Virus record (IMG/VR): IMGVR_UViG_3300005289_000052 | Location: 1 to 64,000 of that record | Length of the DNA stretch: 64,000 nt | Strand: one strand, 5' to 3' | Part shown: positions 1-64,000 of the stretch, one piece after another | Numbering within the stretch: position 1 is the stretch's first letter | Layout of the letters: the number at the start of each line of letters is the position of its first letter | The notes under the pieces: model-generated | Told to the model about the DNA's origin: nothing | The model's input: the letters and a program-made list of their open reading frames with translations, nothing else | Database searches by the model: none | Translations under genes and position numbers: made by a program

Positions 1-1
1 A

Positions 2-592
2 ATGCAATCGTTCATGGAGAAGATGGGTGGACGTCCGTTCACCATGACTGTCGTGAGCGCAGAAGGAAGTACCGAGACTCCTCAAGGTACCCAAGGGGCT
101 CCTGCTCAGGAGCAAAGTCAAGTATCGCCTCTGGCAGCATCGGTTGCGGCTCCAATGCCAACGCCTTCGCCGTCAGCGCCGACTGCTGCGCCTACCTTGG
201 CTTCTGTAAGCAATAGCTTCAGTGCTGGCTCTGGTGGTGGTAGTGCTGAACCACAACTCAACGTTGCCTCGGCTGCGTTGTACTCCAAAGCCCAAGCAGA
301 GAAGCAGGCTAACGCTGTAGCGGTCCAAGACCGTGAGAACAATAGCCAGCTTCAAACTAACGTGGGGTCGATTACCGACTACTTGAAACAACAGTTGGAA
401 ATGCAGACCAAGATGGCTACGTCGCTGGATAACATCGACAAGAACATCCAACACTTGGTTGAGTCCGAACCTGCTCAAGGTCAGGCTCCTGCTGAGAAAC
501 AAGCACAAGCGCCACAAGGTAACACCGCATCACGACCTGCCGAAGTCGCTGTTCGCAGCACTCCGATCAGCCTGAGACGTATGAAGGCATAA
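2..592 (+). CDS. C-terminal end (truncated by window edge) of a large tail protein, likely phiKZ gp181-like lytic/tape-measure tail protein
   Basis: Open frame from window start; Ala/Pro/Gln/Ser-rich low-complexity tail; followed by a terminator and a gp182-like gene. Identity inferred from synteny only. Confidence 0.55.
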   Translation: MQSFMEKMGGRPFTMTVVSAEGSTETPQGTQGAPAQEQSQVSPLAASVAAPMPTPSPSAPTAAPTLASVSNSFSAGSGGGSAEPQLNVASAALYSKAQAEKQANAVAVQDRENNSQLQTNVGSITDYLKQQLEMQTKMATSLDNIDKNIQHLVESEPAQGQAPAEKQAQAPQGNTASRPAEVAVRSTPISLRRMKA

Positions 593-594
593 AC

Positions 595-624
595 GGAGAG
601 GGGGCAACCCCTCTCCTTTCTTTT
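595..624 (+). terminator. Intrinsic terminator
   Basis: GGAGAGGGG-GCAA-CCCCTCTCC followed by TTTCTTTT. Confidence 0.85.
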
Positions 625-635
625 GAGGTCAGTCT

Positions 636-2603
636 ATGGCTACCGCCACACAGATTAAAGACACAGACTGGATCAGACAATCGTTTATGTTGCCCCGAAA
701 GGCCATTGCGAATGCGGACTCGATTCGACGCACGTTAACCGATGCTCGATTCAAGTTCACAGACACACGCCTGGGTGGTAACTTTGCGATTAACCCTCCT
801 CCCCAGTTCACTCGCTATGCAGACTTGGTGGTTCCGAGTTTGTACAGTGGGTCAACCGGACAGGGTCGCTACTACAGTGAGGCCATTGACGACAACGCAC
901 AATTGATCCATATGCGTTTTGGTGTCCCGGAGTTTAACTCCCTCACTAACTTCTTCTTCAACTTCTACAACCCACAGGCTGCTACCCTTGCACGTACGGG
1001 TCGGGCTAACCCCCTGTCCTTCGCATTGGGTAAGTTGTTCGGTACAGTAATCACCTTGCCTCTCCAGTTGTTAATCACTGGCGGTGCAGCGTTGAGCTTC
1101 TTCTTAGGTCGTCCTACGTCGAAGTACTACTACCTCAAGCCTGCCATGCCATTGTACTGGAACGCAGTGAATACCATCGCCAACGGTATCGCTGTAAACA
1201 TGGGTCTCACCCCACGTACCTTCCAGGACGATGAAAAGAAATCCATGCCGGGTACTTTAGAGAACACGGCAGAAGCGTCGAGAACTTACCACGCATTCAA
1301 CCCAGGCATCTGGCACGAATCAGGTCAGATCGACGTCTATTCGTTGGCAACCAATGCTCAGCGTCTGGCAAACGATCAACGAGCGAAGATGGAGGAGATC
1401 CTTGAGACCCGAGAGTCTCCAGCGGCTATCCGATCAGCCATCTTGCAATACCGTGAGAAACCACAGATCAACGACAGTCGTGTCTTCAAGGACTTTGAGT
1501 CTTACCTGTCAGCCTATCAAGGGTTGAACAAGAAGGACGCAGAGACCGACGACGGTAGTGCCGAGAAGACGGGTGATACACGAACCTATGAGAAGTCGCT
1601 GTTGGACTTTATGGAACGTGAGCACAACGACGGTGGTCAATGGGTCACCTTCAACGTAGAACACACTGGTACCGCAGCAGAGAGCTTCCAAAGTTCTACC
1701 CGTGAGTCAGACATCTCGTCTAAACTTAACGGTCTGTCTGCTACTGGTCGTTCTGCACGTTTCTCCACCGCTGATGGTCAAACTGGTATCAACCCAATCG
1801 ATAGCGTTATGTCGATGGTTGGTAGCTTTATCGACGGTGCATTGGACTCTATTAAGCTGTCAGGCTTGATGGCGTTCTCTGGTATGGCGATTGCTGACAT
1901 TCCAAAGATGTGGGAATCCTCCTCGGCTCAACTGCCACGGATGGACTACACCATTAAGCTGCGGACTCCGTACGGGAACAAGTTCTCTCGGTTCTGTGAC
2001 CTGATGGTTCCACTGTCGATGCTGTTGGCTGCTGCTCTGCCAATCTCCACGGGTAAGCAATCCTACACCGCTCCGTTCCTTTGCGAACTCTACTCCAAAG
2101 GTCGTGCGCAAACACGTCTTGGTATTGTTGAGTCGTTGAGCATCACCCGTGGTACGGGTAACTTGGGTTGGACGCAAGACCAGGAACCTCTGGGTATTGA
2201 CGTGACCTTCTCTGTGGTAGACCTGTCTTCTATCATGCACATGCCAATCAACGCAGGGTTCTCCTTGAACGATGCGGTGGCAACTGGTCTGGGTGTGGGT
2301 ACTGCACTGTTGGGTGGCGGTGGCGTTAAGTCACTGGCTGCTGGTGCGTCGATGATTGCAGGTACTGACTTCGCTAAGGGTGTGTTCTCTGAAGACACCA
2401 TGTTCTCCGACTATCTGGCTATCCTGTCGAGTATGTCTCTCACTGAGCAGACGTACACGTATCAGAAGCTCAGGGTCAACTTGGCGAAACAAATGGGCTC
2501 GATGAATACCTGGTTCTCGAAGTCTCACTTTGCCAACTGGTTCATGAACACCACGCCTGCGCGGTTGTTCTCTGGATTCGCAATTGGTACAGGGCTTGGA
2601 TGA
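636..2603 (+). CDS. Virion tail-tip/baseplate protein, phiKZ gp182-like
   Basis: 655 aa, GAGGT RBS at 625; motifs GGNFAINPPPQFT, LRTPYGN, ESLSITRGTG as recalled for phiKZ-like tail-tip proteins; synteny. Confidence 0.7.
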   Translation: MATATQIKDTDWIRQSFMLPRKAIANADSIRRTLTDARFKFTDTRLGGNFAINPPPQFTRYADLVVPSLYSGSTGQGRYYSEAIDDNAQLIHMRFGVPEFNSLTNFFFNFYNPQAATLARTGRANPLSFALGKLFGTVITLPLQLLITGGAALSFFLGRPTSKYYYLKPAMPLYWNAVNTIANGIAVNMGLTPRTFQDDEKKSMPGTLENTAEASRTYHAFNPGIWHESGQIDVYSLATNAQRLANDQRAKMEEILETRESPAAIRSAILQYREKPQINDSRVFKDFESYLSAYQGLNKKDAETDDGSAEKTGDTRTYEKSLLDFMEREHNDGGQWVTFNVEHTGTAAESFQSSTRESDISSKLNGLSATGRSARFSTADGQTGINPIDSVMSMVGSFIDGALDSIKLSGLMAFSGMAIADIPKMWESSSAQLPRMDYTIKLRTPYGNKFSRFCDLMVPLSMLLAAALPISTGKQSYTAPFLCELYSKGRAQTRLGIVESLSITRGTGNLGWTQDQEPLGIDVTFSVVDLSSIMHMPINAGFSLNDAVATGLGVGTALLGGGGVKSLAAGASMIAGTDFAKGVFSEDTMFSDYLAILSSMSLTEQTYTYQKLRVNLAKQMGSMNTWFSKSHFANWFMNTTPARLFSGFAIGTGLG

Positions 2604-2640
2604 CGGCATAGAGGGAGGCCACCAGGCCTCCCCTTATGCT
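2602..2640. terminator. Bidirectional hairpin between convergent genes, flanked by GCATA/TATGC
   Basis: GACGGCATAGAGGGAGGCC-ACCA-GGCCTCCCCTTATGC. Confidence 0.8.
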
Positions 2641-3647
2641 CAGTCGAACTTGGCCAGTGGATACCACTGTTTTAAGAACGAGGTCAAAGCTGCTGACCGG
2701 TACGTCGGTGCAATCATGATCGGAAGCTTGTAGGCTTCCATGCGACCCAACAACACCACAGCGTGTGTCGAGGCGTACGTGAACATCTCAAGGTTATCCA
2801 CCACAGCACCGTTGCGGGTGTAGTTCGCCCAATTAGGGTCGATGTGGTTTAAGACCTCTAGCAGCTCCGTAGCGCGCTGATCGTACTGAGCCGGTGTGGT
2901 ATTGTCCGCGAACTTGTAAAACATCAGGATACGCTTGCAGGCGTCTGGTAGCGTGCCTAGCACACCCCCTGGCGTCAACGTGTCACCCATCTTCTTCAAA
3001 GCATCGATGTTGCTCGTCAGAACAGCTACTGGGTAGTTGGTTCGGTAGGCGTAGTAACCCACAGACTTGTCACTGGTGGACTTGATTGCTTCATCCAACA
3101 GATCAGTAGCACCAGACCTGATCGCGTAGTCAATGATGGTGGATGCCATCGCTGCTTCTGCTGCCAAGTCAAAGACGTTGAACACATCGGACTTACCAGT
3201 TAACTCTTTAGCCAAACGAGCCAAACCAGTAGCATCATCGAGATTACCCGACATGTACATCTTCACACCAGTCTGGGTAGCCCCCATAATGGAGCTGACT
3301 GTTTCCTTCGACACCCCAAACTTGTCAAAGGTTTCAAACATGGTGTTCTGCATCCCACCAGTTAGGGTCTTGATTAAACCACCCGAACCTAAGGACTTAC
3401 CGATACGCAACAACGCATCAGTCTTAGACAACTTGCCCGACGCAGCATTGGTCACATCTTTAATGATGGACTTCAACGCACCAGGGTTTTTCCTCAATGT
3501 CGCAGCAGCATCGGCACTGAAGTTCTTCAGAATGTCCGGCAACTGGTTGAGGGTAGTGTTCGCTTTCTGTTTGTAGTGGTCAACCGTGAGGAGAGCATCC
3601 ACCGGTCCAGACTTAAACAGGGAAGACGCTACTTTATTCGCAGACAT
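2640..3647 (-). CDS. Hypothetical protein, probably virion structural
   Basis: Long ORF; start moved to MSANK (3647), which has a G-rich RBS; codon usage like neighbours. Confidence 0.6.
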   Translation of the reverse strand: MSANKVASSLFKSGPVDALLTVDHYKQKANTTLNQLPDILKNFSADAAATLRKNPGALKSIIKDVTNAASGKLSKTDALLRIGKSLGSGGLIKTLTGGMQNTMFETFDKFGVSKETVSSIMGATQTGVKMYMSGNLDDATGLARLAKELTGKSDVFNVFDLAAEAAMASTIIDYAIRSGATDLLDEAIKSTSDKSVGYYAYRTNYPVAVLTSNIDALKKMGDTLTPGGVLGTLPDACKRILMFYKFADNTTPAQYDQRATELLEVLNHIDPNWANYTRNGAVVDNLEMFTYASTHAVVLLGRMEAYKLPIMIAPTYRSAALTSFLKQWYPLAKFD

Positions 3648-3666
3648 ACTGAGCCCCCCACGAGAC

Positions 3667-3700
3667 AAAAAAAAAAGAAGGGACCGAAGCCCCTTCTTTT
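3667..3700 (-). terminator. Intrinsic terminator with cUUCGg loop
   Basis: Minus strand GAAGGGGC-TTCG-GTCCCTTC followed by a 10-T run. Confidence 0.85.
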
Positions 3701-3704
3701 CGTG

Positions 3705-4226
3705 TTAACGCTTCCTGAGGAATTCACGGATCTCAGTGAGGTCCGTTACTAACCGTCCAGGATTCTTTGGGGCAACGACCTTACAGTTTCCTGAGTCCGG
3801 GTCCCCATAGTAATAGTAGTGCGTTAACGGCTCGCAACTGTCCATGAACAGCTTGAACAACTTAGGGTTTTGTGTCACCTTCGCAAGGAGCCCTAAGCGC
3901 ATGTGGTAATCGAAGTCGTGGTTGAGCACCATGTGGGTACGGCTTAACTCCACACCCCTTCGTTTGGCTTCGATACCCCAGAGAGTTCGAAACTCTTCGA
4001 ATCGCTTTACCTCGCCGGTCGCTTTGTTTTCTTCGCCGACTTTGAGGTAGTAGTGCAATCCTTCTGCCGATTGAAAGTACCCAAGGATCGGATGCTTAAT
4101 CGGTGTCTGTGCAAAGTTGGTGAGCAGTCTCCCCAACTCCGTGCGTCCTTTTGTATAAACGTTACAGTGAGTAACGCCGTCCATCATTGGATTTGGTTCC
4201 ATTACGTTCTCTTTCTGTTTCGGCAT
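3705..4226 (-). CDS. NADAR (YbiA / T4 gp30.3-like) family protein
   Basis: LTNFAQTP..F.SAEG...LK near the N-terminus and AKVTQNPKLFKLFMDS..LTH later parallel the NADAR motifs LSNF..F...E...Q..K and AKF.Q...L...L. Confidence 0.6.
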   Translation of the reverse strand: MPKQKENVMEPNPMMDGVTHCNVYTKGRTELGRLLTNFAQTPIKHPILGYFQSAEGLHYYLKVGEENKATGEVKRFEEFRTLWGIEAKRRGVELSRTHMVLNHDFDYHMRLGLLAKVTQNPKLFKLFMDSCEPLTHYYYYGDPDSGNCKVVAPKNPGRLVTDLTEIREFLRKR

Positions 4227-4253
4227 ACAGCCGCCCACACGGAGCGGCCATAA

Positions 4254-4733
4254 CTACTGCTTATTACCCAAGCTTGGATCGATTGCTTCCAGCGCTCTAA
4301 CCAGACTTTCGACGGTGGGCCCAGCATGCTTCACTGGGATTCGGGATTCATCATCGGCTGGTTGTTCAGCTTCCGACAAATGGATGATGGTAGAGTACTC
4401 GGTCTTAAGACCTGTTCGCCACTCAAACTCTAACGTCATCTTTACACGCAAAGGATTTAGAAATCGCAACGCCTTCTCAAAGACCCCCCACGTCATGGTT
4501 GGGCGCAAGAGTTCCTTAGAAAGGTTCCCTCGGGCTGATGACATGTCGCGTGGGTTCTGTGGGATACGATTTCGTGGGTCCTTCAAATAACGCAACATGT
4601 TCCGGTTCCAAACGTTCTTGTTAAACGTCTGGTCAGCCATGATGCGTCGAAACAACTTACTCAGGGTGCCGCTGGCTTCGTCGACCGCTTTGTTCTTCGA
4701 GTCGAGTATCCGAGTGAGATCCTTGTTTTGCAT
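4254..4733 (-). CDS. Hypothetical protein
   Basis: ORF; start MQNKD has a TGAGG RBS; basic helical N-terminal half. Confidence 0.7.
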   Translation of the reverse strand: MQNKDLTRILDSKNKAVDEASGTLSKLFRRIMADQTFNKNVWNRNMLRYLKDPRNRIPQNPRDMSSARGNLSKELLRPTMTWGVFEKALRFLNPLRVKMTLEFEWRTGLKTEYSTIIHLSEAEQPADDESRIPVKHAGPTVESLVRALEAIDPSLGNKQ

Positions 4734-5229
4734 ACAGTTGGGCCTCAATTAGTGCTAGGGTAACCGCCTCGGTTTCACCCATCAAGTGAGTGAACTGGCG
4801 AACGTAGTAGTCAACGTTCCCTTTTGTATCGGCACTCTCGGATAGCAGCGCTTTCTGGAGTGTCTCCAGTTGAAGCTGGATTGCATTATAAACCTCCGCA
4901 GGCTTAAGTTGATGTCCGTTGTCAGTGGTCAGGTAATCGTCTAAGAGAGCTACCCGCATGTTCACAGGAAGATTCCTGCTGCGTTGTAGCTTCTCAGTGA
5001 CGACCAACCTTTCTCGGACTAGACGTGATGCTTCGTTCAGAAGAACGAGTAGCGCATACATGTTCGGGTGAGCAACCTCAAGTGTGACCCTGAGCCCGAC
5101 CAATGGTGTGTACCGATGCAATACCTTCTCATCTACCAGTTTGAGCAGAGACAGACAGTAGGTGACGTCCACTTCAAGGATGTCATCTGTAGTGTGCTTA
5201 GCTTTGACGGCCTGAATACGGTCTTGCAT
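4657..5229 (-). CDS. Hypothetical protein
   Basis: ORF; start moved from 5322 to 5229 because an early-promoter-like motif lies at 5272-5304. Confidence 0.65.
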   Translation of the reverse strand: MQDRIQAVKAKHTTDDILEVDVTYCLSLLKLVDEKVLHRYTPLVGLRVTLEVAHPNMYALLVLLNEASRLVRERLVVTEKLQRSRNLPVNMRVALLDDYLTTDNGHQLKPAEVYNAIQLQLETLQKALLSESADTKGNVDYYVRQFTHLMGETEAVTLALIEAQLYAKQGSHSDTRLEEQSGRRSQRHPE

Positions 5230-5271
5230 AGTAACTTCTTTGGGTCCACTGAACAAGTTTCTCAGACGACG

Positions 5272-5304
5272 TTCACTGGAATAATATACATTTGTAATAT
5301 TTTT
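5272..5304 (-). promoter_or_regulatory. Early (virion-RNAP) promoter-like motif, copy 1
   Basis: Minus strand AAAAATATTACAAATGTATATTATTCCAGTGAA; ~26/33 match to 10531-10563; core resembles phiKZ early TATATTAC. Confidence 0.65.
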
Positions 5305-5320
5305 GATCAGGGTGCGGAAC

Positions 5321-5734
5321 ATGGCTCAAGACCTTATGACGGATGACGACATCCTGCGGTTTACTCAAGGACAGCGCAGGAAGTTGGAGGCCCACCTATT
5401 ACAGAACGGGTGGCCTCAGGATGCCGATGGACAAACTCAGTTGATGAGTCTCTGGAACGACATGGATCGTCAGGCGTTGGGCAACAAGCGAATCGGTGTC
5501 GAGCAGAAAGCTTCCGAAGCCGACCGGATGATCGCTACGGTGATTGCCGACGTTGCGAAACGTTTTGGTGCTCAAGTTCCTTTCGCTCAAGGCGAAGGTG
5601 GCTTGGTCATCGACCACAATCCGCCAGATGGTGCGGAAATGTTGCCACGCATCAGCACTGTTCCTGGTGAGATGGACATTGGTATCGAGACTCAAAACTT
5701 CAACGACTTTGTCAAGAAGTTCGAAACCGAATAA
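5321..5734 (+). CDS. Hypothetical protein
   Basis: ORF from MAQDL, divergent from 5229, ends before a bidirectional hairpin. Confidence 0.7.
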   Translation: MAQDLMTDDDILRFTQGQRRKLEAHLLQNGWPQDADGQTQLMSLWNDMDRQALGNKRIGVEQKASEADRMIATVIADVAKRFGAQVPFAQGEGGLVIDHNPPDGAEMLPRISTVPGEMDIGIETQNFNDFVKKFETE

Positions 5735-5770
5735 TGCCATAGTATCATCATACTCTGTAATTTCTGACTT

Positions 5771-5808
5771 GGGCATAAGGGGAGGCTCAGGCCTCCCTCT
5801 ATGCTGTC
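5771..5808. terminator. Bidirectional hairpin with GCATA/TATGC flanks
   Basis: GGCATAAGGGGAGGC-TCAG-GCCTCCCTCTATGCTGTC between convergent genes. Confidence 0.8.
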
Positions 5809-6520
5809 AGTTCACTGGACAGAAGAACTTCAAGTCCAGTAGGTGCATGTCAACAAAGAGCTTGGCAGAACCTTCCACCAGCTCAAACGGAGACACCACA
5901 CCGTAACCTTCGATGGTAATGTCTTTCTCAGTAAAGTCCTTTACAAAGGACATCGCTGGGGCAAACACGGTAACTGTCGGCGCACTTACCTTCTCGAAGT
6001 TCTTAGACTGCACACCCAGCCAGTAGTTGTAGTCGTAGAGGATATAAGCCGAGTACTCAGCATTGAGCATGGTCGGAGTAATTTCCTCAGGACGATACCA
6101 CACCGCTTCCATCTTGGCCCGGTTGTTCACAAACACCGAGATGCTGGTCAGGTAGGCATCTTGTTCCTGTTGGGTTAGCGCGTATGGCCAGAAGTTGACT
6201 GTCAGGATCAAGTCACCCACGTGTGGCGAGTTTACCTGTTGGTCACCTAGCTCATCGAACAGCGTAGTCAGGATCAGACACATGTTGGTAGCCAAGGCTC
6301 CACGCAGAGTGTCTTTGTCCCGCTTGGCGTACTGCTCTTTGAATGCGGCGTTAGTGACCAGTCCCTCAGTGTACTTCTCAAAGTCGTCTGAGAGGCGCTT
6401 CCAATACGACGGCTGCATCATCAACTTAGCAGCATCGGGGTTACAACGAGCCAGACTTGGGATACGAGTATCCAGCAGGGCGTCTAGCTCAACGAGGACG
6501 TTCTGGTCATTGTCACTCAT
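5807..6520 (-). CDS. Hypothetical protein, possible degenerate HAD-like fold
   Basis: 237 aa; N-terminal VLVELDALLDT resembles HAD motif I but with E for the nucleophilic D; overlaps the upstream stop. Confidence 0.65.
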   Translation of the reverse strand: MSDNDQNVLVELDALLDTRIPSLARCNPDAAKLMMQPSYWKRLSDDFEKYTEGLVTNAAFKEQYAKRDKDTLRGALATNMCLILTTLFDELGDQQVNSPHVGDLILTVNFWPYALTQQEQDAYLTSISVFVNNRAKMEAVWYRPEEITPTMLNAEYSAYILYDYNYWLGVQSKNFEKVSAPTVTVFAPAMSFVKDFTEKDITIEGYGVVSPFELVEGSAKLFVDMHLLDLKFFCPVN

Positions 6521-7008
6521 TCAGGTTCTCCCTCAGCCAACTTTTGGAGTTCCTCAGCCGACACGCCCAAAGCTTTCTGGAGGTCAGTCATGTCGATCAA
6601 CAGCGTAGCCTTCAACCACGGATAAAGACTAATGAACTTCTTGAGGTTTTCCTTGGAAGACATGCGCTCCAAGGTTTCGTCACCAATCGGTGCGTCTATC
6701 TCAATGCTGGCTTCGTAGACAATCGAGTAGGCTCGACTCAAACGCTCTACGATATCGGCCCACTGTTCATCATCAACGTGGAATGCTAAGTCCTGAGTCA
6801 CCAAGAACAGGAAGTCTGTCAGAACCTCCTCATCCCGAATGTGTTCCCAGAGAGCAGCCACCTGAGTATCACTGGCAACCTGATTCAACCGCACGTCGTT
6901 TTGAACGAAAAAAAGAAACTCGACGACTTGCAGCTTTTGTTTGTCATCCAACATTGCCTCATACCGACGGCGAACGATGGAGGTGAAAAGATCCAGTAAT
7001 GCTTGCAT
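6517..7008 (-). CDS. Hypothetical protein
   Basis: 163 aa ORF coupled to neighbours. Confidence 0.7.
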   Translation of the reverse strand: MQALLDLFTSIVRRRYEAMLDDKQKLQVVEFLFFVQNDVRLNQVASDTQVAALWEHIRDEEVLTDFLFLVTQDLAFHVDDEQWADIVERLSRAYSIVYEASIEIDAPIGDETLERMSSKENLKKFISLYPWLKATLLIDMTDLQKALGVSAEELQKLAEGEPE

Positions 7009-7009
7009 G

Positions 7010-7681
7010 TTACTTGTCCAGTGTGTTGTCCAGGTGGATGGTCTTGAGCAACACGGACAGTGTAGTCACAGACTTCACTTTGGTGCCAAACTGAGACAGG
7101 TACTCAAGGTTCACAGTACCCGTGTCAATGATAGACCGGTTCATGGCGTTGAACGCCTTGGAGTCACCACCCCGGAACTTAATCAGCTCGGTAATGGTTG
7201 AATCCAATCCCTGAGCAAACAACACCTGGAGTTCTGGGAAGGAGATCTTCGAGCCCTTGGAAGGACCAGTCGATTGTCCCGACAACTCGTCGATGTGTTT
7301 GTTGTTCTCAGGAATGGTGGACTTACTTTCCAGCAACTGGACCTGACGACGCAACGGCAGATCGATCACGAGATACTTTACAGGCGTCTGGTAGAGCTGA
7401 CCGGTGGTAGGGTCAGTCAAGAGAAGGTGTTCGAAGAATTCGTGTCCCAACTCTTTAGCAATCGCCAAGTTGCGCTGTAGGTCCAGTTTGTACTTACCCA
7501 GGTTCGGTACGTTGATAGTGAGAGTTTCCTCACCCGAGTCGAGCCTGTCGATGAAAGCACCGAATGCTTTATCAGACATTGCCGCAAGGCTAGTCCGATA
7601 GAACTCAGTGTTCGGGCTTCCCGGCAAGATCTTGTCAATGTAGCGCAAGATCATATCGGTTGCAGCTTTGCGGTTTGCCAT
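7010..7681 (-). CDS. rpoB: Virion RNA polymerase beta subunit, C-terminal fragment (phiKZ gp149-like)
   Basis: GSKISFPELQVLFAQG and TITELIKFRGGD..AFNAMNRSIIDTG parallel the beta C-terminal GQRFGEMEVWALEAYG and LQEMLTVKSDD regions; start MANRK. Confidence 0.8.
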   Translation of the reverse strand: MANRKAATDMILRYIDKILPGSPNTEFYRTSLAAMSDKAFGAFIDRLDSGEETLTINVPNLGKYKLDLQRNLAIAKELGHEFFEHLLLTDPTTGQLYQTPVKYLVIDLPLRRQVQLLESKSTIPENNKHIDELSGQSTGPSKGSKISFPELQVLFAQGLDSTITELIKFRGGDSKAFNAMNRSIIDTGTVNLEYLSQFGTKVKSVTTLSVLLKTIHLDNTLDK

Positions 7682-7713
7682 GATTGCAGTCCTGATTCTT
7701 AATACCCATAGAA

Positions 7714-8340
7714 TCAGAGTGTCAGAGCGAACTTCAAGTAAGAAACACCATGGGTCCACGCTGTTTGTGCAAACGTCGAGGTCACTGAATCGGTGTGGTT
7801 CGTACGGGAAGCAAACTCCACCGCATGAGTCACATGCTTGAACGAGTGGTCCAAGGCTTCCAATGCCAACTCAGGATCACGAGGCAAACGCACACTGCTA
7901 AACGGCAAACGACGACGGTGGATTACCGATGTCATAGCGTTGATGAAAGCTGGATCGCCCATGAAGTGAACCGCAGCACCTACACGAGGTTCTTCCGGGT
8001 CCCAACCTAGGTCTTCCAGCAATTTGAGGACGGTGTTCTCGATGTAGGTCATCTCACCGGTGAAGCGTGGGCAGTAGACCATCAAGTGAACGATGGAGTA
8101 CATCCCTTGGGTGCAATGACGCACGTCAGAAGAAGGTTGAGGTTCACCACCGCGAGTGATGCTCTCAGTCTCACCGTCCCGACTGAAACCCGCATCGCCA
8201 GTTCCCCGAGTGATGGAGATTGACTCGATACTGCAAAGACGCCTGTAGCCTCCGTTGGCTAGGTCTTGTACGTGATAGTCAACCCCTGGGTGGGGATTAA
8301 TGGGCAGGTGGAGAATCGCCTGCAATGCTGAATAGTCCAT
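7714..8340 (-). CDS. Hypothetical protein containing a tail-tip-like motif
   Basis: 208 aa ORF; residues 34-57 resemble a segment of the 636..2603 protein. Confidence 0.55.
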   Translation of the reverse strand: MDYSALQAILHLPINPHPGVDYHVQDLANGGYRRLCSIESISITRGTGDAGFSRDGETESITRGGEPQPSSDVRHCTQGMYSIVHLMVYCPRFTGEMTYIENTVLKLLEDLGWDPEEPRVGAAVHFMGDPAFINAMTSVIHRRRLPFSSVRLPRDPELALEALDHSFKHVTHAVEFASRTNHTDSVTSTFAQTAWTHGVSYLKFALTL

Positions 8341-8343
8341 AAC

Positions 8344-8622
8344 TCATTTCCAAGCGGGGAGTCCGTACGTAACAATCGTTTGGACTACGTGTTTATTGAA
8401 GAGGCGCATCCACTCTTTCTCGCTGACATCGTCCATCAAGCACTCACGTTCTTGAATGGTCGGTACAGGCAACAGCCCGAGTTGCATACGCAGGTAACGG
8501 TTCATATGGATGAGCGCATCAGCCTGCACTGGGGTCGGTTGATAGTGAGCAACAAACTTGGTAGCGCAATCGGGACTACGTTTGTTAATGGAGGATACGA
8601 CTGAGTTGTAAAGGGAATTCAT
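8344..8622 (-). CDS. Hypothetical protein
   Basis: 92 aa ORF downstream of an AT-rich intergenic region. Confidence 0.6.
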   Translation of the reverse strand: MNSLYNSVVSSINKRSPDCATKFVAHYQPTPVQADALIHMNRYLRMQLGLLPVPTIQERECLMDDVSEKEWMRLFNKHVVQTIVTYGLPAWK

Positions 8623-8693
8623 TTTAACACCTGTAAAGTAATGGACACATGGTCTTATATAGTTCCTCCACTCATTAAAGAATTACTACGTAC

Positions 8694-8724
8694 AAAAAAA
8701 TAACCCAGTCGAAACCGGGTTATT
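8694..8724 (-). terminator. Intrinsic terminator ending the small-gene cluster
   Basis: AATAACCC/GGGTTATT stem with a 7-A run on + (T-run on -). Confidence 0.7.
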
Positions 8725-8737
8725 AAAGGGGCGGTGC

Positions 8738-9124
8738 TCAGCCGCGTTGAATCGTTTTCTCCAACTCCATGATCTCTAACATGAGAGGTTCATAGCGGAG
8801 ATTCAGTCGATCACCGATTGTAAGCAGGCGGTCAACTTGGTGTCTGTGTAAGATCTCGCGGCGGATCTGTCCTTCAAGTTCAAGTTTGATTTGACCCGTG
8901 AACTGCCAGAGCCAGATCATCACCGCGAGGTTGTGTTGCAGTGCACCCATGAAGAACATCTTGAAGAGAACCTCCAAGTGTTCGTCAGTTACGATGCAGT
9001 CTTCTTCTTTGTCACGCACGATGTCTAGCAATCGCTTGATGCGATGGAACTGAGCTTGCATCTTGCGAGCTTCTTGCACTTTACCGACAATCAAGACTTT
9101 TGCAGCATAGACTTTAGCAGACAT
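8738..9124 (-). CDS. Small hypothetical (early) protein
   Basis: 128 aa, co-oriented cluster. Confidence 0.7.
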   Translation of the reverse strand: MSAKVYAAKVLIVGKVQEARKMQAQFHRIKRLLDIVRDKEEDCIVTDEHLEVLFKMFFMGALQHNLAVMIWLWQFTGQIKLELEGQIRREILHRHQVDRLLTIGDRLNLRYEPLMLEIMELEKTIQRG

Positions 9125-9154
9125 TCTTAGTTCTCCGTAGAACCTGAGTTTAGA

Positions 9155-9499
9155 TTAGTGTGCGACGTTGAGTACGTCCCAGACTTTGTGGTGCTCCCAA
9201 TCACGGTAGGTTTCCACACGGTCAGCCATTGGCATGTTCTCACCGTTCAGTTTGTTACCTACAGCGTTGCGGCTCAGTACCAGTTGGTTGTTCATGAACT
9301 CGATGGCACAGAGGTTGGTAGCGACACCATCGATCAAACCAACTACCGTTTCCCATTCGCCTTCGTGGCCGAACAGGGCAACGTGAGTCAGGCGGATGGG
9401 GCGCCGGGTTGCAGCGTCGATCACCAGGCCTTTTTCAGCCAGGATAGTTTCGATGATCGAAGTGTTACGCAGACGCAGAGTGTCGATTTTGTTTTCCAT
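9155..9499 (-). CDS. Small hypothetical (early) protein
   Basis: 114 aa, AAGGAGAG RBS. Confidence 0.75.
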   Translation of the reverse strand: MENKIDTLRLRNTSIIETILAEKGLVIDAATRRPIRLTHVALFGHEGEWETVVGLIDGVATNLCAIEFMNNQLVLSRNAVGNKLNGENMPMADRVETYRDWEHHKVWDVLNVAH

Positions 9500-9523
9500 G
9501 GTGTCTCTCCTTGAGGTTTGTTT

Positions 9524-9841
9524 TTATGCTTTCGCTTTGTTGTCCCACGATTGGTAAAGCTTGATGGTCTTGGTGCGACCTTCAATAGCTTCGAGCCGAC
9601 GCGCCTGATCACGCTTGATGCAGCTCAAGTCGGAGTTCAGGGAGTTCAGGTAAATGCGGGCCATCTCGTTATGTTCCGGTTGATCTTCGCGATTCACGCG
9701 ATCGATCTCGTCAACAATGTCGTTGTACTTCACATTCTCCGCCACGACCAAGCGGTTATGTTCTTCTTGAGCCTGATCGATCAGGTTCAGGTCTTCTTGC
9801 CACACAGCTTCGTTGATCAGTTTCCAGAAGTGATTCATCAC
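9524..9841 (-). CDS. Small hypothetical (early) helical protein
   Basis: 105 aa, AAGGAAAG RBS. Confidence 0.7.
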   Translation of the reverse strand: MMNHFWKLINEAVWQEDLNLIDQAQEEHNRLVVAENVKYNDIVDEIDRVNREDQPEHNEMARIYLNSLNSDLSCIKRDQARRLEAIEGRTKTIKLYQSWDNKAKA

Positions 9842-9848
9842 GCTTTCC

Positions 9849-10067
9849 TTAACGTCGGCTTTTGATCATATCGAGATTGGTGAGTCCTTCGAGGAACACC
9901 GTGGTTTCGGTTGCGGCAGTGATAGGTGCTGCCACCGCAAAGGAACCTTTACTTGGGTCGCGATAAATCGTGTGGGTACGAATGATCGTACCACGAGGAA
10001 GCACCATGGCGTAGGTAGTGGTATCGCCAGCTTCTTCCAATACAACCCAAAGACTTGATTGTGCCAT
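9849..10067 (-). CDS. Small hypothetical (early) protein
   Basis: 72 aa, AAGGAA RBS. Confidence 0.65.
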   Translation of the reverse strand: MAQSSLWVVLEEAGDTTTYAMVLPRGTIIRTHTIYRDPSKGSFAVAAPITAATETTVFLEGLTNLDMIKSRR

Positions 10068-10081
10068 TGCTACATTCCTTC

Positions 10082-10483
10082 TTAGGAAGTGAGTTTAGAA
10101 ATCTCAGCGTTCAGCCGAGTTTGTTCATCCATTACTTGATTGTAGTGGATGGTCACGCGGTGCATGCACTCCATCGTTTTACGGACGAAGTGTTGGGTAC
10201 GTTTCTGACCCGCTATCGCCTTATCGATATCGCTACCGATTTTATTGATGACAGCAGTCCAGTAAGCAATCCGCAGTTGATCCATTTCGGCTATCGCGCA
10301 GATGACGATCTGGAGGCAGGTCCTCATGTCTTCTTCGGTGTAGTGTAGCTCACGTGGAAGACCGGCAACCTTCTCTAACAACTTCCTGATCCGTTTGATC
10401 TTTTGGTGATCTTGAATCAGGATTTCATGATTCTGTTGAACTTGGTTAGCAAGTTGTTTCACTTGGGCTAAGCTCATGGTCAT
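10082..10483 (-). CDS. Small hypothetical (early) coiled-coil protein
   Basis: 133 aa, GAAGGAA RBS, first gene after the early promoter motif. Confidence 0.7.
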   Translation of the reverse strand: MTMSLAQVKQLANQVQQNHEILIQDHQKIKRIRKLLEKVAGLPRELHYTEEDMRTCLQIVICAIAEMDQLRIAYWTAVINKIGSDIDKAIAGQKRTQHFVRKTMECMHRVTIHYNQVMDEQTRLNAEISKLTS

Positions 10484-10530
10484 TTCCTTCTGAGGACAAA
10501 TAGATTAGATGAAAGGGATTTGGTATCCTA

Positions 10531-10563
10531 TTCACTGGAGTAATATGTATCTGAGATTTTTTT
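10531..10563 (-). promoter_or_regulatory. Early promoter-like motif, copy 2
   Basis: Minus strand AAAAAAATCTCAGATACATATTACTCCAGTGAA upstream of five small genes. Confidence 0.7.
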
Positions 10564-10574
10564 AATTGGACTTT

Positions 10575-10611
10575 GACGGCATAAAAGCCTAGGGGTCCGA
10601 AAACCCCTAGG
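10575..10611 (-). terminator. Terminator with trailing TTTTATGCCGTC
   Basis: CCTAGGGG/CCCCTAGG stem, then TTTTATGCCGTC on the minus strand. Confidence 0.8.
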
Positions 10612-10613
10612 AC

Positions 10614-10859
10614 TCAGTGTCGCTTGAAGATGAAGGCTTGGTAGTTGCTACCGTCCCACCAGATCCACTGGCCAGACGACTTGTCCCGCTTGATGAACTT
10701 CCAACGTTTCCCAGTGCGACGACTTATCCCACCGTTCCACATTATCTTCTCATCAACCCACAGGGCACCCACGATCAACAGACCCATCGCCACTAGGGCG
10801 AGTAAGACTGATGCTGACATTTGGGCTGCCCCCAGAAGTCCCTCCAGGGAAATCTCCAT
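10614..10859 (-). CDS. Small membrane-anchored hypothetical protein
   Basis: Hydrophobic N-terminal helix, then WNGGI..W; start uncertain (10880 or 10859). Confidence 0.5.
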   Translation of the reverse strand: MEISLEGLLGAAQMSASVLLALVAMGLLIVGALWVDEKIMWNGGISRRTGKRWKFIKRDKSSGQWIWWDGSNYQAFIFKRH

Positions 10860-11006
10860 GCCTTGCTCTCCGTGACGCAATGGTCAGCAACCAGTTCAGG
10901 AGCTTCCCACCACGCTTGTTCGTTTGCTCGAGGTTGGCGATTCGATCAGCCGTCACTACATCAAAGGTCCGATCGTACAATTTCTGACGTGGACTGCGAA
11001 AGTCCA

Positions 11007-12407
11007 TTACGCAGCCTTCTTGGCAGGTTTGTACCAGTAAGGTACGTACTCGCCTTTAGCCATGCGCAGCAGATCGAGAGTGGACAAGAAGTTCTTCGGG
11101 TTCTTGTTCTCTTCGAAGTCCCAGTAACCACGAGTGTCCAGGATCTCGTCCCAGTCGTAGCCCAGTTCTTTGATCTTGAGGTACAGGTCTTTCGGGTCCA
11201 TCAGGTAGCCACGGGCTTGGATGAAGCCGAGGTTTTCCATCTGGCACATTTCAGACGTGATTTCCATTGCTCGTTGCAAACGAGGGTTATCACGGATCTT
11301 GCCACGGACTGTAGTGCGCTGCATGGTGACGTCAGGACACAGTTCCATGTAGTACGCACGGTCGTGACCGCCGATCCCGTACTTGAAGAACTTGCAGTAG
11401 TTGAACTCAGTGAGGCCAACCAGCAAACCTTCGCGCTGGGAGTAGATCACTTCGAACGGCATGCCGGTAGGACCAGACTTGGCCCGCAGGTTCTGAATGA
11501 CCAGCAGGTTCAGGTCGGTATCACCTTTCAGATCGTCGTCAGGACCAGCAGGGAACTCTGGACCTTTGGTGGTCTGGTTCTGGAGTACCGAAACGCTGTT
11601 GCAGTACCAGAGGTTGTTGGTGAGGAAGGTGAACTTCTCGGGAACGTTCTTGAAGACCGTCTTGCCTTTGAGGTGAGCCAGCTTCTTCGGATCTGGTGCG
11701 TACTGATCGAGCTGGTGTTTGTCACCGGCGTGAGCAGTTGCGATCACGAGGTTGTTGGCACCGGCAGTCAGGTTTGGCATCTGCATCAACATCTGCGTCT
11801 TCGCAGCAGCAGAGCGCAGGGCGTCGGTGTTAGCAGCCGAGTCGCCGATCTCGTTCTTGTCGTAAATGCCTTCGACCGAGTCGGTGATGAACATACTGAG
11901 GGAGTCGATTTCGAACAGGTGCGGGAAGATGCACTTGATGAACTCGTCTTTGTTGTCGATGAACGGAGTCGTCTTGAGCAGCGACTTCTGTTCTTTCTTC
12001 TTCATGTTCGACATGTCGCGGAACTTGTCGAACCACTTGTTGCCCGAGATCATGGTCGAGTCGGTCAACAGCAGACGCTTCTCTTCGGCCAGGTCGATGC
12101 CCATCAGCTCTGGGAACTGCATGGCCAACTGGTACAGGCGCTCCAACGTCATCGAAGTTTCGGTGTCGTAGAAGTTGGCACGTGCCCAGTAACGAGCCAT
12201 GATCCGCAGAATCATGAAGTGAGCAATCAGGGACTTACCCATGTTGCCGCGACCAGCAATACCAGTGAAGGATGCCAAGCCGCCGCAAAGAATCATTTCC
12301 CCATGCTTGCCTTTGTAGTAGCGCCCAGTGGGGATATCGAACAGGCAGCCCAAGTTATAGATGGGGCGCAGACGCGGGGCCTGTTCGAAAAAGTCGTCTA
12401 ATTCCAT
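11007..12407 (-). CDS. uvsX: UvsX/RecA-like recombinase (phiKZ gp152-like)
   Basis: Walker A GRGNMGKS, FYDTE, Walker B FEIDSL; 466 aa; synteny with RNase H. Confidence 0.85.
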   Translation of the reverse strand: MELDDFFEQAPRLRPIYNLGCLFDIPTGRYYKGKHGEMILCGGLASFTGIAGRGNMGKSLIAHFMILRIMARYWARANFYDTETSMTLERLYQLAMQFPELMGIDLAEEKRLLLTDSTMISGNKWFDKFRDMSNMKKKEQKSLLKTTPFIDNKDEFIKCIFPHLFEIDSLSMFITDSVEGIYDKNEIGDSAANTDALRSAAAKTQMLMQMPNLTAGANNLVIATAHAGDKHQLDQYAPDPKKLAHLKGKTVFKNVPEKFTFLTNNLWYCNSVSVLQNQTTKGPEFPAGPDDDLKGDTDLNLLVIQNLRAKSGPTGMPFEVIYSQREGLLVGLTEFNYCKFFKYGIGGHDRAYYMELCPDVTMQRTTVRGKIRDNPRLQRAMEITSEMCQMENLGFIQARGYLMDPKDLYLKIKELGYDWDEILDTRGYWDFEENKNPKNFLSTLDLLRMAKGEYVPYWYKPAKKAA

Positions 12408-12410
12408 GCG

Positions 12411-12458
12411 TTGAACTCACTGAGATAGATGGATGGATACTTTGAACTCACTAGATAG
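12411..12458. repeat. Imperfect 17-18 bp direct repeat in a divergent intergenic region
   Basis: TTGAACTCACTGAGATAG (12411-12428) and TTGAACTCACTAGATAG (12442-12458). Confidence 0.7.
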
Positions 12459-12517
12459 GTCCTAGGAGTTTAATTTTATGTGTCTTTGCTCTAACTTGAG
12501 CTTTCCCTATTTACAGG

Positions 12518-13336
12518 ATGGAAACCATGCAGATCTCCCTTGAACAACAGGCCAGCGTCCTGTCGATGGAAGCTTTCAACCTGCGAGCGTCTCTGACGGC
12601 CTTAACCAAGGTCTTCCCAGCGTACGCTCGTGGTATCAGCGACACCATTCAATCGTACCTGGCTAATGACCAGCAAACCATTCCACTGGTTCGTGTAAAG
12701 ATCAAAACCAAGATCGCACACAATATCGATTACAGCGCACACCGAAAAACTGTGATCTACGGACCACAAGGTTTGAAGGTGACTTATCTTGAGTATCTCG
12801 AGGCAATCGAAGCGTCGGTAGACATCGCCAAACACGTCCACGACAACCAACTGGTTCCGTTCAATGGTTGGGTGACCAAGCTGTTGGGTAGCCCAGAGGA
12901 ACTGGGTAGCATCAACCTCAAAGACATCCTCAAGATGGACGAGTCCGATCTGGACAAAGCCAAGGGTCGCTTGGAGCGTTGCGTTAACCGTTCCAACTCC
13001 CAGACCTCTCACGAATACGGCAAGCTGGTTAAACAGAACGCCGAGTGGGATCTGATCCTCGAGAAGACCAACGCCCTGATCGTCACCTACCAAGCAGTGG
13101 ACCGTAAGAAGCTGCTGGATGAAGTCGAGCTGTTGAACGAACAACTCCTGCGTTTGGCTGAGCGCATGAAAGAAGACCCGGACACCTACAAGGCTTCTGG
13201 TGTAACCATCTCCGAACTGGCCAAACGTTGCCTGCTGATGGCTCGCTTCGTTGAGTTCTATTCGATCACCGGCTTCCTGTTGACCGAGCTGTCCTCCACT
13301 GTACAAAGCTCCTTCGACGCCATCGAGCGTCTGTAA
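12518..13336 (+). CDS. Virion head protein, phiKZ gp153-like
   Basis: N-terminal ISLE and LSME match the S/A/G-x-E prohead-protease motif; synteny. Confidence 0.65.
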   Translation: METMQISLEQQASVLSMEAFNLRASLTALTKVFPAYARGISDTIQSYLANDQQTIPLVRVKIKTKIAHNIDYSAHRKTVIYGPQGLKVTYLEYLEAIEASVDIAKHVHDNQLVPFNGWVTKLLGSPEELGSINLKDILKMDESDLDKAKGRLERCVNRSNSQTSHEYGKLVKQNAEWDLILEKTNALIVTYQAVDRKKLLDEVELLNEQLLRLAERMKEDPDTYKASGVTISELAKRCLLMARFVEFYSITGFLLTELSSTVQSSFDAIERL

Positions 13337-13338
13337 GC

Positions 13339-13390
13339 GTCATAAAGACTGACTCCCCAGGATCACCTTGGGGAGTCAGTCTGTTATGCT
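13339..13390. terminator. Bidirectional hairpin with CATAA/TTATG flanks
   Basis: AGACTGACTCCCCA/TGGGGAGTCAGTCT 14-bp stem between convergent genes. Confidence 0.85.
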
Positions 13391-13395
13391 GGGAG

Positions 13396-13803
13396 TTATG
13401 CTAAACCCAGTTTTGCCGTTTGCATCACAACACGGGCATCGTCCAGCATTTGCTTGACATCGTCGTATTGCAACCACTTCGGCATTTGTTCCACTACCTT
13501 CAACGAGCACGCATCGAGTGATCCTGTTGCGACTGTTTCGTCCAGGTTACAACCGCCCCAAATCGTTCGAGACAGTAGTGCCGGGATTTCAAGAGCTTCT
13601 GAGGAAGACGACAAAGCCATCTTCTCATTCAGCACTTCCAGCTCTTGCAGTTCGTTGTGGGTAAGGTGCTTGAGACCGGCGAAGAGACTAACTGCAAACA
13701 GCAGTCTCTTACCGTACCGAGGCAACCCCACCCGAAGAAGACGGAGCAGCAAACGCCGGTTAAGACCGGCCACCGTCTTCGTAAGGGAGGTAATAGGGTT
13801 CAT
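13396..13803 (-). CDS. Hypothetical protein
   Basis: 135 aa ORF coupled after RNase H. Confidence 0.65.
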   Translation of the reverse strand: MNPITSLTKTVAGLNRRLLLRLLRVGLPRYGKRLLFAVSLFAGLKHLTHNELQELEVLNEKMALSSSSEALEIPALLSRTIWGGCNLDETVATGSLDACSLKVVEQMPKWLQYDDVKQMLDDARVVMQTAKLGLA

Positions 13804-13815
13804 AGGTCATTCTCT

Positions 13816-15369
13816 TCAACTGGTCAGTAGACAGATGTTGGAATAGATGCCAGCCCAGATCCCGATGTCATCATCCGTCTTGATGATGGTAGCGTAACGG
13901 AAGGCCGTATCGCTTTCACGCCATGTGATCAGGTACACCCGTGGATTGTTTCCTGCCAGCGCAGACAAAGTATTGCGGTTGGCAATGTCCAGCCCTAAGG
14001 TGATTGGCAATTTGAACTGGCCCGACTTCGCACCTGTGTGGTATGGAGCCTCAATCTCAATGCGCTTGAGCGCACTGTTGATCGTAGACCGGAGTTTCGT
14101 AACAGACTTATTCTTCTTGACTTCCGTCTCGTAGAACAGATCAGTGATCTCATGGTGGACGAAGGTCTGGCCAACAGGCACGCAGATGGCTTTATCGCTG
14201 ATGAAATCAAGAAGCATGTTTTCCATGACGGCCATGGACTGCATGACACGGAAAGCAATGCGCGGAGGTTTCAGGTCTTTGGTCAACTGGAGAGCAGACT
14301 CACCAGGCATGAACAGGTCCATCTTCCCCCAGTTTTTGCAATGGAGGAACTGGTCACCATACTTATCCAGCTCAGCGTAAACTTTACCGCCTAAGACGTT
14401 GTTCAGACGCCCCACCACCATGCTATTGAAACCGCCGGTGTCGAGAGAGTCTTGATACTTCGTCAACATCTCCATTACTGGGTCACGTTCCTTGAGGAAC
14501 AGAACCGAGAACGAAGCATCGCTGATCTTCTTCCCACAGAAGTCGTCTTCCGACCCGTGGTCGCCCAAGTAGTAAACCACACGTCCGTCAGGCGCAACCT
14601 GAGTTCCACCCACATTGGTATTGAAGTACCAGTACGGGAGAGAGAACATGCGATTGTACGTGGACTTGACTGCCCAATAACCTTTGGCGTCAGTGAAGAA
14701 GACGTCGCGCACTTTCAACTGTTTCTTACCAGCGTTAATTGCGCCGCCAGCCAGATAGTCTACAGTGTCATTACCGAGATCGTTGGAATGTCCACGAACC
14801 CAACGAGTGTAGATCTGTGTACCACGCGATTGCAGAACATCAACCGCAGCAACGATCTGTTGCCACAACTCTTTGTTCGCAACAGGAGTCTGGTCAGGTC
14901 TGCACCAGTTGTTGGTCTGCCATTTCCGAGACCAGTTCAGCAAACCATTCAAGGCGTACTTACTGTCAGGGATCAGCATGACCGACGCCACCTTCTCCTG
15001 AATAGCCACTTGTAAGGCTTCCAGAAGCGCCGAGGTTTCTGCTTCGTTGTTTGTCGATTCGGGAATCAACGATCCATACCCCGAGACATAACGTAGGGGT
15101 GTAACCGTCTTGATTTGAATCTCGTCGTACCGCTCAACCTCTGGATCACGGTCGGTCGGTTTGTAGTTAAAGAAGGCCATCCCAGGCTGACCTTCGTCTG
15201 GGTCGATATACCCAAAGTTAGTAACCAGAGCAGGTGCACCGGTCCCTTGCTTCGACTTCTCAGTCGTGTAGATGTAACCATGAATGGCCCACCCACCAAT
15301 GCCACGCGACGGCTTGCAGCCACCGTCGGTGTAGATAACGGCATGCACCGCTTGGTCAACGTTACTCAT
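13816..15369 (-). CDS. rnhA: Ribonuclease HI with a long C-terminal extension (phiKZ gp155-like)
   Basis: IYTDGGC, STNNEAE, DSKYAL.G...W..N.W, VANKELW, WVRGHS..GND.VD.LA. Confidence 0.92.
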   Translation of the reverse strand: MSNVDQAVHAVIYTDGGCKPSRGIGGWAIHGYIYTTEKSKQGTGAPALVTNFGYIDPDEGQPGMAFFNYKPTDRDPEVERYDEIQIKTVTPLRYVSGYGSLIPESTNNEAETSALLEALQVAIQEKVASVMLIPDSKYALNGLLNWSRKWQTNNWCRPDQTPVANKELWQQIVAAVDVLQSRGTQIYTRWVRGHSNDLGNDTVDYLAGGAINAGKKQLKVRDVFFTDAKGYWAVKSTYNRMFSLPYWYFNTNVGGTQVAPDGRVVYYLGDHGSEDDFCGKKISDASFSVLFLKERDPVMEMLTKYQDSLDTGGFNSMVVGRLNNVLGGKVYAELDKYGDQFLHCKNWGKMDLFMPGESALQLTKDLKPPRIAFRVMQSMAVMENMLLDFISDKAICVPVGQTFVHHEITDLFYETEVKKNKSVTKLRSTINSALKRIEIEAPYHTGAKSGQFKLPITLGLDIANRNTLSALAGNNPRVYLITWRESDTAFRYATIIKTDDDIGIWAGIYSNICLLTS

Positions 15370-15423
15370 TGGTCCCTACCCAAAATTGGCTTTACTCAAG
15401 AGATTACTGTTTCGAGTAATCAC

Positions 15424-15849
15424 TTACTTCCGGCCAGGTCTGCGGCTACGCTCAAATTCTAGGCTCGCTTGGGTGTCGACTAAGCGCTGCTCAAGAACTG
15501 ACTGAGTTGCTTTTGCCGATGCCAAGTCCACTTCTAATTGATGAGCTTGTCCACGGTTGATTTCATACTTACCCACCAGCTCCGCATGGGTAGTGGTGAG
15601 TTGTTCGTATTTGGCAGTAGTCTCCCGACTTTCCCGCAACAGACGATCGTACAAGCGTGAGTACTCTTCTGCCGTGCGAGCGTTACCGATGGTCAAAAGA
15701 AGAAGAACCAACGATGACGCTAACAAGGTCACGATACTTTTGTTGCTACGAACTGCGAGTTGGAAGTCCTTGTTCCTGAAGAACACTTCCCTCAGAAAAG
15801 GCCACAGTTTCAAAAGAAACTTAAAAAGAAGGACAGTATTCCCGATCAT
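15424..15849 (-). CDS. Membrane-anchored coiled-coil hypothetical protein
   Basis: Hydrophobic segments, then heptad-rich C-terminus. Confidence 0.65.
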   Translation of the reverse strand: MIGNTVLLFKFLLKLWPFLREVFFRNKDFQLAVRSNKSIVTLLASSLVLLLLTIGNARTAEEYSRLYDRLLRESRETTAKYEQLTTTHAELVGKYEINRGQAHQLEVDLASAKATQSVLEQRLVDTQASLEFERSRRPGRK

Positions 15850-15927
15850 CTTGGTTTGCTCCGTTCAAACCCCAAGAATGGTATAGGTAATTTACTTTAC
15901 TTACACCCTCCCCTCGAAGAGGTTTCT

Positions 15928-17247
15928 ATGTATAGTCTCAAAGCGTTTATGATCTACGCGCCGTTGGCTGACAACGCAGTAGATGTGATTGCGCCCTTAG
16001 GGGAGCTGTCCACCCACTGTCGTACTTTCTCGAAAGAGAAGGGTCAGTACATCAGCAGCGATTACAAAGACTCGAAGCTCATCAGCTTTGTGAGTCAGAA
16101 CATCGCCACCAACGGCACAAAGACCTTGGTCAAAGTTCCAGCCGCACATTCTAACGCTGCTCTGAACTTAGGTCAATGGATTTATGCAAAAGCCATTGCC
16201 AGTGAAATCCGTGATGACCGTGATGCACTCACTGTAGCACTGAACACCGCATTCGGTGGTCTGCTCACTGACCTGACTTTCGGTGAGATCGTCAGTGACG
16301 GTGTGCGTTGGATGCCAGAGTGGGTCACCTACTCCTTGGCCGGTCAACCCGAGAACCGGGTACGGATCTGGTTTGCTGATGACTCGATGCGTCGTCAGTA
16401 CGACGAATACGAAATCGCATTCGTTGCCCCCATTGCTACCCTCGACGATTTCTTCCGTGACCCCAATGAGGTCAAGGCACTCGTTGATGCGTACAAGTTG
16501 GAAACGGCGTTGGCAAAAGGTGATGCGGTCAAGGACCGTAAACCAGAAACCGTCATGCTCAACCGTGTGTACAAGTACTACGCACAGAAGGCTCCGTTTA
16601 TCACCCTCGACACCAACTGGTTGGTAATCGTTTGGGGTCCAGCGGGTAACAACCCCGATATCATCAAACAAGAACTGGCTAAATGGATTCTGGCCAACTC
16701 ACAACATACCGAAGAAGAATGGATGGATATCTTCCCCGATATCTTCACTTCGACGGAGTTCATCATCACCCCTTTTTGGGATAACATCGCAATCGAACAG
16801 AAAGCGATCCTGTCCGGTGTCTACTCGCCAACTATGTTGCTGACTGACATTCGTGCAAAGTCCCTCAAGACCATCAAGGGTAAGAACTACACCACGGCCC
16901 ACATTGACCAGAACTTGGTCCAGACGGCGTTCCAATACGCATCGTTGTGTGCATCCGTTTGCGGTGGTCCATACAACCGTGGTGGGGTGAAACGTTTCGA
17001 CGACCAATGGCCTGACTACATCAGTGTGGCATACGACTCGCTCGATGCTGGCCGTATGAAGTTGGCGACTCAGAACTGGTTGACCTTCATGGTTGCGATG
17101 TTGATCCAGGCTGAGAAGGCTACGTTGTTCTCTGACTTGCCTCAGGGGATGGCTCGTGTAACCCGTGATGGTATCGTCTACATCGGTTCGACCCACGAAG
17201 ACATTCTGTATCTGGTGGTCACCAAGTACTCGATGCTCGACATCTGA
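15928..17247 (+). CDS. Virion structural protein, phiKZ gp157-like
   Basis: Start moved to MYSLK (GAGG RBS); ~439 aa; synteny. Confidence 0.65.
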   Translation: MYSLKAFMIYAPLADNAVDVIAPLGELSTHCRTFSKEKGQYISSDYKDSKLISFVSQNIATNGTKTLVKVPAAHSNAALNLGQWIYAKAIASEIRDDRDALTVALNTAFGGLLTDLTFGEIVSDGVRWMPEWVTYSLAGQPENRVRIWFADDSMRRQYDEYEIAFVAPIATLDDFFRDPNEVKALVDAYKLETALAKGDAVKDRKPETVMLNRVYKYYAQKAPFITLDTNWLVIVWGPAGNNPDIIKQELAKWILANSQHTEEEWMDIFPDIFTSTEFIITPFWDNIAIEQKAILSGVYSPTMLLTDIRAKSLKTIKGKNYTTAHIDQNLVQTAFQYASLCASVCGGPYNRGGVKRFDDQWPDYISVAYDSLDAGRMKLATQNWLTFMVAMLIQAEKATLFSDLPQGMARVTRDGIVYIGSTHEDILYLVVTKYSMLDI

Positions 17248-17255
17248 GGTGAGTT

Positions 17256-17867
17256 ATGGCTGGAGTAACCCCACCTCTGTTAACCAGGGGTCGATACACC
17301 CTCATCACGCCCTTCACGGCGCTCCCTACGTCGCTCTATAACTGTGCGGCTATCCGTACCATGCAGGAGTGTCAAATCCACGGTGAGGACGTCTTAAACG
17401 ACATCTACATCAAAGCGGGTTTGACCAAGGCTGACTACGACCGGGACTCCAAAGCAGGTTCAAAGATCGTTACCCTGTTGTCTGATGACTCGGTGCCGAT
17501 CTATGTGCCAGACTCCTACATCGAGTCGTATCCGAACTATGACGCTGTACCGTATTCTCACACGGTGCTGTCGATTGACTTGGGTGCACTCCCTGACTAC
17601 GTGAGTCTGGCTAACCTGCAACTGGAAATCTCTGCACTCACTTCTGATGTGGTGGGTAAAGAGTCCAAGGTTGCTGTACACCGTGGTGCGTCCACTGGTC
17701 TGGTTACTCCAGAACAGCATGAAGTGGCAGAGGTTGCTCGTGTTGCTGCTATCAAGCGTCGTACTACTTACCGGGCGGAGAACGTGCGCCTGGAGCGGGA
17801 GAAGACGGCACTGCTCGAACAGAACCAAGTACTGATGGATCTGCTCAAAGCAAACGGTCTGATGTAA
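17256..17867 (+). CDS. Hypothetical/virion protein, phiKZ gp158-like
   Basis: 203 aa, GAGGTGAG RBS. Confidence 0.65.
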   Translation: MAGVTPPLLTRGRYTLITPFTALPTSLYNCAAIRTMQECQIHGEDVLNDIYIKAGLTKADYDRDSKAGSKIVTLLSDDSVPIYVPDSYIESYPNYDAVPYSHTVLSIDLGALPDYVSLANLQLEISALTSDVVGKESKVAVHRGASTGLVTPEQHEVAEVARVAAIKRRTTYRAENVRLEREKTALLEQNQVLMDLLKANGLM

Positions 17868-17908
17868 GACAGCATAGAGGGAGGCCCAAAGGCCTCCCCT
17901 TATGCCGT
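17868..17908. terminator. Bidirectional hairpin with GCATA/TATGC flanks
   Basis: GACAGCATAGAGGGAGGCC-CAAA-GGCCTCCCCTTATGCCGT. Confidence 0.8.
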
Positions 17909-18436
17909 TCAGATGTTGTATCGGAACACGGTGATCCAGCGACTGTAGGCGATTTCATCCGCAAACAGAAGCTCATGTAACTGCGCCGTAAAGACTTCAT
18001 CAGTAGCATCTTGCAAAGTCCGGGTTAGGAACTTCTCAATATCTTTCCGACGAGCCTCACGACGGTTGTTCTGGATCGGGTACAACACCAGAATGAACTG
18101 GACGGCCAGGGTGGTTTGAATGTCCACAGGGCGTGGATCATCATCACTGAAGGTCCGCATGAAGAGGTCGTGTGCCGTCTCCAGTTGGTTCTTCACTGTT
18201 GCAGGAGTCGGGAACAAAGCCCGGACACCACCCTCGGTGAAGTGATGCAGAAGAGCATTGACCAAGTTGGGCAGAGTGAACGGCTCCAACAGCTTTGCGT
18301 TCACAGCGAACTCGAGATCCTTGTGGGCAAGGAACAAGTCGGCCATCACTCGGCGGTAAGCTTTGTGTTCCCGGACCATTACAGTCCGTTCAACGCGTTC
18401 GTGGAGGAATTCACTCATGAGATCGTAATCTCCCAA
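17909..18436 (-). CDS. Hypothetical protein
   Basis: 175 aa ORF; start may be 18418. Confidence 0.65.
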   Translation of the reverse strand: MGDYDLMSEFLHERVERTVMVREHKAYRRVMADLFLAHKDLEFAVNAKLLEPFTLPNLVNALLHHFTEGGVRALFPTPATVKNQLETAHDLFMRTFSDDDPRPVDIQTTLAVQFILVLYPIQNNRREARRKDIEKFLTRTLQDATDEVFTAQLHELLFADEIAYSRWITVFRYNI

Positions 18437-18786
18437 CGGAGGTCTTGTTCAACCCAGCGCGAGAACCACCCCAGACAGTTAGCATTGAGGTTTGCACCAT
18501 CAAAACCAAACGCTGCGGTGGCACTCCCCATTTTGCCGTTAAAGATGCAGACTGCAAAGCGATCCCACTCAGCCTCCGAACAAGGAAGAACCTTGATACC
18601 ATCCAGCGGTGTTGGGGAGAAGCAGTAGTTAAACGCCTCCACAATATCGCATTCGGCAATCGAACAGATTACCCCGTTACGTTTAGGGAGATAGAACAGA
18701 GGTACGCCACTGATCAGCTCGTGTTGCTCAAGCTTAAAGTCGCCTACCTCGGTAATAACTCCCAATGAATGTAGATCGCTCATCAT
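18415..18786 (-). CDS. Hypothetical protein
   Basis: ~123 aa, GGTGG RBS, overlaps the next start. Confidence 0.55.
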   Translation of the reverse strand: MMSDLHSLGVITEVGDFKLEQHELISGVPLFYLPKRNGVICSIAECDIVEAFNYCFSPTPLDGIKVLPCSEAEWDRFAVCIFNGKMGSATAAFGFDGANLNANCLGWFSRWVEQDLRWEITIS

Positions 18787-18795
18787 CACGCCACC

Positions 18796-19545
18796 TTAAA
18801 CGTCGTTGGAACCGGGTTCATCTTCCTCTTCTTCTTCTTCGTCTCCATCAGTGTTTCCATCGTCACCGTCGGAGCCGTCGCCTTCATCACCTTGGCCATC
18901 ACCGGCGTCTCCCTCACCACCGTCGCCAGCGCCCTCGGAGCCACCGTCATCGCCGCCAAGATCGTCAGCACCAGTATCATCACCAGTGCCATCGCCTTCA
19001 CCCGCGCCGTCCGCGCCCGTATCGCCGCCTGAGGTGTCGCCAGCTTGGTCACCGTCTGCTGCGCCACCGGCCGAGCCGTCGTCGTATCCACCATCACCGG
19101 AACCCTCTCCGCCTTCACCACCTTCACCGCCCTCGCCTTCTGGCAGGCCGGTACCTGGCTCGTTCACGCCTTCAGGACGTGGGTTCTTGTCATCCTCGGT
19201 CAGGACGAGTTGACCATCAGCCATGGATTGCTCCATCGACTTGACGATCATGTTCTTGGCTTCACCAACGGCGACAGGATCGCCGATACCAGCCAGAGGA
19301 ACACCACGGTCACGCAGCAACTCTACAGCCGCCAAGATCTCGTTCATTTCTTTGATTGCTTTGAGGACCAGGGGTTGGCCCATGGCGTCACCCGCGCCTT
19401 CGTCGCCGTCTTCTGCGGAAACGATTGGTGCGGAGTCAGTCTGATCGACAGCTTTCGGACCCATGGCAGCCAGTTGAGCGAAAACGGCTACGAGTTCACC
19501 GGCTTCCTGAGCACCCCGTACAAACAGAGATTGAATAAGGTTCAT
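18796..19545 (-). CDS. Acidic Gly/Asp/Glu-rich protein, probably a head/prohead component
   Basis: C-terminal ~100 aa almost entirely G/D/E/A; VSAED cleavage-like site; the overlapping Arg-rich and Ser/Pro-rich ORFs are shadows. Confidence 0.65.
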   Translation of the reverse strand: MNLIQSLFVRGAQEAGELVAVFAQLAAMGPKAVDQTDSAPIVSAEDGDEGAGDAMGQPLVLKAIKEMNEILAAVELLRDRGVPLAGIGDPVAVGEAKNMIVKSMEQSMADGQLVLTEDDKNPRPEGVNEPGTGLPEGEGGEGGEGGEGSGDGGYDDGSAGGAADGDQAGDTSGGDTGADGAGEGDGTGDDTGADDLGGDDGGSEGAGDGGEGDAGDGQGDEGDGSDGDDGNTDGDEEEEEEDEPGSNDV

Positions 19546-19673
19546 CAGTGTTACCTTTACAGTTGGTTACAAAGAGTGCCGCACCGCCCAAACCTTGGGT
19601 GGTAATGAGCGGCGTTTGACGCTACTACACCCTATATGGGAGACGAGCTTATCAAACCATACGGCACCCAAAC

Positions 19674-22136
19674 CTACTGAATTGTAACGTGCTGATTGTA
19701 TCGGGCTGGAAGTGTAACGTTGCTTGGGTCCATCACCAGAACCTCAGCATTGGTGAAAGAACCGTGACTAACGGCGTAGTGAGAGATCATAAAGACTTGA
19801 CTGAAACCTTTGGTCTCAACCAGATCCTTTACGAACAACATCACGTTCGCTTTGTGAGTCTCATCGAAGAAGTGACCCAACTCATCGAGGAACAGTGGGA
19901 ACTGATCCAGCCGTTTGTACAGCATCGCAACCAACATGAAGGCAAAGTCAATCATCTCCTTCTGACCCATGGAAGTCTTCATTACGTCAGGAGTAGGCCG
20001 CTCACCTTTCACAGAAACAGGGAAGCGATAATCCAACTCACCAGAGGACTCACCACACGGCAACACCTCCAAGCTGTAGGTCCACACGTTGTCAGTGACA
20101 GCGTTAATGTCTTTGGCCCACGACTTGATGAAGCCGATCATCTGTTCAGCAATGATACCGTCCTTAGGAGACAGTTCATCTGCGATAGCCTTAAAGATCT
20201 CGTGACGGGTTTGTGCATCAGCCCGAGAGATCTCCAAGTCGCTCAACAGATCCTCAATGGTCTTACGCTCACTGAGTTTGCTGTTCAGGAAGGCCAGACG
20301 AGATTGGTTAGTGCGGGTGATCTCTTGGATAGTGTCATCCCGAAGCTCCACCACGTAGTCCTTGAACGCCTCTTCCTTCTTCTGCGAACCTGCTTCCAGT
20401 TGACGCCCCAAGTCTTCCAACTGCGACGACTTCTGAACAATCACCTGCACTTCATCGTAATCACGACCCAACTTAATCAACTGCTCAGTAAGGGCCGCGA
20501 TCTTGTCAGAGTTCTGATCAATACGAGATTGCAACTCACCTTGACCGTTGGACTTCTTCATGGCCTCAACAGAGAGCTTGAGTTGTTCCAGACGACGGTT
20601 AGCCATCTCCCATTCAGAGTACGTCTCAGCATCCCGAGAGAATGCGTTGAACTTACGAATCCAACCTTTAGGGTCATTGTTGATCCCGTCGTGTTGGAGC
20701 ATGTCGTCCCAGAACGTACCCATGGTTGGGTTGTTAGCCACCAGCGCACGATAACGCTGATAGAAGTTGGAGAACTCCCCAGCCTCTTCCAGATACTTCT
20801 CACACACCTCCAGATCCAACAACGAGTCTTTTAGGCGTGCTTGGTACTGAGCCAAGTTTGCCTCTGCTGCCCGACGGATCTGCTCAGTGTTACCCGGCAG
20901 CCACTTGTGCTCGCAGTTGGGACATTCGTTGTGGTTAACCGTGGAGATATGTTCGAGGATGGATTCCTCTTTGGCGACCCGGTTCTGAAAGCCCTCAATT
21001 TCCTTTTTAAGGCTGGTTCGAGTATCCCGGTTGCCTTGTACCCGTTGCATGTTGAAACGCTTGTCAGAGTTGTCTGGGATGTCCCTGAACACCTCGGTGA
21101 CTTGCTCTCGTGCATTGTTGATGGCTTGGTTCAACGCAAGTCCATCTACCCCAACGATTTGCGGGTACTCAGTCATGCAACCGCGCAGGTACTCCGTCTT
21201 GCGGGTCAGGGAAGCCATTTCAATTTCAGCTTCTTCCAAAGAACCCACACCACCAGACTCTACAGCGGCTTTCAAACGTTGCAAGTCTTCCAGAGACTCA
21301 GTGGTCCATTGGATCGAATGCTTGACCAGCTCTTGCTCTTTCTGGATAGAGGTCAGGCGATCTTTGGCATGTTCCAACGAATGGAACTTACCAGCCACTG
21401 GATTACCCATATCCAAGATACGAGCAGCCATTCGACATTCCCAATCCAACATTTGCTGGATACGAGACTCGCCACCTGACAGATTACGGTTGGAACGGTT
21501 CAGGTACAGGATCTCCAGTTCTTGTTGGAGTTCCTCAGCCTCAGCAGCCCAAGCAACATAATCGTCACCCAAGGCCCGCAACTTGTTGGTCTCTGTCACC
21601 ATCCGGTCAGCCAGACCTTTGGAGTAACCCAAAGCGTCACGAGCAGAACGAGACATGTCGTTGAAGTAACCGACCACGAACGAGAAGTCAGTGTCGCACA
21701 ACAACGTGAACCATTTGCGACGTTCCGAAGTCGACATCTGCGAGAACTTGATTTGTCCTGTGATCAGTTCATGAATGTCATCGTCGTAACCAAACTCGAT
21801 CATCGCCAATTCACGACTGACGCTTTGAGTGCCACCCGGATTGAGTTCTTCCCCGTCTTTAACAAACGAGTGCTTACCAGCTTTGGTCTTGAAATTGGAA
21901 CTGATGACGTAGATGGAACCTTTGTGCTCCCACTTGGTTTCCTTGCTACCACCAGTCAAATAGTCTTTCGAGTCTGCCGGTAGCGGCGAGATCTCGTTCA
22001 CGATAGAACTCTTACCGCTGCCGTTAGTGCCCAGAATCAACTGGTACATCTGAGTCGGCTTAAACACGATGTGACGGATATTGGCTACCAGCATCAGCCG
22101 AATACATCCATCAATGGTCATCTCTAACAATCGCAT
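19674..22136 (-). CDS. sbcC: SbcC/Rad50-like SMC ATPase (phiKZ gp165-like)
   Basis: Walker A GTNGSGKS, coiled coils, zinc hook CPNC, signature variant TSMGQ, Walker B LFLDE, H-loop ISH. Confidence 0.9.
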   Translation of the reverse strand: MRLLEMTIDGCIRLMLVANIRHIVFKPTQMYQLILGTNGSGKSSIVNEISPLPADSKDYLTGGSKETKWEHKGSIYVISSNFKTKAGKHSFVKDGEELNPGGTQSVSRELAMIEFGYDDDIHELITGQIKFSQMSTSERRKWFTLLCDTDFSFVVGYFNDMSRSARDALGYSKGLADRMVTETNKLRALGDDYVAWAAEAEELQQELEILYLNRSNRNLSGGESRIQQMLDWECRMAARILDMGNPVAGKFHSLEHAKDRLTSIQKEQELVKHSIQWTTESLEDLQRLKAAVESGGVGSLEEAEIEMASLTRKTEYLRGCMTEYPQIVGVDGLALNQAINNAREQVTEVFRDIPDNSDKRFNMQRVQGNRDTRTSLKKEIEGFQNRVAKEESILEHISTVNHNECPNCEHKWLPGNTEQIRRAAEANLAQYQARLKDSLLDLEVCEKYLEEAGEFSNFYQRYRALVANNPTMGTFWDDMLQHDGINNDPKGWIRKFNAFSRDAETYSEWEMANRRLEQLKLSVEAMKKSNGQGELQSRIDQNSDKIAALTEQLIKLGRDYDEVQVIVQKSSQLEDLGRQLEAGSQKKEEAFKDYVVELRDDTIQEITRTNQSRLAFLNSKLSERKTIEDLLSDLEISRADAQTRHEIFKAIADELSPKDGIIAEQMIGFIKSWAKDINAVTDNVWTYSLEVLPCGESSGELDYRFPVSVKGERPTPDVMKTSMGQKEMIDFAFMLVAMLYKRLDQFPLFLDELGHFFDETHKANVMLFVKDLVETKGFSQVFMISHYAVSHGSFTNAEVLVMDPSNVTLPARYNQHVTIQ

Positions 22137-22229
22137 CCGTTTAGCCCCATCAAAAATTTACTCCACATACTCTAAAGACCCCGTGTGATAATTAACTTAT
22201 CCTCTGAATGCCCCTTACGGATTAAGACA

Positions 22230-22988
22230 ATGGACGCTACTTGCTTCAAGATCGTCTCCATTGGGATTGTGGCAGAGAATAAGTCCATGGTGAACATGGA
22301 TGGAAGCTGGAACCACGAGGTAGATGTAACTCCCATTGAAAGCATGAGCATGCTTGATGGGGAGATCAAGTCCAACCCAACCCAAGTAGAGAACAAAGGT
22401 GTCGATCGCACCGGCAAACAGTTCGGTAACTCGACCATCGTTGACCAAACAGTCAAAGCTACATGGTTGCCGCTCGGTACCAACCGAGTGACTTCCCCTG
22501 ACGTTCGTCGTGGTGAGCGTGTGTACCTCTGGCAGGCCGCTGACGACGATAAATACTACTGGACCATCTCTGGTCTGGATGATGACAAACGTCGCTTAGA
22601 AACGGTTGTCTTCGCGTTTAACGGCAGTCCTACCGAGGGAGGCCTGAACCTCGATAACTGTTATTACTTCGAAGTCTCCACCCACAACAAAACCATCACA
22701 CTGGAAACCAGTACGGCTAACGGTGAGTCACACAACTACACCATCCAGATCAACGCGGCTGAGTCGGTCATCACGATTCAAGACGACGCTGGTAACTACT
22801 TCCAGTTGGATAGTGAAGAACACAAACTGATTCTCCAGAACCAAGACCAGTCACACGTGATCTTGGACAAGACCCGTATCAGCATCAAGGCGCTCGATGA
22901 GATCGCTTTAGATGTGGGGGCGACTCAGGTCTCTCTTACTCCGGCTGGGACTATCTGGAAAACTCCAACCTTCAAGGGGTCTAGCTAA
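22230..22988 (+). CDS. Baseplate central spike (phiKZ gp164-like; gpV/gp5 OB-fold plus beta-helix)
   Basis: Start MDATC; P.V..GE.V OB-fold motif, beta-rich C-terminus, directly followed by PAAR. Confidence 0.75.
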   Translation: MDATCFKIVSIGIVAENKSMVNMDGSWNHEVDVTPIESMSMLDGEIKSNPTQVENKGVDRTGKQFGNSTIVDQTVKATWLPLGTNRVTSPDVRRGERVYLWQAADDDKYYWTISGLDDDKRRLETVVFAFNGSPTEGGLNLDNCYYFEVSTHNKTITLETSTANGESHNYTIQINAAESVITIQDDAGNYFQLDSEEHKLILQNQDQSHVILDKTRISIKALDEIALDVGATQVSLTPAGTIWKTPTFKGSS

Positions 22989-23251
22989 TGGGTGGTATTT
23001 CTCGAGTAGGTGTCAACTCCGCAGGTGGTGTCATCCAGGGGCCAGGAGAACCGACGTTCACCTTAGATGGTGCGGTGGTATCCGTTCTCAACGATGACGT
23101 CGCAGGACACGGCGTAGGCTCTCACGCAGGCCCTAAAATGGTGGAGGGGTCAGCGTGGATGAGTTGGAATGGTGTTCCGGTAGTTCGGGCTGGTAATAAA
23201 GCCTCGTGTGGTCACGAAGCAGACGGACATCCGACGTGGGACATTGAATGA
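22988..23251 (+). CDS. PAAR-like spike tip protein
   Basis: 87 aa; GH...H and NG.PVVRAG....CGH metal-binding pattern; overlaps the spike stop codon. Confidence 0.85.
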   Translation: MGGISRVGVNSAGGVIQGPGEPTFTLDGAVVSVLNDDVAGHGVGSHAGPKMVEGSAWMSWNGVPVVRAGNKASCGHEADGHPTWDIE

Positions 23252-23289
23252 CAGCATAAGGGGAGGCTCTGGGCCTCCCTCTATGCCGG
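23250..23289. terminator. Bidirectional hairpin with GCATA/TATGC flanks
   Basis: GACAGCATAAGGGGAGGC-TCTGG-GCCTCCCTCTATGCCG. Confidence 0.8.
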
Positions 23290-24534
23290 TTACAGGTCTG
23301 AACCAATTTTCAAGAAGTAAGCCTTCGAGTAACGGTTCGGGTAGTGACGATCTTGGGTCGGGTCGATAGAAACCCCTTCGGTCCAGTGAGTGGTCTCGAA
23401 GTTGTACTCAGGACGTCGGTTAGAACTCCCTGCCAGTACGTAGGTGTCGCCTTCACGCACAACCCAATAGGACATCAGCTCACCTTTGTCAATCACCACA
23501 GGCCAGAAAGGACGAGTCTTGGTGAAGTAACGGTCTGGGGTCTTGGAGACTTCCAGTTGCTCACGATCCACATAGATGTCGTTGTTGTTGATCACGACGA
23601 GGAAGGTTTGCGAAAGGGTGAACAGTTTGGTGATGACGTCATTGCTAAAGAACTCTTCCAGAGCAATCTGGTCGTAGTTCCCGTTCTTGATAGTCATCAG
23701 TGGACGAATCGACTCGAGGTTGATTCGCTTCTGTGCATGGAAGTACCACTCGACGAACACTTGGTTACGCAGATCGACAGAGAAGCTTTTCTCACCGATA
23801 CGTTTCAGTGCTCGACCCCAAGGTAGTAAGAAGCCCATAAAGGACAACATCACCGTCTTGTCGCTAAGGTCTTCCTCCACCGTGATGATGGTGTTGATCA
23901 GCAAGGAAGGATCACTACCGCCTGCTGCAATCATCTCAGTAGTAATCGGAATAGTCTTCACACCACCCACTGCTGAGAAGTTCAGGATGCCGACATGGTT
24001 GTCGTTACAGATCCGACCAGTCCTTCCGCCTTCTGGAATGTAGTTGGCTTCTGAGTCGTAGTCCACTCTGTGCAGTAACCCGTTAACTTCAACCAGACAG
24101 TTGTCATGGAAGTCTTTTGGTGACACGCCTTCACGCCACAGACGCAGGTCGTGTGCATCCGAGATCAGGTAGTCGTTACCATAAGCAACCCCTGGTGGCA
24201 CCGGAGCCAAACTGTAACCAGCAGCAATGGCGTCACGGTAGGTCACGTACTTCGGATTGATCTTGGGTACAGTCGTTGAGGTGGGTAGAGACTCATTCCC
24301 CAAACCTGCCAGCCACTGTTTAAGGGTGGTTCCTGGCATCACTTTGGTAATGCGACTGCGGACTTCATTGAGGTCCAAAGACAGGGGTTCTTCGTAGAGA
24401 GGAGAACTCAATACGAGGATTAAGTGGGAGTAGTCCGTCCAGAGTTTGAAGACGTCCATATCCGCCAAGTCTACTTGGGCCCAGCGACCCGTACGACCGC
24501 GCGTTCTGGCCAGCGTATAAAGGAGTGTGTACAT
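23290..24534 (-). CDS. Virion structural protein (phiKZ-like hypothetical)
   Basis: Start moved to MYTLL; ~414 aa; divergent from the fibre genes. Confidence 0.6.
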   Translation of the reverse strand: MYTLLYTLARTRGRTGRWAQVDLADMDVFKLWTDYSHLILVLSSPLYEEPLSLDLNEVRSRITKVMPGTTLKQWLAGLGNESLPTSTTVPKINPKYVTYRDAIAAGYSLAPVPPGVAYGNDYLISDAHDLRLWREGVSPKDFHDNCLVEVNGLLHRVDYDSEANYIPEGGRTGRICNDNHVGILNFSAVGGVKTIPITTEMIAAGGSDPSLLINTIITVEEDLSDKTVMLSFMGFLLPWGRALKRIGEKSFSVDLRNQVFVEWYFHAQKRINLESIRPLMTIKNGNYDQIALEEFFSNDVITKLFTLSQTFLVVINNNDIYVDREQLEVSKTPDRYFTKTRPFWPVVIDKGELMSYWVVREGDTYVLAGSSNRRPEYNFETTHWTEGVSIDPTQDRHYPNRYSKAYFLKIGSDL

Positions 24535-24637
24535 GGGCAAAATCTCTTGGAAGCCGGACCAGAGGCCGGGCAATAGTATGGTGCGTATTCTTTTACAGGC
24601 AACTATAACATTCGCTGTTTTCTGAGGAGTCAACGGT

Positions 24638-27160
24638 ATGGCCGCGACCTATACTTACCCATTTGACCCCACCGGTTCCGCGACTACGAACGCCGTTGCT
24701 AACGAGCGGCACGTACTGTCACCCCCGGCGTGGACAGACTTTTACTTCATCGTTCCGAAGTTTGCACCTTACTTTCGGGACTCGCTCCGGGTAATCCATC
24801 GTCCTTCCGGCAAGCTGTTGGTCGAAGGGCAAGATTACCACTGCACCCACTACTTCCACGCAGCGTCTCATGGCGTGGCTCGTCGGGTGTATGGTTCGAT
24901 CACGTTCTTGGACAAGACCCTCACCGGTGTTGCCGAGATCAGCTATCAGACCATCGGTGGCGACTGGATTCTGGATGCTTCGGCTGACCTCACCCGTCTG
25001 ACCAACACCCAGCTCAACCCGCGCATCACTACTTGGGAACAAGTGGTCGACGTGCCGTATCAATTCCCACCGATCGATCACGAGTGGAACCTCGAAGACC
25101 TCAAGGGCGTTGAAGCCATCCTCCCGATCCTGGAAGAGATGACCGAAGCGATCCGTGAGTCTGCTGGTAGCGACTTCGCGCTTCACATCAACGACAAGAA
25201 CAACCCTCACAACGTCACCAAGGCGCAAGTAGGGTTGGACCAAGTTCAGAACTTCCCATTGGCGAACATCTCCGAGGCGCAACAAGCCACGGTGAACACT
25301 CGCTACATGACGCCTGTTCGCACCAAGAACTTTGTCGACTTCTACGTTGTACCGTTGCTCGACGCCCACAAGAACGATCTGAACAACCCGCACTCCACTA
25401 CTAAGGCACAAGTCGGCCTGGGTAGCGTCCAGAACTACGGCATGGCAACTCAAGCCGAAGCCGAAGCTGGTTTGGTAGCTAACAAATACATGACCCCGCT
25501 GCAAACTAAGCAGGCGATTGAAGCGTTGGCGAATGCGGGACTTGCGACCCACATTGCAGACAAGTCGAACCCTCACGGAACCACGAAGGCTCAGGTTGGT
25601 CTGGCTCTGGTAGAAAACTTCCCATTGGCTACCGCTGCGGAGGCACAAGCTGCTTCTCGTAACGATCGCTACATGACTCCGTTGACTACTGCTTCGGCAA
25701 TCAACACGTTGGTTGGCGAGTCTCTGACTCTGCACATCAATGCCACCAACAACCCACACATGGTTAACAAAACCCAAGTGGGTCTGGGAAGTGTACTGAA
25801 CTACGGGATTGCTGCGGAAGCTGATGCTGCTGCCGGTACTCGTAACGACTTGTACATGACCCCGTTGATGACCAAGAAGGCTATCGAGTCTCTGGCCACT
25901 GGTTCCATCGCATCTCACTTGGCTGACGACCAAAACCCCCACGCCACTACCAAAGCTCAAGTAGGTTTGGGTAGCGTGCAGAACTTCCCAATCGCTAACG
26001 TGACGGAAGCTCAACAGGGTACGTCGAACATTCGCTATATGACCCCACTGTTGGTGGCCGCTGCGATTGAAGCCCGCGTTGGTGAGTCTGGTGTGGCTGC
26101 TCACATCAGTGACTACAACAACCCACACAGAGTGACTGCTGCACAAGTAGGTGCTCCAACTACCGCTGCGATGAACACTGCGCTGCTGAGTAAGCTGGAT
26201 GCAACTGCCCAAGCTAAAGACTCTGCTTTGCTGGCTGGTCAAACTGTAGATCAGATCATCGCTGCTGCTGGTGGTGTGAAAGCACCTGACTCGGCTAAAC
26301 TCGATGGCAAAACCTACAGCGAAGTACTCGCCGCTGCTGCCCTCCAGAAAGCTCCTGACAGCGCCAAGCTCGACGGTAAGACTCTGGCCGAAGTGATCGC
26401 ACAAGCGAACGCCGATGTTGGCAAGCAGGACGTCGCTGTCCAGTACATCTTCGAAGAGGTGTCTAACGACGCCGAAACGTGGGTGCGGTTGGGTCAAACC
26501 GGGTACACGCCTGAACAGTCCGTTACTGACGTGGTCTTGATGATCAGCGGTGCAACCCGTACTGACGGTACGCCGGAAGCAGCCAGCACGGTAATTGTTC
26601 GAATGGCGTCCCACGGTGGTTCTGGTGCTGCTGTCAACATCACCTCATCGGCCACTCCTTCGTACTCGTTGATTCGTCAGCAAATGCCAAACGCCACTGC
26701 TGCATTGTGGTTGAAAACGGCAGTAGGTTGCGGCCCTGTAAGTGTCACAGTACTGTCTGGTAAAGAGTTCTGGACCTACGACGTGGAAGCAGACAACGAC
26801 ATTGCAGCCCCTGTGGGTGGTGGCGTTACCATTCCTGTCAATAGCTACGCATCGTCCGGTCTCGTCCCACTGACTGCGGTGAATGAACAGGTCACGATCG
26901 GTGCCGGTACCGCTAAGTTCTACCGCCTGAACTCATTGGTTCCTGACATCACCAAGGTCAACGTCCCTGGTGCCAAAGTCGAGGTGCGGGTACTGGACCA
27001 AGTGGTTGGTTCTTCGACTAACGGTCGTTGGATTGACTCTGAGGCTCTGATCTTGACGTCGATTGCTACTGCAACCGCCAGTGACCAGCGCGTGTGGCTC
27101 AACAACCTCTCCGACAGTGCACTCACCGTGTACGTCCGTGTGGAGATTCCTCAATTCTAA
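24638..27160 (+). CDS. Tail-fibre-like protein 1 (phiKZ gp145/146 family)
   Basis: N-terminal YPFDPTG attachment domain; ~6 copies of H..D.NNPH.TTKAQVGL; three DSA.L.G.T repeats; beta-rich C-terminus. Confidence 0.8.
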   Translation: MAATYTYPFDPTGSATTNAVANERHVLSPPAWTDFYFIVPKFAPYFRDSLRVIHRPSGKLLVEGQDYHCTHYFHAASHGVARRVYGSITFLDKTLTGVAEISYQTIGGDWILDASADLTRLTNTQLNPRITTWEQVVDVPYQFPPIDHEWNLEDLKGVEAILPILEEMTEAIRESAGSDFALHINDKNNPHNVTKAQVGLDQVQNFPLANISEAQQATVNTRYMTPVRTKNFVDFYVVPLLDAHKNDLNNPHSTTKAQVGLGSVQNYGMATQAEAEAGLVANKYMTPLQTKQAIEALANAGLATHIADKSNPHGTTKAQVGLALVENFPLATAAEAQAASRNDRYMTPLTTASAINTLVGESLTLHINATNNPHMVNKTQVGLGSVLNYGIAAEADAAAGTRNDLYMTPLMTKKAIESLATGSIASHLADDQNPHATTKAQVGLGSVQNFPIANVTEAQQGTSNIRYMTPLLVAAAIEARVGESGVAAHISDYNNPHRVTAAQVGAPTTAAMNTALLSKLDATAQAKDSALLAGQTVDQIIAAAGGVKAPDSAKLDGKTYSEVLAAAALQKAPDSAKLDGKTLAEVIAQANADVGKQDVAVQYIFEEVSNDAETWVRLGQTGYTPEQSVTDVVLMISGATRTDGTPEAASTVIVRMASHGGSGAAVNITSSATPSYSLIRQQMPNATAALWLKTAVGCGPVSVTVLSGKEFWTYDVEADNDIAAPVGGGVTIPVNSYASSGLVPLTAVNEQVTIGAGTAKFYRLNSLVPDITKVNVPGAKVEVRVLDQVVGSSTNGRWIDSEALILTSIATATASDQRVWLNNLSDSALTVYVRVEIPQF
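25184..26160 (+). repeat. ~60-aa tandem repeats (5 full + 1 partial)
   Basis: Recurring NNPH.TTKAQVGL..V.N...YMTP. Confidence 0.85.
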
Positions 27161-27168
27161 GGTGAACC

Positions 27169-30141
27169 ATGGCTAACCTGTCGTTAAGCGTTGAACCGGG
27201 GTACTACCTCGAAGCGCAACATGCCAATTGGGTACTCAGCTCTGAAGTTGACTTCATCAGCTTTGCACTCAACGGTGCACAACCTGCCCTGTCGAAGTAC
27301 ATCGCTTACGACACCCTGAATCCTGCTAACCCATTTATCGCCGTTACGGAAGACGGCACTGGGCGAGTGGTGTACGACGGTGGGTTTCCTAAGTTCTACA
27401 ACACCTTCGCTCCTGCGGCTGGACTTGATCCATTGTTCAGCCTAGAGTTCCGAGGGACCACCGCTGGTAACACGTCGGGTACGAACTTTTTCTACTACGA
27501 CATGTTCTGTGATACCAAGGTGACCATCGCAGCCGGTGACAAGCTGGTATACGACATCTGGACTAACGATGCTAACGCTCGTGTCGGTCTGGATGGCGTT
27601 ACCGCCAATGACCCAGCGACATTCCGTTACGCTTTGCGTGACTGGATCGATCAGACCAACCGTATCAAGGATCAGAACGGTTTGGGTTGTCACCCCGCTA
27701 CGGACCTTTCGGCTTACGCGTTGAACAAGTGGTATCACCGCGAGTTTGACCTCACTCTGTGTGCCGGTTACCGCTTCGATAAGTGGTCATTGGCTTACGA
27801 GGGTGAGAAGGCCGGTACGTTCTACACCCGGTTCAAAGAGGTGTACATCCTGGACAAGAACGGGAAGGTGAAAGCCACCCTGTTCAAGGACAAGATCCTG
27901 ATCGCCAACTCTGCAAACATTGAGGGTGGTGCATCGGGGTATACGAACATCTCCAAGACTATCTACGATCCACGTTCTCACCTGAACGCTGCTTTCAAGT
28001 ATCTGTTCAACGCCATCCGTTGGGTGTCGAAGACTTCGATGTTGGAGGCAGGGGTCAAGAAGATCCTGATCTTGGGTGACTCCTCTGGTGCGTCGAACTA
28101 CAAGGTCAAAGGTACGGCTTCCACTGACTTCTTTACCAGTTTGACCAACCTCTGTACGGCGGTTGGTTTTACTCCCACGTTTAAAGACGTGACGGACTAC
28201 GCTGGTGGGTTGTTGAATGCTACCTTGGCTGAGATGAACCAGTACGACTGTGTGTTGCTGATGGGCTCACAGAGCGGTACAGGTGCACTGATCACCACGT
28301 CGATGATTCAGGACATCCAGACCTACCGGCAACAAGGCGGTGGGATTATCATGATCACTGACCATGGTAACGATGTTCCCAACATCGGTGCTGCTTACCC
28401 ACCAAGTACGAGTACTGCGTTCTTCCACATGGTGAACGCCGTAGCAGTCAACTTCGGTGCATGGTTCTCGGGTAACTTCGACCGAGTACCAGTGAACGTT
28501 GGGTTCCTTCGCACCAACTACGGGGATCACCCTCTGTACGATGGCATGGAGAATACCGAGTCTATTGCTGCGGGCGGTTCTGAATCCAAGGTGATCATCA
28601 CCAACCCTCCACAGTATCGAGATCCTGTTCCTCCCATCGACATCTCTAAGCAAGGGGTGAATACGGTCAAGGTCATGGCTTTGTTGAAAAACGGCACCAT
28701 GGAGGCTTACAGCTTTGTCTATGTGATTGCCACTGGACAGTTGCTCAAGTTCCTTGATCCTGATGGCGTAGAGATCAACGCCCTGCCTGCCTCGTTCTCC
28801 TCTAAGGTGGACTTCAACGTTGAGGTAGTGGGTGCTGGTCTGGGTACGATTCAAGGGGACATCCAGCTCAACGGTAAAACGGTGGGTAAGTTGGCCTACA
28901 GTGATTCTGAGGGGAGTTCGCAAGCGTGGATGGCAGGTGGTTCTAACCAACTGTTCGTTAACAAAGGCGACGTCTTTACCGCTCGGATTACCAGTCCGTT
29001 CCAGTTCACGCGTAACTTGCCTGTCAATCGGTATCAGCCTAACCTCACGGGTTTGGTCACGGTGCCTGCGGTGGTGAAAGCCATGCGTGCTGATGGGTTC
29101 GGAACCACTGAGCACAACAAAGTGGTGAACGCTGGCATTCGTCAGATGAACTTGGAGTACTCGCATCTTCAATACTTGCCTAAGGGTGACTACGCACGGG
29201 ACATCATCCAGTTGCGTTCATTCTTTGGTAGCCAGTTGGAGAAGCCAGGACAACAGGTTTACATCTACCAGACGTTGGCTCAAGCCCAAGAAGCAATGGG
29301 GCGGTTGACTCCTCCTTCGGCTCGGGACGTGTTCAATACCTGGGACCGCTTCACCAACAACGAGTACTTCGTTGGCGGTGTGGGGGCTACGGGCGATGCC
29401 GCTGCTTGGCAGTGGAACGATGCGTTAGGTGCTGCGGTGCAACCGTTGAACACGGCAACGTGGAACGGCTTCATCTCTCCTGACGTGGTGGACAACTACG
29501 AACTGGATGTGGTGATCAAGTCGGACAACGCGGACGATGACTCCAACGGTCTGGTGTTGGCGTTGAATCGCGATGGTGGAATCAACCACCGTTTGATCGT
29601 AGCGTTGAACCAAGGGGGTAACTCTCCTGCGGCTTCTCACTCGATCGGGATCTACAGTGGCGCAACTACCCAACACCTGGTCTTGAATGACTTCGCTGGA
29701 CGTAAGTCCAACGCAGCGTTCCCAACTGATGGTGGATGGCGTGGGAAGTTCAGCCGTGTGAAAGTTACGCGGTCAGGCAACTACTTCAAAGTGTTGGCCA
29801 GTCAGTGGAACTCGCTTATCTTGGACCCTGCGTCCTTGATGGAATTGACACTGAACGACACCGCACTGCAAGCACAGTTCAAAGGGGCTAAGCCCTGGGG
29901 TTTCATCAACCTCTCGCAAGCACAGTCCTACTTCACCCTGCGCGGCTATAAAGGCGGTCCTCTGAAGGACGTAGTGGTGGTTGGTGCGACTGGCGCTGTG
30001 TATTACTACACCAACGGGGGTTGGGCTTTGATTCCCGGTACGACTGCTAAGGATGTCTTCGGATACCCTCGCAAGCTTACGAACCCAGAAACTGGTGCGT
30101 CGTTCATGGTTAACGCGAACGGCACGATCACCGCACTTTGA
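27169..30141 (+). CDS. Modular tail-associated/receptor-binding protein
   Basis: 990 aa; GATase-I-like segments (GRVVYDGG..FYN..NAIRW; YDCVLL..GGGIIMITDH..HPLY), CBM-like insert, lectin-like C-terminal domain; lies between two fibre genes. Confidence 0.65.
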   Translation: MANLSLSVEPGYYLEAQHANWVLSSEVDFISFALNGAQPALSKYIAYDTLNPANPFIAVTEDGTGRVVYDGGFPKFYNTFAPAAGLDPLFSLEFRGTTAGNTSGTNFFYYDMFCDTKVTIAAGDKLVYDIWTNDANARVGLDGVTANDPATFRYALRDWIDQTNRIKDQNGLGCHPATDLSAYALNKWYHREFDLTLCAGYRFDKWSLAYEGEKAGTFYTRFKEVYILDKNGKVKATLFKDKILIANSANIEGGASGYTNISKTIYDPRSHLNAAFKYLFNAIRWVSKTSMLEAGVKKILILGDSSGASNYKVKGTASTDFFTSLTNLCTAVGFTPTFKDVTDYAGGLLNATLAEMNQYDCVLLMGSQSGTGALITTSMIQDIQTYRQQGGGIIMITDHGNDVPNIGAAYPPSTSTAFFHMVNAVAVNFGAWFSGNFDRVPVNVGFLRTNYGDHPLYDGMENTESIAAGGSESKVIITNPPQYRDPVPPIDISKQGVNTVKVMALLKNGTMEAYSFVYVIATGQLLKFLDPDGVEINALPASFSSKVDFNVEVVGAGLGTIQGDIQLNGKTVGKLAYSDSEGSSQAWMAGGSNQLFVNKGDVFTARITSPFQFTRNLPVNRYQPNLTGLVTVPAVVKAMRADGFGTTEHNKVVNAGIRQMNLEYSHLQYLPKGDYARDIIQLRSFFGSQLEKPGQQVYIYQTLAQAQEAMGRLTPPSARDVFNTWDRFTNNEYFVGGVGATGDAAAWQWNDALGAAVQPLNTATWNGFISPDVVDNYELDVVIKSDNADDDSNGLVLALNRDGGINHRLIVALNQGGNSPAASHSIGIYSGATTQHLVLNDFAGRKSNAAFPTDGGWRGKFSRVKVTRSGNYFKVLASQWNSLILDPASLMELTLNDTALQAQFKGAKPWGFINLSQAQSYFTLRGYKGGPLKDVVVVGATGAVYYYTNGGWALIPGTTAKDVFGYPRKLTNPETGASFMVNANGTITAL

Positions 30142-30156
30142 TAAACAGGAAAGGTT

Positions 30157-31785
30157 ATGGGCACTATCATTGTTAAGTACCCGGAAGACCCGACGGGGAT
30201 CAACCCCAACAACCTGGTCATCAACGAGCCTCACGATCTTGGAGCAGGGCGCAATCGCGCCTTTGTTCCTAACTACGGTTCCTACTACACGGAGTCGATG
30301 ATCGTTACTGAGCTTGCGACCGGGCGGGTCCTCAAGAAGGGCGAGCACTACATCGCTGCACAGTTGCAACAAGAAGCCACGCTGGCGATGGACAAAGAGA
30401 TTTGTGCCGTTGTTGTCATCACTGACCCAAGCGTGCAAAACCAACTGCTGTTCACTTACCAAGTTGTTGGTGGTGTGTTCAGTACGTCGGTCTCTGCGTT
30501 GCAGAAAATGATCGAAGACCTCGATCTGGACGAACGGGCTGTTGAGTGGGGCGCCATCATTGGTAAGCCTACCGCATTCCCACCTGCTCCTCACCTTCAC
30601 GATATCGGCGACCTGTACGGTTTCGAATACCTCGTGGAAGCGTTGGATGCTCTGCGTAATGCTATCCTGATCGGCGACGAAGCCGCGCACGATGAATTGC
30701 GTCAGTACATCCAGTACGAGGATGGTCTCCTGCGTGCGTCGATTGCTGAGCTGAAAGGCCAGTTCGATGCTCACGCGCAGGACAAGAACAACCCGCACGG
30801 TACAACCAAAGCTCAGGTCGGACTCGGTTCGGTCGAGAACTACGGTATTGCTACCACCGCCGAGGCTCAGGCAGGCACTTCCAACGCGAAGTACATGACT
30901 CCTCTGCGTACTGCCGAAGCGATTGCTCAGCAAGCGTTGATTCCTCTGAACGCACACATTGCTGACAAGAACAACCCTCACCAAACCACCAAAGCCCAAG
31001 TTGGCTTAGGTAGTGTGGAGAACTACGGGGTTGCGACTACAGCAGAAGCACAAGCGGGTGTGAGTGACGTCAAGTACATGACGCCTTTGAAAACCAAAGA
31101 CGCCATTGCCCAACAAGCGCTCATCCCACTCAACGCTCACATCAACGATAAGAATAACCCCCACCAGACTACCAAAGCTCAGGTAGGGTTAGGCTCCGTT
31201 GAGAACTTTGCGTTGGCGACCACTGCGGAAGCCCAGGCGGGGACTTCGAACCTTAAGTACATGACACCTTTGCTCACTGCTCAGGCGATTGCACAGCAGG
31301 CTCTGATTCCCCTCAACAACCACATCGCGGATAAAAGCAACCCACACCAAACCACGAAGGCACAGGTTGGGTTGAGCGATGTAGACAACTTCGCAACGGC
31401 AACTACCGCAGAAGCTCAGGCTGGCGTTCTGAACACCAAGTTCATGACTCCCCTGCGGACCAAAGAAGCCATCGCCTTCCAAGTGGGTAACGCGCTGACT
31501 GCTCACTTGAACGACATGAACAACCCTCACAACACGACTAAAGCGCAAGTCGGTCTGAGTCTGATTCCTAACTCGATCACTCGTAGTCGGGCAACCAACT
31601 CTGACGGTTCGTTGCTTACTGCCGGGGGTATGTACGACCACGTCAACTCAGCAGACCACGATGCACGCTATGCACCGAAGAACACTGCGGGTGTAGATTG
31701 CTCTGTTCACTGGAACGGTAGTGGTGTGTACGTTTGGGGTGGTGGTGCTTGGCGTCAGGTATGGCCTGCTCAGTGGGCTGCGTAA
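30157..31785 (+). CDS. Tail-fibre-like protein 2 (phiKZ gp146-like)
   Basis: N-terminal YPEDPTG domain paralogous to 24638; 61-aa repeats; ends W.QVWP. Confidence 0.8.
   Translation: MGTIIVKYPEDPTGINPNNLVINEPHDLGAGRNRAFVPNYGSYYTESMIVTELATGRVLKKGEHYIAAQLQQEATLAMDKEICAVVVITDPSVQNQLLFTYQVVGGVFSTSVSALQKMIEDLDLDERAVEWGAIIGKPTAFPPAPHLHDIGDLYGFEYLVEALDALRNAILIGDEAAHDELRQYIQYEDGLLRASIAELKGQFDAHAQDKNNPHGTTKAQVGLGSVENYGIATTAEAQAGTSNAKYMTPLRTAEAIAQQALIPLNAHIADKNNPHQTTKAQVGLGSVENYGVATTAEAQAGVSDVKYMTPLKTKDAIAQQALIPLNAHINDKNNPHQTTKAQVGLGSVENFALATTAEAQAGTSNLKYMTPLLTAQAIAQQALIPLNNHIADKSNPHQTTKAQVGLSDVDNFATATTAEAQAGVLNTKFMTPLRTKEAIAFQVGNALTAHLNDMNNPHNTTKAQVGLSLIPNSITRSRATNSDGSLLTAGGMYDHVNSADHDARYAPKNTAGVDCSVHWNGSGVYVWGGGAWRQVWPAQWAA
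30772..31570 (+). repeat. 61-aa (183 bp) tandem repeats (4 full + 1 partial)
   Basis: H..DK.NPHQTTKAQVGLGSVEN..ATTAEAQAG....YMTPL.T..AIAQQALIPLN. Confidence 0.9.
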
Positions 31786-31838
31786 AAGTTTAGTGTAGAT
31801 GACAATGGTATAGATTTTCTATACGTGGGTGAAAAGAA

Positions 31839-32345
31839 ATGGGTAATGTGAGTGGCTCTTTATTTGGCTGTATCACAGAGTCTACCCTACAGGTAGACGA
31901 CATCCTTAGTAGTCCTTACCCCTATGAGCAACAGCTTGTAAAGATTCTCACAGGGGACATTGTCATTGACGCTATGAGTGTTTCAGATGTCTTGGAACAC
32001 TCAGACAAGGTCATCAAGATTGAAGGGATCGAGAAACTCAATCGATCCCTGTACCAAGCTTGCAAAGACCTAGCAGAGGTTATGGAACATGATGGGCCTA
32101 TTACTTGCCATCTGTTCCTGTCTCCTGCTGGGGGTAAGAGCTTTCCTTGGCACGATGATCCCGACGACGTGTACCTGTACATGGTCGAGGGTGCTAAAAC
32201 TATGGCTGTGGGCAACGAAGTCCATAAGCTGACCAAGTGGGACCATCTCTTCATTCCACGAGGCACGCAACATAGAGCTGTGAACTATCACGCCTCGAAG
32301 ATGCTAAGCTTTGGGTTGGAGCGATTCATTGCTGAGAAGCTCTGA
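31839..32345 (+). CDS. JmjC/cupin Fe(II)-2OG oxygenase (YcfD/ROX-like minimal domain)
   Basis: FPWHDDPDDVYL..EG.K and LFIPRGTQHRA give the HxD...H triad plus a 2OG-binding Lys. Confidence 0.85.
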   Translation: MGNVSGSLFGCITESTLQVDDILSSPYPYEQQLVKILTGDIVIDAMSVSDVLEHSDKVIKIEGIEKLNRSLYQACKDLAEVMEHDGPITCHLFLSPAGGKSFPWHDDPDDVYLYMVEGAKTMAVGNEVHKLTKWDHLFIPRGTQHRAVNYHASKMLSFGLERFIAEKL

Positions 32346-33379
32346 TGACCAAAACTATTTACGTCAAAACCACCGGTACCTGTAACCTTGCGTGCAAGCA
32401 TTGCTTCACCAACGGCAAGAACGGTGATCGTACCCAATTTGATCCAGTGCAGTTCGGTGACTGGATTGAAGAGTACATGTCCAAACACCCTAAAGGGACC
32501 GAGTACCACCTCGAGTTCCATGGTGGTGAACCCTTCCTTGTTCCACTCCCTAAGCTGATCCAGCTCGCGGATCGTTTTTATGACCGTGACGGGGTGTCGA
32601 TGTGCGCCAACAGCAACTTGACGTTTAAGTTGACTGAGGAACTCATCGCCTTTATTAAGCATTACTTCTACGGACACATTGGCACCAGTTGGGACCACTG
32701 GATTCGTTGGGGTAATCAAAAACAGTTTGACCTTTGGCGGTCGAACTTGAAAACCTTGCGTGAGCGTGATGTCTGCATCTATCTCAAGGTGTCGGTGAGT
32801 CGTGAGTTGATCAAGACCACACCGGACTGGTTCTTGGACCAGATCGAAAGCTTTGGGGTAACTGAGGTTTCGTTGGAGCGTCTAACGATGGACGGCAGTG
32901 CCAACGAGAACTTGGACATCTTCCCTAACAACGAGGAACAGGACAACTGGTACCTCGAGCTGTACAAGCGATACAAGCAACGCAAACTCAACTTCAAGAT
33001 CCGAACCCTCGACATCCTTGAGCAGAAGCTTAAGTACAACGTGGTGAAGGTGGACACCAACTGTCGCAACTGTGAACAGAATCTGGTGACCATCAACTCT
33101 AACGGGACTTTGGGTGGTTGTCCGAACGTGGCCTCTGCAAGACAGCATGCTCGTTTGGAAGAAGGGGCTGATGCGTTTCTCTCCTCGGATGCTCGGGTAG
33201 AAGAGATCGCTAAGGAATTGACTTGGGGTGATGGTTGCTTGAACTGTGACGTGTTCGACTTATGCGGTGGGGATTGCCATCGCTTGCCTTGGCAGAAGGG
33301 TCGCTGTGGTGGCCTTAAGAACACGCTGAGGTATTTGTCGGGCCGTTCCACACAATCCAATTTGATCCTGAAGGTGTGA
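32345..33379 (+). CDS. Radical SAM/SPASM protein 1
   Basis: CNLACKHC, FHGGEP; C-terminal CRNC, GGCPN, CLNCDVFDLCGGDC, C. Confidence 0.93.
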   Translation: MTKTIYVKTTGTCNLACKHCFTNGKNGDRTQFDPVQFGDWIEEYMSKHPKGTEYHLEFHGGEPFLVPLPKLIQLADRFYDRDGVSMCANSNLTFKLTEELIAFIKHYFYGHIGTSWDHWIRWGNQKQFDLWRSNLKTLRERDVCIYLKVSVSRELIKTTPDWFLDQIESFGVTEVSLERLTMDGSANENLDIFPNNEEQDNWYLELYKRYKQRKLNFKIRTLDILEQKLKYNVVKVDTNCRNCEQNLVTINSNGTLGGCPNVASARQHARLEEGADAFLSSDARVEEIAKELTWGDGCLNCDVFDLCGGDCHRLPWQKGRCGGLKNTLRYLSGRSTQSNLILKV

Positions 33380-33380
33380 A

Positions 33381-33935
33381 ATGACGGACATTACAAGACA
33401 GATGGTCGCTGACCAAGCGAACGCTGTGATTCGAGGGAACGCCAACGCCGGTATCTCGTGGGGGACGAACAGCTTCCCTGCTGGTGCCCTGGCTGGTTGG
33501 TTTGGTGGGTCGACTGCGGGTAACCCCGTAGCCCTCAGTGCTGGTAGCATTGCTGCTGGCAACCTTTCGGCATCGAACGTGTCAGCGGTACTGCGTAACT
33601 TCACCAACCAGTTTGCTGCGATTCGTCGTACGCGGATTGTGGTTTATTACGCTAAGAACTGGGGTGAGGATTACATCTACTCCGGTGTTGATGTGCGCGT
33701 GGACTCTACGGCTATTGCCTATACGGCGTATCCTGCTGGCAGTCCCGGTAACAACGCAGCACTCCCTGGCTTGGCGGCAGGGGCCACTGCCTCGTGGGGT
33801 AATATGGCGGCGTGTATCAACAACCTGTGGGCACAGTACAACGAGATGTGTCGTAACACCACGTTGACACTGACCAACACCATCTGTCACTCGAGCTGCC
33901 ACGACAACTGTCACTGCAACCGTGGGCGTCGTTAA
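33381..33935 (+). CDS. Putative substrate: small Ala/Gly/Asn-rich structural-like protein with a Cys/His-rich C-terminal tail
   Basis: Ends ICHSSCHDNCHCNRGRR; sits directly after rSAM 1. Confidence 0.65.
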   Translation: MTDITRQMVADQANAVIRGNANAGISWGTNSFPAGALAGWFGGSTAGNPVALSAGSIAAGNLSASNVSAVLRNFTNQFAAIRRTRIVVYYAKNWGEDYIYSGVDVRVDSTAIAYTAYPAGSPGNNAALPGLAAGATASWGNMAACINNLWAQYNEMCRNTTLTLTNTICHSSCHDNCHCNRGRR

Positions 33936-33945
33936 GGAGTCCTCA

Positions 33946-34692
33946 ATGTCTGAAGAAAAACCTCTGGTCCAAGTTGAGGTCACTGCTCCGATTCCTCTGG
34001 ACGTGCTCAAGCGCAAGTTCAAAGAGAACATCGAGTTCGTTATCGACTACGATGCGAGCAAGCTTAAGGGTAAGGTGTTGATCACCTACCTGAGCAACCT
34101 CAAGATCAAGTGTCGCCTGAAACTGACTGACCAGTCTGTTGCACTGGCGTTGGTGGAAGAGTACCTGAACATTCCGGTACTGGTCGATATGTCAGACCTT
34201 GAAGACTTGGCGATGGACATTCTGTTGGCCTACACAGGCAAGCCGAACCGCATCGCTGTGGACCTGTCTGACTTCTTCGTTCGTAACAAGGAAGCACTGG
34301 ACCGTTGGGTACGTCGTCTGTACTCCATTCCTCTGTACGCTTTGTGGTCGATGGAGCAGTACAAGTCCGAGGTAGAGAAATTCCCAGTGGACGAGGAAGA
34401 TACCATTGCTGGTGTCAACTTCGTGATGCTGATCGCTCACCCTGACTTTGCCGTCTTCATGGAAAACGTTCAAGAGGACCAATACACTTGGTGCCCAACG
34501 TTCTTCAAGGAGTACGTGTTCCAGGGTAGCAACCTCTTCAACTTCTTTGCTGACGAGCGCAACCCGTTCTTCGTGGGACTTCTGGCCATCCAGAGTCCTG
34601 AAATGTTTAACGAGATCGCACCGAAAGTCCAAAAGGCTTACGACGATTCCGTGGCCCTCATGAAAGGTATCGAGCATGTACCATCTCTTTAA
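33946..34692 (+). CDS. Hypothetical protein in the rSAM operon
   Basis: AGGAG RBS, start MSEEK, overlaps the next gene. Confidence 0.8.
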   Translation: MSEEKPLVQVEVTAPIPLDVLKRKFKENIEFVIDYDASKLKGKVLITYLSNLKIKCRLKLTDQSVALALVEEYLNIPVLVDMSDLEDLAMDILLAYTGKPNRIAVDLSDFFVRNKEALDRWVRRLYSIPLYALWSMEQYKSEVEKFPVDEEDTIAGVNFVMLIAHPDFAVFMENVQEDQYTWCPTFFKEYVFQGSNLFNFFADERNPFFVGLLAIQSPEMFNEIAPKVQKAYDDSVALMKGIEHVPSL

Positions 34693-35731
34693 CTCGGTGT
34701 ATGTAGACCTCGAGCGCCGCATCAACCGCACGGTCGACAACATCACCATCTCGCCGTACATTGGTCTGGAGTATTTCCCAGGCCAGAACGAAACTGCTGG
34801 TCGTCAGATCGGTTACGCCAAGACCATGGAATCGGTTGAACCCGAAGTCCTGATCGGCTGGTTCAAAGAAGCCATGCTGTCCAAAGAGAAGACCTTCATC
34901 TTCTGCGACGGCACCACCTACATGCGGTTGTACTCCATGTTGGTGAAAGCGGTACTGCCCAAGGTGGACCTCGAAACCTTCAAGTGGATCTGGCTCTGCA
35001 AGAAGGCAACCTTCAACACTTCGTTGACCAACTGGAAACAGCCTGGCAACAACGTGCTGGATGGTTTGGAGATCACCACCGAAACCGTCGAGATGATGTT
35101 CAACCTCGACGACCCTCATCAAGAGGCCTTCACTGCACTGCTCGCCGGTAACGACGATGTAGTCTCACTGGAGTGGCATATCCTGCGTCTGGCGGCTATC
35201 GGTTACGTGGGCATCGTTCCTAAGCGTCTGAAACACATCCTGCGTCGTATCGCTCTGGCGAACACTCATGATGCACTCGATGTTTGGGGTCGTGTGATCA
35301 CTGATCCTGAACACTGGGAATACGCTGGCGCTGACCGTGACACCCTGCTCGATGCTCCTAGTGTGTTCCAAGGTGCACTGAACCTTCACTTTACCAACAA
35401 CCCGATCTTCTTGAAGCCTGGGCTGTTCGTGAAGCATCCTCAAGATGCGTGGCTCTGCAACCTGCTGGAAGAACTGCACCCGTTGCTCGAGCGTGTAGGT
35501 GAGGGTCCAACTGCCAAGCGTACGTTGAAGATCCTGAGCTTCCTGCGAGACCTCAACCCGCTGTCCGATCCAGGTAAGTGTCTGGAACGCTGCCGTGACT
35601 TCTTTGTTGGTATTGATCGGCTGGCCATGCCAAACCGTGACTCCAGCAAGTACGACGAAAACCTGATCCGTTATATCCTCAGTCGTGACCAGGCAGATCT
35701 GGCACGCATGTTTGAAGGGGCAACTTGGTGA
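34676..35731 (+). CDS. Hypothetical protein in the rSAM operon
   Basis: 351 aa, overlaps both neighbours. Confidence 0.8.
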   Translation: MYHLFNSVYVDLERRINRTVDNITISPYIGLEYFPGQNETAGRQIGYAKTMESVEPEVLIGWFKEAMLSKEKTFIFCDGTTYMRLYSMLVKAVLPKVDLETFKWIWLCKKATFNTSLTNWKQPGNNVLDGLEITTETVEMMFNLDDPHQEAFTALLAGNDDVVSLEWHILRLAAIGYVGIVPKRLKHILRRIALANTHDALDVWGRVITDPEHWEYAGADRDTLLDAPSVFQGALNLHFTNNPIFLKPGLFVKHPQDAWLCNLLEELHPLLERVGEGPTAKRTLKILSFLRDLNPLSDPGKCLERCRDFFVGIDRLAMPNRDSSKYDENLIRYILSRDQADLARMFEGATW

Positions 35732-36735
35732 ATTTAATCCCGGTGGTAGACGTACTAGCGGACAAGAAAGGCGCAACGAAAGAAGCACACCTGATCTTGT
35801 TCGAGAAGTGTAACCTGCGTTGTTCGTTCTGCCACCAGGACCACGATTCAACCGTAGGTTTGGATGCGGATGAGATCATGCGTAAAGGGATCAGGCTCGT
35901 TGAGTCCTCAGACCTTGAAGCACCGATCGTTATCAACATCACTGGCGGCGAGTTGTTTACCGACGACATCGAAGACTGGATGTTTGGGTACTACCTGTCC
36001 TTGGGTGAGTACCTGCTGCAAAACTTCAAACGCGCTAAGATTGTCTACGGGACGAACTTGGTGTACGAGAAGGTATGGCGTGTCGAGCGACTGATGACCA
36101 TGTTGAGCGCTCATAGCTCTCCTAGTCAAGGGGTTAGCTTGTCGACGTCATACGACCCCGCAGGCCGGTTCAATCCAGCACAGCGGGAATTGTTCTTCAA
36201 GAACTTGGAACGGGTTGGCCTTTGGGTTGACACGGTAAACGTGGTAATCACTAAACAGAACATCGACGTCTTCCTGAACGACCGTGAGGGCGTTGAGGTG
36301 AAAGATCTGGCGTACGACTACGATCTGTATTTTGATCATTACATACCAAGCGAAAGATATGAAGAGCACCAACCTACTGAGTCACAGATCCGTCAACTCT
36401 ATTTGAAGCTGGCGAAGAAGTATCCTCTCTCGTATCCCATTGCCTCCTGGAAAAACCAGCAGTTCAATGAGACGACTTGTCGTTCCACCAAGATCATCAA
36501 CAAAGATGGTGTGGTGACTACGTGCTGGTCGGAAGCGGGGAAGGATGCGATCCTTGACGAAGGTGAAGGGTTGGTTGCTAAACAATCGGCGGAAGAACGG
36601 TTTATCGAACATTACGGGTGTTTGTCGTGTGAGTATTACCAACGCTGCGGTTTGCGTTGTTTCCTCCACCACAGCTTTATCGAAGGCTCTTCCACAGAGT
36701 GTGAGATCAAGCTCCTGTTCGACGAAATCTTGTAG
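35725..36735 (+). CDS. Radical SAM protein 2 (twitch/SPASM-like C-terminus)
   Basis: CNLRCSFC, ITGGELF, TTCRS, TTCW, CLSCEYYQRCGLRC, EC. Confidence 0.92.
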   Translation: MVNLIPVVDVLADKKGATKEAHLILFEKCNLRCSFCHQDHDSTVGLDADEIMRKGIRLVESSDLEAPIVINITGGELFTDDIEDWMFGYYLSLGEYLLQNFKRAKIVYGTNLVYEKVWRVERLMTMLSAHSSPSQGVSLSTSYDPAGRFNPAQRELFFKNLERVGLWVDTVNVVITKQNIDVFLNDREGVEVKDLAYDYDLYFDHYIPSERYEEHQPTESQIRQLYLKLAKKYPLSYPIASWKNQQFNETTCRSTKIINKDGVVTTCWSEAGKDAILDEGEGLVAKQSAEERFIEHYGCLSCEYYQRCGLRCFLHHSFIEGSSTECEIKLLFDEIL

Positions 36736-36741
36736 CCCAGG

Positions 36742-36774
36742 GCCGGTGGATAAAACCACCGGCTTTGTGCCGTC
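36742..36774 (+). terminator. Intra-operon hairpin followed by variant motif TTTGTGCCGTC
   Basis: GCCGGTGG-ATAAAA-CCACCGGC-TTTGTGCCGTC. Confidence 0.6.
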
Positions 36775-36788
36775 ACTAAGGGGTTAGT

Positions 36789-37877
36789 ATGGATCTCATT
36801 ATAAAGCCAACCGTGAAATGTAACTTCAAGTGCACGTTCTGTTCGAGCACGCACTTGTCAGAAGAACCGAAAGACATTGTCGAGTTGGCTGATATCGAAG
36901 CCTTCTTGAAGCGTTACCCCGACACCCGGACCATCATCGTTAACGGTGGTGATCCATTGATGATGCCACCCAAGTACTACTGGGACATGATCGAGATCCT
37001 AGACCGTTTGGACATGGACACTGTCATCTCCTTTACCACGAACCTGTGGGCGTTCTACAAGAAACCTGAACTGTGGGCTCCGTTGTTTAAGCTGGATCGG
37101 ATTGGTGTCAACACCTCGTTCCAGTACGGCGACAAACGTCTCAAGGGAGACGGTACTCCTCTGACTGAGGATGAGTTCATTGCGATCTCTGATCTGTTCT
37201 TGGAGAAGGTTGGGTATCGTCCAGACTTCATTGCGGTGATTGACCAAGACAACGTTGACACGGTCATCCCGACGGTAGAGTTGGCTAAGCGCCTAGGTCT
37301 GGAGGCGAAGATCAACTACGTCTCTGCATCTGGTCCTGAGGTTGTGAATCGCGGTGTGGTAATGGGGAGCATCAACAACTTCTACACTCAAGCTGACATG
37401 TACGAACAATACATCAAGATCTACGACGCAGGTCTGATGGAGTGGGAGTACAACACCAAGCAGATGTCTCGTCGCTTGAAGTTTGGTAACACGACTTGTC
37501 CTTTGGCCCGGTCCTGCGATGAAGGCATCCGTGCGTTACAACCTGGGCAGACGTACTTCTCTTGTGGTAGTTTCGGGGATGATGGCGAATACCCGATTGA
37601 CTTCCAGAAAGAGATGGCGGGTGAGTTCTTCACGCCTTTGCAAGTCGTTCCTGAATTGGATTCGATGAAAGATGCGTGCTACACCTGCCCGATGTTCAGC
37701 ATCTGTAATGGATGTCGTAAGACTGTGGCTGACACTAAACGCTTTGGACTCACGGAGTACCACTGCAAGAAGATGAAGTCACTTGCTCCACGCATCATCG
37801 AGATCAACGGCATGACGGGGTTGTTGGAACCCACCCCTTACGTTGATGAATCCGTCCAGATCATTGCAAGGGGCTAA
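36789..37877 (+). CDS. Radical SAM/SPASM protein 3 (anSME-like)
   Basis: IKPTVKCNFKCTFC, NGGDPLMM, CPLARSC, FSCG, CYTCPMFSICNGC, HC. Confidence 0.94.
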   Translation: MDLIIKPTVKCNFKCTFCSSTHLSEEPKDIVELADIEAFLKRYPDTRTIIVNGGDPLMMPPKYYWDMIEILDRLDMDTVISFTTNLWAFYKKPELWAPLFKLDRIGVNTSFQYGDKRLKGDGTPLTEDEFIAISDLFLEKVGYRPDFIAVIDQDNVDTVIPTVELAKRLGLEAKINYVSASGPEVVNRGVVMGSINNFYTQADMYEQYIKIYDAGLMEWEYNTKQMSRRLKFGNTTCPLARSCDEGIRALQPGQTYFSCGSFGDDGEYPIDFQKEMAGEFFTPLQVVPELDSMKDACYTCPMFSICNGCRKTVADTKRFGLTEYHCKKMKSLAPRIIEINGMTGLLEPTPYVDESVQIIARG

Positions 37878-37878
37878 C

Positions 37879-38070
37879 ATGGCCGCACTCACCGAAGAGC
37901 AGGCGTTCCTCCATATCCAGACCATCCTGCGTGACGAGATCGGTTACCTTCAACGTCAATATGCGCAACGTGGTCTTCAATACAACCCAATCGACATGGC
38001 CGAGTTCGAGAAACAGGTTCGTGAAAAGTTGGTTGATATCTTACTTGAATGTGGCGGGGTAGCTGTATGA
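37879..38070 (+). CDS. Small hypothetical protein in the rSAM operon
   Basis: 63 aa from MAALT; ATGA overlap with the next gene. Confidence 0.65.
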   Translation: MAALTEEQAFLHIQTILRDEIGYLQRQYAQRGLQYNPIDMAEFEKQVREKLVDILLECGGVAV

Positions 38071-38447
38071 CTCACGAAGTAAAAGACAATGTTCACCTGA
38101 TCCATGGATTGATTGACACTCAGACCGGTGCCGACCCAATCTGCGTCTACATCGACAAGGAAAGCTTGGTCGACATGTTGGAGGACATCGTTCACAACGT
38201 GGTGACAGTGCGTTACTGGATCAGCAGTAATCCGCTGAAGACTGTGGAGGAAGCAGACATGCAAACCCTCGAACAGGTCAACGGTTATCTGGATGCTGAG
38301 ATCCAACATCGTTACTCAGACATCACCGGTTACTTGTGGACCGATGAACACTTCAAGGTGGGTGGTCATGACCTGATCCCAATCTTTGAAGAGGCCGAAG
38401 AGAAGTACCTCCTACTGGAAATCACGGTCCATGAAAAGTCCGATTAA
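38067..38447 (+). CDS. Acidic hypothetical protein in the rSAM operon
   Basis: 126 aa from MTHEV; coupled on both sides. Confidence 0.75.
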   Translation: MTHEVKDNVHLIHGLIDTQTGADPICVYIDKESLVDMLEDIVHNVVTVRYWISSNPLKTVEEADMQTLEQVNGYLDAEIQHRYSDITGYLWTDEHFKVGGHDLIPIFEEAEEKYLLLEITVHEKSD

Positions 38448-39366
38448 CCTCAGTCTCAACCTGACCTACTACTGTAACTTCAAGTGTGAGTTCTGTTACC
38501 TCACGCCTGAACAGTTGCGAGATCGTCAACGTCTGCCTCTGGACATTCTGGAGCAGCAGCTAGACAAGGTCCTGGAGCAATACGACGTACATCACGTAGA
38601 CATCTACGGTGGTGAGGTCATGGTGTTGCCGAAGGACTATCTGTTCCAAGTGCGTGACATCCTTCATGCTCGAGGCATCGACGACCTGGTGTTGATCACT
38701 AACGGGTCTGTCCTCAACGAAGTAACCTCGTGTATGGACTTCGACCTGAGCATCTCCTACGACCTCACAGCGCGTGAGAGAAGCGATTGGGTACTGGGCA
38801 ACATCTTTATGCTCGATCGTCCCTTCTCGATGCTTACGCTGGCTTCTAGGAAGTTCCTGGACACGGTTACGCCTGACGACTACGTTCAAGAGCTGAACAT
38901 GCTCAATGGGATGAAGTGTGCAGAGATCAAACCGTACTCTTCAAACCAAGCCAACCAACAAAGCGTGAGTTACAAAGAGTTCGAGGACTTCGTTTGGGCT
39001 GTGATCAATCACCCTGATCGACAGTTCTACTTCGAGAACCGCACGCAAGTCAAAGAGGCGGCAGAAGGTAAGCGTAACGCTTATAGTGACGATCACCTGT
39101 ACATCACACCGAAGGGTGAGTTTGCAGTGCTCGAGTTCGATCACAACGACCATGAGTTCTTCTTAAGGATGGACTCCCTCCATGACTACCGTAACTGGTG
39201 TCAGGTCGAACGATTCCGTGTGGAGGGCAACCTGTTCTGCGGTGCGTGCCCTTACAAAGGAGGCTGCCTGTCGGAACACTTACGCGACGTGAAGTCCTTG
39301 GACAACTCCTGTAATGGATTCCGAGGACTCCTAGACAGGTGGGTAGAACATGCAGGTTCAACATAG
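38431..39366 (+). CDS. Radical SAM protein 4
   Basis: CNFKCEFC, IYGGEV, CGACPYKGGC, SC; start MKSPI. Confidence 0.92.
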   Translation: MKSPINLSLNLTYYCNFKCEFCYLTPEQLRDRQRLPLDILEQQLDKVLEQYDVHHVDIYGGEVMVLPKDYLFQVRDILHARGIDDLVLITNGSVLNEVTSCMDFDLSISYDLTARERSDWVLGNIFMLDRPFSMLTLASRKFLDTVTPDDYVQELNMLNGMKCAEIKPYSSNQANQQSVSYKEFEDFVWAVINHPDRQFYFENRTQVKEAAEGKRNAYSDDHLYITPKGEFAVLEFDHNDHEFFLRMDSLHDYRNWCQVERFRVEGNLFCGACPYKGGCLSEHLRDVKSLDNSCNGFRGLLDRWVEHAGST

Positions 39367-40354
39367 GCAGCGTTTGGAAATCACCCTCGATATCTTTCGG
39401 GGGTGTGGTCATCACTGTGTCGGGTGTATGATCGACAAACAGTTGGGTGGTGAGGTCAGCGACATTCCTGAACTACTCCAACTGATTGAGGAAATGACAG
39501 CCGTGGGTTACGTCGCCTTTGACTTAGGTGTCGGACCTACTGACTACATGTCCTCTGACAACGTTCAAGACGTGATGGGCAATGAGACCTTCCAAGCGAT
39601 GGCTCAACTGTTCCATCAGGTTACGTTCAACGCAGCGTTCTTGGAAAAGGATCTGGAGAAGTACGAAGCGATGTGCCAAGACATTGATCTGGCGTGTCCT
39701 GGTAAACCGATCCGCTTCCTGATCCCTGCTGCACCGACCTTCTTTAAGAACGAGAAGTTCGGCAACATGATCGTGCAGAAGCTCGAACACATCAAGGCCA
39801 CGTTCCAATCAGCGTTCCTCAATGAGGCAGGCTTTGTGGTGACGTGTAACCATGAAACGATGGACGAGAACTTTGACGCTAACATGCGCAATGGATTTGA
39901 TGTTGAGTTCCCTGTGGACAAAGACGACATCTTAAACATTCCGTATGGTCGTACCAAGAACCTTGACCTGATGGTGGGTCAACGGGTCAAGCGGGTCTCG
40001 CACCAGATCAGTGAGTTCTATGCAGGACTGGAAGGGGAAGACGAGCGTCGCAAGAACCCAGATTTGCACTACGACACAGGCACGATGGTTAACCTGTTGT
40101 ACACTGGTGGAAAGCTGTACTGGGTTCCCTTCCTTAAAGACGACTGTCCGTTCATACACGACGAGTTTGTCGTTCCGAGGCCCTGGACTATGGATAACCT
40201 TCTGCGCGTGCGTAACAGCGCTATGGAGCGTTCTGTGGAGTATCTCCAAGGCACCGAGTGTCTGAACTGTGTGCACTTCGCCAGTTGCATGGAGAAAGGC
40301 ATCAGTACCATCATGCAGAAGCTTTCGATTCGCGATTGCCTAGTGGGGTTGTGA
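39350..40354 (+). CDS. Non-canonical radical SAM-like protein 5
   Basis: CGHHCVGC, GVGPTD in place of GGE, C-terminal CLNCVHFASC..C. Confidence 0.75.
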   Translation: MQVQHRQRLEITLDIFRGCGHHCVGCMIDKQLGGEVSDIPELLQLIEEMTAVGYVAFDLGVGPTDYMSSDNVQDVMGNETFQAMAQLFHQVTFNAAFLEKDLEKYEAMCQDIDLACPGKPIRFLIPAAPTFFKNEKFGNMIVQKLEHIKATFQSAFLNEAGFVVTCNHETMDENFDANMRNGFDVEFPVDKDDILNIPYGRTKNLDLMVGQRVKRVSHQISEFYAGLEGEDERRKNPDLHYDTGTMVNLLYTGGKLYWVPFLKDDCPFIHDEFVVPRPWTMDNLLRVRNSAMERSVEYLQGTECLNCVHFASCMEKGISTIMQKLSIRDCLVGL

Positions 40355-41406
40355 TGTTTGCGCTCAGGATTTCCAAATCGTTTAACCTCTCCTTAGAAAT
40401 CCTTAAGGGGTGCGGGTTCAGTTGCCCTGGGTGTACAGTTGAGAAGAACTTTGCTCCCATGGAAATCCCAGAAGCAGACGCTCAGGCTCTGTTGGCTCTC
40501 GTGGATGAATTGAAAGCTGATGACTTCCGACTGTTGGAATTGAAGTTAGGTCCCACTGACATCACCAGCTCTGACAACGGCTTTGCAGCAATGCAACACC
40601 CGTTCGTTAAAGAGATGGCGTTACGGTACAAAGCTTTGAACATCAGCCACCCCATGCTTCATGATCGTGGGTTTGTGGAACTGGCTCAGTTGATTGATGA
40701 ACTGATCCCAGGTAAAAAGCTCAGCGTCGGTGTTCCAATGACGTTGAAGAATATACAGAACCCGAAATATATGGCGCTGGTTAAACAGCACATCGCGTTG
40801 TTCAAAAGTCTGCTTAAGAAAGTCGACTTCAACCGTGTGTATGCAACCTTCAACGTGATCGAAGACAACTTGGAGAACCTGTCCGTAGAGAGTTACGAGC
40901 AGGCACACCAGATGGATTTAGGTGACGTTGGGATTGTGGTGGAGTTTCCTTTCGCCCACTCTCGCCAAGGGATGGATAACTTGCTGGTGTTGGACAGATT
41001 CCGTCGGGACCTGTACCACTTCACCGAGTTCATTAAAGAACGGGCTAACACTAAAAGCTTTCGACCACTGCAACCTGCTGTGTTGAGCGGGATTGAGTTC
41101 ACGTACCGGGCTGGGTCTTTGTACTCTACTCCGGTGCTGGTTGAGAACTTGCCGATCTTCCATCCTGATTTCGAGTTACCCAAACCTTGGAGCGCATCTG
41201 AACTGATGTCGTTCTTGGAGAATCGTTACTACGATAACCTCATCGAGTTTGCAGACCACCCTGAGTGTGGGAACTGCTGCTTCCTCGACAACTGTGCTCG
41301 TGGTGATGTTCACCGCATCATGAAGCTGGTAGGACGTGACACCTGTCTGACTGGCACTAAGAACCGCTGGGACTTGATCCTAGTAGAGGATGGCCTGAAT
41401 GATTAA
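40354..41406 (+). CDS. Non-canonical radical SAM-like protein 6 (paralog of 5)
   Basis: CGFSCPGC, KLGPTD, C-terminal CGNCCFLDNC..C; TGATG overlap; start MFALR. Confidence 0.75.
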   Translation: MFALRISKSFNLSLEILKGCGFSCPGCTVEKNFAPMEIPEADAQALLALVDELKADDFRLLELKLGPTDITSSDNGFAAMQHPFVKEMALRYKALNISHPMLHDRGFVELAQLIDELIPGKKLSVGVPMTLKNIQNPKYMALVKQHIALFKSLLKKVDFNRVYATFNVIEDNLENLSVESYEQAHQMDLGDVGIVVEFPFAHSRQGMDNLLVLDRFRRDLYHFTEFIKERANTKSFRPLQPAVLSGIEFTYRAGSLYSTPVLVENLPIFHPDFELPKPWSASELMSFLENRYYDNLIEFADHPECGNCCFLDNCARGDVHRIMKLVGRDTCLTGTKNRWDLILVEDGLND

Positions 41407-41854
41407 CCCAAACGATTGCTTTGCGATCATGGATCACATACCGGTTCCAGAAGAAATGGAACTGTGGTGCATGTGTCAACCTGACAAAACCACTGTGGAC
41501 GATGATCGCATTGTCGATTACGTTTGGGACGTTCTGCTCCCCGCTCTGCGTAGCCTGCCAAACCATCCGATGGACTTGGCTAACATCCGACCGTGTGCTT
41601 ACCACGTCAATCTGTCCACCAACGGAGTAACGCCCCACAATCACTTACCGCACGCTTTAACGACGGTGCTGTACGTGACAGACGCTGATGGCGCTCTCGT
41701 CGTAGAACCGTGTTCTGAGAAGCCTCACAAGGTGTATCCGCGCCGTGGTCGCATGGTAGTGATGCACGGTTCAACTATGCATGGTGTTGAGCCTTCCTTC
41801 GACGAACAATTCCGCATCTCACTGGTCGTTAGCTATGAATTCCCAACCACATAA
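41399..41854 (+). CDS. Fe(II)/2OG oxygenase (TIGR02466-like)
   Basis: PHNH....TTVLYV, GRMVVMHG...HGV, RISLV. Confidence 0.8.
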   Translation: MINPNDCFAIMDHIPVPEEMELWCMCQPDKTTVDDDRIVDYVWDVLLPALRSLPNHPMDLANIRPCAYHVNLSTNGVTPHNHLPHALTTVLYVTDADGALVVEPCSEKPHKVYPRRGRMVVMHGSTMHGVEPSFDEQFRISLVVSYEFPTT

Positions 41855-42272
41855 GCAGTACCAAGAGCTGTACCAGATGGTGGTCACCGACCACACCGAT
41901 GACTTCTCTCTGATGGAGTTCGTTGAAGACGACGAACTGTTGGAGAATGCCAAGAACTACTTCCGTAAGGCTGAGTTCCCTCTGGTGTATCCGGCGAAGT
42001 CGATGGCCGTGGCTGTGATCTACGCCTTGCTGCTTGAAGAAACCTACGCCATCAATCCGTTTGACTCGTTGCGAGACTTGGATCTGTTCTTAGGACAGGA
42101 CCAATACTTCCACGTTTATGACGAACATCCAGAAGAGTACGATGCCTTGCTCGAATGGGTACTCAGTCACGAGAACTGGAAGGAGATGGGTTGGGCTCCG
42201 AAGACTGTGGAATACTTCCGACTGGAGTGTACCGCAGAAGGCATTCAGGAAGTCATGGAGAAACTTGGATGA
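41835..42272 (+). CDS. Acidic hypothetical protein in the rSAM operon
   Basis: 145 aa from MNSQP; coupled on both sides. Confidence 0.75.
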   Translation: MNSQPHKQYQELYQMVVTDHTDDFSLMEFVEDDELLENAKNYFRKAEFPLVYPAKSMAVAVIYALLLEETYAINPFDSLRDLDLFLGQDQYFHVYDEHPEEYDALLEWVLSHENWKEMGWAPKTVEYFRLECTAEGIQEVMEKLG

Positions 42273-42829
42273 ACATCATTCAACCGTGGGAAACACCAAT
42301 CGGTCACTCGAACTTTGGTCAGTGTCTGGACCTCACTGCTTTGAAAGACGAGATCGGTGCACTGGCGTTGATGTCTGATCAAGAGGACGGTGGACAGCGT
42401 TACGTCAACGACTACGACACCTTCCCCAACATCGTACACCTGTTGCGTGACATCATCGACCACGAAGTCAAAGACTACATCAAGAAGATGTGGGACTACG
42501 GGTTGGGTGAGTTCCGCCGTGAGACCAATGCGAAGTGGATTCCACCGGGAGAGGGCTTGTACCCGCACTACCATCCTGGCTCCCAAGTGTCGGCGATCTT
42601 CTACCCTGAGGACTCTCCTTCTGGCTTGGCGATGTTTGACCCTCGTGGTAATGCGTGTCGTGGCTATCCCAAACAGATCCGTAACCGTTACATGGCTCCG
42701 CACCTGATCTCTCCGGCAGCAGGTGATCTGTGGATCTTCCCTTCGTTCGTACAACACAGCGTCTCCTACGTGAAAGAGGATACGCGGCTTTCTATGTTGT
42801 GTGAATACTACTTCTCTGACGAGCGCTAA
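42269..42829 (+). CDS. Fe(II)/2OG oxygenase (TIGR02466-like)
   Basis: PHYHP..VSAIFYP, FDPR, GDLWIFPSFVQHSV, RLS. Confidence 0.88.
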   Translation: MNIIQPWETPIGHSNFGQCLDLTALKDEIGALALMSDQEDGGQRYVNDYDTFPNIVHLLRDIIDHEVKDYIKKMWDYGLGEFRRETNAKWIPPGEGLYPHYHPGSQVSAIFYPEDSPSGLAMFDPRGNACRGYPKQIRNRYMAPHLISPAAGDLWIFPSFVQHSVSYVKEDTRLSMLCEYYFSDER

Positions 42830-42831
42830 CC

Positions 42832-43386
42832 ATGCAACTTATCCAACCGTGGAACACGTCGATCCTCAAGGTCAACTTGGCCGACATCGTAAACCTCGAG
42901 GAGATCTCTCAAGAAATCCTCAACCTGCACTGCATCGCTCCGCAGGAATCGAAGACTGCGTACAAGGTGACTCCAGAAGAGTTCCCTGCTCTGTGCGACT
43001 TCCGTGATCGGGTTGTTACGAACCTGGTGAAGGAATACCTCAAGAAGACCATGGACTACGACTTGACCGACTTCACTGTCGACACGTTCGGTAAGTGGTT
43101 TGAAGCAGGTACTGATCTGGGTGCTCACGTTCATGGTAGTACCGGAGTCACTTCCGTGTTCTATCCTGCCGACTACGAGTCGGGTATGACCATCTACGAT
43201 CCACGTGGTAACGCTTCTCGTGGCTACCCGCGTGAGATTCGTGACTCGTATTTCTCGCCGTACTACCACGCTCCAAAAGCCGGTGATCTGCTGATCTTCC
43301 CTGGCTACTTGCAGCACTACGTTCCGACTGTAAAGGACGCACTGCGTCTGTCGTTGATCAACGACTACATGTTCAAGAGCGTCTAA
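42832..43386 (+). CDS. Fe(II)/2OG oxygenase (TIGR02466-like), tandem paralog
   Basis: AHVH..VTSVFYP, YDPR, GDLLIFPGYLQHYV, RLS. Confidence 0.88.
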   Translation: MQLIQPWNTSILKVNLADIVNLEEISQEILNLHCIAPQESKTAYKVTPEEFPALCDFRDRVVTNLVKEYLKKTMDYDLTDFTVDTFGKWFEAGTDLGAHVHGSTGVTSVFYPADYESGMTIYDPRGNASRGYPREIRDSYFSPYYHAPKAGDLLIFPGYLQHYVPTVKDALRLSLINDYMFKSV

Positions 43387-43388
43387 TA

Positions 43389-43421
43389 AGGGGAGGGCTT
43401 CGGCCCTCCTTTTATGCCGTC
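43389..43421 (+). terminator. Operon-ending terminator with trailing TTTTATGCCGTC
   Basis: GGAGGGC-TTCG-GCCCTCC-TTTTATGCCGTC. Confidence 0.88.
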
Positions 43422-43459
43422 AATCTTATGTAGACTTTCATTCCTCAAGGGGATGCCTT

Positions 43460-44137
43460 ATGTATCAAGTAACCGATCGTAGTGAGATCAAAAAGACCCA
43501 ACAGAAGCTTAAAGACCGTGGCTTCTACACTGGCATCGTTGACGGGATCTGGGGTCCCCTGTCGCAAGCAGCACTGGAAGCCTCTCAAGGTGAGAAGGTG
43601 GTGAGTCCTGCCTTTGACACCACCCGGATTATCTGGGCAACCAAGGTGTCCAAAGAGTTCATCCTGAAAGTGCGTGACATTGCCAAGAAGCTCCAGATGC
43701 CTACCGAAGGCGCTAACTGGCTGATGGCGTGCATGGCTTTCGAAACCGGTGAGACCTTCTCCCCAACCATTAAGAACGGTGCTGGTGCTCCGTACTACGG
43801 TCTAATTCAGTTCGGTGCTGCTGCTGCCAAAGATGCTGGCACTACTCTTGACGCTCTGCTCAAGATGACTGCTGAGCAACAGCTCGACTACGTGTACGCC
43901 TTCTTCAAACCGTACACCGGTAAGCTCAAGACCCTGAGCGACATCTATATGCGCATTCTTTGGCCTGCTGCTGTCGGCAAGCCAGAAGACTACGTGATCT
44001 TCGATCAGCAGGTCCGTCCTACTGCGTATGTTCAGAACAAAGGTCTGGACATCAACAAGGATGGTAAAGTCACCAAGGCGGAGTGCGCAGCCAAGGTCCA
44101 AGAAAAATACGTGCGTGGACAAAAGTTCATCGCTTAA
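43460..44137 (+). CDS. Modular endolysin: N-terminal peptidoglycan-binding domain plus lysozyme-like/transglycosylase domain
   Basis: Q..L..RGFY.G.VDGIWGP.S..AL; MAFETG, GLIQF, QLDYV..F; EF-hand-like LDINKDGKVTKAE. Confidence 0.88.
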   Translation: MYQVTDRSEIKKTQQKLKDRGFYTGIVDGIWGPLSQAALEASQGEKVVSPAFDTTRIIWATKVSKEFILKVRDIAKKLQMPTEGANWLMACMAFETGETFSPTIKNGAGAPYYGLIQFGAAAAKDAGTTLDALLKMTAEQQLDYVYAFFKPYTGKLKTLSDIYMRILWPAAVGKPEDYVIFDQQVRPTAYVQNKGLDINKDGKVTKAECAAKVQEKYVRGQKFIA

Positions 44138-44146
44138 GGAAAAGTC

Positions 44147-45706
44147 ATGGGTGCATTAGCGAGTTACTTCCCTGCGATGGAGGAGGTCGAACAAGACTTC
44201 CTTAACGCCGGGTTACTGGTAGAAAGTCGTGTTGCTTCGGAACGTGCTGACGATGACGTAACTGAACTGGGCGAGATCCATGCTACCTTAGAAGCTTTGG
44301 CTGTTTCGATGGAAGCAACTCTGGAGGCCGATCCTTGGACTCCTGTCTTCATCAATCACGCACTAGATTCCTTCGGTCGCCGCACTGGCTTGAAGCTCCC
44401 TGTGGCGTCGTTGGAAGATGCTACTGTCACCATTTCGATGGAGAGCATTGGTGGCGCTATCAAGGCCATCTGGGATGCCATCGTCAAGGCAGTGAAAGCA
44501 GCTCTTAAAGCGGTGGCTGACTTCTTCCGTCGGATCTATGAACTGGTTGCTGGTAAGCGCAAGAAGATCGAAGCAGGTTTTGCTAAGGCCAAGAAAGAAG
44601 GTGACTCCACGCCTTCCAAGCTGGCTGACACCAACAACCTGTCGAAGGTCGCTGACGCAGAGATCGAAGCTTTCAAGAAGAAGCTCAAGACCCCTGAGTT
44701 GGTTAAGTGTCGCAAAGACCAATTGGTTGCACTGACTCCAGCGGCAGCCACAGTGATCGACCGGGCTAACATCTTGGATGGCAACCAAACCATCCCTAGA
44801 GAAGAGATCACCCACGGTGGTGAGGTCATCACCCTGGTGCGCCGTGAAGACGTCAAGCGCGCCAAATACGTCAAGCTCTGCCAAGCAGGTAATGACTTCA
44901 TCGCTCACGCCAGTGTTGCCGGTATCTCGTTGGCTGGTCTGAAAGAGCATCGCTGTGAGATCAGTATCGCTGACGTTACCGAAGTGGTCTGGGAGTGTCT
45001 GTACCGAGGTAAAGAGATCCGCGAAGTAGGTAACAACACTTCGACAGCGGTTCAGGAAATCTCGAGACTGGCTATTGCAAAGCTGAAAGGATACTTCGCT
45101 AAGGATCGCAAGAACAATCCTGGCGACTTCCATTTCAGTAGCCAAAGCGACGCTATGAATGCTGAGGTGTTGGCCAAATTCGAAGCGATTCGCAACGAGT
45201 TCAAAAGGATCACCGGTAAGGATGGTTGGATTCCTGCTGGTCGACGTGTGGTTAAGTTCCTGGAACCCAAGAACGTTTATCACTTGTTCCCTGAGTCCAA
45301 TGCGATGCCCGAGCTTGCCAAGTTCACCGAGAACGAAGTCTTGCTGAACATCCCAACTTGGTCTGAAGCCAAGAAGGCCTCTGATGGTGTAACCTCGCTG
45401 TTGATCCTCAACACGCAGAAGGACATCATCACCGTCATCAACATCGGCTTTGACCGAGCGTTGGATGAATGGAACGCAGCCATCAAGTGGGTTGGTGAAC
45501 AAGGGTATGGCGACAAGACCCCAGTAGTCACCAAGTACTTCACGGACTACTGCAAGCTGTTCTTCACTGATATCCAAACTCAGTACAACCGTTTCCTGCG
45601 CTCACAACTGGCAATGGAAGGTACGGCGATTCAATGGGCTAACGTTCTGTCTGGCACCATGGCTCGTTTGGCTGATGCCAAATCTCTCGTTGAGGAAATT
45701 GCTTAA
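44147..45706 (+). CDS. Inner-head/ejection protein (phiKZ gp93/gp162 paralog-family-like)
   Basis: Acidic propeptide with SMEA, SLED, SMES, then amphipathic IKAIWDAIVKAVKAALKAVADFF. Confidence 0.72.
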   Translation: MGALASYFPAMEEVEQDFLNAGLLVESRVASERADDDVTELGEIHATLEALAVSMEATLEADPWTPVFINHALDSFGRRTGLKLPVASLEDATVTISMESIGGAIKAIWDAIVKAVKAALKAVADFFRRIYELVAGKRKKIEAGFAKAKKEGDSTPSKLADTNNLSKVADAEIEAFKKKLKTPELVKCRKDQLVALTPAAATVIDRANILDGNQTIPREEITHGGEVITLVRREDVKRAKYVKLCQAGNDFIAHASVAGISLAGLKEHRCEISIADVTEVVWECLYRGKEIREVGNNTSTAVQEISRLAIAKLKGYFAKDRKNNPGDFHFSSQSDAMNAEVLAKFEAIRNEFKRITGKDGWIPAGRRVVKFLEPKNVYHLFPESNAMPELAKFTENEVLLNIPTWSEAKKASDGVTSLLILNTQKDIITVINIGFDRALDEWNAAIKWVGEQGYGDKTPVVTKYFTDYCKLFFTDIQTQYNRFLRSQLAMEGTAIQWANVLSGTMARLADAKSLVEEIA

Positions 45707-45745
45707 CGGCATAAAGGGAGGGCCGAAGCCCTCCCGTTTATGCCC
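45706..45745. terminator. Bidirectional hairpin with GGCATAA/TTATGCC flanks
   Basis: ACGGCATAAA-GGGAGGGC-CGAA-GCCCTCCC-GTTTATGCCC. Confidence 0.85.
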
Positions 45746-46148
45746 CTGAACTTCCGAGGAGCATCTTGACGAATTCCCATCCAGCCGAGAATACGCCACT
45801 AAGCGTCTCTTTATCCCAGGTCCCGAGTTCGGTATCCCAAGAAGTGATTACACCAATCACCACCATGGCCAACCCACTCACGACACCAACTGTTTTGAGT
45901 ACGTTCCCCCCACGGGATGAGCTTGATTCAACCCCTTCTAAGTTACCGATGTCCATGGTCAGGATAGCGATTTGGACAGCGTCTTCCATCGCTACGATCT
46001 TCTCCATAACCCCTGAACCTGTATCGGTCAAAGCGACTTGTTTATCCTGAGGCAAGTGGAAGTTGCAGATCTGTGCAACCATACTGCCCCATGAATAGGT
46101 TCCAAGGGTTTGATTCCCGATGGTCCCCAGAGCACCTCCGATGTTCAT
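45738..46148 (-). CDS. Holin candidate (membrane protein)
   Basis: Start MNIGG; C-terminal hydrophobic helices; directly after the spanin pair. Confidence 0.45.
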   Translation of the reverse strand: MNIGGALGTIGNQTLGTYSWGSMVAQICNFHLPQDKQVALTDTGSGVMEKIVAMEDAVQIAILTMDIGNLEGVESSSSRGGNVLKTVGVVSGLAMVVIGVITSWDTELGTWDKETLSGVFSAGWEFVKMLLGSSGA

Positions 46149-46504
46149 TTCGCTTTCCCCTTTTCTGCGATGCGTGCTTGCGTGTCGGCAATCCACTGAT
46201 TCAGATCGATAGTACGGATGTTACACGAACTGACGTTAGACGTCTGGCGCATGTAAAGTAGCCCTAGTACTTTCAACCGTTCTTCTACCGATAGCTTCAA
46301 GAACGCTTCCTTTGAAGGAGGCGGCTCGACTGAACTTAAAACCAACAGCTCACTTGGAGGAATCAGAAGCCTCTCTCTTTCCTCGTACACCGTTGTTGTA
46401 AGACTCCCACATGCCGTCAACGACAGCAGCGGAAACCCGATCAATAACAGCGGATGAACCACGGCTTTCAACAGGCGCTTCTTGAAGCAAAGTGGTAACT
46501 TCAT
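46145..46504 (-). CDS. Rz1: Outer-membrane spanin (lipoprotein)
   Basis: Basic N-terminus, hydrophobic stretch, lipobox LTAC, Pro-rich IPPS..PPP; overlaps the 3' end of the i-spanin. Confidence 0.7.
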   Translation of the reverse strand: MKLPLCFKKRLLKAVVHPLLLIGFPLLSLTACGSLTTTVYEERERLLIPPSELLVLSSVEPPPSKEAFLKLSVEERLKVLGLLYMRQTSNVSSCNIRTIDLNQWIADTQARIAEKGKAK

Positions 46505-46784
46505 GTTGCACCTTTTCTATTGCGACCGCTTGTTTAACGGCTAGCTCTCCCTGTGCCTTACCGTGTCCACTTGCGGTGTTGGTATCGATCTTGGTCTGTT
46601 CCCTCAAACCATCGATCTCGCCCGACAATCGCTCCCGAGTTTGCTTTAGTTCCTTGACCTCTTTACGGGCCTCGGTTAGGTTCTTTTCGGTCTGTGTATG
46701 TTTCCAATACAGACCACCCAAAACTATTACAACCAAGAGTCCTTGAAGGACATACTTCTTGAGAAACTCACCAATGATCAACAT
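46350..46784 (-). CDS. Rz: Inner-membrane spanin
   Basis: Single N-terminal TM, then coiled coil; overlapping lipoprotein gene. Confidence 0.7.
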   Translation of the reverse strand: MLIIGEFLKKYVLQGLLVVIVLGGLYWKHTQTEKNLTEARKEVKELKQTRERLSGEIDGLREQTKIDTNTASGHGKAQGELAVKQAVAIEKVQHEVTTLLQEAPVESRGSSAVIDRVSAAVVDGMWESYNNGVRGKREASDSSK

Positions 46785-47374
46785 ATCACACCACCTCTGC
46801 GCAACCAATCGATTAGCGACAGAATCTTGTAGTACCCTACCGCAATAGCGTCAGTGGAGTGTTCGTCCAGATCTTCGATTCTCTTCCCTGATTCGTTACG
46901 GTAGTTAGGCAACCGCAAGATCCCTTGCTGTACCTCTACTTTATTCTTGCTTTTACCAGGTACCCCGACCGCAATCTTGGCAGAGGGAGGGTCAACTGTA
47001 TCGAGGCGCATGTTGATGTCGTAGTTCAGCAGTGCTCGACGAATGAACACTTTGCACTCGACTAATGCCTCGAAGGCTTGAGGGAATCGCCCTAAGAAAG
47101 GGGATTCGCAGATCACGCCGTGGGGACACCAAAAACGGAGCCAGTTAATCAGCTCTATTTCGTGGGAATGAAGCTTTGCCCAGCGAGGACCGTGAGTGTC
47201 GATGACGTCAGGGTACTGTCGACTGTTCCTTTCCCCACGCAGGGTGTTTGCATCTCGCAAGATGACCTCCCCTGTGAAGAGGTCAAGGTCTTGTACCGCA
47301 GTACCCAAGGTATCAGTCCCTGGGTCGATCGAGTTGACACGAAAGTATCGACTCTGCTCTGGGATAAACAACAT
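46778..47374 (-). CDS. ruvC: RuvC-like Holliday junction resolvase
   Basis: SIDPGT..LG, VICESPF, P.SAKIAVG, EHSTDAIAV catalytic pattern. Confidence 0.88.
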   Translation of the reverse strand: MLFIPEQSRYFRVNSIDPGTDTLGTAVQDLDLFTGEVILRDANTLRGERNSRQYPDVIDTHGPRWAKLHSHEIELINWLRFWCPHGVICESPFLGRFPQAFEALVECKVFIRRALLNYDINMRLDTVDPPSAKIAVGVPGKSKNKVEVQQGILRLPNYRNESGKRIEDLDEHSTDAIAVGYYKILSLIDWLRRGGVIC

Positions 47375-47379
47375 AACCG

Positions 47380-48246
47380 TTAACCGTTGTTGGCACTCAC
47401 GTAGTTGGAGTCAGACAACAGAGGTTCGGTAGCACCCAGTTCGATGTCCTGAGTGAAGCCCTTGTTGGTGAACGCCACGGAGTGGTGGGTGGTAATGAAG
47501 CTGGCAATCTGTGCGCAAATCACTTCCTTCATGTTGAAGGTGGTGTTGCCCGGACCTTGAACCTGTGCGTTTCTATCTACACCAGATACCATGCCGATTT
47601 CAGAAATTACAGCGTAGGCTTCGTTGTCGTAAAGAATACGGCAAGCGTTGATCAGTTCCATCACGTCTTCGGCAGTGAACACGAGAGTGAGGATCTGAGA
47701 GGTCGACAGGTAGTCGCCGGAGGTGGTGATCACACCGGTGTTCGACATGGCTGGCGGCTGAGGGTTCAGGTTGGCCAGAGTCGGTACGTAGTCTTCGGTT
47801 TCTTTCTGAGAACCGTTGACGATGGTGTGGGTAATCGCTGGCGCAGTGTTGGCCATCGAGATACGCTTGAGGTAGTACGCGAAGTAGTTCACGCCACCAA
47901 TGTTGACCAGCTTACGCAGACCGTAACGCTGACGGGCCACAGGGTCAAGGTCGTTGTCGACACGACGCAGGACGAAAGGCAGTTGACGATACAACGCAGC
48001 GTCCCAAGCACGGTGAGGAATCGGACTGGTGTATTGAGCACCATCAGCACCTACCATGTTCTTGTGGCCACCGTTACCGATACAGTAGTACTGCATCGCA
48101 GGGCGTTCAGCGTCACCGAGTTTCTCGTCAACGAGAATACCGTGCTTCTCGTTCAGGGTGCTGTGTTCCAGAATGGTTGGTTTCTGGCCCAGCAGCAAAG
48201 AGGTTTGCAGCGATGAACCCCAGATGCTCCGGGTGATAGTCTTCAT
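47380..48246 (-). CDS. Virion baseplate protein, phiKZ gp139-like
   Basis: Start MKTIT; TLNEK.GI, YYCIGNGGH, LPFVLR, YYLKRI; synteny. Confidence 0.7.
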   Translation of the reverse strand: MKTITRSIWGSSLQTSLLLGQKPTILEHSTLNEKHGILVDEKLGDAERPAMQYYCIGNGGHKNMVGADGAQYTSPIPHRAWDAALYRQLPFVLRRVDNDLDPVARQRYGLRKLVNIGGVNYFAYYLKRISMANTAPAITHTIVNGSQKETEDYVPTLANLNPQPPAMSNTGVITTSGDYLSTSQILTLVFTAEDVMELINACRILYDNEAYAVISEIGMVSGVDRNAQVQGPGNTTFNMKEVICAQIASFITTHHSVAFTNKGFTQDIELGATEPLLSDSNYVSANNG

Positions 48247-48308
48247 AGATGAGTTCCTGTGGATAGTTGCTAGGCCAAGCGTACGTAAGCCAATACACAA
48301 TATACGGC

Positions 48309-48334
48309 GGCATAGCGGGCTCCCGAAGGAGCCC
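48309..48334 (-). terminator. Hairpin with TATGCC on the minus strand
   Basis: GGGCTCC-CGAA-GGAGCCC preceded by GGCATAG on +. Confidence 0.6.
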
Positions 48335-48341
48335 CTACACT

Positions 48342-48914
48342 TTAGGCATCCATCAGGGTGACATTACCCACGTTGCGAGTTGCAGCGAGGTAATCCAACT
48401 GACCACCATTCGGGTCCACAATCTTGATGAAGAAGCTACCGCCACCATTCGCTTTCGGTAAGAACCGAGGTGAGTTGTTGGCGATCTTCAACTCCAATAC
48501 GCCCGCTACAGTCATGGCTTCGTTGAACGCCGTGGCGTCCGTAACAGCCCCAGCAGTAGTTGGGTGCAGCACGTCTTGCGCTTCGATGACCAACCCGTAT
48601 TGGTTCTTGAGGTAGGTAGCCATGGTAGCGAAGGTGAATGGGTAAGCAGTCGTGAATGGGAACTCCACGTAACCTGCCAACAGGGTAGTCACGTTAGCCC
48701 GTTTCCACGTCACTGGAACTGTACCTTTATAACGACCCGGTACACCGCTGGTTGCAGTTACGCGAGCAGTCATGGTGCAAGTAACAGATTGTGCGTTACC
48801 GACGTAAGCCAAGTCCAGGTGAGCAACATCCAGATAGTGGTCGTTGTAATCCTGGAACAGTTTCACCAGCACGTCACTGCCAGTGCTCTTCAAAACTTCA
48901 CTGAGTTCTAACAC
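48342..48914 (-). CDS. Short virion protein, similar to the N-terminal domain of the phiKZ gp131 family
   Basis: GTG start with GGAG RBS; position after the gp130-like gene. Confidence 0.55.
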   Translation of the reverse strand: MLELSEVLKSTGSDVLVKLFQDYNDHYLDVAHLDLAYVGNAQSVTCTMTARVTATSGVPGRYKGTVPVTWKRANVTTLLAGYVEFPFTTAYPFTFATMATYLKNQYGLVIEAQDVLHPTTAGAVTDATAFNEAMTVAGVLELKIANNSPRFLPKANGGGSFFIKIVDPNGGQLDYLAATRNVGNVTLMDA

Positions 48915-48925
48915 CGCAGTGCTCC

Positions 48926-50188
48926 TTAAGTCAGTTTGCTCAGGTTGTAGTGGATCATCAAACTACCCCTGAGGTTGGTGCAATATTGATCGTTGAGTTC
49001 AATCACGGCGATGTAGCCCATGAACACGTTGTAAGCCTGGTCGTACTTACGGTTGAACCCGTTGAAGATCACCTTAGCTCCGTAGAGGTTGTTCTTCGAC
49101 GCACGGTTCACACACTTCCAACGGTTCTCGCCAGTTGCAGCCTCGTTGTTGAGGATGTAGTTGACGAAGTCTACGTCGGTGTTGTTGATGGTGAATTCGT
49201 AGTCGGTTGGGAACGCAGTAATCTTCGCTGGGTAGTTGTGACCATGGTACTGACCATTGTTCAACAACTCTGGAGGAGACTTGAACGTGATCGGGAACTC
49301 AGGCAGGATCTCTCCCAAACGAGAGCTGTAGTAGATCACAAGATCGCCAGCCACGTCAGTGCAATAGTGAGAAGACAGCTCAATAATCAGAGCTTTGGTT
49401 GCCGCACTGTTGTACGGAGACAGACCAATGTTCTCCACTCGACCATTGTACTTCACAGTCGCACCGAACAGGTTACGAGGTCCTGGGGTGTTCTGAGACT
49501 TCCACGTGGTCTGTACACCGATCGGTAAGTCACCATAGATGACATCCAGATACGACGCCAGAGTCACTGCATCGGTCACAGGACCTTTACGCAGGTTAAC
49601 CAAATAGCTACCGTAGAACAGACCGTCAGTGAACGGCTTGCGATGGGTAACAAATGGTCGACCTTGGTTCTCTACCACATCCAGTCCACCAAGATCAGAA
49701 ACCTTAGCCAGTGCTTCCAGAGAGTCACGAGGCAACAGGTTAACCATCATTTCACCCACCCAACGTTTAGAGCGAGGCGTGGCTCTGAGTAGATAACCGT
49801 GGGCGTTGGCAACCGTAATGATCTCCTCGTAGAAATCGTCACTGTCAAACACGTACCCGTACTCAGCAGCCAAGATATCAACCAGGGCGCTAGTGGTGGT
49901 GGGTAAGTCCAACGTTAGGTTGATCTTCACACCCTCAAAGAAAGTGCCTAAGTCCAACCGGTTATAGATGAAGATACTCTGACCTTCGAACGGTACGGGA
50001 GCAAACGGATCAAAGCTCTTGCGTACCTTAAGCGTTACTTGAGTCTGGCGTCCTGTTAAAGCAACGATGTCAGCAATCTGAATGATATCCTCACGGAGAG
50101 TCACATTGTTGCGGGCACCAGCAATCTCAAGCAAGGCTTTCGTAGGAGTCAGTTGAAGAAGACCGATCGTGTCAAGCACTGTCCTCAC
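48926..50188 (-). CDS. Virion baseplate/tail protein, phiKZ gp130-like
   Basis: ~420 aa; YNRLDL motif; internal repeat NLFGATVKYNG / NLYGAKVIFNG; synteny. Confidence 0.65.
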   Translation of the reverse strand: MRTVLDTIGLLQLTPTKALLEIAGARNNVTLREDIIQIADIVALTGRQTQVTLKVRKSFDPFAPVPFEGQSIFIYNRLDLGTFFEGVKINLTLDLPTTTSALVDILAAEYGYVFDSDDFYEEIITVANAHGYLLRATPRSKRWVGEMMVNLLPRDSLEALAKVSDLGGLDVVENQGRPFVTHRKPFTDGLFYGSYLVNLRKGPVTDAVTLASYLDVIYGDLPIGVQTTWKSQNTPGPRNLFGATVKYNGRVENIGLSPYNSAATKALIIELSSHYCTDVAGDLVIYYSSRLGEILPEFPITFKSPPELLNNGQYHGHNYPAKITAFPTDYEFTINNTDVDFVNYILNNEAATGENRWKCVNRASKNNLYGAKVIFNGFNRKYDQAYNVFMGYIAVIELNDQYCTNLRGSLMIHYNLSKLT

Positions 50189-50200
50189 TCCTTACAAGCA

Positions 50201-50242
50201 AAAAATAAAAGGGCTTGCACATCCCCGAAAGAATGTGCAAGC
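50201..50242 (-). terminator. Intrinsic terminator
   Basis: GCTTGCACAT/ATGTGCAAGC stem with an A-rich run on +. Confidence 0.75.
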
Positions 50243-50254
50243 ACCCCGTTAAGG

Positions 50255-53134
50255 TCACTCAGATGGTTTCAATACCAAGCCGTCTAACCGGATGAAAGGT
50301 CGAGGAGTCAATACCAAGCCAGGCAGACGGGTAATCACTACCATGTCAGCCAGTTCGTTGGAATACTCAAAGCCTTCTACCTCAGTAGCAATAGCCAGTT
50401 GCTCAGGTTGTTCACCATACTCCAACCCTTCCATCAGTGGGATCAGCGTCAGACGCTCATCTTCAAATGGTGGGTAGTCGAACGCATTGAACTCCAACGC
50501 AGGCAGTTCTTTGTATTCGTCATACTCGAAACCTTCCATTACTGGATTAAGGTTCAGAGGTTTACGTGGAGCAGGGTAGTCAAACCCAGGCATCTCTCCG
50601 ACCAATTGCAGGTCTTCTGGTTCTTCTGCGTAATCCAGACCAGTCAGATCAACTTCCAGCTCACGGACTACCAATGGTGCTGGATAGTCGAAGCCAGTTT
50701 GATCCTTAGTCAGAGCAAGCGGAATACCCAAGTCCTCGTATTGGAAACCATCCAGGTCAGGACGGAAATCAATTGGAGGTGGGGCTACTGGATAATCGAA
50801 ACCATCCAGATGTTGCAGCTCAATCTCTACCTCACGGAACGGCGAGTATTCAAACCCATTCATCGTCATGACAACGATTGGCGGCACTGTAGTCGGACTG
50901 TAATCGAAACCAGCCAGGTTGACCTTGGTCAACACAGTGTCAATGTGTTTGTATTCCCCGATGTTGTGCGGCGGGTTCTCTGGGTACAGATACTCTGGTA
51001 CTGGTGTCTTGTTAATGACGTCATCCAGATCCAGGGCCTTCACCTCAGGAACCGAGAAGTAAACCGTTGGGATCACATAACGAGTGTGGTAACGCGTGTA
51101 AGCATCCGAACCGAAGTTAACGGTTGGATCATAACCATCCCCGTGTCGCTCTTCTGAGCTAGTGGTCATCTCGAACGTGATTGAATCCAAGTCCGTGATG
51201 TCAACGTGTTTCCCTGTACCGCTCATGTCCTGCACGTACACGTTGGCGCTGTGTACGCGCATGGAACCAGCACCATCACCCGCTTGGTCACCCAAACGAA
51301 TAGCAGACCAGTTCAACGCAATCATGTTCGATCCACGCAGCTCTTTGAGGAACTGTACGGAGTAGCTGCTCAGTTGAGAGAGCAGTCGAATCATCGCGGC
51401 CTGGAGTTCTTCCAGGGAGACGGTAACGTGGAGACTAGTGCCAGTGCAAAGTGCTAACAGATTGTTGTACAACAGTTCGAACTCAGCTTGGCCGAAGTTC
51501 GTCACGTCGATTTGATGTTCCTTTAACCATTGGTCGTAGGACATCTTGTCGGCTAAGTTGCACTCCTTCATCATGTACAGGTGGTTAGCAGCAGCTTCCG
51601 CTTGTCCACGTGAGACATGGTGTTCCTGCGTGGTGTACAGCCAGTTATGCTCTCGCCAAGCCGCGTGGATTTCCACACACTTGTTATAGAAAGCATCAAC
51701 CGACATCACCTTATCGAGCACAGGCTGGTCACGCAACATCGCGTTAATCAACCCATCGGACACTCGTTCCTTCTCACAGATGTGTCGAACCTGATCAAAG
51801 GTAGGTAGCACTCGCTTACGAACAAAGAACGCGTCGATGTTCGGTACATAAGGCATCTCCTGTCCTAACGCCCTGTTGAGGGAATAAAGGAAGAGGATAA
51901 ACGCATCCTTAGCATTCATCCACACCTGATCGCCAGTCAACGGGTTGTCGAAGGAGATAATGGTGGAGTAGAGACCTTCTGTGGAGAAGTATAACCAGTG
52001 GTTCAACAATACGTCAGAGAACGTGACAGCGTAGTCGTTACTGCGGTCGACCACGGAGGACTCGAGGACTTTGGTCTTGAGTCGGTTCTTCGGACTGTTC
52101 TTCATCAAGTCCGTAACGTTGCGAACTTCTCGATCGGTTTCATTGTAGTTGCCTGGTGCAATACCAGACTCACGTTCAACGATACCTTGGATAGTCCACG
52201 TGTCTACAGGGTTGCCACTGGACAGTCGAGACAGCTCTTTTCGCTTAACCTCAACAGTCGGGTACAAGTTGCCCGGTTGATCACTTACGTTATGATGTAG
52301 GTTGTACTCTGCTACAGGAAGCATCCTGAGCGTCATCACTTTATTGACCAACCAGTCGAACGTATCCTGCTTACCAGCGTTGCGCTGGATGTACAGAATG
52401 TTCCGGTAGAAGAAGAGCATCTGCTCTTTGGTCATGTGAGTGATGAACTGATCCAACCGTCCATGCGACGCTAAGTACTCGCGGATATGGAAGCTATGAA
52501 CCTGCTCCGTCCGACAGTTCTCTAAGCGGGCGTTCTCGATGATTAGAGGCAATTCAATGTAGAGCAATGCCAAGAAGGCGGCCGGGTAAAGGTCGTCAAC
52601 AATGGCGTACTCAGGAATGTCCCATCGAGTATAACGGGCGTCAATCTTTTCTTGAATCTGGTCGATCAGACCGGTTTCGTTCTCCTCTATTAAGGAGCTG
52701 TCAATCCAGAGGATCTTCCCGTTGGGGGCGTCAATCGCCGTTTGAAGGTCAACTGGGTTGAGGATACCTAAGATCAGATCTTCTTGGTCTGGGTATCGCT
52801 TCACCAATTCGTTGTAGTAGCGAGTCCCGTAGGCGTAAGCTCTCAGGGTATCGCGGTGGATCGCAAGCGTCTCGATGTCGAAGGAAATCTCTTGTCGAGT
52901 CTCCAAGGACACCACAGTCATCTTCGTGTCGGTGGAGTGATAACGCCCAGCTAAATTCAGATAGTACTTCCATGTCGTCGGATCGTCTACGTTGACGTAT
53001 ACCTTCTTCTCGGACAGACCTGTATTTATAGCGTTAGCACTCGCTTCACTCTTGATGACAATCGTTTTCGCCATCGTGAGGATGGAGTCCACGTAAAGTC
53101 TGTAGTAAGCGTTGGACACGTCACGGTCCTCCAA
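50255..53134 (-). CDS. Baseplate wedge protein, phiKZ gp128-like, with a repeat-rich C-terminal extension
   Basis: WKYYLNLAG.YH, HSFHIREYLASH, YRNI.YI.RNAG..TF..L; divergent from portal. Confidence 0.78.
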   Translation of the reverse strand: MEDRDVSNAYYRLYVDSILTMAKTIVIKSEASANAINTGLSEKKVYVNVDDPTTWKYYLNLAGRYHSTDTKMTVVSLETRQEISFDIETLAIHRDTLRAYAYGTRYYNELVKRYPDQEDLILGILNPVDLQTAIDAPNGKILWIDSSLIEENETGLIDQIQEKIDARYTRWDIPEYAIVDDLYPAAFLALLYIELPLIIENARLENCRTEQVHSFHIREYLASHGRLDQFITHMTKEQMLFFYRNILYIQRNAGKQDTFDWLVNKVMTLRMLPVAEYNLHHNVSDQPGNLYPTVEVKRKELSRLSSGNPVDTWTIQGIVERESGIAPGNYNETDREVRNVTDLMKNSPKNRLKTKVLESSVVDRSNDYAVTFSDVLLNHWLYFSTEGLYSTIISFDNPLTGDQVWMNAKDAFILFLYSLNRALGQEMPYVPNIDAFFVRKRVLPTFDQVRHICEKERVSDGLINAMLRDQPVLDKVMSVDAFYNKCVEIHAAWREHNWLYTTQEHHVSRGQAEAAANHLYMMKECNLADKMSYDQWLKEHQIDVTNFGQAEFELLYNNLLALCTGTSLHVTVSLEELQAAMIRLLSQLSSYSVQFLKELRGSNMIALNWSAIRLGDQAGDGAGSMRVHSANVYVQDMSGTGKHVDITDLDSITFEMTTSSEERHGDGYDPTVNFGSDAYTRYHTRYVIPTVYFSVPEVKALDLDDVINKTPVPEYLYPENPPHNIGEYKHIDTVLTKVNLAGFDYSPTTVPPIVVMTMNGFEYSPFREVEIELQHLDGFDYPVAPPPIDFRPDLDGFQYEDLGIPLALTKDQTGFDYPAPLVVRELEVDLTGLDYAEEPEDLQLVGEMPGFDYPAPRKPLNLNPVMEGFEYDEYKELPALEFNAFDYPPFEDERLTLIPLMEGLEYGEQPEQLAIATEVEGFEYSNELADMVVITRLPGLVLTPRPFIRLDGLVLKPSE
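50258..50925 (-). repeat. ~17-aa repeats with core (L/M)xGF(D/E)Y
   Basis: About 11 GF/GL-(D/E/Q)-Y units plus two degenerate GLVL units. Confidence 0.8.
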
Positions 53135-53169
53135 TCAACTTTCTTAAATTGTCACTGGGAGCGGTATGT

Positions 53170-56043
53170 ATGGGCCCTAACTATGACGCCAACCAGATGC
53201 AGATGCTGGGGCTGGACAGTCAAAAACGGCGTTTCGAAAAACTCGGGTTGTTCAAGAAACGTCCGTTGGCAACCGCTGTCGTAAGTAAGCTGGTGCGGTC
53301 CGGTACTGATGTACTGGACATCAACACCGGTCAGAACAATCGTGGCGGTGCAGACATGCCCACGTCGAGTTACCTGAACAAGGTCTCGGACACTACCGCT
53401 GGAAACGTCACTGATGCTGCCAACCTGTACCAGATGTTGCCGGATACAGAACTGGCCGAGCAGATCCTGGTTAGTAGTATCCTGTCTCCGAAAGACATGG
53501 TTACCACGGAACTGAACTACCTCTGCAATGAATCCTCTTTGAAAGGGGAAATCACAGGGGTCTTGCTGTCAGTGGTCGAAGAGTTTTTCACCAAAGTCTA
53601 TAAAATAGATCCCCAACTGAAGACGATTCTCTCGGACGTTCTGTTCAAGAAAGGGTCGTACCCAGTCCTGATCATTCCTGAGTCCTCAGTTGATGAAATC
53701 ATCAACGGCGACAAACCGGGAACTGGTCTGGAATCCCTCAGCGGGAAAGGCTCGGATCTGTTCAACTACAGTATTGGTATCCTGGGTGACTCCAGCTTCG
53801 AGAACGGCAAGAAGGTTCCTCGTGCTCGTCAAAGTCTTTCTATGGAAGACATGAACCAGTACTACACGCAGAATTTCAGGATGCTGCGTCCCCGCCTTAA
53901 GAAAGGTAGCTTCGATACCAAGATCACGGTCTCGGACAACCCTGACGTTCTCAAGGCACCGTTTGCTCACGAACTGCAACGTCGCCAACATCTGGCTAAC
54001 ACGTTCCGTAGTCGTGGCTTCGGTATGGAATCGCAGAACGAAGTTTCACGTGACGATATCCAGATGTCGTTCTACCGCCCACGGACCAACCCAATGCGTC
54101 CTGTGGTAGCGATGAAGACCAAGGACCAGCTTAAGCGTGCTACGGTGGGTCACCCACTGGTCATGCGTCTGCCCTCGGAGTCGATCATTCCGGTACACGT
54201 TCCTGGTTCGCCAGAAGAACACATCGGCTACTTCGTAATCCTCGACCAGACTGGTAACCCAGTCGTGAAGGCCAACCGTTCAGAGTACTACAACGACCTG
54301 AACATGAACATGACGATTAACAAGGACATGGCGTCCCAGTTGATCTCACAAGGCCAACGTACAGTCGAAGGGTATCAACAACGTTCTGACGTGGACACCG
54401 AGGAAGCGACTCGGATCTACGCACAGCTCGTAGAAGAAGACCTGATCGCTCGTCTGCGTAACGGTATCTACGCTGACAACATCGAGATCTCACGTCCTCT
54501 GGAAGTGTATCGCATCATGCTGGCGCGTACCTTTGCCAACATGTCCACTCAGTTGCTGTTCGTACCGGCTGAATTGGTAACTTACTTTGCCTTCGACTAC
54601 AACCGTTGGGGCGTAGGTAAGTCGCTGCTGGAAGACAACAAAATCCTGGCTTCCCTGCGAGTCATGATGATGCTGTCTAACACCATGGCTGCCGTGAAGA
54701 ACTCTGTTCCTCACACCGGTCTGAACATTACCCTGGACCCGACTGACCCTGATCCGTCTGGTACTGTGGAGAAACTGGTTCACAACTACACGCAGACACG
54801 TCAAGCTTCGTACCCGTTGGGTGCGTCGAGTCCTGTGGACATCGTGAACTTCCTCCAGAACGCAGGCGTTGACCTTCATGTAACTGGTTCTCCGGCTTAC
54901 CCGGAAACCCGCATGGAAGTTGAAGACCGTCAACGTTCGGTAGCCAAGCCAGACACTGACCTCGAAGACAACCTCAAGAAGCAATTCTTGATGTCGCTGG
55001 GTCTGTCGCCTGAAACGGTGGACAATGGTTACAACGTTGAGTTCGCAGCTTCGATCGTGACCTCTAACCTGTTGCTGACCAAACGAGTGATGCTCTACCA
55101 AGATCTCTTCACTGAGCTGTTGGGTGAGTTCATTCGCAAGTACGTGTTCAACTCCGGTAACCTGCTCGACAAATTGCGCAAGGCTATTGAAGCCAACCGT
55201 AAACTGATCGAAGTAGACGACGGGGAAGAAGCACCAGAGACCGAAGCGATCCTGATGGAATTCGTTAACTCGATCGCGGTGTCCTTGCCACGTCCTGACT
55301 CGATCACTATCGAACGTCAGATGGAAGCCTACGACAAGTACGTAGAAGCACTCGAGAAGTGCCTCGACGCTTACTTCTCCAGCGACTTCCTGGACGGTAC
55401 TGCGATGGGTGAACAGCAGGAGTCTGTGGATGTTGTGAAAGCAGCTATCCTTGCGCACTTCAAGCGTAAGTGGATGCGTGAGAACAACATGCTCCCAGAG
55501 CTGGCAGACTTGGCCACGTTCACCGAAGACGAACACCCGATGATTGATCTGCTCACTGAGCACACTCAACACATCGACGCTATTGGCGCCAGTATCCAAG
55601 GGTACATGGTCAAAGTAGCAGAAGCCCAAGACGCTCGCAACAAACTCACCGAAGCAGTAGAAGCCGACAAACACATTGAAGTAGGTGGCGGTGGTGGTGG
55701 TGATTACAGCTCAGACGACTCCAGTGGAGACGACGACATGGGCGGCGATGATGATGGGATGGGTGACGACGAGTTCGGCGGGGACGAGTTCGACATGGAT
55801 GGTGACTCAGGTGGCGATGACACCGGAGACGATACCTCTGATGACGAGTCTCTCGAAGTAGATGACGCGGATGCTGCTGACGCTGCTGATGCAGGCGGTG
55901 ACGGTAGTAACGATAATGGTGGGGATACCGATGAGGATATCGGTGAAGAGGGTTCGCCTGACACTAGTGGTAGCACTGGTACTCTGGCAGAATTCTTAGA
56001 GTCCACTAAGCGTAATCGTCGCGACAACGAAAACCCGGCATAA
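53170..56043 (+). CDS. Portal protein (phiKZ gp129-like) with an acidic C-terminal tail
   Basis: QMLPD.ELA.QILVSSILSP, KLP.ES.IPVH.P, YFAFDY, GKSLLE; ~957 aa; GGAG RBS. Confidence 0.8.
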   Translation: MGPNYDANQMQMLGLDSQKRRFEKLGLFKKRPLATAVVSKLVRSGTDVLDINTGQNNRGGADMPTSSYLNKVSDTTAGNVTDAANLYQMLPDTELAEQILVSSILSPKDMVTTELNYLCNESSLKGEITGVLLSVVEEFFTKVYKIDPQLKTILSDVLFKKGSYPVLIIPESSVDEIINGDKPGTGLESLSGKGSDLFNYSIGILGDSSFENGKKVPRARQSLSMEDMNQYYTQNFRMLRPRLKKGSFDTKITVSDNPDVLKAPFAHELQRRQHLANTFRSRGFGMESQNEVSRDDIQMSFYRPRTNPMRPVVAMKTKDQLKRATVGHPLVMRLPSESIIPVHVPGSPEEHIGYFVILDQTGNPVVKANRSEYYNDLNMNMTINKDMASQLISQGQRTVEGYQQRSDVDTEEATRIYAQLVEEDLIARLRNGIYADNIEISRPLEVYRIMLARTFANMSTQLLFVPAELVTYFAFDYNRWGVGKSLLEDNKILASLRVMMMLSNTMAAVKNSVPHTGLNITLDPTDPDPSGTVEKLVHNYTQTRQASYPLGASSPVDIVNFLQNAGVDLHVTGSPAYPETRMEVEDRQRSVAKPDTDLEDNLKKQFLMSLGLSPETVDNGYNVEFAASIVTSNLLLTKRVMLYQDLFTELLGEFIRKYVFNSGNLLDKLRKAIEANRKLIEVDDGEEAPETEAILMEFVNSIAVSLPRPDSITIERQMEAYDKYVEALEKCLDAYFSSDFLDGTAMGEQQESVDVVKAAILAHFKRKWMRENNMLPELADLATFTEDEHPMIDLLTEHTQHIDAIGASIQGYMVKVAEAQDARNKLTEAVEADKHIEVGGGGGGDYSSDDSSGDDDMGGDDDGMGDDEFGGDEFDMDGDSGGDDTGDDTSDDESLEVDDADAADAADAGGDGSNDNGGDTDEDIGEEGSPDTSGSTGTLAEFLESTKRNRRDNENPA

Positions 56044-56091
56044 AAAAGCCAAAAAAAAGAGCCGGGGGAAACCCTGGCTCTTTATGCCGTC
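56036..56091. terminator. Bidirectional terminator with CGGCATAA / TTATGCCGTC flanks
   Basis: AAAGAGCCGGG/CCTGGCTCTTT stem, A-runs, motif on both sides. Confidence 0.85.
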
Positions 56092-56530
56092 AGTGAACGA
56101 CCCGTATGTCAGTAGCGCGACAGAACGCAGCCTGAGCATCACGAACAGCGTCTGCACCGCCATTGAAGCGTAGGATGCAGGTGTCTTTGATCATGTAGCC
56201 ATCGATTGCATCGGTGTTGATGGTTGCACGCACCGCACGTGCTGTTTCAGCCACGATCGGGTTGCCAGGGGTACCAACCCCGTACAGGACCATGTACAGA
56301 TCGTTGGTGTGGAATTGGTGGTCACGCATCGTAACGACGTAACCGTATTGGGTCTCGGCTTGCTTCTCACCAGTAGAGACCTTCTGGATTTCGAAGTTAC
56401 CGTGAACGACATCGCCTTTGAGCTGACGGCCATCGAGTACATCAATGAGGGTCACCAGTTCATCGAGATCTTTCCCATGATCCCAGTTTTCCCACGGGGT
56501 ATTCTTGAACATCAGGATAGTCAAAGACAT
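56090..56530 (-). CDS. Hypothetical protein
   Basis: Start MSLTI with GAAGG RBS. Confidence 0.65.
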   Translation of the reverse strand: MSLTILMFKNTPWENWDHGKDLDELVTLIDVLDGRQLKGDVVHGNFEIQKVSTGEKQAETQYGYVVTMRDHQFHTNDLYMVLYGVGTPGNPIVAETARAVRATINTDAIDGYMIKDTCILRFNGGADAVRDAQAAFCRATDIRVVH

Positions 56531-56557
56531 ATCGAACCTTCTTAGGCTTTTAGTTGA

Positions 56558-56592
56558 GGGCATAGTGGGAGCCCGAAGGCCCCCACTGTTGC
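56558..56592 (-). terminator. Hairpin after the 754-aa gene
   Basis: GCATAGTGGG..GCC-CGAA-GGC..CCCACTGTTGC. Confidence 0.6.
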
Positions 56593-56593
56593 T

Positions 56594-58858
56594 TTACAGC
56601 TTGGCGGTACGAACCAATACAGCTTTCATGCCCAAGTAGCCAGGCAGAACTTCCACCACGCGATCGTAAGCGTCTACGATGTAGTGACGGCTGAACTTCA
56701 CCGACTGCTTGCCAGTACGCTCCAGGATCGCTGCACACGCAGCATGCAGATCTGGTTGCACGGAGGCTTTGACGATCTGAGCTTGCTCGCCGTAGATCTC
56801 TACAGCCCACGGCACGTGAGTCACAGAGAACTTCTCGTAGCGCGCCAGGATCGAGTTCACCTTGGCTTTGTTCTCGCGGGTCATCTGGTCACCCAATTTC
56901 TTGAGGTAGTCCCAGTACTCGTCACCTTTGAGAATGTTGCTGACAGCCTTGATGATATCCTCAGCACGCTCTTGGTTCAGCAGGGTCCACATCAGACCCA
57001 TTTGATCTTCGAGCAATGCTTCACCCAGGGATTCGATGTCTGCCACGAAGTTTTCAATTTCGAGAGCATTACCGTAACCCAGGTTAACAGCCAGTGCTTC
57101 ATTCACACGGGCAGTCAGGGCATCGTTCAGGATGTTGTACAGGCGAGCGGTAATCTGCTCACGTTCCATATGGTCAGCCAAGAACTTCGCTGCGCCCACA
57201 AGGGTTTGCTTCTTGGCCAACTCCAGCATCACGCCAATCATGGCACCATCAACCGACACTGGCTGCATTTCACGGAAGTAGTACTCACGTACCTTACCGT
57301 CAAAGTTGTCAGCACCGAGCTTGATGATTTCGTTCAGGCATTTGATCTCGGCTTCCCGGAAGGAATGTGCCTCGATTTCCGTCGGAATGATCTTCACCTC
57401 AGGATTCTCCACAGGTGTTTCGCTGTGGTCCTCAGGATCGATGACCACCTGCGGTTTCGCCAGATCAGCCACATCGCGCCAGTTGGTAGGCAGCACCGCT
57501 TTGGTTTCATCCAGTTGGTACGGCTTACGTTGACGGATCTCGTGTTGCAGGTATTCCATCTTTTCCATTTCTGCCTCGGAGATTTCCTTCACGACTTCAC
57601 GAACGATGAAGGTACCGTCGGCATTGTTAACGCGAACGTGGAACTTCATGTGGGTGGTAGGGTCGAACGATTCCGGCCACGGGTTGTCCACAGACCAGGT
57701 GACATCCCAACCGCTCGAGTGAGCAGGACGGATCTCGTTCCCGTTTTGCAGACGCACGTAGTCGTAAGGACGTTCCTCGTTGACCGAGTTCATATCCACT
57801 GGACTTTGCAGTCCAGCGTTTCCGACGGTTTCCACTACCGGAGCCTCATTAAGTGGTTCTGGGGTGAGCGCCGCTTGAGCCCGTTGTTGTTCTACTTGTG
57901 CAGCGAATGCTGCTTGCTGTTTGTTGACGGGTGCTTGTTGCACGTTAGTGCCTGCCATGTCGTTGAACATTTCCTCGACAATGCTTGCGGGTTGTTCCGT
58001 AGGCTGCACCGGCCCTTGAGAACTACGCCCACGGGAAGCCACGAAAGCATTCGAGGTAGGAGCCGGGGTTTCCTGTTGCGCCTGTACCGGAGCAGGAGCT
58101 GCCCCGTGAGGGCGCAGGGCCGATCGTCCTTTGTACCCCGAGTTGGGGTTTTCGTCCATCGCATTGGCTTGCGCGATACTGCTTTGGGTGCCAGCGAAAC
58201 GACCCCAATTGATATTGGGATTCCCAGCCGGTTGGTTGTTGTTGCCACCGTTGTACGGCCAACCAGTCCCATGGCGCGCCGCTTGGAACGACGAACCTTG
58301 TTGCTGCTGGTTTCCAGGCCAGCTATTGTTCTGTTGCTGGTTGTTGGGCCAACCGCTGTTATTGAACGACGATTGGGGTTGCTGTTGGAGTTGCTGTACT
58401 GCTTGAGCCAACGCTTGTTGACGCTGGAGCAGACGCTGGATCTCGGCTTCAATGCCGACCCCCATCATCTGTTTCAGAATCGGGTTGTTCTGCGCGATAG
58501 TCGCCGTGAAGCAAGTGGTGACCTCGTTTGCAGCATTCGCCACGATTTGTTCCTGCGTTTGACCTTGACTTGCAGGCAACTTTGACATTGCCTCAGCCAA
58601 ACGCGTGGTGGTATCCAGCATCGTGTAGTACGTGTCGTTCTGCCAGGCGTTGTCCGACGCCATGTTGAACATGAAGCAACGCAGACAGTTCTTCTGCGCG
58701 TTATCTTGCAGCATCTTGATCACGTAACCGTTTACAATGGCAGGCCATTGGTTCTGGAAGGGGATCTGGTAAGGAGCCCCTTGCACATAGAACGTCGCGT
58801 TGGGTTCATTCGCAGAGTACGGCAGACCCTGGTTGTTTGGTTGGTTAAAGAACGACAT
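56594..58858 (-). CDS. Conserved phiKZ-like hypothetical protein with a central Q/N/P-rich disordered region
   Basis: 754 aa; GGAG RBS; follows the RNAP beta gene. Confidence 0.75.
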   Translation of the reverse strand: MSFFNQPNNQGLPYSANEPNATFYVQGAPYQIPFQNQWPAIVNGYVIKMLQDNAQKNCLRCFMFNMASDNAWQNDTYYTMLDTTTRLAEAMSKLPASQGQTQEQIVANAANEVTTCFTATIAQNNPILKQMMGVGIEAEIQRLLQRQQALAQAVQQLQQQPQSSFNNSGWPNNQQQNNSWPGNQQQQGSSFQAARHGTGWPYNGGNNNQPAGNPNINWGRFAGTQSSIAQANAMDENPNSGYKGRSALRPHGAAPAPVQAQQETPAPTSNAFVASRGRSSQGPVQPTEQPASIVEEMFNDMAGTNVQQAPVNKQQAAFAAQVEQQRAQAALTPEPLNEAPVVETVGNAGLQSPVDMNSVNEERPYDYVRLQNGNEIRPAHSSGWDVTWSVDNPWPESFDPTTHMKFHVRVNNADGTFIVREVVKEISEAEMEKMEYLQHEIRQRKPYQLDETKAVLPTNWRDVADLAKPQVVIDPEDHSETPVENPEVKIIPTEIEAHSFREAEIKCLNEIIKLGADNFDGKVREYYFREMQPVSVDGAMIGVMLELAKKQTLVGAAKFLADHMEREQITARLYNILNDALTARVNEALAVNLGYGNALEIENFVADIESLGEALLEDQMGLMWTLLNQERAEDIIKAVSNILKGDEYWDYLKKLGDQMTRENKAKVNSILARYEKFSVTHVPWAVEIYGEQAQIVKASVQPDLHAACAAILERTGKQSVKFSRHYIVDAYDRVVEVLPGYLGMKAVLVRTAKL

Positions 58859-58874
58859 CTTGGAGTAACTCCAC

Positions 58875-60536
58875 CTAAGCGTATTTCGTAAATTGGATTC
58901 GTCGTTGTACGTTGTCGATCAAAGCACGGAACTTCTCGTTCCTCACGACACGATAGGAATCATCGTATTGAACGTAAGGCGAAATGCGGGTACGCCCACT
59001 CGGGCTCGCCTTAGGCAGGTTGTTATAACTGCCTACTTCAACAATCGACGAGTGCAACAATTTGGACGCATCTCCAGCAGAAGACTTCCCGCTGTTGCGA
59101 CCGTTACCAGTAGCGCTGGTCTGTGGGACCAGGTTCGACGTGATCTTGAAGTACAGGTTATCTCCAGGACTGGAAACGCCTGCGACCTCGCCATGCTGCC
59201 GGTTGATTTTCATGATCGCATCTACAGTCAGATTCCGCCGTAGTGCATTGTTGATTTCCTCTTTAACTTTTGGTTTCCGTACCGCCTTTTGCAAAGCGAA
59301 TTTGAAGTGAGAAATCGCCTTGTTGATATCGAACAAAGCGTAACGCAATACCATCAACTCCTTGTCGTACATCGTGGACTCGACGTTGTCCGACTGGATG
59401 ACCATCTCTGAAAGCGCTCCAATGATGAACGCGAACAGTTGGTAAATGTCATTTGCGTGGATATTCTCACTGAGAAGGTCAAGCCGCGATCGTTCGTCCA
59501 GGGATTCGTCCAAAGACTCGATGTGGTTGTCAATCTCGTCTGCCAGCTTACCTTCGCTTTGACCTGGGCCAAAGATCAGGTGGCCGAGCAGGATGCGCCA
59601 GAATCGGGTGCTCTCAATGAACTCGGGTTCCACACGTTGCGGGAAATGATCCGTCACGTAGAAGAACCCTGCCACCAAACCGATGTTCTGCGTAGTCCAA
59701 GCCGTACGGCGAATTGCTAAGCGGATATTCGTTGGAATGTACCCGCTACGTCTAACGCCCCGAAGAGAGCGTGGGCAGATCTGCTTAGAGCCACAGATCA
59801 ACCATTCTTCCTTCGGGTAGATGTCGTAGTTGATTTCGTCGGGATAACCAACGAATACATCAGTGTTCGACATCATCTTAAACGCCTGGCTTACCCCATA
59901 CTTGCTGAAGAGGTAGTGCGCCATCGTGTGTTTCGCTGTGATGCGATTTCTGTTTCCAGTTCCCTGCGCAGGGTTTCGATTATAGACCGTGGCCCATGCC
60001 ACGTTCGCCGTCTCGTTCCAACTGGTCTCCAGGTTTCCCTCGTCGAGATCATAAATACGGAACGTGTGATCCAATCGCTCGAAGGTAAGTTTCGTTACCT
60101 GGAGTGGAATAAAGATCGTGTTTACCCCGTAGCTGATTGCACGGTCGGCCAGCACTGGGCTGATCGAGAACGTACTGCCACGGATCGTGATCAAACCTGC
60201 CTGGGTCATGTAAGGCAAGTACATATGCGGTTCGTACATAGGTTCCCCATTGTACGTGAACCGATACTTCATCAAGAACAGATTGTTCCGCGCGATGTCG
60301 AACACCGGCTTCCCGCTCCGCTTTGGCGTGACCACGTTGTACTCTTCCTGAGGTGTACAGCGTGTGCATCCTTCGTACCGCAACCCTGGTGGGAAGCTCT
60401 TTGAGATACTTCTGAACAACCCATCCACGTGACGCTCAACAACCCGCATTTGCTCTACGGCGAGGCCTCTCATGACCTTTTCATTCATACGGGGAATGGC
60501 ATTATGGTGAATCATGCCAAAGAGGTGGTTATCCAT
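58875..60536 (-). CDS. rpoB: Non-virion RNA polymerase beta subunit, N-terminal half (phiKZ gp123-like)
   Basis: YLPY....G.ITIRGS.F.ISPVL; HSS..EVGSY.NLPK..PSG..RISPY parallels beta H.SHYGR.CP.ETPE..G; synteny after capsid. Confidence 0.82.
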   Translation of the reverse strand: MDNHLFGMIHHNAIPRMNEKVMRGLAVEQMRVVERHVDGLFRSISKSFPPGLRYEGCTRCTPQEEYNVVTPKRSGKPVFDIARNNLFLMKYRFTYNGEPMYEPHMYLPYMTQAGLITIRGSTFSISPVLADRAISYGVNTIFIPLQVTKLTFERLDHTFRIYDLDEGNLETSWNETANVAWATVYNRNPAQGTGNRNRITAKHTMAHYLFSKYGVSQAFKMMSNTDVFVGYPDEINYDIYPKEEWLICGSKQICPRSLRGVRRSGYIPTNIRLAIRRTAWTTQNIGLVAGFFYVTDHFPQRVEPEFIESTRFWRILLGHLIFGPGQSEGKLADEIDNHIESLDESLDERSRLDLLSENIHANDIYQLFAFIIGALSEMVIQSDNVESTMYDKELMVLRYALFDINKAISHFKFALQKAVRKPKVKEEINNALRRNLTVDAIMKINRQHGEVAGVSSPGDNLYFKITSNLVPQTSATGNGRNSGKSSAGDASKLLHSSIVEVGSYNNLPKASPSGRTRISPYVQYDDSYRVVRNEKFRALIDNVQRRIQFTKYA

Positions 60537-60565
60537 TGGTTGTTACGCCCTGTCTATCAGACTAC

Positions 60566-61738
60566 CTACTTGAATGCTAGAAAGAGAGCCGCAAGTCCAG
60601 TTGCAATGGCGGGAACCCACTTGAGTAACTCCGAAGAATCTTTTCTCGCATAACTGCGCTCTTCGTAGTGATCTTTACGCTCGAGCGATGCCACTGCTCG
60701 AAGGTGTTCTACTCTTGTTTGTTCTTCTTTAAGTCTGGCACTAGCCTCGTTGATACGAGCTTCCTCCAAACGCCACCGGTGTTCCTGAGTCTTACGGTCG
60801 CTTTCCTCCGCGACGCGCCGTTCCTCGATGTTGCGTTTCCACTCTTCGTGTTCCTGATCTCTGGTGATCCGCTCCAACTTAAGACGATGTTCTGTCTCTT
60901 TCAAGTCGTGAGCGAACTGATCAAGTTCACGTTTCCTCTCAGCGGCGATGTCTCCCAATACCATCGCTTCCTCGTAGGACTTAAACATTCCCAAGAATTC
61001 CTCAGCTTCTGGGAAGGCGAAGTAATCAGACCTAGGTGCTCCAACACCCCCATGTTCGGATACAGGCGCGGTAGACGCCCGATAGACACCGGACTTACGT
61101 CCAGGATCTTTCGTGGGTTGGACTAGGAAGATTTCTTTGTTGATGTTAATGAAACGAGGTCCGAAGATGTCTTCATTGTCAACAATCTGTAGGAAGTACC
61201 CCACTGCTCCCACAGTGTTGATCGTTTCGTTGTTTGCTACTAGGCGGTTGCGAATACCTTCATCGCTGAAGGGATGGTGCGGGACATAACCCCCTTGCAT
61301 CGTGGAAACCACGACGTCAAGGTTAACAAGGTATAATGATCCTCCAGATGCGGCTACATCAGCCTCATCTACACCGTAGTCCACTTGGGCATGACACTGC
61401 CCCATTCGCTGTCGCACACTTCCCTGCAAGACTGCGTCCCTTAAAGCACGCATTCCATCAGAGGTAGCATTTGATAGGCGGTCTACGTCAATATTTACAC
61501 CGGACCGATACTTGATCGTGTATCGGACGATGAACTTGTTAAGAGCCTTCACATTCATTGGCTGAATGATCAGGGGCATTCCAGAACGGTCAACTAACGT
61601 AACGGGGGTACGAAACCCGTTATAAAACTCCTTCTCTATGGAAAGTTGCGCTCCCGGACCTAATTCAAGCACGCCAGGTACTTCGGTCAGGTGAGCTTCT
61701 CTGTTTATCAGTTGGTTGTTGTGGATATATTGGCTCAT
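60566..61738 (-). CDS. Hypothetical protein (phiKZ gp122-like) with coiled coil and C-terminal TM anchor
   Basis: Start moved to MSQYI, downstream of an early-promoter motif; E/R-rich coil; ends WVPAIATGLAALFLAFK. Confidence 0.7.
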   Translation of the reverse strand: MSQYIHNNQLINREAHLTEVPGVLELGPGAQLSIEKEFYNGFRTPVTLVDRSGMPLIIQPMNVKALNKFIVRYTIKYRSGVNIDVDRLSNATSDGMRALRDAVLQGSVRQRMGQCHAQVDYGVDEADVAASGGSLYLVNLDVVVSTMQGGYVPHHPFSDEGIRNRLVANNETINTVGAVGYFLQIVDNEDIFGPRFININKEIFLVQPTKDPGRKSGVYRASTAPVSEHGGVGAPRSDYFAFPEAEEFLGMFKSYEEAMVLGDIAAERKRELDQFAHDLKETEHRLKLERITRDQEHEEWKRNIEERRVAEESDRKTQEHRWRLEEARINEASARLKEEQTRVEHLRAVASLERKDHYEERSYARKDSSELLKWVPAIATGLAALFLAFK

Positions 61739-61801
61739 AGTTTCACACTGAGAAAGGGATAGCATTTGTAGATTTGTGTGAATGGCATTCCTCTGTGATT
61801 G

Positions 61802-61834
61802 TACACTTTGATAATATACACTTGAAATGACTTT
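61802..61834 (-). promoter_or_regulatory. Early promoter-like motif, copy 3
   Basis: Minus strand AAAGTCATTTCAAGTGTATATTATCAAAGTGTA; ~24/33 match to copy 1; lies upstream of the nvRNAP beta operon. Confidence 0.6.
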
Positions 61835-61839
61835 GAATA

Positions 61840-61948
61840 GACGGCATAAAAAGAAGGAAGTCCTCCTGAGCCCGAAAGCCCAGGAGGTTTCCTTTTGAGT
61901 CCCCACTTAAAGGACACTCCTCAGGAGCCGAAGCCCCTAAGGAGGTGT
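61840..61948 (-). terminator. Tandem terminators after the major capsid gene, ending TTTTTATGCCGTC
   Basis: Two CGAA(A)-looped hairpins (about 61853-61896 and 61914-61948). Confidence 0.75.
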
Positions 61949-62006
61949 TACCAACCGAAGACCATCAAGTCTCGTGGTTGTGACAAGCTCGGCCAACGTT
62001 TTTCGC

Positions 62007-64000
62007 TTATTGCTCTTGAGTGGCAACAACGATTTTGTTGGTAAGAACTTTATCCAACCCCTTCACTTTGATGATGGCCATGGCAGGGAGGTGGTTGATG
62101 TGCAGGTTACGCGGTTGCACCATGGCTTCCGGGTAAGTACCGCCATCACGTTGAACCATCATGCTGGAAGCCAGCTCAGGAATCCACGCGTGCACACCGA
62201 AGGTGAGCGGGTCGATGCCTTCGGATTGGCCCATGCGGGTCAGACCGATGATGATGGTGTCCTTCATACGGAAGTCGAAGGAGGACTCGATTTGGTATTC
62301 TGGGAAAGCAATACCGAAGGTGCGGCTGTCGCCGACGACCATCAGGTGACGCTGGAGAACCACGTCGGTACCGATCAGCAGCTTCGGCTGTTGCGAGCCA
62401 GTTACGGCAGCGTTCAGCGCAGGCTGGTAGCCGGTGTCGCGGTACATGCGGTAGGACACGTCACGGATGGCGTTAACCAGGATGGCGTTGATGTCTTGCG
62501 CACGGTCCATGTCACGGATGGAGTTGATCTCTTGCTCCAGATCAATTTCCTTCTCTTCGAAGAAAGGCTTGATCAGGAAGCGACCAACACCTTCCACTTC
62601 TGGGATGGTGTCTTGACGCTTGACGGCCTTGGCGTAGGCCTTCAGGGTTTCTGCGTAGTTCAACAGGCGGGTAACCGCGTTGTTGGTGTTACGCACGCGC
62701 ACGGCGTTGATCAGCATTTCCAGGTCGCGAGCGTCGCGGTTCGAACCGGCCGGGGAAGGCGCGGAGATCGGAGCACCCAGCGGGATGTGGAAACGGAAGG
62801 TGCGGTCGTTGGTGTCCAGCAGCAGACCACGAGTACGACGGTTGCTGTTGGTACGAGCAGCTTTCAGATCGTAAGCAACAACGGCAGCGCCTTTCAGCGA
62901 AGCAACGATTGGAGCACCAGCGCCGGAGACCAGGCTGATTTCTTTACCGTCGGCACCGACGATGGAGTCAACAGTCACAGGGGAGCTGTACACACGGCCG
63001 TTACCGAGCTGAGTGTCGAAGTCGCCGTTCAGGTTGACAGCCAGGCGCACGGTCACGTTGGCAGCGGTGATGGCAGCCAGCAGAGTAGGTGCAACGCCAG
63101 CGGTGGTGAGGGTGTCTTTGTCCAGGACCAGGTCAGCGGTCTTGAAGTTCAGGTTCATCTCACGGTTGGCGCCTTCAACCGACTTCACGAAGTGGCTACG
63201 AGCCAGACGTGCAGTCACATACTTCACAGCTTCGCCGTCGGCGAGCTGGATGTAGATGTTTTCCAGACCGATCGAGTTGTCGATCGCGTCGGTGTGGTCG
63301 ATGATGCCAGCGCCGATCAGGCCAGGGTGTTGGGACAGACCCAGCAGGTTCAGCTCAACGTTGATTGCCAGCGGGGCAGTCGGTACGTCGATGTTGCTGA
63401 TGCGGCGAACAACTGGGGCTACCAGTGCTTCGTCGATGAACTTGTCTGCGTTGCCGCCGTTGGCGAGAACGACAGGAACCAGGCTGGTGGATTCGTCGGC
63501 CAGGATTTTGTGGTCCATGGCAGCTTCGACCAGGTTCTTACGGTTCCAGTCAGTCACCTTACCGGTGTTGCTGTGCTGGATGGCGTTGTGAACCAGGGTA
63601 CGACGAACGGTGATGTCCAGGCCGCCTTGCTCTGGCGGTACGACGGTGGTCGGGTACCACATCTCGGAGAAGCTGTCCTGTACGGCAGCTTTCACGTTGA
63701 AGACGATGGAGTAAGGCAGGAACTTGGCCAGCTCACGTTCGTCGAACGATTCCAGGGATGGGGTGTCACGGGTGTCAACGACACCAGCAGCGCCGCTCGA
63801 ACCGATGTCGACGACGTTGTCACCGGAAGCCTGGGAGCGCATGGCGACTTCGGCGTATTCGGCCGGGTTACCAGCAGCCATGGCAGCGATCGCACCGGCT
63901 TGCAGTTGGGTATCGGTCAGATCTTCTTCGCCGTCTTCACCAGCTTCACCATCTTCCAGGGAAGGGCGCAGCGATGCGAAAGCGTCTTTGATCTCACGGC
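62007..64000 (-). CDS. Major capsid protein (phiKZ gp120-like), N-terminus beyond the window
   Basis: Frame stays open from 63881 to the edge (REIKDAFASLRPSLED); PSLESFDE maturation site; QD.F.E..YPT; strongly biased codons. Confidence 0.88.
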   Translation of the reverse strand, partial: REIKDAFASLRPSLEDGEAGEDGEEDLTDTQLQAGAIAAMAAGNPAEYAEVAMRSQASGDNVVDIGSSGAAGVVDTRDTPSLESFDERELAKFLPYSIVFNVKAAVQDSFSEMWYPTTVVPPEQGGLDITVRRTLVHNAIQHSNTGKVTDWNRKNLVEAAMDHKILADESTSLVPVVLANGGNADKFIDEALVAPVVRRISNIDVPTAPLAINVELNLLGLSQHPGLIGAGIIDHTDAIDNSIGLENIYIQLADGEAVKYVTARLARSHFVKSVEGANREMNLNFKTADLVLDKDTLTTAGVAPTLLAAITAANVTVRLAVNLNGDFDTQLGNGRVYSSPVTVDSIVGADGKEISLVSGAGAPIVASLKGAAVVAYDLKAARTNSNRRTRGLLLDTNDRTFRFHIPLGAPISAPSPAGSNRDARDLEMLINAVRVRNTNNAVTRLLNYAETLKAYAKAVKRQDTIPEVEGVGRFLIKPFFEEKEIDLEQEINSIRDMDRAQDINAILVNAIRDVSYRMYRDTGYQPALNAAVTGSQQPKLLIGTDVVLQRHLMVVGDSRTFGIAFPEYQIESSFDFRMKDTIIIGLTRMGQSEGIDPLTFGVHAWIPELASSMMVQRDGGTYPEAMVQPRNLHINHLPAMAIIKVKGLDKVLTNKIVVATQEQ

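What the first reader, a model, noticed from the sequence alone, without database searches (positions are those of the whole stretch)
595..61852. Conserved TTATGC(C/T)GTC motif fused to the 3' side of most terminator hairpins
At least 12 hairpins carry this motif, or a close partial/variant, right after the stem or a short T-run on the terminated strand: 2602, 5771, 10575, 13339, 17868, 23250, 36742 (TTTGTGCCGTC), 43389, 45706, 48309, 56036, 61840. Hairpins between convergent genes carry it on both sides (GCATA...TATGC), and several lack a normal U-tract. In some genes the complement forms the final Ala-stop codons (GCA TAA at 587, 45738, 56038). phiKZ late promoters contain TATG at the start site, so this could be a sequence-specific termination signal for a phage RNAP (like T7 class II), a terminator-promoter junction, or an RNA processing or protein-binding site.
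Basis: partly seen in the sequence, partly recalled or inferred. Interest (0 to 1): 0.6.

Follow-up and report, generated by a model that had tools for sequence, protein, structure and literature searches.

The report
phiKZ-type terminator tail motif
The repeated YTTATGCCGTC word is real and sits just after the RNA hairpins that end genes in this giant phiKZ-like phage, but the same hairpin-plus-TTATKYYGT terminator has already been published for phages phiKZ and 201phi2-1, so this is a new example of a known signal whose mechanism is still untested.

Summary
The window is the first 64 kb of a 243.7-kb phiKZ-like jumbo phage genome from IMG/VR.

- **Enrichment:** TATGC is the most enriched 5-mer in the 3' flanks of the genome's 54 perfect GC-rich hairpins (46 of them intergenic): 42 seen against 0.5 expected.
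- **Strand:** it lies on the strand whose gene has just ended (39 of 63 such flanks against 4 of 29 others, p=1e-5).
- **Not a promoter:** 28 of 43 copies point into a convergent gene, and none sits in a promoter-only context.
- **The hairpins act as RNA:** UUCG loops occur 14:0 on the terminated strand.
- **Selection:** in two collinear relatives the stems drift with compensatory changes, while TATG is identical at 40/40 and 25/25 orthologous sites.

It is the conserved intrinsic-terminator motif that ONT-cappable-seq mapped at phiKZ transcript 3' ends (hairpin + TTATKYYGT, Putzeys 2024) and that recurs in 201phi2-1. I also find it in Xanthomonas phage RTH11 and Ralstonia phage RP12, more weakly in Goslar and EL, and not in SPN3US.

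It is not T7 class II-like (it depends on a hairpin) and not a terminator-promoter junction. How the tail works is unknown. The most novel surviving idea is that the RNA polymerase pocket that reads the late-promoter TATG also reads the terminator TATG as a pause signal.

The parts
583..616 (.). Hairpin 595-616 (9-bp stem, GCAA loop). The motif copy TTATGCCTTC lies at 583-592 on the minus strand, and its complement supplies the GCA TAA end of the plus gene 2..592. The plus-side tail is T-rich.
2602..2643 (.). Two-way terminator between convergent genes 636..2603(+) and 2640..3668(-). Hairpin 2613-2632; CTATGCCGTC at 2602-2611 (-); CTTATGCTCA at 2633-2642 (+).
5768..5808 (.). Two-way terminator. 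Hairpin 5780-5797; CTATGCTGTC at 5799-5808 (+); TTATGCCCA at 5770-5778 (-). The minus copy ends the early operon driven from the promoter at 10547.
10575..10611 (-). One-way terminator. Hairpin 10588-10611, tail TTATGCCGTC at 10575-10584. A separate early promoter follows about 30 nt downstream.
10540..10547 (-). Core (CATATTAC) of a phiKZ-type early promoter inside a longer conserved consensus. This is context, not part of the motif.
13337..13392 (.). Two-way terminator with a 14-bp stem (13346-13382). Tails are TTATGCTGG at 13384-13392 (+) and the variant TTATGACGC at 13337-13345 (-).
17868..17909 (.). Two-way terminator. Hairpin 17879-17898; CTATGCTGTC at 17868-17877 (-); TTATGCCGTT at 17900-17909 (+).
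23250..23290 (.). Two-way terminator. Hairpin 23261-23279; TTATGCTGTC at 23250-23259 (-); CTATGCCGG at 23281-23289 (+). In the relatives the stem is replaced outright while the flanking GCATA/TATGC words are kept.
36742..36774 (+). One-way terminator with a variant tail, TTGTGCCGTC, at 36765-36774. The whole element (hairpin plus tail) is missing as a unit in relative G002.
43392..43421 (+). One-way terminator. Hairpin 43392-43409 (UUCG loop), tail TTATGCCGTC at 43412-43421. Relative G001 has an unrelated stem at this site but the same tail.
45705..45746 (.). Two-way terminator. Hairpin 45716-45735; TTATGCCGTT at 45705-45714 (-); TTATGCCCC at 45738-45746 (+). The complement of the plus copy gives the GCA TAA end of the minus gene.
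48306..48334 (-). One-way terminator. Hairpin 48317-48334 (UUCG on the minus strand), tail CTATGCCGC at 48307-48315.
56034..56091 (.). Two-way terminator. Imperfect hairpin 56056-56083; TTATGCCGTC at 56082-56091 (+). On the minus strand a T8 run, then GGC, then a T-run ending in ATGCCGG (56035-56055).
56555..56587 (-). Hairpin 56564-56587 (UUCG loop) with tail CTATGCCCT at 56557-56565, after the gp124-like gene.
61840..61896 (-). Terminator after the major head protein gene. Long imperfect hairpin at about 61853-61896, then TTTT and TTATGCCGTC at 61840-61849. An early promoter core follows at 61811-61818.
58875..60536 (-). Homologue of phiKZ GP123, the beta-like subunit of the non-virion RNA polymerase whose pocket binds the non-template TATG of late promoters. 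It is a candidate reader of the motif, not part of it.

Best explanation
These are the intrinsic (hairpin-dependent) transcription terminators of a phiKZ-like jumbo phage, and the motif is their conserved 3' tail.

**Anatomy.** Each element has three parts:
- a GC-rich RNA hairpin, often closed by a UUCG tetraloop;
- usually two pyrimidines after the stem;
- then TATGC, often extended to TATGCCGTCA.

The element marks the 3' end of the transcription unit on the strand that carries the tail. Between convergent genes the tail is present on both sides, which gives a two-way terminator and the GCATA...TATGC symmetry. When a gene ends close to the hairpin, the complement of the tail supplies its stop codon (TTA to TAA, TCA to TGA). 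That is a by-product of tight packing.

**Shown here:** the association with hairpins, the strand and orientation, the RNA-level hairpin, purifying selection on TATGC, and the match to the published phiKZ motif.

**Taken from the literature:** transcript 3' ends map at this motif in phiKZ and 201phi2-1.

**Inferred.** The short U-rich YUUAU stretch stands in for the usual long U-tract. The U-then-G step followed by GC-rich downstream DNA makes the phage's multisubunit polymerases pause 5-8 nt past the stem, so the hairpin can release the transcript. Units driven by early promoters and late (structural-gene) units both use it, so both phage polymerases, or a feature they share, must respond to it.
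For: 1. **Unbiased enrichment.** TATGC is the top 5-mer in hairpin 3' flanks (42 observed, 0.51 expected).
2. **Strand.** TATGC is on 39 of 63 flanks that follow a co-oriented gene end, against 4 of 29 other flanks (Fisher p=1.4e-5).
3. **Orientation.** Of 43 copies, 28 face a convergent gene, 11 precede a co-oriented gene and 0 are in a promoter-only context. Five are followed by a separate early promoter.
4. **RNA-level hairpin.** In 27 one-way terminators the loop contains UUCG on the terminated strand in 14 cases and on the other strand in 0.
5. **Fixed spacing.** There are 2 nt between stem and TATGC in 19 of 43 copies, and -1 to 4 nt in 39 of 43.
6. **Selection.** In two collinear relatives, TATG is identical at 40/40 and 25/25 orthologous sites. 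The next C is 97% and 96% identical. Background is about 85%. Stems are 89-90% identical, with 21 and 14 compensatory pairs, and are sometimes swapped outright.
7. **Published match.** In phiKZ, 61 terminators defined by ONT-cappable-seq 3' ends share a hairpin followed by TTATKYYGT (PMC10914365). A similar motif A occurs in 59 terminators of 201phi2-1 (PMC11512511).
8. **Seen in other phages with my own scan.** The same word tops the flanks in RTH11, RP12, 201phi2-1 and phiKZ.
9. **Family.** The genome encodes homologues of phiKZ gp123, gp55, PhuZ, the major head protein and the sheath. Sigma-70-like promoters are depleted (6 against 13.8 expected).
Against: - No RNA data exist for this phage, so no 3' end has been seen here.
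- 24 of 63 terminated flanks lack TATGC, so it is not obligatory.
- 4 copies lie only on the non-terminated strand.
- SPN3US and AR9 use TTATT or T-runs instead.
- 201phi2-1 terminators also work with host polymerase in a reporter assay, so the tail may not be specific to the phage polymerases.
- The role of the tail has never been tested by mutation.
- Positions beyond TATGCC are only weakly more conserved than background between orthologues.
- Gene calls are my own codon-model calls, not curated ones.
Confidence: 0.8

Rival explanations
1. The tail is a binding or processing signal read after transcription. A phage-encoded or host RNA-binding protein or nuclease would recognise the hairpin plus UAUGCCGUC, to set or protect the mature 3' end or to mark mRNAs for handling such as export from the phage nucleus. 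The mapped 3' ends would then be processed ends.
For: - The signal is strand-specific and lies next to an RNA-level hairpin.
- Sequence, not structure, is conserved in the tail.
- It is present on both early and late units, which suits a factor common to all transcripts.
- On four strands the tail follows a full T8 run and is displaced about 11 nt from the stem, so it is kept even where a canonical U-tract is present.
Against: - No candidate factor was identified here.
- The published work classes these elements as intrinsic terminators, and eight 201phi2-1 terminators (intrinsic and factor-dependent classes, with various motifs) terminate in uninfected host cells.
- The tight 2-nt spacing to the stem is what a polymerase-coupled event would predict.
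Confidence: 0.12
2. Terminator-promoter junction. The TATG of the tail would be a late-promoter start site (G at +1) for the non-virion polymerase, so that transcription restarts immediately after each hairpin.
For: - phiKZ late promoters need TATG, with the G as the start site (PMC4666361).
- 11 copies do precede a co-oriented gene.
- The GP123 pocket residues are largely kept in this phage.
Against: - 28 of 43 copies point into a convergent gene and none is in a promoter-only context such as a divergent intergenic region.
- Five of the 11 co-oriented cases have their own early promoter downstream.
- phiKZ P119L lies in a divergent region with no hairpin and continues TAGAC rather than YYGT.
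- A separate TATGTAGAC sits 6 nt after the tail at 43427-43435.
Confidence: 0.05
3. A dispersed palindromic repeat kept for DNA-level reasons. It could be a recombination or module-shuffling cassette like the stem-loop cassettes of T4-type phages, or the site of a dimeric DNA-binding protein.
For: - About ten copies share nearly the same stem (GGGAGGCC type) as well as both flanks.
- One element is present or absent as a unit between relatives (36742).
- Terminator plus early-promoter pairs recur.
Against: - One-way copies carry the word only on the 3' side of the transcribed strand.
- The stems vary freely and co-vary.
- The UUCG strand bias of 14:0 is an RNA property.
- The genomes are collinear, and I saw no rearrangement breakpoints at the elements.
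Confidence: 0.03

Closest known systems
Conserved intrinsic terminator motif of phiKZ (Putzeys et al. 2024, microLife, PMC10914365) and motif A of 201phi2-1 (Microb Biotechnol 2024, PMC11512511)
   Same: A GC-rich hairpin is followed at once by a pyrimidine and TTATKYYGT. The window's TTATGCCGT fits that consensus letter for letter. The motif occurs dozens of times per genome, two-way versions lie between convergent genes, and the phages share the same family with two multisubunit polymerases.
   Different: Here the tail is sharper and more GC-rich (TATGCCGTCA, against TTATGTT-type in phiKZ). The genome has 52% GC against 37%. The phage is an uncultivated IMG/VR genome, with proteins 25-37% identical to their phiKZ homologues in the seven I compared. 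No transcript ends have been mapped for it.
Canonical bacterial intrinsic (Rho-independent) terminator
   Same: A GC-rich hairpin close after the stop codon and a U-containing stretch right after the stem. Some copies have A-tract/T-tract symmetry for two-way action.
   Different: There are only 2-3 U before an A. 37 of 39 motif-bearing flanks have no run of 5 T. A specific non-U sequence (GCCGTC) follows. A standard hairpin-plus-T scan does not pick these elements up and is not enriched over shuffles (21 against 16.9).
T7 class II (PTH-type) pause/termination signal
   Same: A short, specific sequence associated with the end of transcription by a phage-encoded polymerase.
   Different: The T7 signal works without a hairpin, on a single-subunit polymerase, and has an unrelated sequence. 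Here the word is tied to hairpins (31 of 34 copies) and the polymerases are multisubunit.
Non-template-strand reading that boosts weak intrinsic terminators (Bacillus subtilis NusG and TTNTTT; eLife 2021, PMC8060035, seen; mechanism details from my own knowledge)
   Same: It gives a precedent for a sequence in the transcription bubble, read by the elongation machinery, that causes a pause and helps hairpin-dependent termination where the U-tract is poor.
   Different: It uses a different reader (NusG) and a different sequence. For this phage such reading is only a hypothesis.
phiKZ late promoter TATG (Yakunina 2015, PMC4666361; GP123 pocket, IUCrJ 2026, PMC12809450)
   Same: It shares the tetranucleotide TATG, and this phage encodes the GP123 homologue.
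   Different: Promoter TATG copies sit upstream of late genes without a hairpin and show no conserved downstream sequence. The terminator copies follow gene ends and continue CYGT.

Membership tests
phiKZ-type conserved intrinsic terminator | GC-rich stem-loop immediately followed by Y-TTATKYYGT | tested here: met
   TTATGCCGT and TTATGCTGT fit the published consensus. 31 of 34 TATGCYGT copies follow a stable upstream fold, and the spacing mode is 2 nt.
phiKZ-type conserved intrinsic terminator | Located at the 3' end of transcription units on the transcribed strand, with two-way versions between convergent genes | tested here: met
   39 of 63 against 4 of 29 flanks (p=1.4e-5). 17 of 18 convergent-gene hairpins carry it on one or both sides.
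phiKZ-type conserved intrinsic terminator | Transcript 3' ends map at the motif | not testable with these tools
   No RNA run holds this genome. The evidence exists only for phiKZ and 201phi2-1, in the literature.
phiKZ-type conserved intrinsic terminator | Host genome is a phiKZ-like phage with its own multisubunit RNA polymerases | tested here: met
   Homologues of gp123 (33% identity over 542 aa, same gene order) and gp55 (32%), plus PhuZ, the head protein and the sheath. There are 14 phiKZ-type early promoters.
Canonical intrinsic terminator | U-tract of about 7-8 nt, mostly U, directly after the stem | tested here: not met
   37 of 39 motif-bearing terminated flanks have no run of 5 T. 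The consensus scan misses them.
T7 class II terminator | Acts without an RNA hairpin | tested here: not met
   Only 3 of 34 full copies lack a stable upstream fold, and those lie in or next to my predicted coding regions, about what chance gives.
phiKZ late promoter | TATG placed upstream of a co-oriented (late) gene, with the start at G | tested here: not met
   28 of 43 copies face a convergent gene and 0 are in a promoter-only context. The start sites themselves could not be tested.
Dispersed palindromic repeat / stem-loop shuffling cassette | Sequence-conserved palindrome that is symmetric on both strands, whatever the direction of transcription | tested here: not met
   One-way copies carry the tail on the 3' side only. 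The stems vary and co-vary.

The most novel reading that the evidence does not exclude
[quoted passage not shown] That pocket lies in the GP123 homologue, encoded in this window at 58875-60536. It would give a core-enzyme, sequence-specific pause with U at the RNA 3' end and G incoming, 5-6 nt past the stem, and this pause would stand in for a long U-tract. One four-letter word would then serve as both start and stop signal, depending on whether a hairpin precedes it.

**Consistent with this:**
- TATG is 100% conserved at orthologous sites.
- The spacing to the stem is fixed.
- 9 of 16 pocket residues are identical and 2 more are aromatic-for-aromatic swaps, against 33% overall identity.
- TATG/CATA is among the most under-represented tetramers in many phages of the family.

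**Against it:**
- Early units, presumably read by the virion polymerase, carry the motif too.
- SPN3US and EL tails lack the G.
- 201phi2-1 terminators work with host polymerase.
- The idea does not explain the conserved CYGT that follows TATG.
Probability: 0.15. Interest if true: 0.75.

Novelty: new member of a known kind. Interest (0 to 1): 0.3.

Why it matters
For annotation, the motif gives a near-deterministic marker of transcription-unit ends in this uncultivated phage and its relatives. Standard terminator finders miss these elements.

More broadly, a sequence-specific tail conserved across phiKZ-like phages from 37% to 58% GC points to something about how their unusual sigma-less, split-subunit RNA polymerases stop. 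Nobody has tested that, although recombinant phiKZ non-virion polymerase and its structures are available.

The finding itself re-discovers a published motif, so its value lies in the extra constraints worked out here:
- which positions are under selection;
- the fixed spacing to the stem;
- its use by both early and late units;
- its distribution across the family.

Tried and rejected
- **RNA evidence.** One search for sequencing runs found only DNA or metagenome holders and no RNA run.
- **Close relatives in GenBank phages.** Megablast found nothing. tblastn gave only distant jumbo phages.
- **Rfam.** No family matched in the window.
- **Supplementary tables with exact 3'-end coordinates** for phiKZ and 201phi2-1 are not held. 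The position of the RNA 3' end relative to TATG could therefore not be read.
- **Sense against antisense depletion of TATG and TATGC inside genes.** Both strands are depleted relative to Markov and synonymous-shuffle expectations, so there is no strand-specific avoidance to interpret.
- **A late-promoter consensus for this phage.** I tried k-mer enrichment upstream of genes and listed every upstream TATG. Only the early promoter stands out.
- **Post-stop folding with RNAfold.** It merges the tail into extended stems wherever the complement is present, so its tail classes undercount the motif. I used it only to find imperfect hairpins.
- **The idea that the tail is merely the stop codon of the convergent gene.** Rejected, because one-way terminators with no opposing gene carry the full TATGCCGTC (10583, 43413, 61848, 135039).
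- **First gene calls.** Longest-ORF calls were wrong in places and were replaced by codon-model calls.


Full report
**What the window is.** The window is the first 64 kb of a single 243,669-bp contig, which is an IMG/VR virus record with about 52% GC. Megablast finds no close GenBank phage. Protein searches find only jumbo phages of the phiKZ kind, at 37-46% identity among the top hits (Xanthomonas RTH11 and LucasX, Ralstonia RP12, Goslar).

The genome encodes homologues of several phiKZ proteins: gp123 (33% over 542 aa, in the same gene order after the major head protein), gp55, PhuZ tubulin, the major head protein and the tail sheath. It also carries 14 copies of a phiKZ-type early promoter with a [TC]ATATTA[CT] core inside a longer consensus, all on the minus strand. 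Sigma-70-like promoters are depleted (6 against 13.8 expected in 20 kb). So this is a phiKZ-like phage that presumably transcribes with its own virion and non-virion multisubunit polymerases.

To avoid circularity I also started from hairpins. The genome has 54 perfect hairpins (stem of at least 7 bp with at least 5 G/C), of which 46 are intergenic. The most enriched 5-mer in their 3' flanks is TATGC, with 42 observed against 0.51 expected, followed by TTATG.

In the window all 11 perfect intergenic hairpins carry TATGC or, once, TGTGC. The consensus is YYTATGCCGTCA. The gap between stem and TATGC is 2 nt in 19 of 43 copies and -1 to 4 nt in 39 of 43.

**Which strand, and promoter or terminator?** I called genes with an iterated codon-usage model.
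- TATGC lies on 39 of 63 hairpin flanks that follow the end of a co-oriented gene, and on 4 of 29 other flanks (Fisher p=1.4e-5).
- Of the 43 copies, 28 point into a convergent gene, 11 precede a co-oriented gene, and none sits where only a promoter would make sense.
- Of 18 hairpins between convergent genes, 10 carry it on both sides and 7 on one side. Four of those 7 have a T-run on the other side.
- Five copies are followed within about 30 nt by a separate early promoter (10547, 61818, 135000, 156985, 225595).
- The phiKZ late promoter P119L, by contrast, lies in a divergent intergenic region with no hairpin and continues TAGAC after TATG.

There is also an independent check of the strand assignment. 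In 27 one-way terminators the loop contains UUCG on the terminated strand 14 times and on the opposite strand never. That is an RNA-level property.

**Evolutionary test.** Two IMG/VR relatives are collinear with this genome: G001 and G002, whose copies of one test protein are 90% and 61% identical to the window's, with DNA identity of about 67-95% around the terminators. At orthologous terminators:
- TATG is identical in 40 of 40 (G002) and 25 of 25 (G001) sites;
- the following C is 97% and 96% identical, and the next base 93% and 96%;
- identity then falls to the local background of about 85%;
- stems are 89-90% identical, with 21 and 14 compensatory pair changes.

At several sites (43392, 23261, 48317) the stem is replaced outright while the tail stays. 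The element at 36742 is absent as a unit in G002. So the stem is under structural selection and the tail core under sequence selection.

**Comparison with what is known.** Putzeys et al. 2024 (PMC10914365, section 18) mapped 133 phiKZ termination regions by ONT-cappable-seq. They report that 61 predicted intrinsic terminators share a conserved stem-loop followed by TTATKYYGT. The window's TTATGCCGT fits that tail exactly. The 201phi2-1 study (PMC11512511) finds a similar motif A in 59 of 132 terminators and 15 two-way terminators. It also shows that eight terminators work in uninfected Pseudomonas chlororaphis.

My own scan of whole genomes confirms and extends this:
- TTATG or TATGC tops the hairpin flanks in RTH11 (52-fold), RP12 (29-fold), 201phi2-1 (23-fold) and phiKZ (15-fold).
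- The enrichment is weaker in Goslar and EL (8-fold).
- SPN3US and AR9 have TTATT or T-runs instead.

The finding is therefore a new instance of a published motif. Here it is in a sharper, more GC-rich form, shared with the Xanthomonas and Ralstonia phages.

**Mechanism.**
- *Shown:* a hairpin that acts as RNA; a tail placed at a fixed short distance on the transcribed strand; and use after both early-promoter-driven units (7-8 of 14 end in a TATGC-type tail) and structural-gene units.
- *Inferred:* YUUAU serves as a minimal U-tract. The U-to-G step followed by GC-rich DNA makes the polymerase pause 5-8 nt beyond the stem, where hairpin-driven release normally happens.
- *A related detail:* where a long T-run is used instead, it is usually followed by GC as well (7 of 10 by my reading).

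**A more speculative link.** It comes from the 2026 structure of the phiKZ non-virion polymerase (PMC12809450). The beta-like subunit GP123 binds the non-template TATG of late promoters (-3 to +1) in a pocket under the beta-lobe. The window encodes the GP123 homologue. Of the 16 residues named for that pocket, 9 are identical and 2 are aromatic-for-aromatic swaps, against 33% identity overall. TATG/CATA is also the third most under-represented tetramer in this genome, G002, phiKZ, SPN3US and Goslar. It ranks 5th in EL, 9th in 201phi2-1, 18th-20th in AR9, RTH11 and RP12, and 43rd in a 50-kb T4 control.

This fits the idea that TATG is a polymerase signal to be avoided elsewhere, and it allows that the same pocket causes a pause at terminator TATGs. 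Four things count against it: the motif on early units, the TTATT tails of SPN3US, the function of 201phi2-1 terminators with host polymerase, and the unexplained CYGT. I give it about 0.15.

**Rivals.**
- *An RNA-binding or processing signal* is not excluded (0.12). The tail is kept even where it is displaced behind a full T8 run (56035-56055, and outside the window near 147953 and 222464).
- *A terminator-promoter junction* is unlikely (0.05) on orientation grounds.
- *A DNA-level palindromic repeat* is unlikely (0.03) because the one-way copies are asymmetric and the UUCG bias is strand-specific.

**Limits.** There are no transcript data for this phage. The published coordinate tables are not held. 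Gene calls are my own. The hairpin set requires perfect stems and so undercounts. The tetramer control outside the family is a single 50-kb stretch.

**Verdict.** It is a new member of a known kind, of modest interest in itself, with an open and testable question about how phiKZ-type polymerases read the tail.

Noticed in passing
window 10540-10547 (-) and 61811-61818 (-); 12 more outside the window (67921 to 225595): There are 14 intergenic copies of a phiKZ-type early promoter: a [TC]ATATTA[CT] core with conserved AAATCTCA upstream and AGTG downstream. All lie on the minus strand. Five sit directly after a hairpin plus tail.
   Followed up: partly
window 43427-43435 (+): TATGTAGAC lies 6 nt after the terminator tail and 33 nt before the start codon at 43460. 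It is identical to the nine bases at the start site of the phiKZ late promoter P119L, and it is conserved in relatives G001 and G002. It is a candidate late promoter. The chance of such a match among about 100 upstream TATGs is roughly 0.1.
   Followed up: partly
whole genome and 10 other phage genomes: TATG/CATA is the third most under-represented tetramer (maximal-order Markov) in this genome, G002, phiKZ, SPN3US and Goslar. It ranks 5th in EL, 9th in 201phi2-1, 18th-20th in AR9, RTH11 and RP12, and 43rd of 136 in a 50-kb T4 control.
   Followed up: partly
window 36742-36774 compared with G002 near 54069: The whole terminator element (hairpin plus variant tail, about 33 nt) is present here and in G001 but absent as a unit in G002.
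   Followed up: partly
genome-wide one-way terminators, e.g. window 43392-43409, 48317-48334, 56564-56587: UUCG tetraloops dominate. 14 of 27 loops contain UUCG on the terminated strand and none does on the opposite strand.
   Followed up: yes
window 56035-56055 (-); outside the window near 84528, 91785, 147953, 154674, 203017, 222464: In the subclass with a long T-run (T7 to T10), the run is usually followed by GC (7 of 10 by my reading). In the window copy and two others a TATGCCG tail follows about 11 nt further on, so both signals are stacked on one strand.
   Followed up: partly
window 40000-59999: Sigma-70-like promoter matches are fewer than in shuffles (6 against 13.8, sd 3.9). This fits a phage that does not rely on host polymerase.
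   Followed up: no
G000:C1 192882-197588 (outside the window): A cluster of 13 tRNA genes, all on the minus strand (aragorn). It explains two of the apparent non-coding gaps in my gene calls. Two further gaps of 2.0 kb and 3.5 kb (236681-238692 and 238835-242335) remain unexplained.
   Followed up: no
window 4220-4250 (-): A hairpin followed by GTATGCCGA lies inside a 431-nt stretch (4226-4657) with no confidently called gene. It may be another variant terminator.
   Followed up: no
window gene content: PHROG matches include:
- major head protein (62007-64187, -);
- UvsX-like recombinase (11007-12407, -);
- SbcC-like nuclease subunit (19674-22136, -);
- virion structural proteins (27169-30141 and 53149-56043, +).

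The 519-aa protein at 44147-45706 has no PHROG family.
   Followed up: partly

Follow-up and report, generated by a model that had tools for sequence, protein, structure and literature searches.

A Radical-SAM Operon in a Jumbo Phage and Its Candidate Cys/His-Tailed Substrate Protein

Introduction

Radical-SAM enzymes with a SPASM domain act on several kinds of peptides and proteins. The anaerobic sulfatase-maturating enzyme (anSME: AtsB/ChuR, PDB 4K36-4K39) is about 350–370 residues long, combines a radical-SAM core with a SPASM domain that holds two auxiliary clusters, has no RRE, and acts on a Cys or Ser of a whole protein within the motif C/S-x-P/A-x-R. Among the thioether-forming SPASM maturases, PapB (ranthipeptide) works on repeated Cys motifs, CteB makes a sactipeptide, and QhpD cross-links QhpC, a protein subunit that stays in the final complex. 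The three-residue cyclophane (triceptide) synthases link an aromatic ring to the β-carbon two residues on, and examples that modify His, HtkB and HaaB, have been described (PMC11499958). Ribosomal oxygenases of the JmjC_2 family (YcfD/RoxA, NO66, MINA53) hydroxylate Arg or His side chains of folded proteins. Phage particles are reinforced covalently in cases such as the HK97 capsid chainmail, and SDS-resistant fiber trimers are formed with Peptidase_S74 chaperones. The known cases are autocatalytic isopeptide bonds or noncovalent trimers, and no case is known to us of a virion protein matured by a battery of radical-SAM enzymes.

The locus described here lies within a window of 64,000 nucleotides (positions 1 to 64,000 of IMG/VR record IMGVR_UViG_3300005289_000052). 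A sequence-only reading of positions 31839–43386 had proposed a 16-gene radical-SAM/oxygenase operon that modifies a virion protein. No paper was found that characterizes this system.

Results

Organization of the Operon. The proposed gene content was confirmed. Positions 31839–43386 form one tight operon on the + strand that encodes six CxxxCxxC radical-SAM proteins, one JmjC/cupin oxygenase, three 2OG oxygenases, four or five unknowns, and a 184-residue protein with a Cys/His tail. There are 15 solid genes (g1–g15) plus one doubtful small ORF, rather than 16 genes. Several ORF starts lie later than the longest ORF suggests (g4, 33946; g9, 38431; g11, 40354; g13, 41835 or 41877; g14, 42269). 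With sensible starts the gene junctions are –1, 1, 10, –17, –7, 53, 171, –17, –17, –1, –8, –20, –4, and 2 nt. The value of 171 nt becomes an overlap if the doubtful ORF is real.

A baseplate assembly gene (22185–22988) lies upstream, and three tail-fiber-like virion genes (24638–31785, + strand) lie directly upstream. The PHROG hits of the latter are to tail, tail-fiber, and virion structural families, with E values down to 1e-175. A PG_binding plus lysozyme-like gene (43460–44137, + strand) and a phiKZ internal-head protein lie downstream. The former was matched by PG_binding_1 at 1e-4, phrog_4928 at 6.5e-69, and phrog_196 (baseplate hub) at 2.5e-45.

Radical-SAM Proteins. Protein g2 (32345–33379, 344 residues) is a radical-SAM/SPASM enzyme with no N-terminal RRE. 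The motif CNLACKHC starts at residue 13, and eight further Cys are invariant in the family. Its best NCBIfam hits are anSME (1.6e-12) and PapB (4.5e-12), all far below the family cutoffs. The family profile hits anSME (4K36-39), 8VPO, and CteB in the PDB. Protein g6 (35725–36735, 336 residues) carries CNLRCSFC plus the canonical CX9GX4C and CX2CX5CX3C motifs and is a paralogue of g2, g7, and g9 (hhalign probability 97–99%). Protein g7 (36789–37877, 362 residues) is the best-conserved gene product, at 52–82% identity across phiKZ-like, Rak2-like, and other viral contigs. It carries CNFKCTFC and 8 conserved auxiliary Cys, scores 44.2 bits for Pfam Radical_SAM, and its family profile aligns over its full length to anSME. 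Proteins g2, g6, and g7 keep 7–8 further conserved C-terminal Cys, which is a full SPASM pattern.

Proteins g9, g10, and g11 keep a partial CX2CX5C...C set of the twitch-like kind. Four of these Cys are conserved family-wide in g9 and g11, and more are conserved in the small g10 family. Protein g9 (38431–39366, 311 residues from the ATG; the ORF opens at 38386) carries CNFKCEFC and a conserved C285, C288, C294, H298, C309 set, scores 35.3 bits for Pfam Radical_SAM, and is present in 52 viral loci. Protein g10 (39350–40354, 334 residues) is a divergent accessory CxxxCxxC protein that carries CGHHCVGC and has no Pfam hit. It is a paralogue of g11 (hhalign probability 100%). Protein g11 (40354–41406, 350 residues from the ATG; the ORF opens at 40258) is likewise divergent and carries CGFSCPGC and four conserved C-terminal Cys. 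The g10/g11 family occurs in 21 viral loci and many Bdellovibrionota loci. The CxxxCxxC motif is placed at residues 11–30 in these enzymes.

Oxygenases. Protein g1 (31839–32345, 168 residues), a cupin/JmjC-type Fe(II)/2OG oxygenase, passes the Pfam thresholds for Cupin_2 (32.4 bits; GA 27.2) and JmjC_2 (29.1 bits; GA 22). H105-x-D107...H145 and K120 are conserved in at least 90% of 41 homologues, and the family is present in 44 viral loci. The lineage-specific 2OG-Fe(II) oxygenase g12 (41399–41854, 151 residues) passes PF13640 marginally (27.3 against GA 27) and has a conserved HxH...H...R pattern. Proteins g14 (42269–42829, 186 residues) and g15 (42832–43386, 184 residues) are paralogues of the PF13759 type, with scores of 40.4 and 35.5 bits, respectively. 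The start of g14 is an ATGA overlap with g13. In g15, which is core in phages, the H99, H101, H162, R172 pattern is conserved. The g12/14/15 cluster occurs in 47 viral loci. The earlier description of the 2OG oxygenases as TIGR02466-like is only loosely true, with scores of 28.6 and 16 against a cutoff of 62.5.

Proteins of Unknown Function. Protein g4 (33946–34692, 248 residues, acidic) matches phrog_20767 at 8.9e-39. The AF2 model has a pLDDT of 92, and Foldseek (best E 0.26) and a profile search returned no PDB match. The gene follows g3 in 45 viral loci and many bacterial loci, and an AAGGAG ribosome-binding site precedes its ATG. Protein g5 (34676–35731, 351 residues) has no hit in Pfam, NCBIfam, or PHROGs. 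A family HMM finds it in 44 viral loci and in Bdellovibrionota loci. Protein g13 (41835–42272, about 131–145 residues, acidic) matches phrog_20737 at 1.1e-32 and is present in 50 viral loci and in bacterial loci. The small acidic protein g8 (38049–38447, 132 residues) has no family hit, and homologues occur only in the two closest contigs, L004 and L005. The doubtful 75-residue ORF (37843–38070, + strand) has a TTG start, no family hit, and no homologue outside the identical contig L030.

The Cys/His-Tailed Protein. Protein g3 (33381–33935, 184 residues) has no Pfam or NCBIfam model, and HMMER finds 828 representatives at 50% identity. AF2 predicts a confident compact domain covering residues 1–168 (pLDDT 87, pTM 0.81) with the last ~15 residues disordered, meaning an accessible tail. 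Foldseek returned no PDB match, and the predicted fold is taken as new. The C-terminal 16 residues (33885–33932) read CHSS-CHDN-CHCN-RGRR. The Cys, His, and Arg positions are identical in 83–84 of 84 unique homologues, while synonymous codons are used about 50/50. The mean pairwise identity is about 80% for the last 16 residues against about 25% for the body. Of 232 retrieved homologues, 215 end in exactly three CHxx repeats plus RxRR. The CHxxCHxxCH DNA pattern occurs once in the 64-kb window, against 0 in 100 shuffles. No other protein in the window carries a comparable conserved motif.

Distribution of the Cassette. The sequence-only reading had stated that it would fail if the enzymes did not co-occur with the Cys/His-tailed gene in other genomes. 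They do co-occur. A search with g7 gave 53 viral loci, and g3 is present in all 45 whose upstream region is covered. A search with the tail DNA pattern alone gave 47 genome loci, against a rough uniform-base estimate of about 0.15 expected by chance. About 38 of these, which are bacterial and mostly chromosomes of predatory Bdellovibrionota, hold g3-like ORFs flanked by homologues of g2, g4, g5, g6, g7, g9, g11, and g13. The core cassette recurs in about 50 viral contigs and consists of the cupin, a radical-SAM protein, the tail protein, g4, g5, three more radical-SAM proteins, g13, and a 2OG oxygenase. In the bacterial loci the radical-SAM-centered core often lacks the oxygenases.

The cluster lies in tail-fiber or baseplate modules in three phage lineages, and often beside fiber proteins with Peptidase_S74 chaperone domains in phages and Bdellovibrionota. 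The system is not phage-specific. It sits in Bdellovibrionota chromosomes next to housekeeping genes. Other loci add B12-binding radical-SAM genes and extra 2OG oxygenases, which are typical tailoring enzymes. Tandem g3 copies occur in five loci, as is common for modified precursors.

Virion Proteomics of a Distant Homologue. In Agrobacterium phage Atu_ph07 the g3 homologue is gp170, whose computed mass of 31.89 kDa is identical to the value in the published table (PMC6102473, Table S5). It was detected in purified virions with 8 peptides and 35% coverage. After SDS treatment at 95 °C it was most abundant in band 1, the top gel band, where proteins of about 87–137 kDa peak. The enzyme homologues gp165–169, gp171, and gp172 were not detected. 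This evidence comes from one phage whose g3 homologue is only about 22–25% identical, and a peak in the top band could also reflect noncovalent, SDS-resistant fiber complexes or aggregation. Migration of a structural protein far above its monomer mass is shared with the reinforced particles and fiber trimers described above.

Comparison with Described Systems. anSME is the best NCBIfam and PDB match of g2 and g7, with near full-length alignment, the same size, and the same build without an RRE. The scores are far below the family cutoff (47 and 33 bits against 349), the sulfatase motif is absent (the tail reads C-H-x-S-R), there are four to six paralogues rather than one enzyme, and no sulfatase is present. 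The thioether-forming maturases are the second-best hits (PapB, 4.5e-12; CteB, 5WGG in the PDB search; QhpD family, 4.9e-5). The family cutoffs are not reached (45.9 against 340), no RRE domain is present, the repeat has no acidic acceptor residue, and the candidate substrate is a 184-residue folded protein with a predicted novel fold.

The g3 tail holds three H-x-S/N units, the kind of motif on which the cyclophane synthases act, and weak hits to YhhB, AmcB, FxsB, and HxsB/HxsC of the triceptide and His-Xaa-Ser (Hxs) systems were obtained. All scores are far below cutoffs (for example, 39.9 against 445 and 25 against 370). A Cys precedes every His, which triceptide motifs lack, g3 gives no hit to HxsA, and the precursor is a protein rather than a short peptide. 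With the JmjC_2 oxygenases, g1 shares the HxD...H iron triad, and Arg and His dominate the g3 tail. However, g1 is a bare cupin of only 168 residues without the winged-helix and dimerization domains, and its substrate is untested.

Discussion

The interpretation offered by the sequence-only reading, a pathway that cross-links or decorates a tail appendage or releases a modified peptide, is supported in part. The best candidate substrate is the tail protein g3, not the fibers. No RRE, protease, or exporter was found, and the system therefore resembles protein maturation of the anSME or QhpD style more than a classical RiPP. The suggested siderophore or receptor mimicry remains pure speculation. 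The argument that no nucleotide genes are present is slightly weakened by two genuine DHFR genes inserted in the cluster of the Ralstonia/Burkholderia (RSF1/FLC/SURPRISE13) lineage.

The most probable reading, to which a probability of about 0.6 is assigned, is that the operon is a dedicated post-translational maturation pathway for g3. In this view, g3 folds into a compact domain and exposes a flexible 16-residue tail, (C-H-x-S)x3-R-G-R-R. The three Cys-His units would be acted upon by four paralogous, RRE-less, anSME-like radical-SAM enzymes (g2, g6, and g7 with full SPASM domains, and g9 with a reduced one), and in this lineage also by the divergent pair g10/g11. The likely chemistry is H-atom abstraction that yields thioether and/or His-to-Cβ type cross-links, or Cys/Ser oxidation. 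Hydroxylations, plausibly on His or Arg, would be added by g1, g12, g14, and g15, while g4, g5, and g13 would serve as noncatalytic partners that present the tail. The matured protein would stay intact and be built into the virion with the tail-fiber/baseplate apparatus as an SDS- and heat-resistant, probably covalently linked, species.

The gene content, the catalytic motifs, the nearly invariant tail, and the co-occurrence rest on the sequences analyzed here, whereas virion presence and anomalous gel migration rest on a distant homologue alone. That the tail is the substrate, what the chemistry is, and what the product does are inferred. No mass shift or cross-link has been observed for any family member. 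Four to six radical-SAM enzymes for 16 residues is unusually many, and some may act elsewhere. Proteins g3, g4, g5, and g13 have no detectable relatives, so their roles are guesses. Radical-SAM enzymes and O2-dependent oxygenases in one pathway need compatible conditions. Bdellovibrionota make no virions, so a virion component cannot be the whole story. The extreme protein-level constraint on the tail while the body drifts, the co-occurrence in both directions, and the alignment of the enzymes with the protein- and peptide-modifying SPASM clade support the proposed pathway, as do the predicted accessible tail, the virion data for gp170, the tail-fiber and baseplate context, the additional tailoring enzymes in other loci, and the tandem g3 copies.

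A classical RiPP or cofactor route is possible but unlikely. Here g3 would be a precursor with an unusually large leader domain, and the modified 12–16-residue tail would be released as a small metal-binding peptide, antibiotic, or redox cofactor used during infection or predation. A conserved C-terminal core on a variable body resembles the PQQ and mycofactocin precursors, tandem copies occur, three Cys-His pairs form an obvious metal-binding set, His-containing cross-linked peptides are made by radical-SAM enzymes (PMC11499958), and presence in nonviral Bdellovibrionota chromosomes fits a diffusible product. Against this route, no protease, exporter, or RRE was found in the window or in the conserved core, the “leader” is a confidently predicted folded domain of 170 residues, the homologue is present in virions at high apparent mass, and the terminal RGRR is conserved.

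It is slightly less likely that g3 is a helper of the radical-SAM enzymes, for example an Fe–S or metal carrier or an electron donor that uses its Cys/His tail, and that the real target is another molecule such as the adjacent fibers or a host protein. Three Cys plus three His could ligate a cluster or metal, phages rich in radical-SAM genes carry Fe–S assembly genes (PMC5332604), and fiber genes lie nearby. However, a carrier would not be expected in virions at high apparent mass, the RGRR end and the count of three repeats fit a recognition or core sequence better, no similarity to IscU, NfuA, or ferredoxins was found, and no other protein in the window carries a conserved motif comparable to the tail.

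Modification of DNA or nucleotides, or synthesis of a small metabolite, with g3 as an unrelated neighbor, is very unlikely: although radical-SAM enzymes take part in phage base hypermodification (PMC8989533), the DHFR genes lie inside the cluster of one lineage, and a GT8-like gene adjoins some bacterial loci, no kinase, thymidylate-synthase-like, glycosylase, or nucleotide-binding domain occurs in the core, SPASM enzymes without other domains typically act on peptides or proteins, the DHFR genes are absent from all other lineages, and the g3 tail is the most conserved feature of the whole locus and was not separated from the enzymes in the covered viral loci.

Organization of the Gene Cluster

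The window comes from a phiKZ-like jumbo phage, and a phiKZ internal-head-protein domain is found at 44147-45706. Over g7 it is 100% identical to the 243,669-bp IMG/VR contig UViG_3300005289_000052. The nearest isolate is Pseudomonas phage pPa_SNUABM_DT01, which shows about 72% nucleotide identity over only 1 kb but carries a syntenic cluster. Positions 31839-43386 hold 15 solid genes on the + strand, which overlap or sit within 10 nt of each other apart from gaps of 53 and 171 nt, and one doubtful 75-aa ORF. The gene content matches that described in the sequence-only reading. Six proteins carry CxxxCxxC (g2, g6, g7, g9, g10, and g11), g1 is a cupin/JmjC protein, g12, g14, and g15 are 2OG oxygenases, and g4, g5, g8, and g13 are unknowns. 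The remaining protein, g3 (33381-33935), has 184 residues and ends in CHSS-CHDN-CHCN-RGRR.

A baseplate assembly gene and three tail-fiber-like genes lie upstream, and a PG_binding/lysozyme-like gene lies downstream. The three consecutive fiber-like genes (24638-31785) share the same repeated module, with 4-5 matched stretches each to the same PHROGs, which suggests a paralogous fiber set. The long antisense ORFs across them are probably not genes. A scan for sigma-70 promoters and terminators gave fewer sites than shuffled sequences and is uninformative because phiKZ-like phages use their own polymerases. Across 29500-46000, 3 promoter-like matches were found against 10.2 +/- 3.2 in shuffles, which fits transcription by the phage's own RNA polymerases.

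Assignment of the Enzymes

The CxxxCxxC motif, which binds the SAM-cleaving [4Fe-4S] cluster near the N-terminus, is present in g2, g6, g7, g9, g10, and g11 and is conserved in at least 90% of each family. Against the Pfam gathering threshold for Radical_SAM (PF04055; 29.5 bits), g7 (44.2 bits) and g9 (35.3 bits) pass, g2 (28.3 bits) falls just below but passes Fer4_12, g6 scores 17.9 bits, and g10 and g11 give no hit, a mixed outcome that does not settle by score alone whether the six belong together in this superfamily. The proteins g2, g6, g7, and g9 are paralogues (hhalign probability 96-99%), and g10 and g11 form a second, more divergent pair.

The seven-Cys SPASM pattern for two auxiliary clusters, CX9-15GX4C ... 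CX2CX5CX3C ... C, is present and conserved in g2, g6, and g7 (g7 has CX2CX5CX2C). Only the second half, a CX2CX5C...C part, is kept in g9, g10, and g11. The score of g2 against the SPASM model TIGR04085 is 26.1 against a cut-off of 27. The radical-SAM motif starts at residues 11-30 in these proteins (residue 52 in the longest g11 ORF, about 20 from the ATG at 40354), which leaves no room for an N-terminal RRE (PqqD-like) domain, and no PqqD hit was found.

The best matches of these enzymes are anSME, the ranthipeptide maturase PapB, cyclophane synthases, DynA/DarE, and the PDB entries 4K36-39, 8VPO, CteB, ChlB, and YydG. Assignment to anSME, PapB/CteB, the triceptide/Hxs system, or the CXXX-repeat system was considered and rejected because the scores are 5-20 times below the family cut-offs. 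For anSME (TIGR03942; cut-off of 349 bits), g2 scores 47.2 bits and g7 33.1 bits. No sulfatase gene and no C/S-x-P/A-x-R target motif occurs in the operon, and the tail of g3 reads C-H-x-S-R. For the ranthipeptide and sactipeptide maturases (PapB NF047865; CteB), the score is 45.9 against 340 and the RRE is absent. For the triceptide cyclophane synthases and the Hxs system (NF041707, TIGR04269, TIGR03978, TIGR03977, TIGR03979), the enzyme scores are 39.9/445, 31.1/370, 25.2/370, and 23.3/268. Precursors of these systems carry repeats of an aromatic or His residue followed by x-x; g3 gives no hit to HxsA, although the H-x-S/N unit does occur three times in its tail. For the CXXX-repeat peptide system (TIGR04115; cut-off of 350 bits), g6 scores 16.6 bits, although the tail is formally three CXXX units. 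The enzymes are therefore new families inside the protein/peptide-modifying SPASM clade. In build they are closest to anSME, an enzyme that acts on whole proteins.

The g1 protein passes the Pfam thresholds of both JmjC_2 (PF08007; 29.1 bits, GA 22) and Cupin_2 (PF07883; 32.4 bits, GA 27.2), and H105, D107, and H145 of the HxD...H iron triad are conserved. The description of the 2OG oxygenases as TIGR02466-like does not hold at the family cut-off of 62.5 bits, since g14 scores 28.6 and g15 16.0. Both pass the broader Pfam family PF13759 (40.4 and 35.5 against 27). No Pfam or NCBIfam hit was obtained for g4, g5, g8, or g13. An hhalign comparison among all families showed that g3, g4, g5, and g13 have no relatives within the operon, and g5 is therefore not a detectable degenerate radical-SAM protein.

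The Conserved Tail of g3

A search of IMG/VR with g7 returned 53 viral loci. Failure of the enzymes to accompany the Cys/His-tailed gene in other genomes had been specified in advance as grounds for abandoning the proposal, and in every one of the 45 loci whose upstream region is covered, a g3 homologue sits between g2 and g4. Apparent inserts of 0.3-0.5 kb in the g7 homologues are HSP merges with the next paralogue, not introns or inteins, and the ORF lengths are normal.

The bodies of the g3 homologues are about 25% identical, whereas the last 16 residues follow (V/I)-C-H-x-S-C-H-x-S/N-C-H-x-S-R-G/S-R-R-stop almost without exception. In 84 unique proteins the Cys, His, and Arg positions are kept in 83-84, while the codons are used about 50/50, so that the constraint acts on the protein and not on the DNA. 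About half of these 84 proteins were themselves retrieved through the tail pattern, and the viral set found through g7 is the independent one. An exhaustive HMMER search of 1.84 billion representatives found 828 family members (clusters at 50% identity) at E <= 1e-3. Of 232 retrieved sequences, 215 end in exactly three CHxx repeats plus RxRR. The CHxxCHxxCH pattern occurs only once in the window.

The g3 family has no Pfam or NCBIfam model, and every source calls it hypothetical. AlphaFold gives a confident compact alpha/beta domain for g3 (pLDDT 87, pTM 0.81) with the tail disordered. Sequence and profile searches of g3 and g4 against the PDB, and Foldseek searches of the confident AF2 models against the PDB, found nothing, so both are new folds. 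A search of BFVD returned only uncharacterized family members. Among the BFVD hits, three larger proteins of 504-660 aa from "Myoviridae sp. ctijX18" (A0A8S5USJ8, A0A8S5USV2, and A0A8S5USJ7) contain the g3-like fold, and the domain can therefore be fused to bigger, possibly fiber-like, proteins.

Distribution of the Cassette

With family HMMs, the core in phages comprises the g1 cupin, g2, g3, g4, g5, g6, g7, g9, g13, and a PF13759 oxygenase, each present in 44-52 loci. The g8 and g12 genes are lineage additions, and g10/g11 occur in 21 of the viral loci. The cassette occurs in phiKZ-like phages (this window, DT01, and the Ralstonia RSF1/RSL2 and Burkholderia FLC/S13 group), in the Rak2-like 490-kb Agrobacterium phage Atu_ph07 and Sinorhizobium phage Phosso, and in many uncultured large phages. 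A g3 homologue that is 77% identical to that of the window is labeled "Streptomyces sp. CHB9.2" in NCBI. It sits on a 241,743-bp contig, the size of this phage, and the GC content of the window (about 51%) is unlike Streptomyces. This is probably a jumbo-phage genome hidden in a bacterial assembly.

The cassette is not only viral. One genome per prokaryotic species was scanned for the DNA pattern that encodes the tail plus a stop codon, and 47 loci were returned, where a rough uniform-base estimate puts chance matches at about 0.15. About 38 of these are true g3-like ORFs surrounded by homologues of g2, g4, g5, g6, g7, g9, g10/11, and g13. The other nine have no g3-like ORF and are probably chance matches; several lie in high-GC actinobacterial or betaproteobacterial genomes. 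Most of the true loci are in Bdellovibrionota MAGs from Bacteriovoracaceae, Halobacteriovoraceae, and Pseudobdellovibrionaceae, and some lie on contigs of 1.3-2.8 Mb. Three extended loci show the housekeeping neighbors DctP, ribosomal protein L25, PRPP synthetase, and peptidyl-tRNA hydrolase and show no phage hallmark genes. In a g7 tree, nine Bdellovibrionota sequences and one from a Flavobacteriaceae MAG form one clade (support 92/92) nested among viral clades, which indicates horizontal exchange. The oxygenases are often missing in the bacterial loci, so the radical-SAM steps are the essential part.

Association with Virions and Fibers

The published virion proteome of Atu_ph07 lists gp170 with 8 unique peptides and 35% coverage in gel bands 1-9, most abundant in band 1 (PMC6102473, Table S5). 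This protein is the g3 homologue; it has 296 residues, and its computed mass of 31.89 kDa equals the value in the table. In that gel, proteins of about 30 kDa peak in bands 7-8, and bands 1-2 hold proteins of roughly 77-137 kDa. Therefore, gp170 runs as an SDS- and 95 °C-resistant high-mass species. Detection in purified particles is shown only for this homologue, no proteome being available for the window's phage, and the FLC6 list of "structural proteins" is based on annotation. The enzyme homologues gp165-169, gp171, and gp172 are absent from the Atu_ph07 list, while the fiber-like neighbors gp176 and gp177 are present.

The cluster lies beside fiber genes in all three phage lineages, and several of these neighboring fibers carry the Peptidase_S74 intramolecular-chaperone domain. 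In at least six Bdellovibrionota loci the cassette adjoins S74-domain proteins (L105:15752-18864 and L106:5653-7406; also L061, L067, L070, L083, and L102). In the three that were read, these proteins start with a pilin-like hydrophobic N-terminus (one gives an N_methyl hit just below threshold), and the Peptidase_S74 domain lies toward the C-terminus. They are paired with a conserved 209-aa protein of unknown function.

Proposed Function

The most likely mechanism is that the radical-SAM enzymes modify the exposed Cys-His repeats of g3 and that the oxygenases add hydroxyl groups, with g4, g5, and g13 assisting. The matured protein would then be built into the fiber/baseplate apparatus as a cross-linked unit. 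The gene content, the conserved motifs, the tail, and its linkage to the enzymes were observed directly, whereas modification of the tail and the role of the product are inferred. A probability of about 0.6 is assigned to a pathway that modifies the g3 tail with a product that stays on a structural protein, and much less to any single chemistry, which is not readable from sequence. Three kinds of reaction fit what relatives of these enzymes do: formation of thioether rings, as made by PapB, CteB, and QhpD; formation of His-to-C-beta cyclophanes on the three H-x-S/N units, for which His-specific radical-SAM cyclophane synthases exist (PMC11499958); and oxidation of Cys or Ser to formylglycine, as done by anSME. 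JmjC_2 relatives hydroxylate His and Arg in proteins, and these residues dominate the tail. The earlier proposal of a RiPP-like system that modifies a virion protein is supported in part.

With respect to a general RiPP pathway, a conserved C-terminal core and strict co-occurrence with modifying enzymes are present, but the "leader" is a folded 170-aa domain, and these features together do not decide whether g3 is a precursor in this sense. No protease or transporter family hit occurs in any operon gene with Pfam, NCBIfam, or PHROGs, although four or five genes remain without an assigned function. Release of a modified peptide or cofactor is accordingly considered unlikely, given the absence of a detected protease, exporter, or RRE, the folded leader, and the homologue in virions. 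A role of g3 as a metal or Fe-S helper for enzymes that act elsewhere is slightly less likely still and is hard to square with its presence in virions and with the invariant RGRR end. Modification of DNA or of a metabolite is very improbable, the only support being two DHFR genes inserted in one lineage.

A more far-reaching reading, which is doubtful but compatible with the data, is that jumbo phages of unrelated lineages and predatory Bdellovibrionota share one horizontally exchanged module. In this view a battery of radical-SAM enzymes turns the (Cys-His-x-Ser)x3-RGRR end of a small new-fold protein into a cross-linked, possibly metal-bearing or reactive structure. This structure would work together with S74-type fibers at the surface of the attacker, either as a covalent lock of the fiber/baseplate apparatus or as a warhead for binding or breaching Gram-negative envelopes. 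If so, this would be the first radical-SAM-matured structural component of a virus particle and a new protein-derived cross-link or cofactor.

Radical-SAM/SPASM enzymes mature peptides and a few enzymes but are not known to mature virus particles. The general principle, SPASM radical-SAM maturation of a ribosomal product, is established, whereas the substrate family, the enzyme families, and the setting, a virion protein shared with predatory bacteria, appear to be new. Literature searches found only gene lists and no functional study; papers on DT01, FLC6, S13, RP12/RP31, and marine T4-like genomes list these genes or guess at "DNA repair/host metabolism". The very large, unannotated g3 family carries one of the most rigidly conserved short tails that we have seen and is always linked to four or more radical-SAM enzymes, and one member has been found in virions at an anomalous mass. 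Solving the chemistry would probably reveal new cross-links or a protein-derived cofactor. It would explain why many jumbo phages carry 4-12 radical-SAM genes, which papers currently dismiss as "DNA repair/host metabolism", and it would connect phage tail-fiber biology with the prey-attack machinery of predatory bacteria.

Variation among Related Loci

In Burkholderia phage SURPRISE13 (L002:8855-10032), two genuine DHFR genes (Pfam DHFR_1, 158.6 and 74.4 bits) are inserted between the g6 and g7 homologues of the cassette. The same layout occurs in the RSF1/RSL2/FLC phages, and no other lineage has these genes. Other lineages add further 2OG oxygenases, and B12-binding radical-SAM genes of the class B methyltransferase type accompany the cassette in some viral and bacterial loci (L023:6947-8719 and L104:18258-20105) but not in the window. 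In the Pseudobdellovibrionaceae locus L104, a g2 paralogue (10659-11690; HMM E 3e-68) that has lost the CxxxCxxC motif sits between g3 and g4 and may be a non-catalytic substrate-binding copy. A 467-517-aa protein with a weak glycosyltransferase family 8 signature lies next to the cassette in three bacterial loci (L106:19225-20625, with homologues in L087 and L095).

The g3 gene itself also varies. On a Dysosmobacter segnis contig (L085:3907-4266; the ORF is cut by the contig end), a g3-like protein has many more CHxS repeats than usual (15 Cys in 119 residues) before the usual RGRR end. The loci L086 and L094 have four repeats, and almost all others have exactly three. Tandem duplicated g3 genes are carried by L064, L072, L074, L084, and L101, and the copies of the Rhodobacteraceae "Water_Bin34" are unusually short (125-140 aa).

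What the first reader, a model, noticed from the sequence alone, without database searches (positions are those of the whole stretch)
33381..33935. Putative substrate ending in a period-4 C-H-x-x core (CHSS-CHDN-CHCN-RGRR)
Four of the protein's six Cys and all three His lie in the last 16 aa (33885-33932). The H-S-S, H-D-N and H-C-N triplets fit the aromatic-X-X pattern cross-linked by triceptide/His-Xaa-Ser rSAM maturases. The Cys spacing recalls SCIFF/ranthipeptide cores. The ~165-aa body has two similar segments (LSAGSIAAGNLSASNVSAVLRNF; LAAGATASWGNMAACINNLW) that resemble small phage tail proteins rather than a RiPP leader, suggesting a structural protein with a built-in modifiable tip.
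Basis: partly seen in the sequence, partly recalled or inferred. Interest (0 to 1): 0.85.

Follow-up and report, generated by a model that had tools for sequence, protein, structure and literature searches.

The report
Phage fibre-tip protein matured by radical-SAM enzymes
A small phage protein ends in an invariant Cys-His-x-Ser x3 + RGRR tail and is always encoded among radical-SAM and oxygenase genes, usually right after the tail-fibre genes, which points to an undescribed, enzyme-matured tip on a fibre-class protein found in many phages and in predatory bacteria.

Summary
The ORF and its tail are real: 33381-33935 (+), 184 aa, with the tail at 33885-33932. The conserved unit is C-H-x-[S/N] repeated three times, followed by R-G-R-R and the stop. 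C179 is not conserved.

The tail marks a large, unnamed family, with 556 clusters at 50% identity. Bodies are highly divergent, yet they model as a confident fold that has no PDB match.

A back-translated tail pattern found at least 120 viral loci and 27 loci in bacterial assemblies, mostly Bdellovibrionota. About 0.001 matches were expected by chance.

- Every locus with enough flank (41 of 41) carries phrog_1802 radical-SAM/SPASM genes.
- The usual gene order is fibre, JmjC-like cupin, rSAM, X, p249, p351, then more rSAMs and 2OG oxygenases.
- One relative fuses the tail to an S74 fibre chaperone domain. Another fuses a glycine-rich fibre domain to the N-terminus.

Best reading: a fibre-class, probably trimeric protein whose distal tip is modified by the co-encoded enzymes. 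The chemistry is unknown. It could be a cyclophane, a thioether, or an anSME-like Cys oxidation.

No enzyme or substrate reaches any curated family cut-off. The main rival is an unmodified metal-binding tip. I found no experimental literature on the family.

The parts
33381..33935 (+). X: 184-aa protein with a folded alpha/beta body (residues 1-168) and a C-terminal tail. Distant relatives fall in phrog_35144 (unknown function).
   Evidence: ORF. AF2 model has pLDDT 86.5 and pTM 0.81, with the tail below 50. 28 homologues and 556 clusters at 50% identity. No Pfam or NCBIfam hit. No PDB fold or sequence match.
33885..33932 (+). Tail: (C-H-x-S/N) x3 followed by R-G-R-R at the extreme C-terminus. 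This is the proposed site of maturation or metal binding.
   Evidence: Invariant columns. Tail logo from 129 profile-found representatives. Pattern scans.
32345..33379 (+). rSAM1: radical-SAM/SPASM enzyme, with CX3CX2C at residue 13 and eight invariant C-terminal Cys. It has no N-terminal RRE domain and lies directly upstream of X.
   Evidence: Pfam, NCBIfam and PHROG hits (phrog_1802, 2.3e-53). Motifs. Ortholog profile is closest to anSME 4K36-39 (E 1.6e-11). An rSAM lies directly upstream of X in 67 of 104 loci that have upstream flank.
31839..32345 (+). Cupin / JmjC_2-like Fe(II)/2OG oxygenase with a conserved H-x-D...H triad and a conserved Lys.
   Evidence: Pfam Cupin_2 at 7.8e-8 and JmjC_2 at 7.8e-7. 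Conserved residues. Present in 68 of 123 loci, normally as cupin-rSAM1-X.
33943..34692 (+). p249: the most widespread non-enzyme partner (phrog_20767). High-confidence model with no PDB fold match and few invariant residues.
   Evidence: PHROG hit. Present in 106 of 123 loci. AF2 pLDDT 93.8. Best Foldseek PDB match has E 0.32. Conserved columns.
34676..35731 (+). p351: conserved partner of unknown function.
   Evidence: Present in 71 of 123 loci. No Pfam, NCBIfam or PHROG hit.
35725..36735 (+). rSAM2: radical-SAM enzyme with a full SPASM domain.
36789..37877 (+). rSAM3: radical-SAM enzyme with a SPASM-like domain.
38386..39366 (+). rSAM4: radical-SAM enzyme with a shorter Cys-rich C-terminal domain. 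The real start is probably the internal ATG near 38431.
39350..40354 (+). rSAM5: has CX3CX2C (CGHHCVGC) and C-terminal Cys, but no Pfam hit.
40258..41406 (+). rSAM6: has CX3CX2C (CGFSCPGC) and falls in phrog_31457.
41399..43386 (+). Three 2OG-Fe(II) oxygenase genes (41399-41854, 42155-42829, 42832-43386) and p163 (41781-42272, phrog_20737).
   Evidence: Pfam hits, PHROG hit, synteny.
24638..31785 (+). Three tail-fibre-like genes directly upstream of the cassette (24638-27160, 27169-30141, 30157-31785).
   Evidence: PHROG hits phrog_2163, phrog_13857 and phrog_11065. The same fibre families precede the cassette in an unrelated 36-kb contig, L158.

Best explanation
X is a fibre-class protein of a DT01-like jumbo phage. 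It is probably trimeric and exposed on the virion.

- **Body.** The roughly 168-residue body evolves quickly and is most likely the part specific to each phage or host.
- **Tail.** The invariant flexible C-terminal tip, (C-H-x-S/N)x3-RGRR, is the substrate of the co-encoded maturation enzymes. These are six anSME-like radical-SAM/SPASM paralogues that lack RRE domains, a JmjC-like cupin, and three 2OG oxygenases.
- **Likely chemistry (inferred).** A radical-SAM enzyme abstracts an H atom at a beta-carbon within each four-residue unit. This would give one of three outcomes: a His-to-Ser/Asn cyclophane, a Cys thioether, or an anSME-type Cys oxidation. The Fe/2OG enzymes may add hydroxyl groups to His, Asn or Arg. 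The result would be a rigid, chemically unusual tip at the distal end of the protein.

**Shown:**
- the conserved motif;
- its strict genomic coupling to the enzymes;
- the usual placement next to fibre genes;
- the fibre-type domain fusions.

**Inferred:**
- that the tail is modified at all;
- which bonds are formed;
- that X forms trimers;
- that X is present in virions.
For: **Tail conservation.** The tail is invariant across 37-89% identical homologues. It is near-invariant in 129 of 150 representatives found by profile search. Bodies average only 14% column identity.

**Coupling to enzymes.**
- 130 of 143 loci fetched by the tail pattern have a phrog_1802-type rSAM within 6 kb.
- All 41 fully flanked loci have one, and all 13 misses are truncated loci.
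- In contrast, only 15 of 50,697 cultured-phage records contain an rSAM1 homologue. The three that I inspected (DT01, RSF1, Atu_ph07) each carry X right after it.
- Gene order is conserved in about 100 loci and in chromosomal Bdellovibrionota copies.

**Substrate-like behaviour.** X occurs as tandem pairs, and relatives carry 2 to 4 consecutive units, or five separate blocks.

**Structure.** The tail has low model confidence on a well-folded body.

**Enzymes.** They are SPASM-type with no RRE domain. The closest solved structure is the protein-modifying anSME.

**Fibre link.**
- The cassette follows fibre or baseplate genes in unrelated phages.
- P0173 carries the tail immediately before an S74 intramolecular chaperone that begins SDERLK (PF13884, 44.8 bits against a cut-off of 22).
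- P0127 fuses a Gly_rich_2 domain to X. Both fusions keep the cassette.
- X, p249 and p351 diverge as fast as the fibres (37-59% identity), while the rSAMs stay at 56-76%.
Against: - There is no mass-spectrometric or structural evidence that the tail is modified.
- No enzyme reaches any curated maturase cut-off.
- An invariant core on a hypervariable body is the opposite of the usual RiPP pattern.
- X is annotated only as a hypothetical protein in cultured phages. I found no virion proteomics that detects it.
- Cys/His layers on a three-fold axis could simply bind metal.
- In some loci, such as L161, no fibre gene precedes the cassette.
- Bdellovibrionota copies sit next to housekeeping genes.
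Confidence: 0.5

Rival explanations
1. The tail is an unmodified metal-binding tip. In a trimer, the three Cys-His layers would line the three-fold axis and bind Fe or Zn, as the HxH layers do in the T4 gp37 needle. The radical-SAM enzymes would act on something else, such as p249, p351, the fibres or a small molecule.
For: - Cys and His alternate with period 4, so they would fall on one face of a helix. AF2 suggests a helix at 174-179, though at low confidence.
- The S74 fusion in P0173 places the repeats where trimeric fibre stalks end.
- Metal sites on fibre axes are established for T4 gp37 and gp12 (my own knowledge).
Against: - This does not explain the near-invariant S/N at position 4 of every unit, nor the RGRR end.
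- It does not explain the strict adjacency of X to an rSAM, including translational-coupling distance.
- It does not explain the multi-block tails.
Confidence: 0.22
2. X is a RiPP or cofactor precursor. The folded body would act as a large leader, comparable to the nitrile-hydratase-like leaders of proteusins. The heavily tailored 16-residue tail would be cut off and released as a small molecule such as a metallophore, cofactor or toxin.
For: - The core sits at the C-terminus.
- Many tailoring enzymes are present, including B12-rSAMs in some loci and 2OG oxygenases.
- Invariant cores are typical of cofactor-type RiPPs such as PQQ and mycofactocin (my own knowledge).
- Some loci, such as L161, are not preceded by fibre genes.
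Against: - No protease or exporter is recognisable in the cassette.
- A leader needed for enzyme recognition should be conserved, but the body is the most variable part.
- The S74 and glycine-rich fusions point to a structural protein.
Confidence: 0.12
3. X is an accessory to the enzymes. It could be an Fe-S or metal donor, an electron carrier, or a docking scaffold whose tail ligates the SPASM auxiliary clusters, rather than being their substrate.
For: - The tail has three Cys and three His, and six cluster-rich enzymes must be loaded.
- Substrate Cys is known to ligate an auxiliary cluster in CteB-type enzymes (my own knowledge).
Against: - X resembles no known scaffold or ferredoxin.
- Its hypervariable body, tandem duplication and fibre-type fusions do not fit a housekeeping helper.
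Confidence: 0.06

Closest known systems
Anaerobic sulfatase-maturating enzyme (anSME) acting on the C/S-x-P/A-x-R motif of sulfatases
   Same: - The rSAM1 ortholog profile aligns over its full length to anSME structures 4K36-39 (E 1.6e-11).
- It has the same compact architecture: CX3CX2C near the N-terminus, no RRE domain, and eight Cys for two fully ligated auxiliary clusters.
- It would act on a folded protein rather than a leader peptide.
- The last tail unit, C-H-x-S-R, has Cys with Arg at +4, like C-x-P-S-R.
   Different: - The TIGR03942 score is 47 bits against a cut-off of 349.
- X has no sulfatase domain.
- There are three tandem units, each with an invariant His and no Pro or Ala.
- Six paralogous rSAMs and several oxygenases are present instead of one enzyme.
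Triceptides and the His-Xaa-Ser (HxsA-D) system: three-residue cyclophanes made by rSAM/SPASM enzymes
   Same: Each unit contains H-x-S/N, which matches the aromatic-X-X3 pattern. The enzymes are SPASM-type. ChlB, a solved rSAM that I recall as a cyclophane synthase, is the second-best solved match (9gm3).
   Different: - The repeat has period 4 with an invariant Cys, not period 3.
- YhhB, AmcB, FxsB, GrrM, HxsB and HxsC scores are 7- to 20-fold below their cut-offs.
- No HxsA- or HxsD-like protein is present.
- The substrate is a 125-310-aa folded phage protein.
CXXX-repeat radical-SAM target system (NCBIfam TIGR04115 maturase; Pfam 38.1 PF27846 'tSAM_targ_Cxxx_rpt')
   Same: The substrate has period-4 Cys repeats next to rSAM/SPASM genes. 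PF27846 is carried by half the members of a viral 308-aa cluster that is among X's nearest ESM-Atlas neighbours. This is only a lead, with a score of 0.5-0.56.
   Different: The TIGR04115 score is 16.6 bits against a cut-off of 350. PF27846 is not in the local Pfam copy, so membership could not be tested.
Quinohemoprotein amine dehydrogenase gamma subunit (QhpC) matured by the SPASM enzyme QhpD
   Same: This is a precedent for an rSAM/SPASM enzyme installing Cys cross-links in a small folded protein subunit rather than a released peptide (my own knowledge). There is a weak TIGR03906 hit.
   Different: There is no homology to X, and the score is 22 bits against a cut-off of 453. In QhpC the partners of the Cys residues are Asp and Glu, and the system is not viral.
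Phage tail fibres with S74 or G2 intramolecular chaperone domains, and the metal-binding T4 gp37 needle
   Same: - The cassette sits after fibre genes.
- Relative P0173 ends in an S74 domain directly after the repeats.
- The periodic His/Cys layers recall the HxH iron sites of gp37 (my own knowledge).
   Different: - The window's X ends in RGRR with no chaperone domain.
- The body has no fibre-like repeats or beta-helix, and no fold match.
- The coupling to rSAM genes has no counterpart in known fibres.

Membership tests
Triceptide (three-residue cyclophane) RiPPs | The precursor carries aromatic/His-X-X3 motifs. | tested here: met
   H-S-S, H-D-N and H-C-N in the window. H-x-[S/N] is conserved family-wide.
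Triceptide (three-residue cyclophane) RiPPs | The maturase belongs to a curated cyclophane-forming rSAM/SPASM family (YhhB, AmcB, FxsB, GrrM/OscB). | tested here: not met
   YhhB 39.9 bits against 445, AmcB 37.8 against 425, FxsB 31.1 against 370, GrrM 24 against 310.
Triceptide (three-residue cyclophane) RiPPs | An aryl-C to C-beta cross-link is present in the product. | not testable with these tools
   This needs MS/MS or NMR.
His-Xaa-Ser system (HxsA-D) | Paired maturases HxsB and HxsC are present, together with HxsD. | tested here: not met
   HxsB 25.2 bits against 370, and HxsC at most 23.3 against 267.9. No cassette protein hits HxsD.
His-Xaa-Ser system (HxsA-D) | There is an HxsA-type target with tandem period-3 H-x-S repeats. 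| tested here: not met
   The period is 4, with an invariant Cys. None of 44 diverse X proteins hits any NCBIfam model.
SCIFF / ranthipeptides | There is a SCIFF- or PapB-type maturase. | tested here: not met
   PapB scores 45.9 bits against a cut-off of 340. The SCIFF maturase model is not among the hits.
SCIFF / ranthipeptides | The core is a short Cys-rich peptide with acceptor residues, for example Cys-X3-Asp. | tested here: not met
   X is 184 aa and folded. The residue at +4 is the next Cys, and there is no conserved acidic acceptor.
CXXX-repeat rSAM target system | The target carries period-4 Cys repeats. | tested here: met
   C169, C173 and C177 are invariant.
CXXX-repeat rSAM target system | A TIGR04115 maturase is present. 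| tested here: not met
   The only hit is rSAM2, at 16.6 bits against a cut-off of 350.
CXXX-repeat rSAM target system | The target matches Pfam PF27846. | not testable with these tools
   The model is absent from the local Pfam copy. It was seen only as a label on an Atlas neighbour cluster.
anSME / sulfatase maturation | The rSAM has a full SPASM domain (eight Cys) and no RRE domain. | tested here: met
   The best solved match is anSME.
anSME / sulfatase maturation | The enzyme scores above the TIGR03942 cut-off, and the substrate is a sulfatase with C/S-x-P/A-x-R. | tested here: not met
   The score is 47.2 bits against 349.45. X has no sulfatase domain. Only the last unit resembles the motif (C-H-x-S-R).
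Tail fibres with an S74 intramolecular chaperone | A C-terminal Peptidase_S74 domain is present. | tested here: not met
   The window's X ends in RGRR with no Pfam hit. The feature is met only in relative P0173.

The most novel reading that the evidence does not exclude
Many phages build the distal tip of a small trimeric fibre or adhesin protein from a radical-SAM-installed, cross-linked or oxidised (Cys-His-x-Ser)n motif. Predatory Bdellovibrionota do the same next to their own fibre and adhesin genes. This would be a new class of enzymatic post-translational modification of virion or predation-apparatus proteins, used for attachment to or penetration of prey cells.
Probability: 0.3. Interest if true: 0.9.

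Novelty: new variant of a known kind. Interest (0 to 1): 0.8.

Why it matters
- **Where these enzymes are known to act.** Radical-SAM/SPASM maturases are known from peptide natural products and a few cellular enzymes. They are not known from virion proteins.
- **What the cassette contains.** It has up to six rSAM paralogues, a JmjC-like cupin and several 2OG oxygenases. All are tied to one invariant 16-residue tail on a fast-evolving fibre-class protein.
- **How widespread it is.** It appears in jumbo phages of Pseudomonas, Ralstonia, Burkholderia and Agrobacterium. It also appears in marine T4-like and small uncultured phages, and in Bdellovibrionota chromosomes.
- **What it would mean for phage biology.** If the tail is modified, this is a new protein chemistry at the host-contact end of phages. 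It would bear on adsorption, host range and the stability of therapeutic and biocontrol jumbo phages.
- **What it would mean for enzymology.** The system would be tractable: a short, invariant substrate with many paralogous enzymes.
- **What it clarifies now.** These rSAM genes have been listed in jumbo-phage genome papers as 'DNA repair / host-metabolism' genes.

Tried and rejected
- **Family libraries.** Pfam, NCBIfam and PHROG scans of X found nothing. The exception is phrog_35144, of unknown function, which matches distant relatives.
- **Fold and sequence searches.**
  - Foldseek against PDB found no match for X or p249.
  - The PDB sequence or profile search found nothing for X or for rSAM1 as a single sequence.
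- **ESM Atlas.** It gave only low-score leads.
- **Cultured phages.** tblastn with two other X subfamilies found no match.
- **Literature.**
  - There are no papers containing the tail strings.
  - There is nothing functional on the rSAM clusters of DT01, RSF1, FLC6, S13 or RP31.
  - There is nothing in the jumbo-phage comparative review.
  - A later search on RiPP classes and phage terms also returned nothing relevant.
  - Haft and Basu 2011 could not be retrieved.
- **Internal duplication of the body.** Rejected.
- **Regulatory signals.** Promoter and terminator scans gave no more than chance. There are no DNA tandem repeats in the fibre genes.
- **Fibre C-terminal domain.** A shared C-terminal domain in the upstream fibres (A.YADLAEKY..., G2-like) is common but not universal. 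It is absent from the window's fibre.
- **DNA hypermodification as the rSAM role.** I considered this and set it aside, because the enzymes are SPASM-type and the cassette is embedded in the fibre module.

Full report
**1. The observation**

The ORF 33381-33935 (+) encodes 184 aa. Its ATG lies 1 nt after the stop of an upstream radical-SAM gene and follows a GAAGGTG ribosome-binding site.

The last 16 residues (nt 33885-33932) read CHSS-CHDN-CHCN-RGRR. They hold four of the six Cys and all three His. A run of two or more C-H-x-x units occurs nowhere else in the six-frame translation of the window.

**2. Conservation of the tail**

The only cultured-phage relative is gp065 of Pseudomonas jumbo phage pPa_SNUABM_DT01. 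It is 37% identical and ends ICHTSCHTSCHSARGRR.

A search of 5.8 billion proteins gave 28 homologues. In the alignment, C169, H170, S172, C173, H174, C177, H178, R181, G182, R183 and R184 are invariant, while C179 is not.

A profile search of 1.84 billion cluster representatives gave 556 clusters at E <= 1e-3. Among 129 tails found by profile, the logo is [V/I]-C-H-x-[S>N]-C-H-x-[S>N]-C-H-x-[S>N,A]-R-[G>S]-R-R.

Variants have two or four units, R-x-R-R endings, or a four-unit tail followed by GDGPGGGG.

**3. Spread of the motif**

The back-translated tail plus stop has a chance probability of about 2^-49 per position (my arithmetic). That predicts about 1e-3 matches or fewer in either collection.

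- It matched 27 loci in bacterial assemblies, mostly Bdellovibrionota MAGs, including contigs of 2.4-2.8 Mb.

The ORFs that end in the tail are 125-310 aa. They fall into two large body groups: proteins of about 140-275 aa, and tandem pairs of about 127 aa. Mean column identity across 44 diverse members is 14%, apart from the tail itself.

No Pfam or NCBIfam model hits any of the 44. Distant members hit phrog_35144, which has no assigned function.

**4. The protein**

With the family alignment, AlphaFold2 gives a confident alpha/beta body (pLDDT 86.5, pTM 0.81). Residues 170-184 score below 50-70.

Foldseek finds no PDB match. In the viral library it finds only relatives, including Atu_ph07 gp170, which ends FCHSSCHASCHNSRSRR.

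**5. Coupling to enzymes**

The window's + strand block reads as follows:

| Order | Gene | Coordinates |
|---|---|---|
| 1 | Three fibre-like genes | 24638-31785 |
| 2 | JmjC-like cupin | 31839-32345 |
| 3 | rSAM1 | 32345-33379 |
| 4 | X | 33381-33935 |
| 5 | p249 | 33943-34692 |
| 6 | p351 | 34676-35731 |
| 7 | rSAM2 to rSAM6 | 35725-41406 |
| 8 | Three 2OG oxygenases and p163 | 41399-43386 |

An HMM built from the six window rSAMs finds at least one rSAM within 6 kb of X in 130 of 143 pattern-fetched loci. It finds one in all 41 loci that have at least 4 kb downstream and at least 1.2 kb upstream. All 13 misses have less than 2.1 kb of downstream sequence.

The order cupin-rSAM1-X-p249-p351-rSAM2-rSAM3-rSAM4-p163 recurs in about 100 loci. 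A second arrangement, X-X-rSAM-p249-rSAM x3, carries related enzymes.

For comparison, only 15 of 50,697 cultured-phage records contain an rSAM1 homologue. I inspected three of them (DT01, RSF1 and Atu_ph07). Each shows cupin or a hypothetical gene, then the rSAM, then X.

**6. The enzymes**

- All six have CX3CX2C within the first 11-52 residues, so none has an RRE domain.
- rSAM1 and rSAM2 have full SPASM motifs.
- Eight SPASM-region Cys are invariant in rSAM1 orthologues.
- The rSAM1 profile is closest to anSME (4K36-39, E 1.6e-11, full length). ChlB, 8vpo and CteB follow.
- Every NCBIfam hit is far below its cut-off, including anSME, PapB, YhhB, AmcB, DynA, DarE, HxsB/C and the CXXX-repeat maturase.
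- The cupin family keeps an H-x-D...H triad and a Lys.
- Some relatives add B12-binding rSAMs.

**7. Link to fibres**

- In a marine T4-like contig the cassette follows baseplate-wedge and fibre genes.
- In 9 of 10 diverse loci the gene directly upstream is a large protein with a fibre-type C-terminal domain.
- In the 36-kb contig L158 the upstream genes belong to the same fibre PHROGs as in the window.
- P0173 consists of the X body, four C-H-x-S units, a 9-residue linker, and an S74 intramolecular chaperone that begins SDERLK (PF13884, 44.8 bits against a cut-off of 22). P0127 consists of a Gly_rich_2 domain followed by X. Both keep the cassette.
- Chromosomal copies are also next to fibre- or adhesin-like genes. 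In a Pseudobdellovibrio-like contig the cassette lies beside S74-bearing proteins. In a Bacteriovoracaceae contig it lies beside a 2355-aa Big_2/RCC1 protein.
- Between the window and DT01-like phages, the rSAMs are 56-76% identical. X (37-59%), p249 and p351 diverge as fast as the fibres.

**8. Interpretation**

The data fit a fibre-class protein whose invariant flexible tip is a substrate for the co-encoded enzymes. S74 domains are known to sit at the ends of trimeric fibres and to be cut off, which exposes the preceding residues as the distal tip (my own knowledge). In P0173 that would make the C-H-x-S repeats the tip.

Conservation of C, H and S/N in every unit is compatible with three chemistries:

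- His-to-Ser/Asn cyclophanes of the triceptide type;
- Cys thioethers;
- anSME-like Cys oxidation.

JmjC or 2OG hydroxylation could be added on top. None of these can be chosen in silico.

The main rival is an unmodified Cys/His metal site on a three-fold axis. Lesser rivals are a released RiPP or cofactor, and a helper role for the rSAMs.

**9. Novelty**

I found no functional description of the family. The DT01 paper merely lists the six rSAM genes under DNA repair and host metabolism.

An ESM-Atlas neighbour cluster carries Pfam 38.1 PF27846 'tSAM_targ_Cxxx_rpt'. Curators may therefore already have flagged a related CXXX-repeat target family. That model is not in the local Pfam copy and could not be tested.

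I rate this a new variant of a known kind: an rSAM/SPASM enzyme paired with a Cys-rich C-terminal substrate. What is unusual is the phage fibre setting and the multi-enzyme cassette.

Noticed in passing
L154:1-20609 and L153:1-20684: Chromosomal copies of the whole cassette occur in Bdellovibrionota, on contigs over 1 Mb. They sit next to type IV pilus genes or lspA on one side. On the other side lie S74-chaperone proteins, one with a pilin-type N-methylation motif, or a 2355-aa Big_2/RCC1 surface protein.
   Followed up: partly
L138:3910-4266 and protein P0031: These X relatives have tails made of five blocks of CHxSCHxS(CHSN), separated by VPV or VV, before the final ARGRR. One comes from a contig of a Dysosmobacter segnis (Bacillota) isolate.
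   Followed up: partly
L143:2152-3879, L156:5306-6952, L161:16420-17985: B12-binding radical-SAM genes (521-575 aa) join the cassette in some lineages. In L143 the gene lies directly upstream of X.
   Followed up: no
window 30157-31785: The fibre-like protein directly upstream of the cassette contains about four tandem 62-aa protein repeats (DKNNPHxTTKAQVGLGSVENY...ATTAEAQAG...KYMTPL...AIAQQALIPLNAHI). They are too diverged for Tandem Repeats Finder to detect at the DNA level.
   Followed up: partly
L015, L023, L049, L053, L054, L055, L057, L064, L077, L125 (genes upstream of the cassette): Fibres upstream of the cassette share a C-terminal domain of about 120 aa (A.YADLAEKY...GVIS..PA.LMN...GRVPV.V.G..KGD). 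It matches phrog_22593, phrog_6427 and phrog_19602, and weakly matches Peptidase_G2. The window, DT01 and RSF1 fibres lack it.
   Followed up: partly
window 44147-45706: This gene encodes a phiKZ-like internal head protein (PF12699). Together with synteny to DT01, it marks the window as part of a DT01-like jumbo phage. The closest X homologues come from compost metagenomes and from a 242-kb contig labelled Streptomyces sp. CHB9.2.
   Followed up: no
window 33943-34692 (p249): This is the most widespread partner of X. Its model is very confident (pLDDT 93.8), yet it has no PDB fold match and only three invariant residues (Y49, N52, G157). Its function is unexplained.
   Followed up: partly
ESM Atlas neighbours of X: Pfam 38.1 lists PF27846 'tSAM_targ_Cxxx_rpt' on a viral 308-aa cluster. 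The local Pfam copy lacks this model.
   Followed up: partly
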